Source of the DNA: Isurus oxyrinchus
Lineage: Eukaryota
Direction: 5' to 3'
DNA: 64,000 nucleotides
Assembly: GCA_026770705.1 (NCBI GenBank)
Contig: JANJGN010000034.1
Span: forward strand, 4,712,001 to 4,776,000
Shown here: positions 1-64,000 of the stretch, one piece after another
Position numbering within the stretch: the stretch's first letter is position 1
Layout: each line of letters begins with the position of its first letter
Notes under the pieces: model-generated
Databases searched by the model: none
What the model was told of the DNA's origin: nothing
The model's input: only the letters and a program-made list of their open reading frames with translations
Program-made: the position numbers and the translations under genes

Positions 1-420
1 ATATTAAAGTGGATGGCCTGCTGTCCTAAACACTTCTTTGTACATGTTCGTCAACATCCTGGAAAGTTAACCATTCCAATTAAATGAAAACTCATGGAAG
101 TGATATGTCATTCTTATGAATGTTTGATGATATTTATCAATATTAACCCAATGATTAAATTGCAATTATTTTTTTCCCAAAGTGATCTGCAAATCTTGGT
201 CCAATATGTTTCCCTTCTTCCTCAGCACCAAATTCAACTGTGCAGCTTTTTCAGTTGTTTTGAAACATGTTTGTGAATTGTCTTCTTTTGATAATACTGC
301 TGAAATTCCTGGCGATTATTAACTTATGTTCTAGCAAAATGCATGCACTTAAAGCCCCTTGGCGCCATAATTCTATAGTTCTTGCACAGCCCAATGATAT
401 CACTGCAGATTTGATTCTCT

Positions 421-482
421 ATTTCTCTCTCTCTCTTTCATTCCCTCTATCTCTCTCAGTTTCTCTCTATCTCTCTCTCTCA
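421..482. repeat. (CT)n microsatellite, imperfect
   Basis: Direct reading. Confidence 0.9.
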
Positions 483-949
483 AAAACACATACAATCACA
501 TAATTTTGAGAACTGTCGAATATCTCAATGAGCATGACGGCACCTTAAAAATGTCTATCCAAACATGTAAAGATTTTGTCTCCACGATGTATTTGGCCCA
601 GTGTAATATTTGAGAAACTTCCTTAATTAGGCATGGCCGCGACATACTTTAATTACTTATTTTTTATCCGTGCTCTACCTTTCCTGTAAACTTCAGATCC
701 TTAAACCGCTAAACTTGCAATCCCCACTAGTTTCAAACCACTTTTCTATCAGTGTCAGGAAGTGATTTTACCAGTAGGCTTTCTGCCGTTTTAGCACATT
801 AACAATGTTTACCGTGCTGTGTTCAAACACGCATGTATTCACTTCCTATATCTCCATTATTGATCGGTCTCTAAGTGATTCAGAATGATTTTGTTATTCA
901 TGTGATGCATTCTTTTCTGACAGTCTCAGAATTTTTCCAATTCCCTAAT

Positions 950-1780
950 TGTGATTCAGAAAGTGCTTCGAATTCCGTGAACCACTGCACTTCTTCTGGT
1001 GCTTTTATACAGACAGTAATCTTTGGCAGTTATTTCCAAGAATATTTTTTTAACCCGGCGATAATGATGGAGTGGCGATATTATTCCAGGCCGGGGCCAT
1101 CTCTGGCTACGTGGACAGCGTCAATGGTATGCTGCTTCCACGCATCTGTTTCCCTTGATTTGTCAGTTGGTAGGTGTCTGTATTATTCAATAGCATCTCC
1201 ATTGTTTCTTGTATGTAGCATGCTCAGGTGGTTGCCGTATTTTGCAGGGGGATTGTGATGTTAATTTATGATAAACTCGTTAGGATCAGGCCTGTTGCGT
1301 GTTTTGAATGCTGCCGATTTTCCTGTCTGTTCTGGGAATGACTCCTATCTAGTCATGTGGTAGCATCCGTATTGTCCTTTAAGTTTTTTTCTTGTAGATA
1401 GTGGACCTAATTCTATGAGTCAGTGAATCCAAGTGTAAGAACAGGATTTTCAGAATATGACTTGCAATGTTCATAATATTTACACTGTTAGACCATTGCA
1501 TGTGTCTGGGTGAAGACAACCACTGGGCTTTTGATACTGGTGGATTCAATGATAATAATTGGTTGAGGAGTACAGCAATATGATTAAGTTCTCTCTTGTT
1601 GGAGTATCTAATTGCCTGGTACTTCTCCCGTGCAATAGACACCTGTCACGTAGCGGCCCAAGATTGAAATTCGTATAGGTAATGCCACTCACAAGCATAA
1701 ACTGCTTCTGCATCCAATAGGTCTTCAATAGTACCACCCTTTTTGCGAGCAGGTGAAAACATATGTGCATTTCAACTTAT
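950..1780 (-). mobile_element. Highly degraded Penelope-like retroelement fragment
   Basis: Minus strand gives PARKKGGTI (cf. KPADKGGAIV) and FLHLD...TIYKKKT (cf. FLD...TxYRKPT); heavily frameshifted. Confidence 0.4.
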
Positions 1781-1799
1781 GCTGGAGGGATGAACATTT

Positions 1800-2070
1800 T
1801 TCCAGCAATAAATATGCTTGAACCTATGACAATAGCTTAAGGAAGTCCTTCAATGTTTCTTACTGTCTGAGCTGAATGACCACAAACAAGCCAAATCATC
1901 TGGTTTGGATAGTTATGAATACAGCCAGTGGATAATTGGAGAATATTCGCCTTGGATTCCATTGAATTTAATTTTGCAATCGGTCCTTCATGGCACAGTG
2001 AATGGAATAGTGCATTAATGTCCAAAGCAGTCACTCCTGCCTTAACTGAGATGTCCAACTGTTTTTCATG
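1800..2070 (-). mobile_element. CR1-clade LINE RT fragment
   Basis: ORF 1837-2058 VTALDINALFHSLCHEGPIAKLNSM resembles RT motif ALDIKAAFDRVWHxGxxxKL. Confidence 0.65.
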
Positions 2071-3049
2071 TAATGTTCAGAGTGATGTTATATTCACGCC
2101 AGGCGCTAAATGGCTCTAGTGCAATGTCATAAAGGGATGAACATTGTTGTGCATTTTGTTCATATTTGCGTGTTACTTTATAGCAGTAGTGACAAAATAG
2201 ATATGGTTTTGTTGATGTTTTCTCATTTTAGTCTGTAGTTGACCGGTAGGTGGTCAGAAGGGTTTTTTCTGCATTTTTGTGGACAAAGCATACTTGTTTT
2301 GAGCAATGCATGCCTGGGCGGAAATTTTGCAGAGGGAAATTGGCTCTTTTGCAAATAAATGCAACGCACAGGCCTTCTGAAATGCAACCGGAATTCTATC
2401 AGAGCGTTTACTGTATCAGCGGATTTGCCATTGCATGATACCACATGATATCTTCTCGCCATGTCCTTCTTAAATCCATAGAGAGGCATATTTTATATGT
2501 GGGTTGTTTCCGTTATTTGGGACAAAAGCTGTTCTCCTTTAGCCTGGACAATTGGTTGTTTGTTTTCGCAGTTTAAATCATACCAAACATTACCCAGAAA
2601 AATTCAAATGAATCATTGATCAAACTTTTTCCTAAAAACCCGAAGTTGGAGAAAGCTTTTCTGGTTAAAGCACAATGCAGTATGGATTGGCCTCACTACC
2701 TGAACAAGGCCCTTCAGATGTAAAGATCATTTCAGGGAATGTCTTTTGATTTTGATGAAACAAGGTATTTGCTGCACATTAGCAATGATGGAGAAATAAA
2801 TGGAGTCTTGCCAGTATTGTGAGTTACCAATCAAGGGGTCCAGGAGAGTCGGAATGCCATGTCATTTTCCTCAAACATAAAACGAGTTTGCTGTTTTTCT
2901 AATGAAATATTATAGGATGTACGATACTTTTCTACTCTGAGATCTCCTAATTTGGATGGGAACCTGATGCATGCTTGCACTTGCTCAGCATATAGCACCT
3001 ATCGCCTTCTTTTGTTCACTAAAGATATTACACATAGTTCAATCAAGCA

Positions 3050-4250
3050 GAAAGTAGTTGAAGTACAGAAATGAGTTGCAAGTGACCACCCTTGACATCA
3101 AGGCAGTATTTGACTCCGACTGGCGTCAGAAGAGCAGAGTCAATGGGAATCAGTGGAAAACACTCCACTGGATGAAGTCATACCTAGCTCAAAGGAAGAT
3201 GTTTCTGGATGTTGGAGGTCTATCTTCTGAGTGCTTGAACTTTACTGCAGGAGTTCCGCAGGCTAGTGCCCAAGGCTCAACCGTCTTCAGTTGATTCATA
3301 ACTGTCCATAAGGGATAATGTGAGATGCAGGGCTGTTTGCACAGTATTCATCACCGTTCATTGCTCCTTCCATTGTGAAGCAGTTGATGACCAATTGCAT
3401 CAGGATCTAGGCAATACCGAGGCTTGGGCTGACAAGTGGCAATCAACATTGGCGCCAGCCAAGGTCCAGCCAATGAGCACGAACAAGAGTGAATCTACCC
3501 ATCGCCCCGTGACACGCAATGGTATTACCATCGCCAAATCCCCCAATTTCAACAACCTGGAGATTGCTACTGAGCAGAAATTGAACGGGACTAGCCATAT
3601 GAATACTGCAACTTCAAGAACTGTTCAGGGCAACAATTTCTCTACCGAGTAACTCGCCGCCTGTCAAAACAAAACCCCTTCACCATCTGGAAGGCACAAA
3701 AAGTAGTGTGATGCTTACTGGGCACTTTCCCGAATTGGTCCAGCTGCAACAACTTTCAAGAAGAACCAGAGTATCCAGATCAAAGCATCTGGTTTGACTG
3801 GCACCGCATCTACAAGCATTCAGTCATTCCACCACCAAGTCACCATGCCAGGAGAGTGTAACTCAAGAACTCGCCAACTTTCCATCAGCGGCACCTTTCA
3901 AATCCACTGCCAGTTACATCAAGGAGGACAAGAGAAGGAAACACATGAGAATGCCATGACCTGGAGGATCCACTGAAAACGAATTACAATCCGACGGTGG
4001 AAAGATTTTTCCCTTCTTTCACTGTTGCTTGATCAAAATGCTGAAATTCCCGGCAGAACAGTACTGTGACATTTTATGCATCGCCTGGGCTGCAACGGTT
4101 CGAGATAAAAGCTCAGCAGCATCGTTAAAGCCATTTCGGATTGTACAATGCATTGTGGCCCGCCCAGCGATGCTAAAATGCCATGAATAATAATAATATT
4201 AATAATAATAATACTAATAATAATATTAAAACAATAATAATAATAATAAC
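3050..4250 (+). mobile_element. 5'-truncated CR1-clade LINE (RT to 3' tail, (AAT)n end)
   Basis: LDIKAVFDSDW, AGVPQ, QDLGNTEAWADKWQ motifs; ends with an (AAT)n tract at ~4187-4250. Confidence 0.85.
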
Positions 4251-4324
4251 AAACTTCTCAAGCTCGCCCTGAGAAAGAAACACTGAAATATTTGAAGAAC
4301 GTTAAGCACTTTCACTTTAATTGC

Positions 4325-4545
4325 GATGGGGTCCATGGTGATGGGGAATACAGGGACTGGGGAACACGGTGACGGAAACACAGTGGCTGGCGAACACGGT
4401 GACGGGGAACAAGGTGTTGGGGGGGGCTATGGTAATTGGTGAACACGGTGAAGAGGAACACGGTGATCGTGAGCGTGCCGATGGGAACATGGTGACCGTG
4501 AATACAGTGATGGGCTATCTGGTGACTGTAGAACAAGGGAACATT
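4325..4545. repeat. Degenerate ~15-nt minisatellite (GGGGAACACGGTGAY)
   Basis: Repeated gaacacggtga cores at roughly 15-nt spacing. Confidence 0.8.
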
Positions 4546-5310
4546 CTCGTAAGAACTTTTGTGCCCATGAGATCATCCAATTTTTCACAGACATTGGAAT
4601 TCGATTGAAGATGTGCCAATGTTGCAATGCATTGAATCCTAATGTAAGAATGGTGAAGCCTTTTCTTTTGGTTGACGTTCAAACTCTCCACCTTCACCGG
4701 TAAAATTTTCCTGAACTGTTTTCAATTGTTTTCCAATTAAACATTCCATCAGTGTCGCACTCCCTGAGTGCTGGCCAGGTGGCAGTGCAGTAACGCATGA
4801 GAATTAAAACTCGGAGCTTTAATACAGGTTTTTATTAATGTCACACGGTTGAATATAAGTCCAAAAAACTTGAAGGCAAAATAATTAAATTTCACACGGA
4901 ATGAATGAATGTCGTGTATTCTGTAATTTTGCTCAAGGCCAATTTTTAGTCTCCTGCGTATTAGTTTAACATTTTATCGATATGAATCAATGGACTTGCA
5001 ATGGATTCCCATTTCCGGCCTCTACAATGAAGTTCAGTCCCTTTGTATCAATAGAAAGCCGTCAAGAGACCGGATGCATCACGGGTGGCCAATTCTAGCT
5101 ATTTTTTCCATCCATAATACGATTAGCTTCCCATTGCAATTTGCTGTCATGCTGATCTACTTGGAGATCAGAATTTCATTCAAGATTTATTTGTGCGATA
5201 CATTATGCAAAAGTTCTGCACACACGTTTTCACTGTTCTGTTATTCTCCCTCTTTTTTTTTCTTGGAAAAGTCCAGGAATCTTATATCTTTGTTCCTTAC
5301 TATTATGTAG

Positions 5311-5346
5311 AAGTCCAGAAACTGAAGGACAGCCTCGATGATCAAG
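5311..5346 (+). CDS. Coiled-coil microexon A1 (36 nt, phase 1-1): (E)VQKLKDSLDDQ
   Basis: Pyrimidine tract + tatgtag acceptor; CAAG|gtgact donor; 36 nt; heptad Leu pattern shared with the other 36-nt exons. The first residue depends on an unseen upstream exon. Confidence 0.85.
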
Positions 5347-6635
5347 GTGACTGCAAGATGAGTTATCGTTCACATGAAGATGGTAAACTAACTTTTATTT
5401 ATGTCCTCTTTGCTGAAGTTGAATGCTCACTGAATTATTTCATTATATTTTTCTTTTAACATTGTTCAATTGCTTCCTTGCTTCTAAAAGCTGATGGTAC
5501 CAATTGCGATGTACGTTTGTGAAATTGGTCATAGAGTAGGGGAGGAAAAAAGGAGTCCTTGTTCCTTGTGCATTTATACATCGCTCACTCTTCAACCTTC
5601 AGCTGCATGGACATCAAAATAATTTCTGCCCTGTCATTTGATGAATACAATGGTGACTCCGTAACTTTCACGAATCAGTAAGATAAGGAACATGAAATCT
5701 CTCTGTATTTGCTTCAGAATAATCTGAAACAACTGCGCCTTCAGCATGTGGTCTAACAATGCTGGAACTAGAATTATTTGTGTTTCGACAGTTCGCAGCT
5801 CCGATAAGGTGTGATCTGAATATGTACAAATGTGCAGAATGGGACTGTCCTCCCCAGATCAGCACAGGAGGTCTTTATGGATTTTTGTGCCGTATCAACA
5901 CAGTTTCAGCTCATTTTATACGCACATCCTTTGTTTGTATTTTTCACACAGTCTCACACCATTCTGGATTCCTCTTTAGACACTATAAAACGAGGACCTT
6001 AAATTCATGGGCATTTATTTGGAACCCAATGCATGTGTGCTGCGTTTATCTTGTCGATAGGCGTCATGATTTGAAACATATCCGCTTCGTCAATCCTCTG
6101 CCTCTAGAGAAAGGAATCAAAGCCACTTTGCCCTTTCCTGATAGAGATGAATTATGATTACGGTTGGGAAATACACCTGTGTTGATTTTGACATTTCAGC
6201 TATCGATTTTTTAAATCTCCTGTTAATTTGCTTTGCATTTTAAATTAACTTTGCAAATGCCAAGGCTTGGAAAATCTAATTTGTATGAAGTCCAGGAACT
6301 TGCATTGCCCTACAAGTATGATTTGACAAAACTTGTAATTAACTTTAAAGTAAAAAAAAAACAAGAATATTTGTTACTGCTGGATAGTTTCCTCTATATC
6401 AATGATTAAGACTTCCTTTCCCTATTTATGCTCGGTAGCACGCCAATAAACAAACCTGGTAGAGTATTTTCTTTCCATATCGACAGCACTTTTTTTAATA
6501 AGCTAACTACAATGAAATAGTGATCGTATTGTTTTCAAGTTAGGTCTAAATTAATGTTCCCAGAAGATCGTGAAAATAACCTTTCGCTCATGTGACAGTT
6601 CATATGATCAAATTATGAATTGATATCCCGAATAG

Positions 6636-6662
6636 AACAGAAATTGGGCAAGAAGGACAGAG
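6636..6662 (+). CDS. Coiled-coil microexon B1 (27 nt): EQKLGKKDR
   Basis: aatag acceptor; AGAG|gtaagg strong donor; matches the 27-nt E-x-K-L-x-K-K consensus. Confidence 0.85.
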
Positions 6663-7740
6663 GTAAGGCTACTGGCCTCTATCTAGGCTAAGTTTATGTT
6701 TCTAGTCTATTTTAAGCTCGTTCATGCTTTGCCGGTCGCATTTCAAAAATAAATTGAAGTATTCTTACTGAACATGCTAAAATAATATTCTGTATTATTG
6801 TAGTTTTTTTGTCCCTTATGAAAAATTTGCTGCCCGGAACTTGTGCAGTTATTCTTTACCTTCGAGGCAAAGTTGGTTCCTTTAATGTTTCTCTTACTTC
6901 AAATTTTCCAATCCAAATCTTCCTCTATTGTATGTAAGTTATACATAGGAGAGTGAAGTGAAAATAAAATTGTCATAACCTTCAAAACTCAATCTTTGGG
7001 AACCAGCTAGGCAATTTTGTCCAGCTCTTAGTGCCACGTAATCAAACAACTTTAATGCCCTCGAGGAGCATATAGGTAATATTTTGCAATTTGGAACAAC
7101 AGATAAATTATTTCACTTAGGCAGAGTGCTTATATGGTTCAGCACTATAAAAAATGTATTTACCATACTTTAAAAATTGAAATCAAGGTTGACAGATTTC
7201 GTAACAAGGGATTATTTGTCCTGGCAGAAGGTCAGAACTCAAAGTACAGAGTTTGAAGATAATGGCCAAAAGATGGATTATAATCTAATTAGCAGTCAAT
7301 TGCTGCGATCTGAAACACACTCGTTGAAGGGAGAATGAAAAACGTGAAACACTAACTTTCAAAGCAGTATTCGGGAGAAACAACCAGGCAGGCAATCTGG
7401 AGGACTCTAAGGAACAAATACAACAACTCTTTAAGAGAACCAACACTGTCAAGATGGCAGTATGTGTAAAATGCGATTGTTTAATTTCAAACAGCTCTGC
7501 TGCCTGCTTAATATTTTATACTATCAAAATGTATATAACTGAAATTCGGAAGGAAATTAAAATTTAGAATTGTTCTGTACCAACCATTATGTACTAGAGG
7601 CTAATGTGAGCTCTGCAGCCATTGTTCTGGCTTGAGCGATGTGAAGCTATGGCTATCTGCGAGTTTCTCGAAACCATATCAAGGATATAATCTTTACTAC
7701 CCCACCCTCTTCCCCACCCCACCCCAAAAACCATCCTAAG

Positions 7741-7776
7741 AACTGGAGAAGCTGAGGAAAAAGCTGGAAGATTATG
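7741..7776 (+). CDS. Coiled-coil microexon A2 (36 nt): ELEKLRKKLEDY
   Basis: cctaag acceptor after C-rich tract; TATG|gtgagc donor; closely similar to the exon at 11395. Confidence 0.85.
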
Positions 7777-9091
7777 GTGAGCACTAAACTAATTCATTTG
7801 TTAACCATTTTATTAAGTGAATATCAGTGCATGTGTCAGTCTCACTGGCGCAGCAGCCGTGTCTTCCCTGGGACTTAAGCATATGTTGAAACAATACTCT
7901 TTCTGGGATGCAAGCCAGTGTGCATCTAATCGGATATTTGGTATAGAAATTACATTGTGCTGCCGTCAACAAAGCGCGGTCTATATGTTGCCAAAAGTGA
8001 TTCCCTTCCTTTGTTATCAAAGTCCATGATGAACTTAGGACTCAACGAGTCGCCAGGCATCACTCATTATATTAATGCAATCATAAGCACATGAAGAGAT
8101 CTCCTGATGTTCGTACCATGAAAAGGTTATAATCTAAATGTGGACACAAACCGATCAGAAGTACCATCCGGATGCCCTTTCTCCCGCTAAACTATCCTGG
8201 AATTCAGGCACGCTCGTCCCCCCGTCCCCCCCAACCACTAACCCACTCCACCTCACCACCACAAAACACCCCCCTCTGCACACACACAAAAATATTGCTC
8301 TGGCTAGATCAACTCTTAATTCAAAGTGTTTGATTGATTGTTGTTGTGCCATAATAATATGTCACGCTAATGCGGGAGATAAACAACAGCCATGACTTAA
8401 TTGGTAACTGTACGAAGTAACAGGCTGGAGCCCAAGATTGGATTAATCATTTTACATAGTTCCCCATTGCCTGTTACTCCCAACTTTACTCCTGCTACGG
8501 TTCATATTGATGTTATTTGTCTGTTAAGTCTAGTTTTGGCTATTCTGTCTTCTGCATTTCCACGACCATTATATGTTGTCTACATTGGAGGTTACAGAAA
8601 AACACTGCTGCCCGTCAAAGACATCTAAAAAAGAATGAATGAGATATAGTGCTAGTGCTCGATGAACTAGATTGGATCTTTTAAAAGTAACAACCCGATA
8701 CTGCAATGCCCATTCTGTTCAAATTCCACATTCCCTGTTACCTCCTCCAGCCTGACAAATTTTTAGGCTATGTAAATCTGTCGAATATGTGCCTTTTGAG
8801 GTGCCACGTAGTAAATTGCTCCAAATTTTAAGTTTGTACCTTGAATGGTCCAGGCAGTAAGAGTGGAAATTAATGCGTAAATCTCTTTTTGATCCTTACG
8901 CTTCTCTCATGCATGAAGGCGCAATGTAAGACTTACTGATTTCACCAAGCTTCTCTAATATCAACTTACCTTGATTTGAGTCTAATAGGTTTTTTTATTC
9001 GCTATTGTGAAGTACTTATACTTTTTTTGATTATGTATAAACGTGAAAGTTTTGTTGTTATTCCTTTTACGATCATTGATATTTCTCTTAG

Positions 9092-9118
9092 AAGAAAAAT
9101 TGAATAAGGAAGAAAAAG
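9092..9118 (+). CDS. Coiled-coil microexon B2 (27 nt): EEKLNKEEK
   Basis: atttctcttag acceptor; AAAG|gtaaag donor; 27 nt, phase 1-1. Confidence 0.88.
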
Positions 9119-9399
9119 GTAAAGAAATGTTTGAAGACATTTTAGTAAATGATATTACAATTCTTGTTATTCTTGTTATTATTATTAGTTTTAATAATAA
9201 CAATATTTATGCTATGCTCCTTTTGTTTCTCCATAATTGGATTTGCTTCACAACCTGAAAATAGATTGCAATTTGCGATTTTTTTTAAATACTGGAGAAA
9301 AAGTCGAAGGATTTCCTAATGTTTGCTATGTGTATGTTCAATGTCGTATTTTCATTTGTAGCCAATGAAGCAGGCACACTTGCAAACAAGGGTATGCAC

Positions 9400-9557
9400 C
9401 AACACATGATCTCACACATGCACTCACACATACACACTGACACATGCCCACATACTCACATACCCACGCTCACGCACACACACACAAACACAGGTGCAAA
9501 CTCAGATGTGCATACTCAGATGCACACACTCAATCATGCATGCACACGCACACACAG
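9400..9557. repeat. Degenerate (CA)n tract
   Basis: Direct reading. Confidence 0.85.
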
Positions 9558-9942
9558 ATTATTTATACCTTTGTACCTTTATGCCTCTCTAGATGATGAG
9601 CAAGGTTGCAGCTGCATTGCTTGCATTAAGACATTGACTGCAATTTATTTATTGTCTTCTCAATGGGTTCTCAGGTAAGAAGCATGTGAGAGGTCATGCA
9701 TTAACTCTACTTCTTATTTTATTTCCTTTAGTTTCTGGAAATGGAGCATACATCGCATTGGCATTGTTGCACATCCAGCTCAGTTCTTTTTTTATCTTTT
9801 TGTTTTTGCTGATGGCCCCACAGTCACTGTAGGCCAAATGCTCCTCATCTACGATGTTTCTTTGTTCATCATTTCTAACATTTCTGTTACTGGCTACAGA
9901 TAGTGGCACGTACCTCATTCCCTACTATCGATATGTTTGTAG

Positions 9943-9978
9943 AGTTGAAGAAATTGAAGGAGAATGTAAACGATCACG
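9943..9978 (+). CDS. Coiled-coil microexon A3 (36 nt): ELKKLKENVNDH
   Basis: gtttgtag acceptor; CACG|gtgggt donor; similar to the exon at 5311 (KLKD/E...DQ/H). Confidence 0.85.
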
Positions 9979-10422
9979 GTGGGTGAAGCAGTTTTGATTT
10001 TACCTTTTGTTTCCTTTACGATGATTGACATTACAGAGTCCCTTCACCGATAATTATGTCTTCAATCGCTTGCCTGAGGGCAAAATGTTACGACAACTAG
10101 CTCAGGAATCAGATAGGGATATCAAGGAAAAATGTCGATTTGATTTTACAATGCCAGAAGATATAATTTGGGATGCATTGCTTCAAAACATTTTTGCAAG
10201 CAGATTCACTGCTAACTTGCACAGTCAGACAAAATATGTAATTTAAATAACAATAAGGCAGCATTATCTTTAAAGCAACCAAGGCTTTGGCAAACATTTG
10301 TTGCGCTTTTAACAGCAAGGACGGTATTGTAGTACATACTCCATTGTTCCCACATATATGTATACTTGGGCTATTTATAGCGTTGTAAATGTTTTGATTA
10401 ATTTGTACACATCGTCCAATAG

Positions 10423-10449
10423 GGAAAGAGCTTGGGAAAAAGGAAAAAG
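10423..10449 (+). CDS. Coiled-coil microexon B3 (27 nt): GKELGKKEK
   Basis: ccaatag acceptor; AAAG|gtaatg donor; similar to the exon at 6636 (LGKK). Confidence 0.85.
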
Positions 10450-11394
10450 GTAATGGCATGACCTTGGCTGTTTTTTATATAGTTCAAACTTGTTTTGCTT
10501 TGAAGCATTTGAATAGTCAATCTGTGTTCTTCAAATACATGTTGTGAGAGAAAAACGAAGCACATTGCTCCACGGGTTAATATTTTGAAATTGTATCCTA
10601 CACTCACTTTGAAGGGGTAATCAATGAGTTGGGACTTGCCAGGGGTTTTTGTGCGATTGTAAATGCTCCATCGTTATTTTTGCAATTGAATTGACATTGA
10701 TTCTTCTGGATTTGCGTGATAATTGCCATTTACTGCATCACAGTGTGTGACAATCAGTCCCACTCTTTCCTCTGGAAATTGAAGTAATATATGTCACAAT
10801 TTGTATCGTCCCGCTAAGAATAGTTCTTATGGATATTATTTCAAACCGGAAATTACTAACGTATTTTGCCTTCCTGAGTTGATTTATTGGTACAAGCATT
10901 CTTTCTTCTCCAAAAGTAAAAGCAAAATGCTGCATGCTCTGGAAATGGGAAATTGTGAAATAACCTGAAAATGCTGCAGAAACGCAGAAGGTCGAAAGAA
11001 TCTGCAGAGACAAACATGGTTAACGTTTCAAATCAATTGCAGAACTTCATCAGAACTGATCACTGACAGCTGAGTGTCTCCAGTGCTGCTAATTTTTATT
11101 GCTTTGTTTTTGATTTTTTTTTTTTACTATTAGTATGATTACCAATTATGGAGAGGTATCAGAGTATATTTCTGTCTTGCTTAGGATATTTTATGTACCT
11201 CCTATACTTTAGACTTTATATCAATCCTTCTTCAGTTAATTATTCTTTCACCACTCTGCAACACTGCCCGGATATGCAAAAGCACGTACTTATCATTTCG
11301 TAATGATTTCCGAGGGCGAGTATTTTTCGGTGTAGAACATTCTTAAAATTTAGGTGATGAATCATAGTGCTAACATTCGTTGTTCCTCCCCCAG

Positions 11395-11430
11395 AACTTG
11401 AGAAACTGAGAACCAATCTTCAGGACTGCC
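11395..11430 (+). CDS. Coiled-coil microexon A4 (36 nt): ELEKLRTNLQDC
   Basis: tgttcctccccag acceptor; TGCC|gtgagt donor; 36 nt. Confidence 0.88.
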
Positions 11431-12399
11431 GTGAGTAGAAAGCAATGGACTCAATATAACTTTAGAATGTCTGATTATCGACCCATTCCTGTGGTTCAAT
11501 CACACATGGTACAAAACGGCATGTCCCAGCCGCTATTTGCGATGGGCAGAGGACAGGCCGTACCCAAACAGCCCTTGTTTGCAGAATTCAAAATACAGTA
11601 TCCAACATTAGGTGTGATTCTATGAGTGTAGCTCATTTGATAAGTAGGTCTCACTGTGTGAAGAAATAAGCAGACAATAAATTTATAATTTTCAATTGGT
11701 CTCGCATTGGCGTGTGCTGGATGCTACACGCTTTAATGCACAGGGCCCTGTTCTTTGCAGGTAGGAAGGACACATAAACACATTGCTCCTGTTTCAGCTA
11801 AACAAAATAAGTTACTGCCATGTAGTTCCTTAGTCCTGAGGGCAATGCATTGATGAAGCAGGTCAAAGTGACTCTTTTATATTTGAACTAATATTTGGAT
11901 TTTAAATGTCAGTCACAATCAGTGGTGCATTCCACATGGTAAATACACTTGCCAACCAATCAGCCTTTTCTTCATATTCAGTGTAATTTTTCGTTTACCC
12001 CGTGTATTTGTATGCCAGCGAGGCACTGTTATGAGTGTACAAGAAGAGAATCATATTCGTGCCTCTTTTTTCCAGCAACTCACAAATTCTGTACTGCCAA
12101 ATGACTACTTCCTTAATTACTGATGCCGGTACTTTTACGGCAATATATTCGAGAGTAACTGGCTTGTATGGTTGCGTCCTTTCCCCGTCATTTCCTGGAT
12201 AGCGATTTTGTACTTAGGAACGACCTAGGCATTGAACTTTATCCAGGATCTGCTAAAGACGTGAAGCGTATCCATTATAATCTGAGCTTCAGCAGCTTGC
12301 TTCTCTGGGACCCATTGATGCAGGCTGTCGGATTCTGTAATATTGACAGCTTAAGTGTCCTAAAATGAGCCAATAATTTGCCGGCTTTATTGTTATCAC

Positions 12400-12862
12400 A
12401 TCTACAAATATCCACTCCCTCCACACCGAAACACATTTACAGCAGTGTGTAATGTTTACAAGGGGCAGTGCAGAAATTCGCCAAGCCAGCAGCTTCCAAA
12501 CACACGGCTGCTGCTATCTAAAAACTGAAGCGCAGCAGATGCTTGGGAACACCGCTACCTCTATCTGCCCCGCCCCCACACCTCATAACCCAAGCATCAC
12601 AAAATACGTACTTTGTAGTGATGCTCCTTCACTGTCGCTGGTTCAAAATTCTGGAACTCCCTTCCTAACAGCTTTTTGAGTATAATTTCATCACATGGGA
12701 TGCAGCTATTCAAAAAATCAGCTCACCACTTCATTCCCAAAACAAATTTGTTGCTGTCAATGAATGCAGGCCAAGTCACCAATGTTCATGCCACATGAAT
12801 GAAAGAGTCAGGAATGAATGAATGAGCAAATGAACGAATGCATTAATTAATTAATTAATTAA
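12400..12862 (+). mobile_element. 3' end of the same CR1-clade LINE family, with (GAAT)n/(TTAA)n tail
   Basis: Shares 'tcactgtcgctggttcaaaattctggaactccctt' and 'cagctcaccac' blocks with 3900-4190 and 37700-37900. Confidence 0.75.
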
Positions 12863-13199
12863 AAACCAGATCAATAAACTGGTCAATGAACACATAATAA
12901 ATACCATCTGCTTCTATTAATTGTCCTAATAACAGGTCTGTATTAGTCCCTTGGCTACACTCTCATATAAGTATGCCATTTAAGTTTTCTAACGTGAAAA
13001 CAGGTGAGGTTGGATTGGAGTCCCAAATTCGCTCCATCGCTAAGTCCACCAATTTCGAAACGCACATCAGCACCTGACTGCTCCCTTGTCGCAGCATCTC
13101 TCAACTAAAATGCCCATTCAAACTTGAGTTTCTGATTTGTTCATTGTTTATCAATGCACTCTTAGTTGTTTTCACACATCTATCAAATATAAACTTGAG

Positions 13200-14180
13200 A
13201 TTAGCAACAACCGTACTTCCAGTATTTTATCTCATGGCAGGCTTCATTCTTCTATCACTGTGTGGCTTGTCACCCATATTGGCTCAAAGTAAACAACGTT
13301 TATAAAATTTATAAAAATTATAAAATTTTCATTCTTGTTTCGAAATCGCCCCATGCCTTCAACCATTATGCATCTATGATCTCATCCAGACCAATAAGTT
13401 CCGAGATATGTCCCGTAGTTCTGCCACATGCTCTTTAGAATTATTGGACTTTCACCATGTGTCGCTCATTTAAGAAAAAAAGTCTAAGGGTTGGCTCTTT
13501 GATCATGCTTTGCGTCACCTGAAGAACTATTGCTCGATGTGACTCGTTGTCGTAATTTTGTCCATAATGCTGCTGTAAGGAGGTTTGCGGCAATTAGGGT
13601 GCTGTAAGAGCATCTTATTTTCGTTAGAAGCCTCTGCAATTTCTCAGATGTCCGTGATGATTTGTTTCGCCTCTGACTCTACCAACATTTTATAAAGCCA
13701 CACTCCCAGCATGTGTATGCTTTTTAAAGCTCCTGCATCTATAATTGTCAAATGCCGGTTTCTGACACAGCCTTATCATGAGGTTTCCTATTGTTCCTTT
13801 GAACGCCACCAGCCTATAATATTTTTACACCACAACCCTTAGTTTACATTGTATGCCAAAAATGGGATAATGCTTGCTGAGATTGTTTTTAACCAAATGC
13901 ATAGTTGTGGAAAGTTCAGAATCGTCGCTTTAAATATTAACCACTAATTATTTAAGTTATTATTTTTAGTTGATTTATCCAATCAATGTTTGTAGTTGAT
14001 GACAGTGTGAGCACAAATAAGAGTGAGTTGATGTGTCGAGCAAAGCAGTAATGAATGCAAAAATGGGGTTCTCAGTTGAGAGGTACTCAGAGAGACGAGG
14101 TGAGAGGCGATACTGCAGCATTGGAATTGCTGCGGTTTGAAAAGCAGTGAATATGAGATTGCCATCCATACAAGATAAGA
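13200..14180. mobile_element. L2/CR1-like LINE fragments (plus 13200-13620; minus 13975-14170)
   Basis: ORF 13975-14169 RLSPRLSEYLSTENPIFAFITALLD resembles the L2 ORF2 C-terminal RLRPxLSxxxAETLIHAFITSRLD. Confidence 0.5.
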
Positions 14181-14489
14181 AAGCTAAACAAGCATTTTGC
14201 CTCTCATATCATTTTAATTGTACTTTTTACATTCAAAAATTATTTTAGGCTGAGGCAAGTTGCTTTAAAATTGAACATGGGACTCAGTTCTGTTCTACTT
14301 GCCTCTTCCCGAACATATTTCTCCATGAAATTATTGATTAATCATGACTCAATGCGAAATAGTTTACCTAAAATAGATTTAAAATAGACTTTTTTGGTGA
14401 AAGAAGACTGTCTTAATAATGCTGCAGGTAGATAGTTTAAACTTGTGCATATCACCATATCTTGCATCCGCTTTGCTTCTTGAATGTAG

Positions 14490-14516
14490 AACTGAAGATA
14501 AGCAAAGGGAGCAAAG
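14490..14516 (+). CDS. Coiled-coil microexon B4 (27 nt): QLKISKGSK
   Basis: ctttgcttcttgaatgtag acceptor; AAAG|gtaagg donor; 27 nt. Confidence 0.82.
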
Positions 14517-15779
14517 GTAAGGGAGGGACGTATGTTTCCTTATTTTCCAGTTCAGCATATGTGATGTAAAATTCCTTGGCTGTTGCCAGAGACCAAGTAT
14601 TACCAGTCTAGCCTTTCATTCCGCACATACTGAATTGTTGACACGTTCAACAATAGTATGCTTCAAATCCTGCTGGTTTGTTGCAGATATAATGATGTAT
14701 ACAAAAGTGATATTACTGATTGAAGTTGATAGAAAGGATCCCTCTGCGGTATTTCGAACAAGGCCAGAAGAAATCCTCTGCATTTCCCTAACAGGCAGCC
14801 ATAAGAAAAAGTGACATGCCATTATAATTTTCTTGTTCATGGAACCCTGTTGCCTTCGTATGGGCTGATGCATTTGTTATGTTACTGAATTCTCTACACT
14901 TCAAAATACCGGCACAGTATACAAAGTGCTTTCAAATGGTCTGAGCAACGGAAAAAAAACGAATGGAACATTATGTTTCTTACGTCGTTACACCGGTTTT
15001 CAATTGCAACCACTTCTTTAATGTTTATATTTTTCATTCGATTTGGAATTGTGGAGTTTGTATTGGAAAATGCTAGTACCAAAATATTGCACCCATTTTC
15101 TCTACTTTTGCCGAATATTGGACGTTGCAGTTAATACGTTTAAGCAGATAATGATAAAATCATTTAAATTCAGAATGGCGCCTTTGATATGCTGACATGG
15201 CTCAAGTACTGCACACTTACTGTTACGCTTCAATTTTCTTCCCGTTGCCTCTCTTTTTTTGCTCAGATAATCAATCAATTTCCTATCGAAAGTGAACTTT
15301 GAAACTGGCAAGCATTTATCCTCATGTTCTTTGCTGGAAGTATTCCAAATTTTGCGCATCAACCGTCCCCTGCATCGACCGCTGTATGTTGTGAAAATTG
15401 GATGAATATAGCCAAGTATTGCACTATTCCTTCTCATCCGTCCCTCAGTTTTCTCAGTTGAACCAACGCATTTGCGGACATGCCTACAATCAGGTGAAAT
15501 TGGCGCAGAAAGTCGAGCATTTTTGCCCCTCTCACGTGCTGCGCCAATAACTAAGATCATGGCTGGCCAGTTTGTGTTTCAAATTCTCATCATTTTCCTG
15601 ATTCATTTCTGGAATGTGGACTCAGCTTGCTGAGCCACCATTTATAGTGCGGCATTTGTAGTCCATCCCTCGTTACCTTTGAGACAGTGGCGGATGTGAA
15701 AGGACCTTCAATACCCAACTGAACGGTGTAGAACACTATGAACACCTCAGGTATCAGGTAAGCAAAGGGTTAATGGGTT

Positions 15780-17368
15780 AAATGCCTTCTAACTGCATGA
15801 CGAGGTACAAAGTATTTGGCAAGCTAATGAGACATGCTGCCAGCAACTGATGGCATGCAGCCAAGTATTCAAAAAAAGTCACTGCAGAGAAAGGGGAGGC
15901 ATTTCCGTAAATATTACAGAGCTCAGTGGATTCCAGGATGGTCGCAGCGGATTGGCAAATGGCTAAGGTGACGCCCCAGTTCAAGAGGGATGGGAGACAA
16001 AAAGCAGCACACTATAGGCCAGTCAGCCTTTCGTCTGTCGTTTGGAGAATGCTAGGGAGCATTATAATGAAAGAAATAGCAGGACATATAGAAAAAACAG
16101 AGATTTGAGGCGGTTTCATGAAAGGAGCAGCCTGTTTGGCAAATTTCCTAGAGATCATTTAGGATATAATCAGAGTTGATACATTGACACAAGCAGATGT
16201 AATGTAGTTGGATTTCCAGAAGGGATTACATAAAGTGCCACATAAAAGGTAATTGCACAATAAAGGAGCACACGATATTGCCCTAGTGTATTTGCATGAA
16301 TTTAGGATTTGTTAACACACAGTAGACAGACAGTCGGTATGATTTTTCTTTGTTCAGTTAACAAATGCATAACTGTTGGATTGTCACAAGTATGATTTCT
16401 AGGGCCTCAATGATTTAATATCAGTGTTAATTAATTGGAGGAAGGGCTAGAGTGTAATATATCCACAATTGCTGTCTATGCAAAGTAAGTTGTGATGAGG
16501 ACATAAGAAATCGGCAAAGGGCTATACATATGCTGAGTGAGTGGGCGAAAACTGGGCAGATGTAGATAAATTTACAAAAGTGTGATTTCATGCACTTTAG
16601 TCAGAAGAATAAAAAGGTACACTGTTACGTAAATGGAGAAAGACTCCAAAAAAGCCTGCAGCACAGAGGATTGTGTATGTTCTTGTGTATGAAATACAAA
16701 AAAGGTAAATGCAGGTGCAGCAAGGAATTAAGCAGGCAATTAAAATTTTGGCTATTCCTAGAGGTTGATGTTTAAAAATGGGGCAATCTAGTTACAAATG
16801 TACAGGGAATTGACGAGGGCCCATCAGGGGATCGTTTTTTTCCCCATATTTTAGAAATGATAGAATGACATCGGAGGAATTTCAAAATTGATTCACTAGG
16901 CTGATAATTGGCTGAAGAGTCTGAATTTAAAAGGGTGACTAAAAAGCTTAGACTTTTATTCATTAGTATATAAAAGAATATTCGGTGATCTTATTGGAAA
17001 ATAAAAAAAAAAAATCTGATGGGGCTTGATTGGGTGGATGTCGAAAAGATGTTATCACTTGTTGTGGAATCTCGATCAAGGGAAAATAGTTACATAATAA
17101 GGGGATACTTATTTAAACCTGAGATGCAAAGGAATCCTTGCTCTCAGAGGGTAGTGAATGCCTGGAATTCTCTACCGCAGAGGGTTGCGGACGCTATATC
17201 AATGGAATTATCTAATGGGAGTAAGATAGATTTTTGAAATATCGGAAGTTAAGGGCTAGAGGGGCAGGGATGAAAGAGTAGTTGAGGGCTGCGACAGATT
17301 ATTTAATAGCCGGGCAGGCTTCAGAGTACGAATGACCGTCTCTTGCTCCTACTTCTTATGTTCTTAAC
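15780..17368 (+). mobile_element. CR1 LINE ORF2 relic with 3' end
   Basis: WQMAKVTPQFKRDGRQKAAHYRPVSLSS and SQRVVNAWNSLPQ motifs; 3' end ttcttatgttctt. Confidence 0.9.
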
Positions 17369-17369
17369 A

Positions 17370-18900
17370 GGAATCTATAATCATCTACGTTAAAAATATT
17401 TCAGTGGTCCCGCCGCCACCACTTTCAGAGTAAGAGAGTTCCGATGATTTCGAAATTTGAGAGAAAGTAAATGCTCAGCTGTGTGATAAAGCGGCAGCCC
17501 CTAATTTGAAAACAGTGCCCACTTGCTCTGAGCCCAGCCACGAGAGGGAGCACCACTTAATTGTACATCTTATCCATACCGTTCAGGATCTTATGTTCTT
17601 CAATCAAGCCACCCCTTACTCTTTTGAACTCCAGTGGAAACACTGCCAGTCTGCCCAACATTTCTTCATAAGGCAGCCAACTCATTCCAATTGTCAATTT
17701 AGTACACTGCATCTGAACCACCTCTGTCGTGTTTATGTCCTTATCAAAACAAGGAGACCAAGACTTCAAGCAATATTTCAAATGTGGCCTCAACAATGCT
17801 GTGCATAATTGAAACATACCATACTTACTACTGAATGTTCATTTCCTCCACTAACACGTGATAAAATTTCATCAGCCTTCTTCATTAATACTATGTATTC
17901 TTACGATTCTCTTGTGACTTTTGCGCTCAAACACTAAGATCCCTCTGCAATTCAGAATTTTTCTGTCGTAATCCCTTTAAGTAATACATTTTTTTAAATT
18001 ATCCCTTCTAAAGTGAAAAAGTGCACATTTTCCAACATTAATTTCCATTCACTCAACTTAGATAATTCCATGTGCAAGTATCTTCTGTTTCTTTTCACAA
18101 TACATTTCCCGACCTATCTTTTTGTCTTCTGTAAAGTTAGCGAGCATGCATTCACTCATTTCATCTAAAGAATTCATAAGAACTGTTTAAATTTGAGGTC
18201 CCAGCACAGACACTTGCAGGATTTCACTAGTCACAGGCATCAGATCAAAGACCAATTTATGCATAATCACTCTTTTATACCAGTTAACCAAAATTCTATC
18301 CGTGTAAATATTTCACTTCATACACCATGAGCTTTTACTCTCCGCAATAACCCTTTGATGTGATGCCATAGCCAATCCAATCTAGAAATTTAAGGACAAC
18401 ATGTCTGCATGTTCCACTTGAACAAGGTGTATGTTATCCCATCAAATAACTCCGATATATTGGTTGAAAATGACCTCCCTTTAATTTAATAAATCTGACT
18501 CGTCTGGATTACCTTGATTTTCTCTAAGTGCTCCGCTATAACACCACTAATGATCGATTCTAATCCTTCTCCAATAAGCATATAAAGCCACCTGGCCAGT
18601 AGTTTCCTATGCTCTGCCGCCCCACTTCTTGACTATCCGGCTTACATTTGCAACTTTCCATTCTGATGATACCATGTTCGGAATCTAGGGAGTTTTTGAA
18701 AAATAGCAGCAACGCATCTAGCATCTCATTATCTAATTCATCAACGCCCTAGGATGAAGCATTTAAGGGCTAGGAGACGTCACTGTCCTCAGCATCGACA
18801 TTAAGCTCGATACCACTTCTCTGGTTATTGTAATTTCAAGATGCTCCACTCTCCCTTCCTTCTTTTGATTTACAGCTGTTACTAGATTGTTAATTGTATC
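17370..18900 (-). mobile_element. CR1 LINE ORF2 relic, inverted (tail-to-tail with the previous copy)
   Basis: ORF 17557-17817 LCTALLRPHLKYC..WSP..DKDI..RGGLIE is the CR1 ORF2 C-terminus. Confidence 0.88.
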
Positions 18901-19190
18901 CTCTATGTTGGAGAGATGCTTTTTGTTTGCATTTGATCTGGCATTTCATTTTTATCTAATATTTACATCCTACAGTTCGGATTTCAGATCAATTTTCCGG
19001 ATTCACAGTTCCTCTATCCGCTTGCCGTTTCCACAGAAGTGTTTTAAATACACTGACATCGAATAATTGCCGAATTCCTGAAATGCAATATACAGCCGCT
19101 ATTGCTTTTGTAGCTTAAGTAATTCAGCTAACTGAACTTAATTACTCGCTTAATTAACTGAGAAGAATCCCTATATAGAATACTCCTCTT

Positions 19191-19810
19191 CAAATGCTGG
19201 TCTGCCCCATGCACAACTCCACAGCGATGTAAGTCCGTGGGTGACCTTAACAAGTTGGCAATGATGATTTTGATTCACATCCACCCACTGCAGACCCTGC
19301 GTCCCCAACTGGCAGGGATTCCTAACCTTGAGAATTGCTGCCCCGTCTTGTTAGCTGGCAGCTGATTGCAGCCACACCAACGTCAGAACTCAGCTCTTGT
19401 TGCTGCTCGGGCCGCCAGCAGCCCCTAAAAGAAGTTCAATGTTGAGTGGACCCTGTTATCCTTGGCCTTGTTGGTTGCTGAAGAACCTTTAGCTGTCTGG
19501 AGTTGGTTAATGATGAAGGGGAGGGGACGTGAGTCTGGATAGCAGTTTTTGGAGACTAGGCCTAAAGGCACAAACGATCCGACAGGGCGGGTTTCCCCCA
19601 ATTCTCAATGGCACCCCCAAACAAAATATCCCTTCCCTGTCGCTCTTTCACCATATTCTGTTAAATAGTACTAATCCACTCTAGCCTGCCTTCCATCAGC
19701 CAGCTAATTCTGATAATTGATGTTGACTGTGGTAGCCAAATTTTTATAAGTGAGGTAACCCACGGCCTTACATCGCTGTGGAGTTGGGCATGGGGGCAGA
19801 CAAGTATTTG
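19191..19810. mobile_element. MITE-like element with ~58-bp imperfect terminal inverted repeats
   Basis: caaatgctggtctgccccatgcacaactccacagcgatgtaagtccgtgggtgacct (19191-) is the near reverse complement of aggtaacccacggccttacatcgctgtggagttgggcatgggggcagacaagtatttg (-19810). Confidence 0.7.
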
Positions 19811-21479
19811 TTTACATTTGTACACGCCACCTGGTATAACATCTACCCCATTCATCCAGTGTGGGACAACTTATACTTTGGAGGGACATAGAGTTGATGT
19901 TGAACGTCTTTAACTCAACCATAATCGAATGTTTACTTCAATTCCACATGCATATTCCAGAATACATATTCCTGATATGACGTTTTCCATACTGGGAAAA
20001 ATATAAATATTTTGCGTTATACAGTCACAGAGTTAATCAGCACTGTAACAGAACTTTTGGCCCAAAGTATCTGTGCCAGCCAACAAACACCTGTCTAAAG
20101 TAATTCCATTGCTCCAGCGCTTGAACCATAGCTTTGAATAATATGGGGTTTCAAGTGTTCATCTTAATATCTCCTAAATGCTGTGATATCTTTACTTTTA
20201 CTACAGTGGTATAGAATCACTCTGCTTCAGACACCCAGAGATGAAGTTAGATGTTGGCGCATCAGTGTCTTATTGTTTGCACTAACGCATTCTGAGGTGG
20301 GCGCTGACAATGCAGTGCATTGTGTTGATGCTTACAGGTGGCAACCTTTGGCGCCCAGCCCGAACACCATTCCAGTTCGATTCCTATACGTAAATATTGC
20401 TGCCTCATGTATTGTTTCAAGCACTGGAAATTTTATGGATTTAGTCTCCCCTGCGTATTATCTCCTTCATTGTCTGCATACGTGTGCAGGATGTAGTGAT
20501 GGAGGTGTGCCCAAAATTTGCCTCTGGCTCTCTTCTTCTTTGGCTGAATCCAGAATAAGAGCTGGAGCCACAAAACAATCTGGGATGCAGTGGTCCACTG
20601 GAACTGCTTGTGTAAAAAGGTTGACAAACCGCCAATCCGGGCCAAATTCAATGCTCTTGGCTTTACTGAGCCAGAGCGACATGATACTGACTATAACTTT
20701 CTACACCAGTGGGCAAGTACTTGATAGCATTTCAATAGTTTGCCACAGATGATCTTCATGATAGTTGCAACCGAACATTCTGGTGCCACTGACTAGTTGC
20801 TCAAAGAGAGAGCAGAATATATGAACCATTCTTTTCAGCCGGCTCTTGTCATGTCATGTCTTGTCACCAGTTTGATCTTTACGGGACTTGGGAGGAAATA
20901 TTTTATCCAGGAGATGAAAGATGCGGCTGCACCTTTGCATGGATGTGAAAATACTCCTTTCTGTCTATTCTTTTAATAACAGGAAACTACATTTATTTTA
21001 GCGGAAACGTCATCTGACAAGAGTTCACGGGAAAACATTAACACAAATTTTGTAATAAAATACTGCAACAGAACATCAGATCTCTCGTCATATAAACAGT
21101 CCTTCAGACACAATTCAAAAAAACAAATTCTGTTCCAGTGAAAAATTGTACTCTAGAGAATAAGTTTAGAAGTTATCAGCTTCGGATCTTAACAACGCAA
21201 ATTGGTGATCGATTCCGCTAAGGAATGCAGAGTACACTACAATCAGGTAAGCAAAAATATAGTAGAGTGTTGGAGGTCAGGGTATATAACAGAGGCATGG
21301 AGGGACAGAAGCCTAGCGAAATCAGGAGATAATGTACATCAGAAAACAAAGCAGGAGGTGGGTGAATGTGTTATGCTGATAGGTAGGATGGTCGCAGCAG
21401 CGATTTCGATGGCCACAACCTTTTTAGGATCTTTAAAAAAATGATCATCTGTTGATTACTCATTGCGCGAAAAATTTGT

Positions 21480-21780
21480 CCTTGAATGGAAAATATAGAG
21501 TGGGATTATCTGATCCGGATCAGTGTTTGATTATTCCAGAGAGAGATGATAATCTTTCATTTTCTCTACCCCTGTATTGTGTGAAAGCTCTGGCGCCGAA
21601 TGTGCAAACGGCTGAGAGGTACATATTTGGGGCAACGTTAGGAGTGGTGGGTTGTGTAGAAAGGATACAAAAGTGGAGTACATGTAAAAGTTCAGGTATG
21701 ATCATAATCAGTTGCTGAACTGGCTCGACCGGGCATAAGATCCTGTCATTCGCTATGTTTGTTCGTCCCATATCTTGTTT
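21480..21780 (+). mobile_element. CR1 3'-end fragment
   Basis: Resembles CR1 3' UTR (ggctcgaccggg...ctgtcattcgctatgtttgttc). Confidence 0.5.
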
Positions 21781-21808
21781 CAATGATGACATTTGTCTCT
21801 TATTTCAG

Positions 21809-21844
21809 AAATAGAATCACTGAAGAAGAGACTTCAAGGATTTG
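21809..21844 (+). CDS. Coiled-coil microexon A5 (36 nt): EIESLKKRLQGF
   Basis: tgtctcttatttcag acceptor; TTTG|gtaaga donor; I/L/L/F at heptad positions. Confidence 0.88.
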
Positions 21845-22299
21845 GTAAGAAATAAGCGTGGCTTCCTTAAAGTGCACATAAAAGTAAAACTAGATATTAC
21901 AAGCTTATTTTGAATATGTTGCTTCAAGAGGTTTGGTAGCAAATGTTCTATCATAAATGTTCTGGCAGTTTTAAATTAAAACATAACAAGAACTTGTGCC
22001 CGCAGAGAACTCTTCAGGACATTGTGAACAGAAGCACTTTTGGGCCGATTATGTAGCTTCAGGGAGTTGCATCTCATGCAATATAAGAGGCATGATGTAC
22101 TTCAAAATAAGCGGAACTACATTTTTTACATAACATCTGAATTACGATGCTGATAAGCAAACATGGGTGCCAGAAAATTCATTACTTATTAATCTTTAGA
22201 AAAGTAGTGCTAGGGATGTTTTTGTTATTACGATCAGGGAGAGCAGATGACGATGCCACAGCAAAACTTTTTTAAGCATGCAAGAATAACTTAGTACAA

Positions 22300-24040
22300 C
22301 AGCTGTCTGGTGCCACCCGCAGCTTTCCCCCCCCCCCCCCCCCCCCTAATACTGGAGAGCCAAGAAAAATACATTTTCAAATACTAGAGCAGGTTGAAGG
22401 AATTATTAATCAGACATCACGGATAGATAAAGAGCTAGGGGGGAACGAGAGTCATGAGTTAAAGAAAAGCAGCGAGATCATGAAATTGACACTTTCATTA
22501 GAGTAAGGGTGTTGAAAAACTGCAATCGGGGGATAAAAATAATATATATTTGCTTGAGCGGATGGCTTCTACAAACCTACTGTGGTTTGTTAGGAGAGGT
22601 CAGAGGCAACATGACAAGTAATCCCAAAGAGAAATAAGAAAGAAAGACAGTTCTAATCAACAGGCGCATCCTTTTCCACATCTTTCGAAAATAGAGAGTG
22701 AAAATATTTAGGGAAGTTAAAACCGACCTGCTTAAAATCGTTAGTAGGCAAACTAATGAAAACCCTACCAATTTAAAGATATTATTAGATCATGTCATGG
22801 ATTAAGAAGGAAAGGATTTGCTTCATAATACTTATCGATTTTCTTTTGAAGCCACGGCAGAAAACATAGGCAGGAATGTATAGAAGGTATAAGATATCTA
22901 AATTTAAAGGAGCATCAATATTTTGTTAGAATAATCGATGGATCTATAACGTCAGAGCATTCAGAGCCTATGGACAAGTTGCGGAATGAAATAATCGCTG
23001 TCTGAGAGAAAGAAATAGTTGAGCAGGCGTAAATTGTGTTTCTTGGGAGTGGTAGATATATGGAAAAATGGTTGAAGGTGGTAAGTGAAGGCCCACCATT
23101 GTTCATTATTTACATTATTGATGGAATCTCTGGAAAAAGGACGAGCAAATCTATCTATTTTGCCAACAGAAATTAACTGACAGTGGCAAATAGCACTAAG
23201 CTGTGTCTCAAAGAAAAATGATATAATGACACGTTAATAATCATGCAAAATGCCCATATAGATTATGTATTTGGCAAATGAATTTAAGAATAATATGATG
23301 GTTGAGGGTACCATACTGCATTTTGGTGAGTAAAGTGAAGGCCTCATAATACTTGGAAAACGGCATTACAAATGTAACTGATGAGCGATAATTCAGGCTA
23401 TATGCATAACCTCATGGCTAACAATTGCACAGTTTAATAGAGATTTTTTTAAAAAATAAAACGATGATGTCGAGTTGTCTACAATTGAATATCAGAGGAA
23501 TTGCGCTATTATATCCTGATGCAAGCTTAGATAATACTTGGAGAACTGTGCACAGTCCTTGTGGACATATTGGAATTAAAATAAGGGACCTGGAGAGGGT
23601 GCACAAATGCTGATATTTTCCCATTGTCTAAAAGGTTACAGGTAGAGAAAATAGCTTTTCTCATATTTATATTTGGAAGAAGAGAAAATTCTAGCGCATT
23701 CTGCTGAGAGCCAGATAAAAGTAAGAAACGGAGGAAGCCTGAATGGACTGAATGAAGTAATTGGATAGTCTATGCCCACGATCTTACATTAATGCTAATT
23801 TGATAAAATCCTCAGGTTCTAGCAGCAGTGGGGTTCATGAGACCGGAAAAGTAAAAGATAGTGGTAATTCATGTGTGAGACAACATATGGATTTTGATGT
23901 GGAGCTTCCTGGAGTGAATCATCCATTAGAAAACGTCATGTAGACGATTTTTTCTAAGAAAAACCACAGGATAGATAAAGGAGAAAATATTGCTGTGCTG
24001 GTGAGCAGCGCGGGTGTTCCTGCATATATCTCATCTGAAG
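22300..24040 (+). mobile_element. Old degraded CR1 LINE (includes a C-run at ~22327-22346)
   Basis: Remnants of CR1 ORF2 sequence, e.g. ggacctggagagggtgcaca (LERVQ). Confidence 0.55.
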
Positions 24041-27000
24041 TTCACATTGATTGGCATCAATTTAAATAATAGATTTATTTTGTTTTGTGCACCAACAATT
24101 CTAGCACTTTCACCCAAACATTACAGGATTTTGTTACATTAAGTCAGTGGTGGAACAGTTCTTTCACTGAAGTTCTGACATTGTCCAAACACAGCTGGAA
24201 TATTTTATCCAATCTGAATTTCATATTTCTGGAAACATCCACTCTATCAGAAATGGCACAGCATTTTCGTAGACTGATATGTTTGTTCTGGTACTTCTGT
24301 TATTTTGGCTGCCGGAGAAGCTGAAAATATTATTGTTGGATTAAAGAATTTTAACTGAAGCCCGTTAATCCTGAAATTATTAAAATGGTTTTGGAATATT
24401 TGCAATTATCATTTCAACGTCAGATATGAGACTCACTTGGGGAACAGTCCATTTCTGTCTCAATCACTTGCCATGGAGATGTACAGTATCAGCAACATCT
24501 GGAAGCAGTTTGAAACGGGCCAGAAAACCAGAATTCCCGCTTTCCTATTAATTAGTTTGAGGAATGTTCTACTTCTTTGAGAATAGATGTCGATAAATAT
24601 TCTAATAATTCTGCAAAATTGGACGTGTTATGACATCTGGTAATGGGCCATTTCTGGATACAATCAGTCTTCATGTGAAAACCAATTCCGTGCTTTTGAA
24701 AACTGTTGTGTGTGTAACGCCTGTACATAATTATTAATACATGACCATGAAGTGATTCGTAACCTCATGTGTTTGATGTTCTTAAATATTTGCGAGTCAC
24801 CTAGGCACACTAGGAGTCACATGCTGATCGTTCTGGGCAGCACCAACGGCCGTGCCAACAATTCTTTCTTCTTCCTGTCTAAAGAGCTAGAATCTGAAGG
24901 GGCATCGGATGCTGGGAGCTGGAATATGTCTGGCAAGGGGGAGGATTCTCATTCTAGAAAGTGCATACGAGGATGGCAACTGGAAACTGCGCCACATATT
25001 TTCTCATAAACATATACGTCATCTAAAACAGATGTTAAGCATGGGAGGCCCCTGTGACAAAATGGCGGGGAGTCATAGAATTCAACGTGGGGTGGGCATG
25101 CACTTGAGCAAAATATATTATAAGGACCGATGTTTGAAAGGCATGTAATCGTTTGTAAGTCAAAATAGACAAAATTGCATATAATGCTAAGATTTTGACT
25201 AGCTAACACAGAACTAATTAAATAAATGCAATTGTACAAGGTTGAAGGAATGTGGAGAGGCTGGAAGGGGACGTAATCACCTTGTCAAACTTGTTAGACA
25301 GGCTGAGTAGAACAAAAACGGATAGCTCCTGTTTGCAGAGGTCATTTTGTGACAGTAATAACAACTGCCTTCGGACAGTGACATTAATGCAAAGCTGATT
25401 GGAGGGATTCACCAATACATTTTGGGTTGGATGCGTCTAGATGTGAGAGACGACAACAGAATCAACAATATTCAAAAGGAAATGAAGGCCAGAGTCTTAG
25501 CCGAAGTTGCAAGGGCAGTAGGGTCAATGAATATTTTTTTGAAGTATTGAGATGAAGGCAGTTTTTAAGGCGACATATGTAGAAACTGTGGAAAGAAAAT
25601 TTTGAACATCATCGGATACAGCAGAAGAGAGGGAGGGAACATGGTATCGAAACGAAAAATGGTGCAGAAATTCAATAGGTCTAACAATACCTGTCGAGAG
25701 AGAGACAAAGATAACATTTCGAGTCAGTATGACGCTTCAACAGAGCTAAAGGGATCCATAAATGTCGTGCAATATATAGTGATTAAGGGGGGTGGCTGGA
25801 AATGGAGAAGCTGGATAGAAGGTCAGTGATAGGTGGAGGCAAAGCAGAGCTGGCAACAGGAGGCATGGACAATTACTGAACGAGTTGGTAATGGTGATGT
25901 TAAATGAGTTGCTAAAGCTGTTTGAATGCAAAATTGGTTAAATGCTGGACCATTGTAAGCACTCTTGGAAAGTGACAGATGGCCCTAGTGTAGGAGGGTT
26001 TGGGTTAATTGGAAATATGACGGAGGGAGCATGACGTCCGTCTCTTGGGCCACATGAAATCGGAAAGGCTGCACATGGAGTTTAAGAAACGCTGAAAAAT
26101 GCGAGTAGAGTTTGTGGTTGGGGATTACTTTGGAAGAGGAGTGTACAAGGAAATAAACACTAGAGGGAGCTAACCAGTTGTTCTAAACCTTGAGGAAAGA
26201 TACTCCCATCAAGTCACATTGCATACGGTTGGATCTGAGATAGGCGAGGCGGGAAAAGGATTTATGAAGGTGAGCGGCAGAAAAAAAGAAAACAAAGAGA
26301 ATGAAACCTGTAAGAATGAACCAAAGAAAAAAAAACGGGGCATTCTTTTGCTGCCAAGCAGAGGAGACAAGAAGGTTTAATTTTCTCTAACTGATCTGGT
26401 GGTGAATGCCTTAATCAGTACTCCAAAATCGTACTTGAAAAATATGTTTCATGGCTACTATCATTGGTCCTGATGGAAAAGAGTTCACCCGTGTACCGCT
26501 GAAAGCAAGCATTAATTTAATGAAGCATAACACAGCAAACATAAGGTGTTGTTGAGGAAATCAAAAGCTTGAGTTATACGTTAGTAAACGGCACAGAAAT
26601 TATTCAAGTCTTCAGGTGCTGAAAGTGGAATTATTGGAGTAAACTCCTGGACAAGCTCACGGATAACCACACAACTGTTGCGGCAAAACCCCCAAAATCA
26701 ATCCCAGTCAACTCGCCGCCGGCGCAGCCATGACACTCCTGAAGAGCCCCTATTCCTACAAGGTCTTCCAATTTCCTCATAAGTCAACAGCAGTCCGACC
26801 AGAACTGCCAATCCCCCAACACGCGGCTTCAATCCCACTGACCCGACATGACTGGCCGCTGAACTAGAAAATTGTATTCACTTGACCTGATACGGCAAAA
26901 ACCAAACAAATGACCCACTCACTCCCCTACCAAACCCATTACCTCACCCATTTGCCACCCAATCAACCCTCTCAAATAACACCGTGGCCACCTAATACCT

Positions 27001-27889
27001 ACGCACCATCCAGCCTTCTCCTGTAGTCATTCATCAATTCATCCATTCATCTATTCACTGTCAATCATCCATTCAGCCATCGAGTAATATTCGAGCTGCA
27101 AATACAAGCTTACCTTACACGGCCAACCAGAGATAAACAAGAGTCCCATCGCAGCTCCCCTCAACCCAATATAATCCTTCACCACCTCCAAGCCATGGCG
27201 GGTGAAGCTCTTAGAGAGATGCTGAGTTGTACTTTTTTTTTTAATTTTATGGGAATGGAAAATCAGGTACAAATGTGGGGCAGCAACGGGCAGGCAAAGT
27301 TAGGATCGAAGTGGCAAGGAATTGACAAACTTCCCCCCGAAATCATTCATTCACATTCTCGTGAATACAGGGGTCTACCGAGGCTGTTTAGACAAATAAT
27401 TTGATTAACCAACGATAGGAGTTCTTGGATATCAGCAGTTATTTTTTTTAAATGGAAACATGAAAGGTTATTTCAATGAAAGTCATGCAATAAGGCACCG
27501 AACATATTAAGGCGAGAGTCGGCAAGTGGAAAGTAACATTTGAGTGACAGAAATTATACACAGGGAACACATCCAGAAAATGAGAATGCACACCTTCGAA
27601 GGCAAAGTTTCCCACTTTATTAAAGTTTTATTCACAGAAGTAACTATTCACATTCTCCGCCACGAGTGTCATATGTATAACATAGAATATGAACTGCGGC
27701 AACTGGTCCACCATCTTTACTTTTCAGCACTGCTGTGTGGCAGGCTTGGGGCCTGAGAATCAGATTTTATGATGTGGGCGATGACAGGTTTCTCTTTGTT
27801 TTTCAGTTTTGTTGCCTTGTATAGGACGATAATGCCTGGGAATTCAGGGTTTGAATGTCATGATTCTTAGGCGATCTTGTAGCCATTTC

Positions 27890-28270
27890 TGGGGAGATGG
27901 TGGTAGAGTAGTAACTTCTCTCGGATCGTGATATACAGAGCCTGACTTATCTTCCGGGGACACAAGTAAATTCTCACCATGACGGAATTACGTTCAAACA
28001 ATTAATCAGGGTCAGGAAAGTAGTGTCAGTAATTGTGAATATGGCAGCTATCATTGGTATTTATATATAATAAAACCATCTCGTTATTAGCATCATTTTG
28101 AAAGGTAAACCTTCCATGGTTATCTGGTGCTTACCTGTCTCCAAGTGGAATGTTATGTGGTTGAATATTAGATGCAATTGCTAACGACCTTATAAGCTGT
28201 TCAGTTCAAGGGAAATGAGGGATGAACAATAAATGTTATCCTTTATCGGATCACCCACAGCACATTAAAC
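27890..28270 (+). mobile_element. tRNA-derived SINE relic sharing the LINE-family 3' tail
   Basis: 5' ggggagatggtggtagagtagtaac (A-box-like); 3' agttcaagggaaatgagggatgaacaataaatg matches the tail at ~37845-37870. Confidence 0.55.
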
Positions 28271-31200
28271 AATATATATTAGAAAGAATGGTTGCAACAT
28301 ATAAACTTAAATTGCATGTTGTCTCCAAGAATGTTGATGGTGTGGGGTTCGAAAGTTATAGTGACGTTAGATTCAAGAGCAGTTATTTAGAATCTCCGTT
28401 TCAGGAGAGCTTCTTTTTCTAGCTTTGTGTTGTTCAAATGCCAATGATCACTTATCTGCCTAGGTGTAAATTTGCTCAAGGTGTTGCTGGATATCTCGTG
28501 TGGACAGGAAGCGAGCAATATTTTGCAGCACATATTTTGCAAACCTCTTACATTTTGAATCAATAATGCTAAATATCCGATGACCAAAACAATGATTTTG
28601 TTTAATTACTGGTGATGTGTCAGAGGTGAATTCCGAATATATCCCAAATACACCAATATATGTGTTTGAATTCAACTTAATTGATGGTGAATGTGCAATA
28701 CTTAAAATGACAGAAATGTCAACTGTTTAGGAAATTATATGCAGTATGATTTTTACATAAAAGGAAAATTACTTATTCATTAAAATATATACGGGTAGCT
28801 AGATGCACAATGTCTGTGTATAAATTCCTCACGCACAGATTTGACAATTTCTTGGTAATATCTCGCGTTTGAAGGGTCACTTGAAAAATATGGTAGTTGG
28901 AAACGTTTGGGCAGGAAAACTACATTTACTTCCAATTTCTCACAATTTCTTTTGAGTCAATGCTCTGTGAGCTGGAAGGGCAGACGACGAACATTCAAGA
29001 AATATTTTGGAATGTGTTTTAGACTTTAAAACGATTGAAGGTCCACTAATCTAGCAGCAGAAAATGCAATACCTCCTTTCAAGTACCAACATAGGTATTA
29101 GGGGTTAATTGTTTGCTTCTCCAATTCAATATTTGATTGCAAGGCAATGTATCTTGGCTTCTGGCTCAACATTGTCACGTTATCTTCGACCATCCGTGAT
29201 CAGCAGCACTGAGATATTCGCCTCCATTAACTGGCCAATTATTTGTTGTTACATCAAACGAGGGGGGAGCGAAATTCAACGGCATCAGTTTTATGCCCGT
29301 GACCAGGCCCGGATTACAGCCTCAATAAAATATGCTATCAAAACACAGATTGAGTAGTCTGTACGTTGTGCCTTCCCCAATTATGAACATCGGATGCATA
29401 TTGGTTACTAAAGCTTTAATATTTCCCATAGCATAACAAAGATTTCTGATGTCACACACCTCGTCTGAAGTTCTGAAGGTGCCAACATGCTTTGACAATA
29501 GAATGGGTTCACTGCTGGACAATATCAGGATGTGCATGCCGCGCAAAGGGGACAAATACATTGGAGGTCTCTCCTAAAATGATAAAGAAAAAAAAACGTT
29601 GAGCTCGGCATTAATGTTTAATGCCAAAGATGAAACCGAAATATGTTTTGCTAGGAAATTGAGTTGACAGTTTAAGAACAAGGAGGGCTAATAAACGTTA
29701 GAGGTTGATGATGTATTATGTAATCCAATGTTCCTTTGTTCAATGATACATTTAGTCCTAAGTTCCCGATTTTTTTTCATTATGCAAGATGAGGTTGTTA
29801 GCAATGCTGACATTCATTTCAAAATGACAGGTGTCACTGAAATTTCATGCTCTAGTGAATGAAACTTCTGGGTAAATCAATGTCCTTGATTCAAGCAAAC
29901 ACAGTGGAGTGGGACAAAGTATCACTGTAGTGTGGACTTCAGACTGAAGATACAACGGGAGTTCTGACGCTTGGATCCATGTGGAAGCTGTCATTTAAAT
30001 TCAACGTCCCGATGCACAATTTCCCCGCATCCCGTGAACTTCCAAAAATGTTTTCATCTCAGAGCTAGACTGGGAAACTTGGGACACATTGGGAATAGTT
30101 ACGTTCTATGCTACCTAATATATGTGTGATAAAGCAAATGGTGTTATAACCTGTTACCTCGAGAATCGGGTCCAAGCAACCTTGGCCAATTGACTATCCC
30201 GCGACCAACCAACTAACCCCAGAAAGACTCTAATCGAAGTCGCCGACTGACCCACATCAAACAACAAATTTTGCAGCGCCTGCGCAACTAACTACCTACA
30301 CACAATCATTCATCGAAAGTCTGGAGCTTCAAATATTAACCAAACTATAGTTGTTTGTGCAATGGAAAAGGAATTTGCCTTCGACCCTGTTTCTTTTCAC
30401 AGCTCTTAACCTGGATTCATGCACTGAGCAATTCCTGCATCAAATCCTAGCTGTTGGACATGTTGAAACATCACTAAATAATTGCAACGTTATGCAATGG
30501 ATCAGCAGTGAGGAAGATGACGTAGACCACGGTAATGCTAATTTAGAATCCCAAAAGCTGCCCTCCCATGCAGGATAAAATGGCTCGAATAAAACCCCAG
30601 CAAGTGAAAAAAGTAATTTACTAGTTCAGTCTTTCATTGCTCAATTCTGCAATTTTACCAAAAAAGCCATAATTGTTCAGTTTTCACCCTTGCACCCACC
30701 CTTAGCTGAATTCATGGAGAAGGCTCCTATCACTGAACATATTGGGATTTACAATGGTAATCCCCTGCTTATTCACTAAATTAACTTCTCAGAACATGGT
30801 GGCTCAATGAACCTACCAAAGCAGCTGTTGCATCCAGTGCACACTACGACCATTCTAACAATGTAAGGACTATCTCATTCTATGGGAGAGGAATTGAGTC
30901 AAGCAAAAATACATAATGCATGCACAAATAAATTAGATGACGAATGAAATGGACAATTCCTATTATAGCACTACAGGTGATCTTAATCCATCCAGAAGAT
31001 TGTATAAGGACATATTGATTTACCAATCAGGGGCTTAATTAGCCCCGCAAAAAAGAGCAAGAGTTGGGCAAACATTAGTCAGGGCTGATGAATTGCAGCT
31101 ACCATTCCGCTCACACAATTTTCTGGCAGTGAGTAACTATGTCAAGGAACAATCTAACCATCTCCAGAAAAAATGCAATATCATATCCTAGGGATTATTA

Positions 31201-32794
31201 TGCAATGAAACGTAATACAAAAATATATTAGCGCAATTCAAAATTCAGGGGTGCGATGTGATGCTCTCAAATTACTGGGTGAATGGCTCTCCAGCAACAT
31301 TCAAGATTCACAACAGCAGCTATGATGAATCAATCTGTTGGGTTTGCATAAATGCATGACATCAATCCTTCATTCTGTCAACTATTCACGCACAATGACT
31401 GCAGTGTGCATCACTTAAGAACAAATAGTGAAACAAACGTTCAAATGTCCTTCAAAAGTGCTTTTCCAGCCGGCGAACTGCACCAACTCAAAGAAGAAGG
31501 GCAGAAAAAAACATTGCAATATCATTACCTGCAACTTCTCCTCCAAGCGGTCCATTCCGCTGACTCGGGACTTTATGACCTTTGTCGCAATGCATCAGGA
31601 TTTAAATCATGGTGCTCCCATACGAGCAACAGTCTGTACATCATGTGCTGCACAGCGGTGCAAAAAGGCAGCCCAGCAGCACAATCTGGAGGGGAGCTTG
31701 GAACTCATTCAAGTGTTCCGTACACACCCTCCCCCCAATGGCGGCTCAATCATTCAACGAAGGAAAAAAATGAGCCAACGTCGGGCAATTCAATGTAATA
31801 ATAATATACTGATCTCTTAACTGAGTTATGACTTCGCAAACTATCCAATGCTCCATTATTCCGTTATCACCCAAAACAGATATCAAACTATGTCGTCAAC
31901 ATAACTGGCAAGAGGGCATGCACGAATTTCGGCCGCAGATAATTCAAGAGAACCAGAATATTCCATGAGGTTATTTCTCCACACATTAGGCCAAATTAAC
32001 GACTACTTCTCCTAAGAATGTAGCCAGTCACTGTGCATTTCTTAGTCTGGGAAATAGCTACTCAGTATTTGCCGCGTCAAAGCAACTACAAATTGTGTAA
32101 ATTTCATTCAGGCCATCTGAATTCCAGGGAATAAATCTCTAGCCTGTTAAATCTCTGCTCCGAAGTATGAATATTTTTTTTAGCATCTTGACAATTGCAT
32201 TCTTCATGATGCGATCTCTAGCCTCGTTGTGTCCTTATCCTTACCCCCTTGATGAAGAGAGAGAAAAAACAAGCGGAGACTGTGAAATTAATGTTACAGC
32301 CAAGTTTGGATTTCATTGGCTTGTTGCTCACTTTCTGGGCAAAAGATTGAAATCCCATGCGCTTTAACTGTATATTTTAAAGATATTTCTCTTGACTACA
32401 GACAATCTCCAAATGAATAATGTACTCCTCCTTAAGTCATTTTACACACCAATTCCAGTTCAATCTAAGAATGTGCGGCTCTAAATTAATTAGGAAACTA
32501 TAGTTGTGCCTACCTCAATTTTATTTGTAGTAATGGGTCGTCCATTTGAATCGCTGGATATCCTTAGTTTTTACCTGCAGACTTCTGCATGTTTGACTTG
32601 TTCGAAGTTAAATTATGCTCTGCAATTTGCGAAGCAACCAGAATATTCAGCAGTTGTTGGCTAAAGACATGGCATTGTCATCTGGATTGAGAGATAAATA
32701 TTGGCCAGGATAACGGGCTAACTCTGCTGCTGTTCTTCAGAATGCAATATAATATTAAGTTACGGGAACAGGGTCTTCATATTTATTGTTACAG

Positions 32795-32830
32795 AAGCAG
32801 AAGCCTTGAAAAATAAACTACAAGAAAAAG
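32795..32830 (+). CDS. Coiled-coil microexon A6 (36 nt): EAEALKNKLQEK
   Basis: tttattgttacag acceptor; AAAG|gtcaga donor; fits the A-type consensus E-x-E-x-L-K-x-x-L-Q. Confidence 0.82.
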
Positions 32831-33049
32831 GTCAGAAAAAAACATAACTTCGACTTAGTAAATTGGACAACGTCACTATTGCAAATAAAAGACATATCCA
32901 TGTTGGGTAAACTATGATAAATGGCATGGACTTGACAGGTTGTTTTCACCCCAAGTTGTAAGTCACCAGAATACAGTGAGACTCATCTCCAGGAGCTGAG
33001 AAATGTAGGAATGAAAATTGTGGAGGTGCAGGACAGAATATTAAACCTT

Positions 33050-34010
33050 TCATAGTTAGAGCGTTGGCATCAGGGTACTGGGATTGTGGAAAATATTAAT
33101 AACATCATAACAGGAAAACAAGGAACTTCAAACTAGTAAACATCTCGTCAAAATCAGGAAGCCATTTGGAAACAATCATGCAGTACAAGGCTAATAGTGA
33201 TGCTAAAACAGCTGGCTATTTGACGAAAGCCTTCACACATTTGTCAAGTAATTAATATTAAATGGACAAGTTGTTTAATAAGGTGTTTCAAGCCGTAAAT
33301 TTGAGAAATTCCGTATGAATTGACATCCAAATAACATTTGAGAAAGTGCCAGCGAGTCACATGATGAATTAAAATCCTTGGATTTAAATAAATGACACTG
33401 TGTGCCACGTTGTTTGTGTAGCCAGAACTTATCATACGGGTGAAATATTGTGCCCAAAACTGGTACTTGTAATCAATATAGCGTGGCTTTCCTCCAAGGT
33501 TGTAACCGTTCCTCTTGATATGTATATTAATGAGATAAACATTAGCGTTCATGGCAAAATTTCAAAAGTTGCAGAAAGCTCAAAATTGGAGTGTTTTGAA
33601 CGTTAAACATAAATGAGTATTAGGAATAGGGATAAGAGTGTGCAAGGCTTTCTTTTCAGATGTGTGTATATGCAAAAACTATTAAACAATACATTCAGAA
33701 AGGAAGGTTATAGTGAGGTAATATATCATAAAGCGTAATTCTGAAGTAGGTGCACCGTTGAATGTGGTATCACATATTGAGGAAGTGCTTAAATGAGGAT
33801 GCGACTATAAGCTTTGTGAATACATGTTTAACAAGCAAAGGAAAATAACTTATGTTGAACATTATTAAAAGACTGCTTATTGATCATTAGAACAGCATGG
33901 TGTCCAATTCAGGCAGCAAATCTCAGGAAGGATTTTACATTGGAAAATGATCAGATTTCTACGAATGGATGCAAGGATCAGTATTTTCAGGAGCATTGAT
34001 ATATTGGAAA
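33050..34010 (+). mobile_element. Degraded CR1 LINE fragment
   Basis: Remnant RT DNA (ttgacatccaaataacatttgagaaagtgcc ~ LDFQKAFDKVP). Confidence 0.5.
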
Positions 34011-35399
34011 TGCTGACTATTCTTTCTCCCGCTGGAGGAAGAATTTTCGACGAGAGATTTTATTGGACCGCCATTCGGCCTCCATCTGGTGCATGTGCAA
34101 ATTTATTTATTTTAGGAAGGAAGTTTTTGGACGTTGCTATGTTGATTATGAAGGAACAACGATAATATTCTAAGTCAGAATTCTATGTGAGTTAGGGGGA
34201 ATATGCTGTTTGCAGTGCCCACATGCAACTGCTGCCTCGTCGTTCTGGAAAGTATATTCCACCTGTTTGGAATGTGGTTTCGTGAGTTTTTGCAGATCCT
34301 GTTGGAAAGATTGTGCGTTGGTGATGAAAAGAGTCAGTGAATTAATTCCTTGAAGGGGGGCCAAGCAGTGACCTGCCATGGTCGGCATGTTCACGTGCTT
34401 CTTGGTTGTTTTGCGATCCAGAATCACCTAAACTTGTGGGGAACATGCATTCACAGTTCGAATTGTGCGTCGTAAAAAACTGACAGGATTTGGAGATTCT
34501 AACAGAGGGTTATTCGCAACAGTATTAAGAGTCTCTGCTCGAATTTATGGCCACAGTTTTCATGTGGCTGCACCAGTTAACTATCTGATTAATAGTAGTC
34601 ACCAGGGTTTGATTATAGAGCCTACATTCAGCACCACTTTGAAGAAAACTGTGGAAGTGCTGACAGGAATTAAGGATTGATTAGCAGCCGGTTATGCTGC
34701 GGTTTGAACGCCTTATACTTGCCCGACACGCCCGGCCGTGTAACGTGAAAACAGAGCTGCTACACGAGCGGCTGATGAGCTGCTAGTGAGCCAGAAGAGA
34801 TCTTCCAAATATTTTTGAATGTGCGGGCTTCAGCAACAGGAATGCTATTTAATGCAAAGGGAAATAATTAGATCTTCTCTTGTTCAAGACAATAATTGCC
34901 TTTCAATTGTATGGTACTATTGACGTTTGCAATTCTGCTGCCCTGATCTGAAATTTGTCCAGGTTTGCAGTTATGTGGAGAGGGTGCTTTAGTATCTGCG
35001 GACTTGGGGACTCTCTTAACATTGAACAATGGCCTGCGAAACCCCTTGAATTTGGACTCATGATAGAAGGATGGTCACTGATCACCAACAGAAGACTTTT
35101 TTTTCCAGATACGAATTTGAAGAAATGAGGAGGCAGTTCATCAGAGAATCAGAGACCGAGACTAGATCTTCAGGGTTCCAGATTCCAATCCCAACACCAT
35201 TGATATATATATATATATAACTAAAAGTCAAATGATGACCGTCATTGTCGACTGTCCTTAAAGAAAAGCACACGATTACCCTTTGAAGAAGGAAATCAGA
35301 TAACATTATCTGACATGAACTACGTGTGGCTCCAGCCCCATAACAATTGGTTGAACGTGTGATGGCCCAGCAAGGCACTAAATCATATCAACGCCATAA

Positions 35400-37920
35400 G
35401 ATACCTGTTTTCATCCTAGGCACCAGGATCGAAAATGGCAAACTGAGCCCTATCGAACCTACAAATTCCTCCTTGCACATCTTGTACCAAAATTGAATGA
35501 ACTTTATCAAAGGCTAAACAAGCAACAACCAGAAATAGTCAGCCACACAGAAGGACGTCTTACATATATTTTCACCAACAGAATGATCACCATTCCTGTC
35601 GTTCCTCAGCACAGGTGGGGAAAATGCAAGTTGAAATTGGAATCCTCAACATCGACTCCGTAAAGAGTGAGGTTTCTCCAGGTCAAACATGAGAGCAATT
35701 TAACCTTCCACTAATTAGCACGTACATTCACGTGTGAGCTGAAGAATCACTTCTCATCCACGTTATATATTGCTTTGAGGAAGCCCCGAGGCACAGAATG
35801 CATTCTAGGTGAGGGACTCCAATATCCATATCCGGAGGTGGCTCGGTAGTAGAATGAAGAAAAAGGCTGCCAGAGTCCAAGAAGAATAGCTGCTAGATAT
35901 TGAGGTAACCAACAAAAGTTAAATCACATCTCCGTTCATCATCACTGATCTGTAACCTCATAGTCTTACGAACCTGCCATTACCACAAAGCCAGAGGAAC
36001 AACCTTTGTTCAATGATCACTGAAGGAGGTTATGCCCTGTGCAGAAACAGACATACATAAAAATGTGATAACAAGTTTACGAATTACAAGACAGAAATAA
36101 TTGCCTGCAAACAATATATGCAGAATATGACGCTCATGGTTAAGTGATTCCACGAACACCGGATCAGATACAAATTTTGTAGATCTGCGAAATCCAGCGG
36201 AGAGTGGGAGGGGTCAGTAGGAGGGTTCACAGATAATCCCATCCGCAATGATCTCCCATCCCAGCACATAATTGCAAATGGGAAGAAATTGCAACAAATT
36301 TCAGTCAGAAGTGCCAGCTAGTTAATCCAACTCGGCCTCATCCGCAGCTTCCCAGGATCACAGATGCCAAATTGCAGCCAATTCGAATCACATCACGTGA
36401 TATAGAGCAACTGTTGAAAACTCAGGATAATGCAACGTTTATGAGCTATGGCAATATTAATGAAATCACACTGAAAAATGCAGCCTCACTAGCCAAGCTC
36501 ATCCAGTATATCTATAATAACGGTAACCAAAAGTAATTGTGGAAAATTGGCCACGTATTTCCAGTTCAGTGAGAGCAGGGCAAATCCCACCCGACCAAAT
36601 TCGGACCCATTAATCTATTCTCAATTATCAGTAATTTGATGAAAATTATAATCTCCAATGCTATCACTGGCACATACATAGCAATAAAATGTCCAATGAG
36701 GCAGAGTTTGGATTCAGCAAGGTCCACCCTGCTCCTGTCCGCTTAGGATCATTGATTCAAACATGGACAAAAGGGCAGAACTCAAGAGCTGAAGTGAGAA
36801 TTATAGCGTTTGACATCCAAGCAGCATTTGACCGACTGTGGCATGAATGTTTCTAACAAAACTGTAATCTTTGAGAATCAGGTGGATACTCTCCGCTGGT
36901 TTAGCCCTAGCACAAATGAAGTTGTGTATGGTCATTAGTGGCGAATCATTTAATTTCCAGGGCATCTTTGCAGAAGTTAGCATTGGTAGTAGCTTCAGTC
37001 TATGTCCTCCATTCCTGTAACAGCGCAGAATTGGGGATGTTCACCAAAGATTGCATAATATTCGGCACGATTTGCCAATCCAAAGGGACTGAATAAGTCC
37101 AAATCGGCACCCAGCAAGACCAAGGCAATATCCAGTTTTTGGCTGTCAAATAGAAAGCAAGATTCGCAACATAAAAATGGCAGGCAATGACGACCTCTAA
37201 GGGGAAAAATTCTAACCAACGCTTCTTGATGACAATAGCAACAATATAGGTAAATTTTCCACTATCACTCCCTGTGGCTTATCATTGACCACTCACTGAA
37301 ATCGACCAGCCACATAAATTATGTGGCTACAAGAGCAGGTTAAACGCTAAAAACACTGCTGTGAAAAACTCAGCAAAGGACTCCCCAACGCATGGCAACC
37401 ATCTATACGACAAAAGTTAGGAGTGTGTTGGAATGTTCTCCACTTTTATTGATTAACCCAGCAACACTCGGGAAACTTGGTACCATCTATAACAAAACAG
37501 TTGTCTTGATTTGAAGCCCCCATGCACAAACACTCACTACCTCCACCAGTGTTTAGCAGTGGCATCATTTCCTGCCCTCTGGTAAGTACTTAAGCCTCTA
37601 TAGACAACACCTTGCAAACGCTGCACCACAGTCATCTAGGAAGATAAGCACAGCAGACAAATGGGAGCACCAGCACCAATCAGACCCCCTCCAATTCATT
37701 TCCCAACCTGAGCTGGAAGCATTCCGCCATCCCTTCCTTGTCAATCGTTCAAAAACTTGGAATGTCTCCCATAACAGCGCTTTGGTTGTTTCTATACCAC
37801 AGGGAACATGACGCTTGAAGAACGCAGCTCACCACCACCTTCTGAAGGGAAATTAGTGATGGTCAATAAAGTCCATACTTGTCAGCGACTCCCGTTTTCC
37901 CCGAGCGAGCATTAAAAGAA
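35400..37920 (+). mobile_element. Longer copy of the CR1-clade LINE family (endonuclease region to 3' tail)
   Basis: ttgacatccaagcagcatttgaccgactgtggcat (DIQAAFDRLWH); 3' tail cagctcaccaccaccttctgaagggaaattagtgatggtcaataaa. Confidence 0.85.
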
Positions 37921-39400
37921 AGACTTTCAAACTAAACTGCTGCAGCAATTTATGGCTCAGAGATTGTTGGCCAGTAACAATAAAAACCATTTTTCGATTG
38001 CCAATGTATGACTTCAAATGGTCCCACTGATTTCCATTGATTTTTTTTTGGCACTCCGTTCAAGAGTTGAGTTGGTACTAGTGGGCGCTGGAGGAATATG
38101 CGATGTCATGTGGCTACATATTCCTGATGAATACAGCTGGTGACTCCACGTGCTTTGTGGCTGAGCAATTTTCAGCTATTTTATTCCCTTCTGAATCTAA
38201 CATATTTAGCAGGGTGATAGGGCACATGACACAATGCGCACTGTGATCATGTGACTTCAATCCAAAACGACAGTGCAATGCACACTGTCCAGGTACATTG
38301 GCGAGGTCATGGATTTTTAAGATCATCGATGTTGTTAGTTACATCAACATTGGCCAGAGGACCTGTCAGGCAGCTACATCCTTCAGGACTTTTCCAATTC
38401 ATTCAGCAGTGGTACCACCGAGACACTCTTTGCGATGGATATTGAAGTTGCCAAACCTGAATAGACCATGTGCTCTTATGTGCAGCGTGTCTCCAAAGAA
38501 TTGCCTTCAAGGGAGGGCGGAAGACAATTTTTAATCATTGGGAACGTATCATACAAAAGTTTGACCTGATGCCATGATATTTCCTTGGAAACATAAGCAA
38601 TGTAGAGAACTCTTATGCCAAGAAAATAACATTTTAACGTCCTTTCATCCATTAGTGATTGTGTATGTGAAATTAAGGATAACTAATAACTCTGGGAGTT
38701 TGCCTGCCTGGGATTATTCCTTGAGGTAGCCCTCCCATTATTGGAACAGGTACCTTGATGAGAGTAAGGAGAACCTTCGAAACTCAGCAATGCTGGTGTG
38801 CATTTTCTTTCTCTGGTGCCCAAGCAAATGTCAAGGTATCTGTGCAGTTTTTATTAATTTTTCCTTCTCTTATGCAGTGGTTTGGTAGAACTGATTTTCT
38901 AAGACATCTCAAAGGACAGTTATCTGTCTTTTCTTTTGCTGCCTACTCTTGCCTAGGCTAGATAAAGAAACAGCGCAGCTCTCCTTCAATAATCGACAGA
39001 ACTTTGTTGCTTTTAAAACATTTTTACTGCTTACTGTTTTTAATTAACGGAGATTAAATGAAATAACTGCAGTGGCTCGTTTTAAAAAGGGATCAAATGG
39101 CGATTAACATTGTCCGTTTAATGACTAAGGCATTAATGCTAGCACTGCTCCACATTCCCTGAAGTCATAGGTAGGGAGCAACATGTGTTCAGTGATGTAA
39201 GGTTCGATAAAGAAGTAACATGTAATGTCCATAGTTTTTCCACAGATCAAAGATATACCCGATACAAACGCAGTTCGTTTAGAAAAATATAAGCAAAAAA
39301 AAAACGCTGAAAAATGATAATGTTACCAGAAAATCTTTCCACCTCCACAATGCAGCCATTTATGTCCCGCCTGTCATCATGTTGTTGTTTTTTCTCACAG

Positions 39401-39427
39401 AGGAAAAACTAAAACTGAAAGAAAACG
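39401..39427 (+). CDS. Coiled-coil microexon B (27 nt): EEKLKLKEN
   Basis: Strong acceptor gtttttctcacag; weaker donor AACG|gtggat; B-type EEKL. Confidence 0.8.
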
Positions 39428-40765
39428 GTGGATTATTCAGAAAATATGCTTCTTCCTCAAATATAACTGCCCTTAGCAGTTAGTTCAAGGAGAGGATATT
39501 ATTTGCTGCATCTTTTACAATCTCGGAACAGTACCAAAGACCACCCTTGTTTTCATAATGTTCTTACTGTTCTCGAATGCAACACATACAGGCCTGCAAT
39601 TTAATCAATGCTCAGGCCAGCCAAATTGCCCACTCCCACGTTTTCATATTATCTCAACCAATTCAATATTTCAGCTACCTCTTCTGTCATTGTTGACTTC
39701 CTTAGTAAATACAAGTGCAGAAAATTCACTTTCTAACTCATCACTACTGTCTGCTTGCCTCTGTGACTTCATATTTTTGTCCCTAATAGACAGTGTGCCC
39801 CCCTTGATGCGCTTTGCTCTATTTTTCCAAATAATTCGCTTGAATCCCCTTCTTAGTTTCGCTGCCTACATTTTCTCATATGGATCCTTTAACATTCTTA
39901 TATCGAATTTGTGCCTGAGCTTTAGTGATTGGTTTTCAGTGGTATTACTGACCTCATATGCACATTTGTTTGTTTGTGCATTTTTTATTGACTGGGTTTA
40001 TGTTTCGGCCTATGTATTAGTATGCCATTGTCCCTCAACGTAATTCTCTCTCTCAGACATTGCTGCATATTGCATTACTGGTAGATTTGCAGGCATTCAT
40101 ATGAATTGTTCAGAAATTCATGTCTTTTATATGCATTTCAACGAACTATGCCTCACAAAGTCACCAGATCAATGAAAACAGGTGATTTTTTGCAGTTGAA
40201 GGCTTTCAGAATTGTTTCATACGTTATTGTTCATGGTTCTTTTTACGCGTCTTCTGCAGTTAGAGGGGCGAGAGTTCCTTTATTTGTTGCAAGCAGCTTT
40301 GGAGACAGCAAAATGCACTTGTGACTGAAAAATAATCGTTGCCTGACACTCGAATTCTGCACAGAATCGCAGCTTTACTACACGACTTGAAATGTTCATG
40401 TGGGGTGGGATGGTTTCCCGACAAAGTTATCTTCTCGGTTGACTGAAGCATCCAATCCTCGCGATTGCACAAAAACTCAGCATGCTCACGGTGTCTTGTG
40501 CAATCTTTACCAAGCAATCCAGAAAAAAAATAATTTTATATCACTGTGCATTTTGCATTTTCATCCTGTCCAAAAATTAACTATTGTATCTCCTATAGTA
40601 TCGCAATGCAATAGCTAAAATATCTATAAATCACCCTCTGTGTGTTTTAATGCATCCTTCGATTTGTAATGCCAATTTGCCCAATTAACTGTCAAAAATA
40701 AAGTAATACAATGACTGAATCTAAACCAATTGAAATTAGCGAGAAAGTAATGTAATTTCTTTCAG

Positions 40766-40810
40766 CGGCAGAGATGCAGTTGGAAATGTTCAAAGTTTTG
40801 GGAGAGTTAG
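40766..40810 (+). CDS. Candidate 45-nt phase 1-1 exon: AAEMQLEMFKVLGEL
   Basis: atttctttcag acceptor; TTAG|gtcagt donor; open and frame-preserving, but diverges from the A/B consensus. Confidence 0.5.
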   Translation, partial: RQRCSWKCSKFWES

Positions 40811-41099
40811 GTCAGTAGCTTCATTTTTGAATGGCAATTGCCCGTTAAAAAATAAATCTGTTCCCCCAAATTTCGTAGTGCCACTGTGGAATTGTAAATT
40901 TTGCATTTGTAGAAGTTTCTCACTGCATCCATAAAAAGCTAAGATTAAATGAAACTATATGGTATAATGTTAAGAAAATCAGGATGCAAAGCAGTACAGA
41001 CGATATTCCCCAGAGGCTACCTCAATTGAGAAAGAGTGCATGAGTTCCTGTAACAGCAAACAACGAGAAAGTGAGTGATTTTTCATCATATCCTTGTTT

Positions 41100-42340
41100 C
41101 TAGAAGTTAAATGTCATTGAAAAGGCATCCGAGGTAGCCGTAATCGCATGACAGTAGTTCACATGCAGCTTGGGAGAGAGAAAGAGGGGCAGTTTAGCAC
41201 AGGGTAGTGTTTTAAACTTGAATCAGGACATAAGTGAGGGCATAGCACAGAACTGGCTAAAATGAACTTGCATATCAGGAAAGCAGTCCAAATAAGTAGA
41301 GCTGGAGTGGCAAAAAATCAAGGAGATATTTCAAAATATTCACAAAAAAATCATTATCCCAGTGAGACGTAAATGCTCCAAGATAGGAATGCATCTTAGG
41401 TGCTAAATTATGGAAGTTAATATCAGTATGAAAATGAAAGGAAACGCGTTTAATTACATGAACATGAGAGCAGGATAAATGTTTGGGCAGAAAGTAAACA
41501 GCAGCAAAGAATGGCGGAGAGCGCTCATTACGAAGATGAAAATAATAATGATAGAAGGTTATGTAGGAATAATTTAAGAAGCACAGAAGACCGAGTTTCT
41601 ACTGTTTTTAAAGGAACACAAAAGAACAGTTTAAGTAAATGATTTTCGGTCCTCGAAATAGTGAGACTGGCGAATTCCTTATGGACGGTAACGAAGCTGT
41701 AGAAGAACAGAATAGTTATTTTGTCTCTGGCAACACTGTAAATGATGAAAAAATATCCAAAAAAAATTGGTCAAGTATATTCTGGCAATTTTCCAGTAAA
41801 TTAAAAATAACCAAATCTTAACCCCTCTGTTCATGAAAGAAAGGTGGCATGAAACAGGGGATTACAGGTCAGTTAGCCTAATATCAATTGCAATGAAATA
41901 TCTGAGACATACTAATAAGGTGCTTATGCCGTGGCACTTCTGTATTCTGAGTTCAATAAGGCGGAATCAACACTGGTTCAATCAAGTAATCTATTTGCAG
42001 CATCAAGGATCCTCTTGGGCTTTGACAATGTGGATGCCAAAAGATTGCTTACCCCTTTTCATGAGGCTATAACAAAGGGCCCCAATTATCAACTAGGGCG
42101 TTCCCATTTAAGACATAGGGTTATACGCCACTGTAACCTTCTTCCCTGGATGAGGTTCATTGGAGAGTTGTAATGTAGAAGAAGATAAGTTATTGACTGA
42201 TAAAGGAATCAATGTTTTTTGGAGCTAGAAGTATATGGAGTTGAGGCCACAATCAGATCGGACACAATCTTTTTGAAAAGTGGGGCAGTCTGGAGAGGCT
42301 TAATTGCCTTTCCAGCATAGAAAATGTAAATTCGTACGGA
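41100..42340 (+). mobile_element. Degraded CR1 LINE
   Basis: ORF 41833 ETGDYRSVSLIS (NYRPVSLTS-like); CR1-like 3' end near 42240-42320. Confidence 0.7.
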
Positions 42341-42765
42341 TGCTCGTATGAGCCAGGCGATTAGGTTTTCTGCATATCTTACTCAGAGAGAAACATTTGT
42401 TAACAGCCAAATTAGGTAGATGAATGCCATCAGCCAGGATATTCGTGACAATTAAACATCAGCTATGAAAAAAAAATGAACCAAACGGGAGCTGCTTTAA
42501 ACTTCAGAGACGTGGATTGACCGAAACTGTGCAACATCATGCGAAATGAAAACAACTAAGGACCTTTGCTTAAGAGTTTTCACTCAGCTTGATTAACCAA
42601 CCTTCTTCCTTTAATACAAAATAAATTCAAAGAGATAGTGAAAGGTACAGACAAATAGTTACGTGCATTCCATCATTAATGATTTTGCTCTCTTTCATAA
42701 GAATCGCTTGTTTAGATTTTGACAGACAATAGCCATGATTAAATAAAATAATGACTTTTGTTTAG

Positions 42766-42792
42766 ACTTCGAAAGTAAACTCCTGGTTGATG
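42766..42792 (+). CDS. Candidate 27-nt exon: DFESKLLVD
   Basis: cttttgtttag acceptor; GATG|gtgagt consensus donor; exact 27-nt phase 1-1 size, divergent peptide. Confidence 0.6.
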
Positions 42793-43177
42793 GTGAGTAG
42801 AAGAAATCACGAAATGTTGCCTTAGAGAACAGGTACATTCATTACACTATTTATCACAGGCTTGAATGGACCATATATCTTTAGATGAAATATAAAATGA
42901 ATGACGTACTCACTGTATGCATGGCATTAAGTCTTAAATTTATGTACACCACCAGCTGGTACACTGGTCGAGAATGTATTTTAGAGAGAACTATATAAGC
43001 ACATGAAGCAGAAATCAGTTAAATATCGGATGCATGGATGCTCACATATGCAGCTGCAATATAAGCAGAAAGCATGACTATTTTATTCAGGTGTGGCAGA
43101 TCTTCGCATTGTTAACTTGTGCATAATGACTGCAATAGTATTTTCCGTAAATGCCTTCCCCTCCTTTTACGTGACAG

Positions 43178-43204
43178 GAGCTGAACTAAGTGAAAAAAAT
43201 GCAG
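43178..43204 (+). CDS. Coiled-coil microexon B (27 nt): GAELSEKNA
   Basis: ccttcccctccttttacgtgacag acceptor; GCAG|gtacaa donor; L at position 4 and K-N as in the exon at 49861. Confidence 0.75.
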
Positions 43205-46200
43205 GTACAAGATTCAAATCCTGCCTGGTGGCTTCAGGGTTAACGTGGAATGTTCTGGGGCACAAGTCAGTCTTGTGGAATTGAACATGCTGCTATTATG
43301 CAACTCATTGAACAGCTAGTTCTACACCGCCAATAGATGTGACTGACTTCGACAGAGCAATTATGTAAGGAGCTAAACAGGAGTGTTTGTAGGGGAATTC
43401 GAGAAGGCCTCAGTAGGTGCTGGTAACGGATTTGGCAAAAAAAATGTCTTTGCCCACCGCAAAGAATTCGGACTTAAGTTGCGCCTTAAATGAGGATTCG
43501 GAGATGGAGAGGGGTTGAGGTTTACAGAGATAACTCAAGGGCTGAGCATGTAGGCAGCTGAAACGAACAGAATGTGTTAATGCCTCTAGAGACCAAATTT
43601 GGAGCAGCCCAGAAATCTCTTCGGACTTTGGGAACGTGGGAGCCTTGATTATGGGGAAAGGGTCAGGACATGGATCGATCCAAAAGATTCAACGGGGATA
43701 AATCTCTAGTCGTATTTTTTTTTCACCTTGGGAATGAAACAAATTCAAAGGGATTGATTATTTGAAGGCCGGGAAAACAACCCTCGATATAATACGGCCA
43801 GTTTTCCAGTCCTGGCCAAGAACTTTAATCTTAAACCCACATTTCAGAGTGTAACAGTTCAAGTTGACTGAATTCTCCAACTGGTGCTGACAATTACCGA
43901 TTACCCCGAGTGGCACATAGATGCATGGGGTGATTCCACAATGAGAGTAAACACAGAGATAATTAGACTGTGATGTCGTCCAGCACTCCATATTATAATA
44001 AATCAGCGTGCAGCTCGTAAAATTATATAACCCTTGACTTTGCAAGGAAGCTTGCGGCTGGATGCGCTTGTGTCACCAAAACTTGTTGAACAGGTAGAGA
44101 GGAGAAAAAAATATCAATGGAATTGATGCATTTAGGAGTGATGTACATAATGCGAGGATCTGGAATATATTCTTGAACTATACAAAGCCTGAATAAGCTG
44201 TATGTATATTTCTTCAAGCCCAAGCTTAGGAAGGTCATTTAGGCTTTTGGGGAGACTACCATTTAGTTTCACTAGCGTCAAGACTGGATGCCATGGATAA
44301 GTTGTGATGAGGCAAAAATTCAATTGTTTTCTATAACCAATAATAGGAAGGTGGCAACTTTGAGGAGATGAAGGAAAGGGATATGTTGAATCCGAAAAAG
44401 AAATATAACTGTCAAAAATTTTGCTGCACGCTATTATCACAGCATGACCAACATCAGCTTAATGATGGTAGACATGCTTCTCACCTGCAAACTAGATTAG
44501 AGAATCGATTGGATTTTTTACAAGAATCAGATAATTTATGCTCATGAGTACAGTTTTGCGAATGTATGCCTTTTAAGGTCATATGCCTTTTAATGGGGCG
44601 GTATTCAAATTCATGGTCTGCAACTACATGACATCTATAATGCCCTTACCAATAATTATCATAATTAGCTGGAGGCCTGCATAAGCTACATAAAATAAGC
44701 AATGAATTCCGTGGGCCATCCACTAACTCTTTGACTCTCTCTCTGGAAAGGCAGAAATTTATTGTTCATTTATCAGTTCCACTTGAGAAAGGAATCATTG
44801 TTCTCTGAGTTAACCTGGTGCATTTTCTGTGAAACAGAGCCAGTACCCTGCTGTGGCTTGATAGAGTGGCGGGAAAGAAAGAGCATATATTTACGTGCAG
44901 CAGCATGGTGTGTGTTTGAGAAATGTAGGGCAAGGAGGAGTTCATGATATCCCCACTGCATCTGGTGAACCTTCACTTCTTACTGCTGCACGTCACATTT
45001 TAGAGCTGTTGTTGATGATACCGTGCATGGCTCATTCACTCCAGCCTGCTGAGAGCGGACAAGTTGCATTGTGGGCTCAGCTTCTGGATGGAATTTGACC
45101 GATCATATCAGGTAAGAATACCTCGCACCACGTTCATATTCTGCTTGTCTGAAAAGTATGAGGAAGCTGTGGGAAATGCTTCTCCCAGATGTTCACCTTT
45201 GAATAGATTCGACAACCAAATTGATTTTATTCTGAGAAAGCTAATTGCAGGACTGAATGGCGTAAATTAAAATAGCAACCATGATTATGACACGTAATCA
45301 ACCCGATGAAGCATTAAATGACATTACATTGATGAAAGAATTATCAGGACAGAAACAAGGATCGAAACAAATACTCATGCCCGGATATTTAACAGAGGTG
45401 AGATAAATCATTGTTAGGAAACGTGCTTCCCACCCACCGCCCAACCCCCCACTATCCATTTCATCATGAAATCTGACGAACTTTTATGAAGTACTCAGAT
45501 CTCCAACCAGAAATGCGGCACCACCTTTGGGACTCACATTCCTGGATGCAGAGAACAATATCTATTCACCTAATTATACACGCCCCTACTACAGCCACCA
45601 TTTTTTTTTTTTGCACATCCCACTTGAATGACAGCCTCCACTATGGTTACGCAGTCAGCTTGCTCAGAAACCATGCAATTCCTGTTCTCCACACAAGCTG
45701 AAATAACTTTGATGCTTTGGCACAAATGCAAGGCTGGAGGCTACTCTTTTGTCTTTCTCACGGGTGCCCAAATGTGTCAGACTCGAACCAATGAACCTCT
45801 GTGCCTGACTACGGTCAGAAGCAAAAACACCCAGCCTAATGTTGTGACCAATTTCTGGAAACAAATGTCCAGGCAACTTTCCCTTTGGCGGATGCAGTGC
45901 ATGACCAGAGCTCGGATTCTAGATCATCAACTCAGACCCGAAGTTTCTCAATCTGCAGTCGATCCTGGATATGTTTCTTTTTGGACGTGAATCGCCCTCA
46001 TGCACACCAGTTTCCCCCTAATAATGCTGCAAGGCATCGTCGGCCCTTCCATCCTTATTCTCTTTCATTTATATAATTAGGTTTCAGGTTTAGAAATATC
46101 ATGCAAATTTTATACGCATTTAGATCATGAAGCTCAACTTGGAAAGCTATAAATTTGGAGGTTTCAGCTAATTGTGCATGGTTAGAGCCAAAAAATGGTA

Positions 46201-46596
46201 AAAAATCACCTTCAAATCATCTACGGAGGTTGGACAATCAAGCATTGGAGTTGTCCAAATGGATCTAAACAAATGTTTTGACGACTTGTAGAAACAATGT
46301 ATCGAAAAATTGGGTAACTCTTTCACCACGTAATTTTAACGCCTTTTAATTAACAACAGTAAGCATTACTGGTTTACATTAAGTTTTTTTTTCACAAGGG
46401 CTTGCAAACATGGGTCCAGCTAATGGAAAAAAAGTTAGAAAAGTCAATTTGGATAGCATCGAAAGGCGAATTGAATGCATTCGTGAATGAAAGGGAAATT
46501 GCAATGTTATGGTGAAAGAGCAGAGGCTGGAAAACACTGACAAAGTGTTCCAAAATATTTTTTACATTTTACTTTATTGTACACTCTTCTCCTTTG

Positions 46597-46632
46597 AAAT
46601 TATGAATCTGAAGAAAAGCCTTCAAGCTGCAG
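46597..46632 (+). other. A-type 36-nt module with non-canonical TG acceptor (pseudo-exon or TG-acceptor exon): EIMNLKKSLQAA
   Basis: ctcttctcctttg|AAATTATGAATCTGAAGAAAAGCCTTCAAGCTGCAG|gttgaa; clearly homologous to the exon at 21809 (CTGAAGAAGAGACTTCAAG vs CTGAAGAAAAGCCTTCAAG). Confidence 0.65.
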
Positions 46633-46949
46633 GTTGAAAAGTTATAAGATTGATTTTTAATATTTAAGTTTTCCACAAATGCTTTGAGGCTACCTCAGAA
46701 CTGTTTTCTAACGCATATTAACCTCTCGAACTCGTTGCCACCGAATGGGTTGATGATGATAATTGAATTATATCTTTAAGGGAATTTGGGAAAGTATTTA
46801 AGAGAGAAAGGTATAGAAGTTTTGTTGAGAGCGTTAGATGAATACCTTGCAGATCACAAGAACTTGCAGACTCCCAATGTACCGAATAGTTTCGTTCCAC
46901 ATTATAGATGTGTTTTGATGCTATATCATGTGTTTTTGTGAACAAGTGT

Positions 46950-47560
46950 GCTGTTAATATGTTATCAATTCACGGATTTGGTGCGTCTGGTTGGCGGTCA
47001 TGTTTATTGTCCGCTTCAAACCTCCATTAGGAAGTTGGTGGTGATCCACCAGTTTGAAACTTCACTGTTCTTTTTGTGTACCTAAGCATTGTTCCATTAG
47101 TTACAAGATCAATTAATATCACACAGGCAGCCTGACGGAACAGGGACACATTTTCAATTTGGAATGAACTGTGATTTGGATGTTATTCCCTTCCGCCTGT
47201 TTTCCTTCTTGTTCAATGTTTTCAGATTTGTTAGTTTTCGACAATTCTGATGAATAAGTTTCTGCCTGTCGTTATAGTGAGTCTTTTAAACAAGCAGTGG
47301 GCCCATGAGGTATCGGTTACAGAGAATTTGGGAGTGAAGAATGATTGAACTCATGGGTGAAGAGCCAAACCATCTGCTTGTTTGTCATGGATGGAGATGA
47401 GCTAGTTCATTGCTGTTGCAGTTGCACTCACCAAGACATGTGGGGATTATGCCAAAGCTGACATGACTTGCATGCTGTAAATGGCAGACATTGTTTTCTG
47501 GAGCCAGTAACAGAATAGAACATCACAGAATACCAAAATACCGAAAATCTGTGCTGCCCT
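46950..47560 (-). mobile_element. LINE family 3' fragment, antisense
   Basis: Begins with reverse complement of the family tail (tttattg...aggaagttggtggtgatcc). Confidence 0.55.
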
Positions 47561-47667
47561 TTCAAGCACTGTACTTTTAAAGCATACTTATACTAATTAT
47601 TTTGGAGGCTGGGTGCCAAACGGCTCTTATGCCACTAAGAATCAAAGGCGACGGGGGGTGCAAAGGC

Positions 47668-47855
47668 TCTTCTCTTTCTCTCTCTCTCTCTCTACCTCTT
47701 CCTCTCTCCCTCTATCTCACCCCAGCTCACCGCTCCACCACCCCCCCCACTCACCGACTCCCCGCCACCACGACCCACCCCCCACACACCCCCACCAGCC
47801 CAACCGCCCCCCCCACCCCATCCCCGCCCCCCTCCCCCACCGCCAACCGCCCCAG
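47668..47855. repeat. (CT)n followed by C-rich low-complexity tract
   Basis: Direct reading; many C3-C7 runs. Confidence 0.9.
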
Positions 47856-48629
47856 CTTATGTCGGCTTAGAAATATAAATGTCTAAAGAAAAAATTCATG
47901 GGTAACCCTACCGTTTTCTTTTCCGACTATGGCCTTGGTATATTACATGCAAATTCGAGAATGCATATATGATCACAGGTTATGCTGCCGCCCATGAAAA
48001 ATTGGCAGAGTTCCTTCACTAAATGGGATTTTTTTAAAGAAAAAATTGACATTCCAATAGTATTCATTACTGGTGCTGGCTTTCCGGCTTCAGATTTTTC
48101 TGGTTGATTAAACATGTGTTGCCACAGCTACAGTAGTGGGATTGTACAGATACATCTGCAACTTTCGTCCAGTTCTCTGTATTATAGGCCAGTGACATTT
48201 CATCTATGTTTCTGATTGTTATAAGTCAATTTGTGCACCTCAAATCTTTGCAAATCAGATGCATGCGAAGGTACAGACTCTTGATTATGCTGGCTTACAC
48301 TGCCTCAAAGCTGCATCATTGTGCAACTATATTAGGACAAGTTCATCAATTTCGCGATGGTTGGAAAAGTAGATAAATGGAGCACAACAAGAAAGAAACT
48401 ACAGAATATGAAGCTAATGATTATGAGGCATCAAAATGACAACCACAATAAGAGAAAATGCAATGACATTAACATGCACAATTAGTTTAACTGTATGTGT
48501 GCAAAAACTACAGTCGCTAAGGCCCGCAGAAGCCAACCAAGCAAACAGGAAATGCATCTGTGGAAATTTCGGTGAAAACCACAAACATGAGACCAACAGA
48601 GTCTTTTCTGTATACATTCAAGGGATGTG

Positions 48630-49200
48630 TTGGCTGGACCAGCATTTATTACCCATCACTGAATTATTTTATGAAGAGCTGAATGTTGAACCCCTTCAGG
48701 CCATATGGTGTCGGTGCGATCAGAATGCTGTTAAGAAGGGTGATTGAGGATTTAGGCCAAGCGACAGGGTAATAACGGGATACCTCTCCAAAACGGCTTG
48801 TTGAGTGCCATGGAGGGAATTTTCGAAATGGTGGCCTTTCCATGCCTCTGTTTGTCCTTATCCTTTGAGATGGAAGTGCCATTTTGTTTGGAAAGTGTTG
48901 TTTAATGAGTCTTGATGTGTCTCTGCAGTGCACCTTGTAAACTGAATTCACTACTGCCAATGTTGGTCGGTGATAGAGCGGGGGAATGTAGGTGGTTATG
49001 GTACTAATCAAGCCAGCTGCATTGTCCTGGATGGTGGCAAGTGTTCTAATGCTGTTGGAGCTGCATAGATTCAGGCAAGGCGAGGGTATCCCAGCAAATT
49101 CTGCACTTGTGCCTAATAGGTTGTGTTCAGGCATTAGAGAGGCCTAGGTGAGTTACGTATCTCAGGAATTCTCTGCTCCTACCTGGCTCTTGAAATGAAT
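48630..49200 (-). mobile_element. LINE family 3' fragment, antisense
   Basis: ORF 48664-49134 IRTLATIQDNAAGLI..LYHRPTLAVV..YKVHC is the ORF2 C-terminus of the family. Confidence 0.75.
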
Positions 49201-49860
49201 GCATGTATATGACACGTTACGCATGGCATAGGAAACTTTCTGCTGATTGCCTCTTAATGCACAACCGCAGCTGATGTGTCTGTACTCCTCCATCTTAAAC
49301 ATTACTTTGAGGAAACACTGAGGAAGTTATGCGTGCACACGTTACTTTGGCTGGGGAATTCAAGTTCTACTACCAAGACTTACTCTTGTAGCACAGCTAA
49401 TAGAAGGGCTCGCTGAGGGCTAAAGGGCATAGCTGCTAATTTGTGCCTACCACAGGTGGAGTTTATCAGAAGTTAAGTTCCTTCTTCCCCACATTGGAGA
49501 AATGGTTGTCCAAGAAGTCACTTTCTAATTTTCTTTTTGAAAGTTATTACAGACAACGTATTTCACATCATGGGAAATATGAGCATTAAAATCAATCCTT
49601 ATACCTTACTTTGTGACATTATTAATCTACTGAAATATGTTTCAACCAATACCAATAGACGTGATCTCTGAAACCGATTCACATTCTATGTTCCCTGCTG
49701 AGTTTGATGAGATTGGCCTGAACGTTTAATTAATTGCAATATTACCTCAAAGAGGAAGCTGCATATATTTAAGAGGAACGAAATGAAAACATACAGGTAA
49801 GATTTATAATCGAATTATTAGCGAATCTACGTTAAGCCATGTGTATTTTCATTCTAACAG

Positions 49861-49887
49861 AGGAGCAGCTACGCAAGAAAAATATTG
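49861..49887 (+). CDS. Coiled-coil microexon B (27 nt): EEQLRKKNI
   Basis: ttttcattctaacag acceptor; ATTG|gtaaga donor. Confidence 0.85.
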
Positions 49888-51149
49888 GTAAGAGCCTAGA
49901 ATATATATGTGTCTGTCATGCATCCACATATGCCAGTGGAGTGCAAAGGAAAACAGAGTAAAATATATTCCTCCTTCTTGGACCAAAAGCCGAACGTTTA
50001 AATACTTTGGAAATCAGAGATCCAACAGCACTCACTCGGTATAAGTCCAAGCATTCTAAATGAATATTTAAGAACATATGGTCAATGACAGTCAAGGAAA
50101 GAAATAACGATTTGTCACATGCAAAATCTACTAATGAATTGAGATAACCTATTCATCACGACATAATGATTCCCTACCCCACGCCAACGCCTCCCCACGC
50201 CCGACCCCCCACCGCTCAGAGAAACTAATCTCCTGGGAGATGAGATTTAAAAAAATGAAATAATATAAAACTGAGGTTAATTTTCAATGCAACATTTGGA
50301 AAATTACCTTCAAGCCATCTTGGTACTCCAAAATTGCTCTACATTTGCATAACATAAAACACTGCAGTAGAAGGTGATGTCCTCCAGAGGGCAATATTTT
50401 CAGCACTGTATAGAACCAATTGAGCAATTCGATTTCAATCTACTCAAGATTGGGAGCAGTTTGCCGGACCACCCATTCTCTTACTAAGCAAGTACTACGT
50501 CTGGATAGCAATCATAATCCTTTGTAAAGAATACAATTGTAACCTTTGGCCTCACTGAAACGTTTAATTATACCAAAATGTTAACTGATGCATTTTGTTC
50601 CTTTATCATCATACTACACACATCATTAAAATTTGTGCAAATGGGAACAGTGTGTTTATTACCAAACACAGCGTATGTTATGACGGATGAACTGGGAGTA
50701 CTAATAACCATATCTAGAGACACGCGGGTAATTCAGAGGTTCGTGGACCATTTTGCAGATAGTCAAAGGGGCAGTCGATGGCAGATAGAGGAAGATTATT
50801 TGACTCTCACGCTTGGCCGACAGCCAACGGAAACCACGCAACAGAAACGGCTAATGCGCAAGAGGGAATTGATGAGAGCACGGATATTGCATCTGAGATT
50901 TAGATGAGCTGAGATCATAGGGACTATAACAACATTCGAATACTCGGGTTACTTTTTTTCCCTGAATATTTAGCAAGGCATCAATCTGTAAAGTAACAGC
51001 AGACAACAATTCTAATATTACCACTGATTCGTAAGAGTGGATCCAATGGGCTGAAGGCTGGCCCAAGCTGACCAGCAGTGCTTTTGGATACTGACCATGA
51101 TTCAACATTAATAGTTCCAATTCAGCATAGTGTATGACATGGAGGTTTA

Positions 51150-52030
51150 ACAATACCTGGTTGTGTTTCGAAGCACCTGCTGATATCGTCCTTATGTGCA
51201 GTCGAGTTCCCGAGAATCGAATGTGTCAACAAGCAAATCACACAGCTCCTGATTTGCTCTTCAATCTGCTCCTTTAGTTACGGTGTCCATAGTGAATCAG
51301 CCAAACTCCTGATGTTGGAGGATTTTGCAACGTTTGTGCTGTTGAAGGTCACCTAGTCGTGATTAGATTCTCTCTTGATGGACATCACCATTGCCTGGTA
51401 CTTGTGCGTCGATAATATTACTTCTCCGTTTCAGAGTAGGCCTTAAATATGCACAGGTCTCTTACATATGTGCCTGAACGGTTTCTGCATGAGGGATTAC
51501 AAAGATTGCTGAGGTTTGCGTAATCAGGTGCCCAAGTCTTATTGCTCGCTGGAAGCAATGTCATTGACGCAACATTTGCTAAACGTTATGCCTGGGAAAC
51601 AAATTTTGGTAACTCCTGCACCGACGTGCAGCGTTTCGGATGATTGGCCTATAACAATTGGAGGCATTTTCTGGGTTAGTGCTTGATAGCTGAGAGATTT
51701 TGCCAGATTGCCATTTGTCTAAATTTTCCTGTAGCCATTGATCTCAGACTGTGGGAAAGATTTCAATGACATGAAGAGAAATATTCTTCCCCTCAGTTTG
51801 TGAATTAAGCTGCTTTGTCTATTTTTCAATTTAGACTGTATTGAGACCTGCAATTGCAAGGCCGACAGAGGCCAAACTGACCAGTAATGTGATGGCTTTC
51901 ATGTCGCTGTATGGAAGTGTTGGCAAAACATTACACAGCTTTTCTGATGACAGAATGTAGGCCCATTAGTGGCAAATGGCCGGGTTTGATTTTTTTCTGT
52001 TATTCATGAACTTAACCTCTGTTAGCTCCA
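51150..52030 (-). mobile_element. LINE family RT fragment, antisense
   Basis: Colinear with the copy at 59900-60720. Confidence 0.55.
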
Positions 52031-55000
52031 TAAATTCGGAATGCTGCACATGACAAAACAACATAAGTGCGTGTTTAGGCCTTTTGACTCCTTATACCTC
52101 TCTCCTGCCCCATCGAAATTCAAATCAATTACAGGGGATTTGAACTTGGAAATTTTTCCGAATTGTGCGTCCTCCACATGACACTTAAGTTCGTGATAGT
52201 CCAAAAAGCTGCCTATTTGGCGTTCAATATATTCAGTTACGCAGCCACAAATATTCCCTGTGGCAGAAAATTACCATTTTCACAAGGTGACGTGATTAGA
52301 AATTCCACTTCTTTTCCATTAAAAACCGTATAACTAATACATGACAGAAGCAGATCATTTGGACAGTTCTGTCTGTGCCGGCTTAATTCATTCATATATT
52401 TGATACCTCTACGATTTGATCGACGAGAATAGCATGGCGATGCCTGAACTAATTTATCCAGGATATGGATTGTTGCTTTTGCATTGAGGTGGAGATAAGG
52501 AGCCTTAAGGGGGTCAATGAACTCAAACACGAGGCAACGTGAGGAGCTGAGGTAGAGGACGGAATTATTTAGATTAAGAAGTCATTTGTTACCGAGTCCA
52601 GGGTGCAAGGAAGTTAATATATTTGCATGACATTTTTTTTTGTTCTCAGTTGATCAGGAGAAATCAAGACCTATTTGTTCTCTCTCGTTATGCAGAATGA
52701 TATGGAAATGATATCTTCCCTCCATGGTGAATCTTTTTGAAGCACTATATTTCTGAGTTAGTGAGTTAAAACTTTGGAAAAAAAAGTGTGCATTGGAGCT
52801 AATGCATTTAAAGCCTGCTTTTTGTCCAGCTGTTATTCGTTTTCTTTAGCATCAGAAAAGTTGAGTATGTGGCCTGTCCTAAAAAGTACACTAGAAGCTT
52901 TTTCTCATTCTGGGCACAGCATTACCATTATAATGTTAAATGCTGAGCTCTGAAATTGCTAGAAGTGATAGGGAAAGGAGCACAGTATACGCACCTTTCA
53001 TGCTGCATTGACGTGGAGGTCTAGTTTATGATCAGTATTCCAAAACACAGCTCTTGTGTTATTTTTGGTGAGATGAAGAAGGCAGACGTTCTTATCTACA
53101 TGTTAGAATAAGTGGTTACCTCTGGAATTTTTGCAGTCTCGGAAGTGCTTTATTTAGGACTGAATTTCTCAGCTGGATCCAAGAAATCCTACCTCATAAT
53201 TTCAAATAAAAAAAGGGTCCTCTCGGTCATGTTATGGAATACATTAAGCCGTCAGCTCAGCAACTCGGATACGGATTTCATGTTCATCTTCATATTGGTG
53301 GTTATGGGAACTTCCCAAAAGCAAAATGCTATTCTATATATTGCAATTGAAAAGACATTGTACGAAGCTCTTTTGGATAGGCTAATGTTTCTTCAGGGAG
53401 ATATGCTGGCTGAGAACATAGGCGAAATCCATCACACTTCATTATACCAATGACACAACACGTTTAACGACAAATATGTTGAAGCATGTGAGACATCAAT
53501 TTACTGCTTCCTTATGAAGATCACATGTCAAAAACTCATTCATTACTCCCCTGGAGCTTTACCTTAGGTATGTTCTTTTTTTCTCAGTTCAATTAATTCA
53601 TAATTTAGCCTGGAACCCTCATACTGGTACAAAAATATTACCCATCGACACACAACTTATAATAAAGGTGGGTATAAACACCTGCAGTAGTCCAATAAAA
53701 ACTCCCAGGTTTGTATTCCAGAGACGTAAACAGCAAACTAATTTGGGGCTCTAAATAATAATTCAGCTTAGAAAGCCTTAGTTCCTGTTTTCCTCCCCGA
53801 TAATTATGTTTCTTACTCAGCAGATGAGAAATGGTCATAAATGACACATGTTATTTTGTACTTAAATAAAGGCATGAATATTAATTAATAATAGCCAAAC
53901 GCTATCTAAGTGACTTGCGGAACATATTATTTTAAATGGTCTTCAGTTAAGTTAATTGTCTTTTCCCATTTTGTAAAGCTTTGCTGAGATGTGAGACGGA
54001 GTGGAAATCATTAGCCTCCATACCTGAGGAAGGTCTCATAACATTCGAGGAAGCGCAAGTGTTCACGAGTCTGATTCCTCCTGTGGCGTGATTGTTCAAT
54101 CAGAAGAGATTGTGTAAACCATTTTGTTTTTCACTTCCCAGAGTTTAGAAGCATGAGAGATCATCACATTGAAGCATATGTTAAAATATGTTATCAACAT
54201 GCAGGATTGGATTGATAATTCTGAGTAGCGTTGGTGCGAAACAATTGACAGACAAGATTCAACCACTCAGAAGACACTTATGAAAATTGAAAAAAAAAGC
54301 AAGACAAGAATCCGCACCGATTCTACCCCAATTACACTGGATCGGTACTATTTATAGGGTAACTCCCACAACAAAGTGTGCACAGGGTTATCATATACAA
54401 TGTTCACGGCAGCAACTTACGAATTCTCCTTTGATGGCAATTGCCAGTACAAAAACTCTACCACCAATAATTGCAAGGGCATAAACGGCACTGGGATACC
54501 GTAACCCGGAACTTTCCTCCAAGACACAATTCTGCCCGAATAGGAACTGCAATGCTGTTCCTACAAAATGACGCGCTAACAACCTTTTATCCCTTTATTA
54601 AACACAGACAAAAACACTCACACATACACACGCACACGCACAATCACGCACAAACTGTTGGTCAGGCACTGCAATGATCAGAGTCCTACGACTACATTCT
54701 CAAGGTCATTGATGGATATTCTTACATAAATATGTCCGCTGATGAAACTTAAATTCATGGTTGTAGTCCCAGAAAAGATTTTGGCATCAGAAAACTAAGA
54801 TTAAAATACATTTCTTCAGATAGGAAGAGAAAATTAAGTTTTACCTAAAGCAGATGACTGTAGCTGAACTATTACTAAGAACAGAAAGGTGGCTGTATAT
54901 TTGGGCTGGAAACAAAGCAAATTAATGAAGTAGACAGCTTTCTGAATGGTGGGGTCGAAGGGGAAGACGTGTAAAGATTTTCTTGAAGTGAGAAAAAGTC

Positions 55001-56277
55001 TGAAATGGCCAAATTGCCTTCTGTTGCTCCAATTCCATATGCTCTTAACGTTATACACGACTTAATTATCTCAACTCGTGACTCGCTCTATCGACAATGC
55101 TATCCAATTCACTTGGAGCAGACTGATCTGAGGCCTGATATTAGTAATGCATTGGCTTGCAAAAATTATAAATTTCAGTCTTGAAATACGCTTCTGAAAA
55201 CGTCCGGCTTCACAAAGGAGAGAAAGTTCCAGAATTTTGCCAGCTGCTGTGAAAGCTGAGCAGTCTAGCCATTATGATATGTTTTTTTTTGTACACCCCA
55301 GGGGGCGGTGAGGTGTTGCACTTCTTCATTCGCCATATAGAAGATCAGGACAGTTTCACATTTAAATTAACCTGTTTTTTAAGTAGGAAACATTTTATTC
55401 TCCTGGCCAGCATCATGCAGATTAAACACCAGAGGTTTGACATTCAGCCCAGATTCATTTGCCAGAATCGAAAATCTCATCAATGTGTATAATCATAATT
55501 AATATGATAATGCTTATTATTGCTATTATTCGTTAGTGGGATTTAGGATTTGTTGATAAGTCCAGCTTCAATTGTTCAAACGGCATAACGCTGGAGAATT
55601 ATGTTGTGGACCACACCTTCAAACACTCCAGTCCAAGTGTTTTCACTAACAAAACAGTGTTGTTCGGGTGAGAGTTCAGGGCTATGCCCAGATAAGGGCC
55701 GTGTGCGAATTTAGGGAAATCTGCATTTGGCATTGTTCCAAGGCATCTATCTTTCTTGTTCTTCTATGTGCTACGGACTGCCTGCCTAATTGGAAGGTAC
55801 TGTCGAATGAGGCTCTGTTACTAGACACAGTTTATCTTGCAGACAACAAAACTACTTTGCATTGTTCTTTGAGGAATTGAATGAAAAACATCTGTGACAC
55901 GTGAGGATGATATTAAATTCATAAGATAGATTTTTGTTATTGTTAGAGTAAGAAATTTCGAAGCAAGTGAAGACTATAGCGTCAGACGACTTATTGTTGC
56001 TTTGAAATCGATCTCTTGGAAAAATTGAATGTTTTTAATCGTAGGAAAATTTCAAGCATATACATCTATTCTTGCACATAAGTGGCTAGCCAGGTGTCAG
56101 TTCATTTTTGTAAATAAGAGATTTGATGGCAAACGATTGAGAGATAGCACGGCTATTTTATTTAAATGTGGTGCATTTCGATTACATTGCGCTGCAGATG
56201 CAATTGCACAGCCTGTATTATATTTGTAAGTGATCAGACCAAGCCAGCTATTTTTTTTTTTTTTACAAATTTTGCAG

Positions 56278-56402
56278 ATTCAGGACATTCACATGTCAGT
56301 CAATACGTTGAATTAAAGGATGCTGATGAAGAAACTAAGCAGTATTTGACAAAGGAAATCACACGGAGAAGTTCTGGTAATGATGGCCTATATCTAGAAT
56401 GA
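56278..56402 (+). CDS. Probable last (or penultimate) coding exon: DSGHSHVSQYVELKDADEETKQYLTKEITRRSSGNDGLYLE*, with ITIM-like SQYVEL
   Basis: Long T tract + tttgcag acceptor; phase-1 entry matches the microexons; open, protein-like composition. Stop at 56400-56402; a possible internal donor TCTG|gtaatg after 56376 would give a 99-nt symmetric exon. Confidence 0.65.
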
Positions 56403-56449
56403 TTGTCAACTAACAGGCATAACAATGATTTGTTGTTTCAACGACAAAC

Positions 56450-57240
56450 AAAGAAAAGTACAGCACAGGAACAGGCCCTCCGGCCCTCCAAGCCTTCGTC
56501 GATCATATTGCCTTCCGAACTAAAACATTTTGCTCACCTGAGAACCGTATACCTCTATTCCCATCGTATTCATGCATTTGTCCATCTGCCTCTTAAACAT
56601 CAATATCTTACCTGCTTCCACCATCTCCTCCTAGAGCGAATTGTAGGCACTTACGACCCTCTGCATAAAAATAGATTGCCCTGCACATCTCCTCTAAAGT
56701 ATCCACCTCTCGCTGTAAATCTATGTGCCCTAGCAATTGATGCTTCCACTCTGGGATAAAGCTTCTGACTATCTGCACTTTCCATGCCAATAATAATTTT
56801 GTAAACTTCTATCAATTCGCCCATCAATCGCCGTGGCTCTAGTGAGAATAATCCCTGTTTCTCCAAACTCTCCTCATAGCTAATTACCTCCAGACCAGGC
56901 AGTATCTTGGAAAACCTCCTTTGCACCCTTGCCAATGCCTCCGTACCTTTTTAGTAATGTGGCCACCAGAATTGCACGCAATATTCCAAGTGTGTCCTAA
57001 GGAAGATCTTATGCATCTGCAGCATGACTTTCCAGCTTTGACACTCAATACCCTGCGGATGAAGTTAACATGCCATCTGCCTTCCTGACTACCTTATTCA
57101 CCTGCGTTGCCACATTCAGTGAATTCTGGACCTGCACACGCAGGAATCTCTGCCTCTCGATGCACTTAAGGGTTCTGCCATTTACTGAATAATTCCTACC
57201 TATTTCACAACTATAAACAGCGCAACATTTCCATTTCATT
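56450..57240 (-). mobile_element. Relatively young CR1 3' fragment, antisense
   Basis: ORF 56651-56935 RVQRRFSKILPGLEVISYEESLEKQGLFSLEPRRLMGELIEVYKII; ORF 57045 VATQVNKVVRKA. Confidence 0.92.
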
Positions 57241-59379
57241 CCTACTGAGTTGTGAGTTGTTAATGTAAAACTTGATTCAAACTTCATCACTGAAATTTAA
57301 CTATTTTCTGTATGTTCGAGGCAAAGTTAAAAGTGAGTTCCTGAAGGCGGGAAGGTCTCTGGCTCAAGTCCAATTGATCATCGCCGAGTTGTTAGTGGCG
57401 ATTCATTGTTCTCTCAATGGAAACATCCATAACGAAACTGATCGTTGAGACTAATCTATTGCAGAGCAATTTTGTATGGATCATCCTTACTTTTTTATGA
57501 ACAAGGCATATCTAGCACAACTTATCATTTCAGTTCAGAGATATAAATGGATGGTAAAGCGTAGTTCTGGTTCTGAGTCTCCAGTGCTACAGCTTGGATT
57601 TTTACAAGGGAGACTTGTAATGAGGGGCGTTTCATGAGATCATTTTGTATAAACGTAAGTGATTTGATGCTCACACTTATATTGTTATGGAAGTCATGAC
57701 ATGGACGAGATCGAAAAATATTGTTACCACTGCATTACCATCATCACAGACTCGCCATAAAACTATTTGTTCACTGAAGGGAACAGCTTTCCCCATCCAA
57801 TATTTTTTTTTTTTTTGCTATGTTCTCACGCTCCCGTTCAAATCACTGTGCTGCCTCTCCCGTTCCGAAACTCCACAATGAACTCCAACCTAAAATCCTT
57901 TGGTTTCTCTGCAATATGACTCTTCTGAGCTTTTGTGCAACCGAGTTTTCCTTCATCACATCGCCTCTTGTTGTCGATTCATTTAGACAAGGCCTAAACT
58001 CTCATTTTAATCTGTAAGCTTCTACGTGGCTATACTTCCCTCCTACATTTAAACTCATCAAAACTTACCAGCTTTCAATTCGGATTTGCAGAAACTGTCA
58101 GCTGCACAGAATTCTAAAATGCAATCTGCATCAATTGCAAGCGCACAACTCTGAAATGAAATGGACTGAGCATCATATGGCTGGGGAAATAAAAGAGAGT
58201 GCAGTGAGTACTCTCCAAAAATGCAAACTAGGAATAACATGCCATCCATCGGCATGAATATGGATTTTTGTCCCTACATGCTTATTCTACATGAAAGTGA
58301 AAGTTCTGCATTCAATGCCCATCTGTTCGGAAGTCTGAGTGAACATATCCTGAAATGGAGCATTCCAATTAGCTTCCTTTACTTGATGTGCTCGTTGAGA
58401 AAAATGATGGTTCTTTCCAGCATTCTACTAAAATCTTATATTTACTCGGTGCCAAACATTACTGGATTTCTGCCGTTCAACATGCTTTAAGATTCATACT
58501 ACCGACAATGACATAAATGGTGTCTAAGGCATTTGCTAGCTGTGCTAGCTTCATCTCGATAGAGGTCACATCGAATCCAACCTGGAAGCATGAGTAAACT
58601 GATCAGGTCATTGCTGGTCATCAGTCGTGCAGGCTCATGTAAGTGCATAATGCCACCACTTTGGATCCGGAGAATTAATCAATCTACTTCACAATGCCCT
58701 GAAAAGGCAAAATTTCTCTGAAACGGGAGTAACAAGTGAATGGCGCCTTTTCCCTTTGCTTCTATAAAATACCAGCATGAATCGCATTCGCCAGTAACAT
58801 GCTACTCCGTCAAACCAGAAAGATGTTCTGCCAATAACACAAATGAATAAGGTGATATACGATTTTCAGTGCACGTGTAAAGATAGGATTTCAGGCCATA
58901 AGTCCCAAAGGCTGGCGGATTGTATCAACTATATATTACTTTAGCACATGCAAAATAGTGACGAGAAACAACTAGCCATTGATTGTGATACTTCATACGG
59001 AGTGCATTAGTTGCGAAGCTCTATTTGGACAAAAGTTGCTAAAAGAAAATCCTGAGTGTGCCTTAGAGTAGCAATTAATATTATCAGTCCAATTCGCTGT
59101 TTGGCTCACTTAAGTGTGCTGGAAGCTGAATAAATTCATGGAGATAACCTTTCCCTTTGCAGGCAGGAAGAACAGGTGCACAGATTTTGCCTTTTTCAAC
59201 TTTGCAACATTGGCAATAGCAAGTCCCTGGTTCATTCCCCGGATGACTAATTATAAGCAGCCAGCCAGATTTATTTATTTTTTTTTAAAAAGCTTAGCAG
59301 TTAGCTGCCAGTTAGCACTTCATGATTGCTTTACCCATGCCAATACCCGTGCCAATCAGAGACCACTGGCCCTTCACTG

Positions 59380-61750
59380 GCTGGGGCAGCATTTATTTCC
59401 CGTTCCTAGTTGCCTTAAGAAGGTGGTGAACTGCCTTCTCGAACCACTGCAGCCCAGTACTCTGTGAAGAAGGGAGGTTTATCATTTTAACGCAGAGACG
59501 ATGAAAGAACGACAATATATTTCCAAGTCAGGATGTTGATTGACATGAAGAGGAATTTCCAAGTGGCGGTGTCCCCATCTTTCCGTTGCCCTTGTATTTA
59601 TAAATGTTAGCGGGTAATGGATTTGGAAGGTGCTGTGGAAGGACGCTTGGTGAATTCCTGCAGTAAATATTGCATATGATTCAAACTGCTGCTACTGCAT
59701 ATGGATTGTGGAGGGAGTGAATGTTTGTGGATCTGGTGCCATTGAAGCAGGCTACTTTGTCCTGAACGGTGTCAAGCTTTCTGAATATTTTAGGAGGTGC
59801 AGTCATCCAGGCAAGCGGGGTCTGTTCTATCTCACTCCCAGAATGTGCCGAGTAGATGGTTGACAGATTTTGGGGTGTATGGTGTTGAATTAATCATCAC
59901 ACGATTCCTAGTCTCTAAACTGCTCTTGTTGCCATGGTATTTATATATCTAGCCCAGTTCACTTTATTTTCAATGGTAACCCCAAGGACGTTAAAAATAT
60001 GGGACTCCATCATCGCAATACCATTGAAGATCAAGTGGCGGTGGTTGTATTTTCCTCTGTTGCAGGTAGTCATTGCCTGACATTTGAGTGACACGACCGT
60101 TCCTTGCCACTTGTCAGATGAAACCTGAATATTGTCCAGGTCTTGCTGTATTTTGGAATGGACCTCTTCCGTACCTGGTGAGTCAAGAATGGTAGAGATC
60201 ATTGGCAATCATTCGTAAGCATCCCCACTTCAGGCCTTTTGATGGAAACAACGGTATTTGTGAAGGGGCCTAAGATGGTTGGGCCGAGGGCACTTCCCTG
60301 ACGCACCTGTGTGGTCATGCACTGGAGTTGAAATGACGAACTTCCGGCAATCATAACCAAATTCTTTCGTGGTGGATATAACTCCAACCAATGGAGATTT
60401 TCCCCACTGATTAGCATTGACGCCTGTTTTGCTCTAGCTCCTTGGTGTCAGTTTATGTCAAAAGAGGCCTTGATGTCAAAGGCAGTCACTCTCACCTGAC
60501 CTCGGGAGTTCAGCTCTTTCATTCATGTTAGGACAAAACCCGAATGAGTTCTAAAACTGCGTTGGCCTGCCGAAGCCCAAACTGCACATCAGTTTGCAGT
60601 TTATTGCTACGCCAGTACATCTGGGGAGCTGTACATCTTCCATTACATTACTCATGATAGAGAGGAGACCAATGGCGCAGTAATTAGTAGGATTGGATTT
60701 GACCTGACTTTTGTGAACAGGACTTTTCGGAACTTTTCCACTTAGCTGCGTAGATGTCAGTATTGTAGCTGTTCATTAGGGGCACGGCATATTCTGGAAC
60801 CCATTCTGCAGTTATAATGCCCTAATATTGTAATGGCCCACGGACTTTGCAGTGCCCAGTACCTTCAGCCGTTTCTTGATATCACGATGAATGAACCAAA
60901 TTGGCTGAAAGCTGGATTCTGTGATGCAGGAGACCTCTAGAGGAGGCCAGAATGGATCACCAACTCAGTAATTCTGGCTCAAAATTGTGGCAAATTATTT
61001 AGCCTTATCATTTTCACTGATGTGCTGAGCCCCCTCATCACTGAGCATCTGTACATTTGCTGAGCCCCTTCCTCCATTAAGTTGTTCAATTGCCCTCCAC
61101 AATTCACGACTGTATGTGGGGCGATTTTGTGGTGCATTGGTTGTGGGCTTGCTTAGTCCTGTATATCACTTGCTTATGTTTTTTTTTTTTTGCAGCCAAG
61201 TGGCACTAAATTATACATTCCCCAGATTGACACCTGTTTTTTGGGTATGCTTAGTCCAACTCACGGCATGCCCTCTTGAAATCTTCATTGAGACAGGATT
61301 GATCCCAGTGCTTGATGGTAAAGCTGAGCAGGGGATATGTCGGGCCATGAGGTGAAGTGTTTTTTTTTCTTGTTGGTTCCCACAGCACCTGCCGCAGAGC
61401 CAGTGTAGCCGCTATTTCATATTCTGTCAACTAGGTCAGTAATTGTGCTACTGATCCACCTTTGGTGATGGACACTTACACCCTCCAACCAGAATACATT
61501 CTATGCCATTGCCATCCTTAGTGTTTCCTTCAAGTGTTTTACAACTTCGAGGAACACTGATTCGTCAGCTGAAGGACGGCGGTACTTGATAATCATCAGG
61601 AGGCTTCCTTATTCATGTTTGACTGGATGACATTAAGTTCCGTGGGGTCTGTAGTCGATCCTGATGACCTCAAGGGAAACTCACTCCTTTGTGTTTCCAC
61701 TGAGACGCCAATTGCCCCTTGGTTCTGCCCTGCCAGTGGGAAAGGACATG
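59380..61750 (-). mobile_element. Long antisense copy of the CR1-clade LINE family
   Basis: IQQDLDNIQVSSDKWQ, LGVTI, VRQGSALGPT motifs; reverse complement of the family tail at ~59390-59430. Confidence 0.88.
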
Positions 61751-62199
61751 CACAGGAATGAATATGACCCAAACTCGTCACATGCTTTTCACGCAATATG
61801 TATTGCTGTTCCCCTTAAAAAAATTATTTCAGCGAATTGTGCTGAGGAGTGCAAGATGATAAACTTCGACAGTACGTGTCATTTTTGAGCAATTCCTAAG
61901 TTCTGTGCTGGTGAACGATTAAAAAAAAACATTGGGTTTTGGAGTCGCCTGCTAGGACAGCATTTGTTAATCACCCCTACATTCCCGTGCTCAGAGGGCA
62001 TTTAAAAGTCCACCATATAGTATGGGTCTGGGGTCATGTGTAGTCCAGACACAGCAATAAATTTAGATTTCATTAATTCAAGGACATTAGTGAACCATGT
62101 TAATAACTTAATTGCTCTTGATCTCATATCATCATGTTTTGAGCACACCAGTTTAGAAATATTTCCTGGCCTGAAGGAGGCGGACTGGACATTTTCATT

Positions 62200-62640
62200 T
62201 TTAAGCGGATAGAAACTATGGTGAGGGAACATATATTTGTGGATGGAGTAGACAATCTGCTCTTTTCCATACAAATAGCGGAGTTTCATGAGCAATTCTA
62301 CTTATGAAAATATGAGTATTGTTTGGAAAAGGCGAGAATATTCAATCGCCTTGAAGCTAGGTAACAGACGCGTGAAAATTAAGATCATTTCAGAAAGTAT
62401 GCTGGATGAAATGTGGAAACATCTTTGCACAGAGTTACCATTAAAACATTGGAGTGGTAAAAATCAGAACATTCTGGAAGCAGATGAAATTATAATTTGC
62501 AGAGTCAACTGGATAACTGGTTGAAGGCAAAATTGTGCTAGAGTATGGGAATAATGCAAGGGGTTTATGCTAAATCAATCAGTCTATCTGAGGGCCGGCA
62601 CTGGCTTAAATGGCCTTGAGCCAGTTTACTTCGCTGCATG
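62200..62640 (+). mobile_element. Degraded CR1 3' fragment
   Basis: Resembles the CR1 ORF2 end/3' UTR seen at 17020-17350. Confidence 0.5.
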
Positions 62641-64000
62641 AATCGATTGACTTTCTATCAATTGCTCACAGTTAAACTCGTACATGCTGGTTTCTCCAAA
62701 ATCCCAACAGGAATCATAAACATTCTAAGTGATTGCAGTGATTCAGTTTTCCTTTGTCCACATTATTTTGACTGAAACGTTGTGCAGTATTGCACAATTT
62801 AAACAACACAACTGAATGTTTTTTTTTTGCTTTGGCGACAATGCATAATTTCCCGATGACCTTTGTTGTTGAATGCAACGCGCTGGGCAGATCAAGTTGC
62901 TAACATTCCAGGCATGGGCATCAGAAATTACACTGAAAAGTGTGTTATTACTTGGGATGATTATGACCCCTGTCCCTGCAGGTTACCGTTGAAAATCCTA
63001 CTGCAGTTTCTTCAGAATATTATTATACTTAACATTATCCCTGCCAGGATCTGGGCTGCACATCAATATTGAAGGTGCAGTCATATAAGTTTTTAGACAT
63101 GCACCCACCTGCGCTCTCAGGTGACCATGATAGCACTATCTCTGACAGAAGGAACGATGCTCTTCGCAGTATGCGAGTGGATTATTTTCTCCACAAAAAA
63201 ATAATTTCAAACGTAGCATCCTTCATTCCCTCATGTGGCTGCTCGGTTTTCATGTGCAATTAACGAACTGGCGTTGTTCTTTTTCGACAAGGGAAGTCAA
63301 AGTAAGAATCACAGGGAAATTCATAACCATGAAAAGATCTGAGAGGATCAGAAGTACGAAGGTGCAACCAATATCAAGAGGATCGGTACCCAAAGGGCAT
63401 AGATAATAAGGCATTTGGCGAAAGAATCAGTCACCAGAAGTGACAAAAAATCACGTATAGGGAAAATAAATATTGTGCATCTGGAACTTACTGGAAGGAA
63501 GACCGTGCTCGTGTCAAAATCAATTCTTTCAATAAAGAAGTATTTAGTACAGATTTTCATTTGGGAAAAAAAAACAGGCGATGATTTAATTGCACATAAG
63601 CATATTCAAAATGGAGGGACAATTGCGTTAGTTCTATAAACACTTTCATGAAGTCGATGCGGCTATTAAGTGGCTAATTGTTTCATTCGCTACTGCAGGA
63701 TTCGATTGGATGGGAATTTAACTCTGCTCGGGGAATAATATTAGGTGCATCGTGTGGACCACCACTTTATTGACAACACTTGACATTTAGTTCTATTGAC
63801 TGCAGAATTTGTCTTTGTTGTCTGATAAGTTGCAAGAAAAATGCAGCTGTGTATTTTGTAACCTTGACAACGTCAAAACTACAAGAACAACAAAGCAAAA
63901 TGAGCAAATTGCGGGAAATCTTATTTCAAGTTATAACTTGTCCAATGATGAATATTGGTTGCACTATAATTGCACATTATGACAATTCTATTTTCCATCC

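Follow-up and report, generated by a model that had tools for sequence, protein, structure and literature searches.

The window analysed here, a stretch of 64,000 nucleotides of shark DNA, lies entirely inside one predicted gene, whose 811-kb exon array opens with a 111-nt 5' exon (exon A) and closes with a B30.2/PRY-SPRY exon 40 kb beyond the window. We called 236 phase-1 microexons in 924 kb (36 of 21 nt, 108 of 27 nt and 92 of 36 nt), compared with 6 control matches on the opposite strand of the same region, in agreement with the initial annotation, which had proposed a hidden multi-exon gene. That annotation understated its extent: 13 of the 236 called microexons (~6% of the array) fall in the window, a small slice of a predicted gene of ~800 kb. 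On balance, we find it somewhat probable that this gene encodes a cytosolic, length-tunable coiled-coil/B30.2 tether or scaffold of ~2,400 residues, without a receptor part.

Layout of the exon array

Positions below are window coordinates extended beyond both ends (position on contig JANJGN010000034.1, hereafter C34, minus 4,712,000). The predicted gene is laid out as follows:

1 to 64000, + strand: the window, wholly inside the predicted gene
-706463 to -706353: exon A, 111 nt, 5' end of the array
-701734 to -667754: first 36/27-nt exons
-641502 to -520011: block of 21-nt exons, 36 intact and ~23 dead copies
-511430 to -1515: main 36/27-nt array
67292 to 95247: last microexons, including a stop-bearing 27-nt exon (89745-89771)
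102251 to 102277: penultimate exon, 27 nt
104507 to 105027: terminal B30.2/PRY-SPRY exon (PF00622, E 2.9e-14)

The median intron in the array is 1.7 kb. Across the gene, 36-nt and 27-nt exons alternate in 169 of 219 cases, as against a mean of 108 and a maximum of 132 in 10,000 shuffles. The last exons match a skate relative, and the B30.2 exon is open; no second B30.2 exon was found in the interval that separates it from exon A. A search with a degenerate 21-nt pattern returned two matches, both inside the shark gene. The called exon at -443271 and the sampled match at C34:6809395 resemble what we take to be a LINE motif and are probably false.

In the window, the 13 microexons reported earlier (5311-49887, + strand) are all AG/GT-bounded, stop-free and in phase 1, with the same ends. 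The strict 36/27 alternation noted for the first nine holds, and all eight of their junctions form sense codons. Hydrophobic residues do occupy module positions 2, 5, 9 and 16, as had been described; position 12 also belongs to the core (d), and position 19 is mostly Lys. Leave-one-out profile scores of the 13 range from 14.2 to 30.2, while the reverse-strand control gave 6 matches scoring at least 12 in 924 kb, or ~0.4 per window. Chance open reading frames and tandem repeats do not account for the microexons and were rejected as their source. The acceptors of three (6636, 7741 and 10423) are weak, with scores of 0.9, -0.4 and -4.4 among them.

5311 to 5346, +: 36-nt microexon, profile score 24.6
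6636 to 6662, +: 27-nt microexon, score 17.0, weak acceptor, paralogue counterpart at C34:6340398
7741 to 7776, +: 36-nt microexon, score 25.7, weak acceptor, paralogue counterpart at C34:6341452
9092 to 9118, +: 27-nt microexon, score 29.3
9943 to 9978, +: 36-nt microexon, score 25.3
10423 to 10449, +: 27-nt microexon, score 24.2, weak acceptor
11395 to 11430, +: 36-nt microexon, score 26.6
14490 to 14516, +: 27-nt microexon, score 14.2
21809 to 21844, +: 36-nt microexon, score 28.6
32795 to 32830, +: 36-nt microexon, score 27.6
39401 to 39427, +: 27-nt microexon, score 30.2
40766 to 40810, +: probable diverged 36-type exon of 45 nt (39 nt if it starts at 40772), donor 9.2
43178 to 43204, +: 27-nt microexon of a second subtype, score 19.7
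49861 to 49887, +: 27-nt microexon, score 25.3
56278 to 56376, +: uncertain 99-nt phase-1 candidate exon, charged, acceptor 9.0, donor 6.9

Both the exon at 40766 and the 99-nt candidate stand outside the counted model. The former ends in the same six residues as the 36-nt exon at -368862 and would restore the 36/27 alternation.

Two neighbouring copies span ~1.5 Mb (1.54 Mb) and ~1.1 Mb, and the gene copies together fill ~3.5 Mb of the 19.9-Mb C34. The larger may hold an estimated 461 exons (273-729). The paralogue compared with the shark gene is collinear with it (rho 0.60, P 0.008, 18 exons) and has kept exons A and B.

Spliced model, heptad register and exon turnover

In silico, 226 exons were spliced into 2,426 residues. 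This stop-free model leaves out five stop-bearing and seven T-ending exons; if the latter are kept, six junction stops appear. Its heptad periodicity depends on exon order, the power at 3.5 residues being 0.80 in genomic order versus 0.31 (maximum 0.48) for 300 shuffled orders. Together with the three-heptad 36+27 module, this register supports the modular coiled coil claimed previously.

Stop codons are rare in the phase used: among 259 candidates scoring at least 8 across the whole gene, 11 have a stop in phase 1, whereas the other two phases give 174 and 108. For exons with intact sites the count is 5 of 236, against 27.5 expected (12-45, 500 simulations), and it is 5 of ~45 for dead copies (Fisher P 0.012). 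The choice of stop-free exons as seeds for the profiles somewhat favours this depletion. About 23 of the dead copies lie beside the intact exons of the 21-nt block. Exons are born and lost by tandem duplication and splice-site loss; in recent duplicate pairs, exon divergence is 0.16 versus 0.19 in the flanks, and dN/dS is 1.04 (22 pairs).

The array, its phase, its register, the terminal B30.2 exon and its clade can be read directly in the DNA, from which the gene is predicted. Joined by splicing into one mRNA, the exons would encode a short N-terminal segment, a coiled coil of ~2,200 residues and, at the C-terminus, a B30.2 domain; RING, B-box, Ig and transmembrane parts would presumably be absent. 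Two chains might zip into a parallel coiled coil (the parallel packing is our inference) of up to ~330 nm that presents paired B30.2 heads. All microexons are phase 1-1, and leaving out any one would therefore preserve the frame. Loss of a 36+27 pair or of a 21-nt exon would shorten the rod with its register kept, whereas skipping a single 27-nt or 36-nt exon would introduce a hinge. Such a length-tunable tether or scaffold might hold away from itself the cargo that B30.2 binds, be it a pathogen protein or one of the cytoskeleton or of trafficking, a role proposed by likeness to enterophilin and to the soluble zipper tail of BG; the protein itself would neither ubiquitinate nor signal across a membrane. 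We lean slightly toward a putative cytoskeletal or trafficking tether rather than an immune sensor.

Relatives, the N-terminus and competing explanations

In an unrooted tree, a 100/100 branch separates the 17 family B30.2 rows from 15 BTN and 26 TRIM rows, which intermix. The B30.2 domain of this gene belongs to a clade of its own, distinct from the BTN and TRIM domains sampled. The clade is chondrichthyan wherever its members are named, as are all of the closest named relatives, which agrees with the cartilaginous fish suggested at the outset. Foldseek placed TRIM15 and TRIM7 as best matches of the domain, and a single-sequence search for longer relatives gave six TRIM-like matches at 33-36%.

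The family is almost invisible to annotation, and the expectation that automated models would be garbled proved correct. Most RefSeq models are 175-460 aa long, and the short ones differ at their 5' ends; they are named TRIM39-, TRIM58-, TRIM69- or A33-like, others bear nuclear-pore names, and two shark entries contain the last exon only. Isoform pairs in three species differ by one internal 9-residue unit. Two longer proteins parse into the same units: chimaera XP_042192744 (1,697 aa; 257 versus a shuffled maximum of 103) and catshark P0186 (945 aa; 122 versus 71), each with 30 shuffles. No RNA data set was listed for the B30.2 exon, and the four runs compared were genomic contigs of a ~93%-alike relative, with no GT-AG joint among the matches listed; neither result has a bearing on expression.

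Signal-peptide, IgV and transmembrane exons, sought upstream of the window, were not found. Upstream of exon A, neither 135 reading frames from a bounded 42 kb in the paralogue nor 105 frames from 53 kb in the shark gene (frames cut at 10-kb borders) matched an Ig, RING or B-box family above cut-off; one of the 135 scored below cut-off for a prokaryotic RING (E 0.009). With all 110 candidates scored, no BTN IgC match lay on C34 before 16.39 Mb. A genome-wide V-set search was swamped, with 150 of 3,319 candidates scored. Ig domains are absent from all named family models scanned, and RING or B-box from all six scanned. In the 226-exon model, the highest 19-residue hydropathy is 1.13, and there is no transmembrane segment. 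A transmembrane look-alike at -647549 is a LINE reverse-transcriptase remnant in another frame, as judged by what we take to be its diagnostic motif, and a signal-peptide look-alike at -751213 is the antisense of a LINE frame.

Exon A is in phase 1 at its 5' end, opens with apolar residues and, as a protein query, matches only itself. An ATG within it is a doubtful start, because the paralogue lacks it and the codons upstream look coding. The first coding exon, sought upstream of exon A, was not located, so that a short membrane anchor could still be encoded; the chimaera long model opens with a hydrophobic stretch (15-residue hydropathy 2.3), and its N-terminus has no match under E 1 in either upstream region. 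The exons located include none of Ig, transmembrane, RING or B-box type, so a receptor reading is unsupported as far as they reach. Of the BG/BTN-like receptor tail initially proposed, the superfamily kinship of B30.2 with BTN/TRIM and the BG-like 21-nt heptad exons upstream stand, while the receptor is unsupported.

It seems quite unlikely to us that the protein is BTN/BG-like and anchored in the membrane, with an extreme tail in the cytoplasm and an Ig or anchor exon that lies upstream of exon A or is too short or divergent to detect. The 21-nt exons, the 5' phase and apolar start of exon A and the hydrophobic start of the chimaera model would suit it, as would a family member inside a TRIM/BTN cluster on C21 and the best PDB sequence match of the skate relative (BTN3A1, E 6e-23), which takes in the segment preceding B30.2. 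Against these stand the Ig and IgC searches, the LINE origin of both look-alikes and the separate B30.2 clade. It is unlikely, to a lesser degree, that the array, though real, does not yield a single giant mRNA but instead, through internal starts or heavy skipping, coiled-coil/B30.2 proteins of 200-900 aa, with much of its upstream part being a drifting reservoir of duplicate exons. The stop depletion and heptad register maintained along the array, the collinear paralogue with its exons A and B and the 1,697-aa chimaera model argue against this, even though short RefSeq models with differing 5' ends, a dN/dS of about 1 in recent duplicates and ~45 dead copies point toward it.

We give little chance to the idea that the family works elsewhere and that its copy in this genome is a recent null or a decaying pseudogene. 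Inclusion of exon 89745 would end the frame before B30.2; the splice sites of this exon are intact (donor 9.6) and its skate counterpart is open, and dN/dS near 1 is again compatible with decay. However, the 27-nt exon at 95038 has the better acceptor (14.5 versus 4.6) and could replace it with alternation kept, the B30.2 exon is open, and early stops also truncate BG tails in real transcripts (PMC5938342). The cytosolic rod remains our preferred reading. We count against it dN/dS of ~1, the ~45 dead copies, the stop in exon 89745 and the short RefSeq models, as well as the exons left out of the model, the unlocated first coding exon and the hydrophobic chimaera start.

Comparison with known systems

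Chicken BG genes encode an IgV and a transmembrane region and a long coiled-coil tail of 21-nt heptad exons, 13-36 in number, whose variable count and splicing alter its length; zipper protein is a soluble BG tail acting on actin-myosin (PMC4046983, PMC5938342). BG is described without B30.2 (PMC8813856). The shark gene shares the 21-nt heptad exons, 36 of them and a minority of its array. Unlike BG, it has >220 exons, mostly in the 36+27 three-heptad module, and ends in B30.2, with no IgV or transmembrane exon found. If transcribed as predicted, it would offer a candidate for the orphan B30.2 proteins considered in connection with BG.

With butyrophilins it shares heptads on small exons followed by a C-terminal B30.2/PRY-SPRY, a fold match (TM-score about 0.63) and, in the skate relative, alignment to BTN3A1 through the last juxtamembrane segment. 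It differs in its separate B30.2 clade, in having hundreds of heptads rather than a few and in that no IgV, IgC or transmembrane part was found. At what we assume to be the alignment position of the BTN3A phosphoantigen-pocket His381, skate has Asn and the shark gene Ser. In the BTN3A B30.2 pocket, His381 has a role in phosphoantigen sensing (PMC10665462). Transcription as predicted would show that the butyrophilin module of heptad microexons plus B30.2 stands on its own and dates back at least to the split between sharks and chimaeras.

TRIM (RBCC-B30.2) ligases likewise combine a coiled coil with B30.2, but the family models and upstream regions searched show no RING or B-box, and the rod is built of microexons. 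Enterophilin-1 of the mammalian gut, a cytosolic protein with an extended leucine zipper of tens of heptads plus B30.2, matches the architecture of the shark splice model, a likeness that is likely convergent; it binds SNX1 and lowers surface EGFR.

Titin is unrelated to the shark gene and serves as a benchmark of exon number only; it has hundreds of exons and a length tuned by exon skipping, as predicted for the shark gene. Human titin, with 363 exons, is described as having the highest count (PMC3575840). If transcribed as predicted, the shark gene and its neighbouring copies would rank with the vertebrate genes richest in exons and would offer a natural test of the splicing of hundreds of 21-36-nt exons over introns of 1.7 kb median length and of how exon birth and death set protein length. 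Tentatively, and with considerable doubt, we suggest that chondrichthyans may possess an undescribed family of megabase-scale genes encoding splice-tunable coiled-coil rulers of hundreds of symmetric microexons with a B30.2 tip, whose 1.54-Mb member, transcribed whole, would exceed titin in exon number.

The microexon array beyond the window

The window holds a slice of a far larger array than the initial annotation reported. The 13 AG/GT-bounded phase-1 microexons described there, from 5311 to 49887 on the forward strand of this 4.98-Gb genome (six are 36 nt long and seven 27 nt, with the two lengths alternating over the first nine), were recovered with leave-one-out profile scores of 14.2-30.2, and the reverse strand of 924 kb gave six matches of at least 12. 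The two 36-nt exons among them that had not been used as seeds scored 22.5 and 21.2 in a first scan; the best reverse-strand score among 104 candidates was 6.0. We then followed the array into the 860 kb of DNA that adjoin the window, with positions expressed as the coordinate on contig JANJGN010000034.1 (C34) minus 4,712,000, so that negative values lie before the window. At a score of at least 12 there are 236 microexons from -701,734 to 102,277 (36 of 21 nt, 108 of 27 nt and 92 of 36 nt), with a median intron of 1,735 nt. As the threshold is lowered from 15 to 6, the total rises from 217 to 280 and the number of control matches on the other strand from 2 to 44. All 21-nt exons form a single block (starts -641,502 to -520,031), and 169 of 219 neighbouring 27/36-nt exons alternate (shuffled mean 108, maximum 132 in 10,000 shuffles). 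The features flanking the array, and two candidates inside the window, are as follows.

Features of the array
-706,463, forward strand: exon A, 111 nt, phase 1-1, 5' end of the array
40766-40810, forward strand: odd-length phase-1 candidate exon, 45 or 39 nt, good donor
56278-56376, forward strand: odd-length phase-1 candidate exon, 99 nt, good donor
102,251, forward strand: last microexon, 27 nt
104,507-105,027, forward strand: terminal exon, SPRY domain (E 2.9e-14)

The terminal SPRY domain is predicted to take the B30.2 fold (pLDDT 71, TM-score about 0.6 to TRIM15, TRIM7 and BTN3A1). Upstream of exon A, the few profile matches (three at a score of at least 8 in 53 kb) were taken as noise. 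High-scoring microexons have GC donors at 78324, -196768, -520031, -563409 and -636479, and tandem acceptors 3-6 nt apart (9092, 32795, 69022, -1541 and others) would make in-frame trimming by one or two codons possible. A 7.45-kb tandem duplicate carrying two exons (99.2% identity, about -86500 to -71600) either arose by duplication very recently or is an artefact of the assembly.

Predicted product and selection

Splicing in silico, with five stop-bearing exons and seven ending in T left out, joins 226 exons over 811 kb into 2,426 residues; keeping the seven T-ending exons creates six junction stops. The repeat region contains 21% Lys, 17% Glu and 13% Leu. In the 21-residue module encoded by a 36+27-nt pair, a positions 2, 9 and 16 are mostly Leu and d positions 5 and 12 are Cys, Leu or Ser, and d position 19 is Lys in 73 of 115; in the 21-nt exons, position 2 is Leu in 34 of 39. 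The 3.5-residue power is 0.80 in genomic exon order and falls to 0.31 in shuffled orders (maximum 0.48, 300 shuffles), and thus the genomic order preserves the heptad register. At the standard coiled-coil rise of 0.1485 nm per residue, 2,216 residues would make a rod of about 330 nm. Core position 5 is Cys in 35 of 94 36-nt and 13 of 39 21-nt exons, most of them before the window. Were two chains to pair in parallel, the Cys residues would face each other, and metal binding, redox chemistry or disulphides are conceivable.

Stops occur in 5 of the 236 exons with intact splice sites, whereas neutral drift predicts 27.5 (12-45 in 500 runs) and about 45 dead copies, picked by eye among 63 non-canonical matches after removal of shifted duplicates and noise, contain 5 (P 0.012). 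Also in favour of selection is a recent paralogous B30.2 pair (pN 0.044, pS 0.088). Against it count a dN/dS of 1.04 over 22 disjoint recent duplicate pairs (67 non-synonymous and 16 synonymous changes) and the slight difference between the divergence of recent duplicates in exons (0.16) and in flanks (0.19). The depletion of stops together with a dN/dS near 1 indicates conservation of frame, splice sites and core alongside drift at the surface residues. Single exons arise by tandem duplication and are lost by splice-site loss. The stop-bearing exon at 89,745 has intact splice sites and matches an open unit of a skate model; the exon at 95,038 could stand in for it.

Paralogues and relatives in cartilaginous fishes

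Close B30.2 exons number four on C34 (58, 58, 44 and 40%) and one on another contig, C21, inside a TRIM/BTN cluster; each of the five is preceded at a short distance by a 27-nt exon. Forward-strand microexons were present in 8 of 8 sampled 10-kb pieces of C34 from 4.89 to 7.31 Mb.

Related units in the same genome
C34:4859457-6396330, forward strand: paralogue of about 1.54 Mb, beginning 42 kb after this gene
C34:6.40-7.50 Mb: third unit of about 1.1 Mb, B30.2 exon close to that of the second
C34:2708638 and 3474125, reverse strand: two family B30.2 exons, more distant and oriented away, with 27-nt exons upstream of each
C21:89722236: family member in the large TRIM/BTN cluster, 61% like a catshark model

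The 4.86-6.40-Mb paralogue is roughly collinear with this gene in exon order (rho 0.60, P 0.008). The introns upstream of the second and third units' B30.2 exons are 90% alike, and no copy of exon A was found in the third unit, which is either a duplicate truncated at its 5' end or part of a single larger gene, to which it supplies an alternative last exon. The C21 member suggests that the family arose in that cluster.

The array is a real feature, and the giant predicted microexon coiled-coil/B30.2 genes form a chondrichthyan clade. In an unrooted tree of 58 B30.2 domains, built with the C21 member left out, a 100/100 branch separates the 17 family rows from 15 BTN and 26 TRIM rows; the species with named members are chimaera, skate, electric ray and five sharks. 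Their annotation is poor: two sharks carry the last exon only, models of 175-945 aa bear TRIM, A33 or butyrophilin names, and a 1,697-aa chimaera model is called 'nuclear-pore anchor-like'. When parsed into the same units as this gene, of 7, 9 and 12 residues, this model and a catshark model of 945 aa score well above shuffles. In chimaera, electric ray and catshark, a single 9-residue unit distinguishes the two isoforms of a pair; RefSeq isoforms of such kind generally rest on RNA-seq, and these pairs are the sole evidence, an indirect one, of splicing. The matches listed by our literature search, mainly of papers outside subscription, included no description of such a family. Similar architectures may exist elsewhere in chordates, where Atlas clusters of long SPRY proteins (scores 0.79-0.92) serve as leads. 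Outside this clade, two unnamed proteins, P0074 and P0039, have coiled-coil-like segments before a canonical B30.2 domain, possibly by convergence; in P0074, long repeats occur as well, and a hydrophobic segment lies close to the N-terminus.

Possible function and known systems

The exon anatomy and heptad register of this gene are directly observed. As to its product, we lean towards a cytosolic tether or scaffold, in which two chains would pair in parallel as a coiled-coil dimer with two B30.2 heads that may bind ligands, with rod length and hinges presumably set by in-frame exon skipping. It is unlikely that the array is largely idle and yields short products. That the locus is a recent null we consider the least probable reading.

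A membrane BTN/BG-like protein with its anchor outside the model seems quite improbable. The 2,426-residue model has no segment of transmembrane strength (maximum 19-residue hydropathy 1.13), and matches to BTN-type IgC, for which 110 of 110 candidates were scored, cluster on C21 and are absent from the first 16.39 Mb of C34. The only paralogue of exon A, at 147,457, lies 42 kb beyond this gene's B30.2 exon, and after it comes the counterpart of the 36-nt exon that succeeds exon A; the 5' region of the paralogue is therefore bounded. Pfam detected no Ig, RING or B-box family above cut-off in that region (135 frames of at least 55 residues) and no family at all in the 53 kb before this gene's own exon A (105 frames of at least 62 residues). 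Of the receptor exons that the initial annotation proposed to seek upstream, no Ig family was detected in these frames before exon A in either paralogue. Since the changes that separate the paralogues in codons 1-9 of exon A are synonymous or conservative, a further coding exon, probably short, would lie outside the model. Two hydrophobic look-alikes were rejected as LINE remnants. Elsewhere C34 carries Ig exons, one of the V-set and three of the C2-set, at 13.07 Mb and 16.39-16.51 Mb.

We take enterophilin to be the closest architecture. Enterophilin is listed in a table of PMC13749957, with a reference. By analogy, this gene may work like a BG tail or a BTN intracellular region. Membership tests place it outside BTN, BG and TRIM. 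In BG, the tails are encoded by 13-36 exons of 21 nt and have a soluble zipper form with an action on actin-myosin (PMC4046983), they are truncated by splicing (PMC5938342), and orphan B30.2 partners have been proposed for BG (PMC8813856). BTN3A juxtamembrane coils have been modelled as parallel dimers (PMC10665462), and squamate BTNs vary in heptad number (PMC12841164). Passages of PMC3137616 place B30.2 genes near MHC paralogues and contain nothing on this gene's family. In scale, the 4.86-6.40-Mb paralogue, with 461 exons (273-729) extrapolated from 18 exons in 60 kb, may be set against titin, which has 363 exons (PMC3575840).
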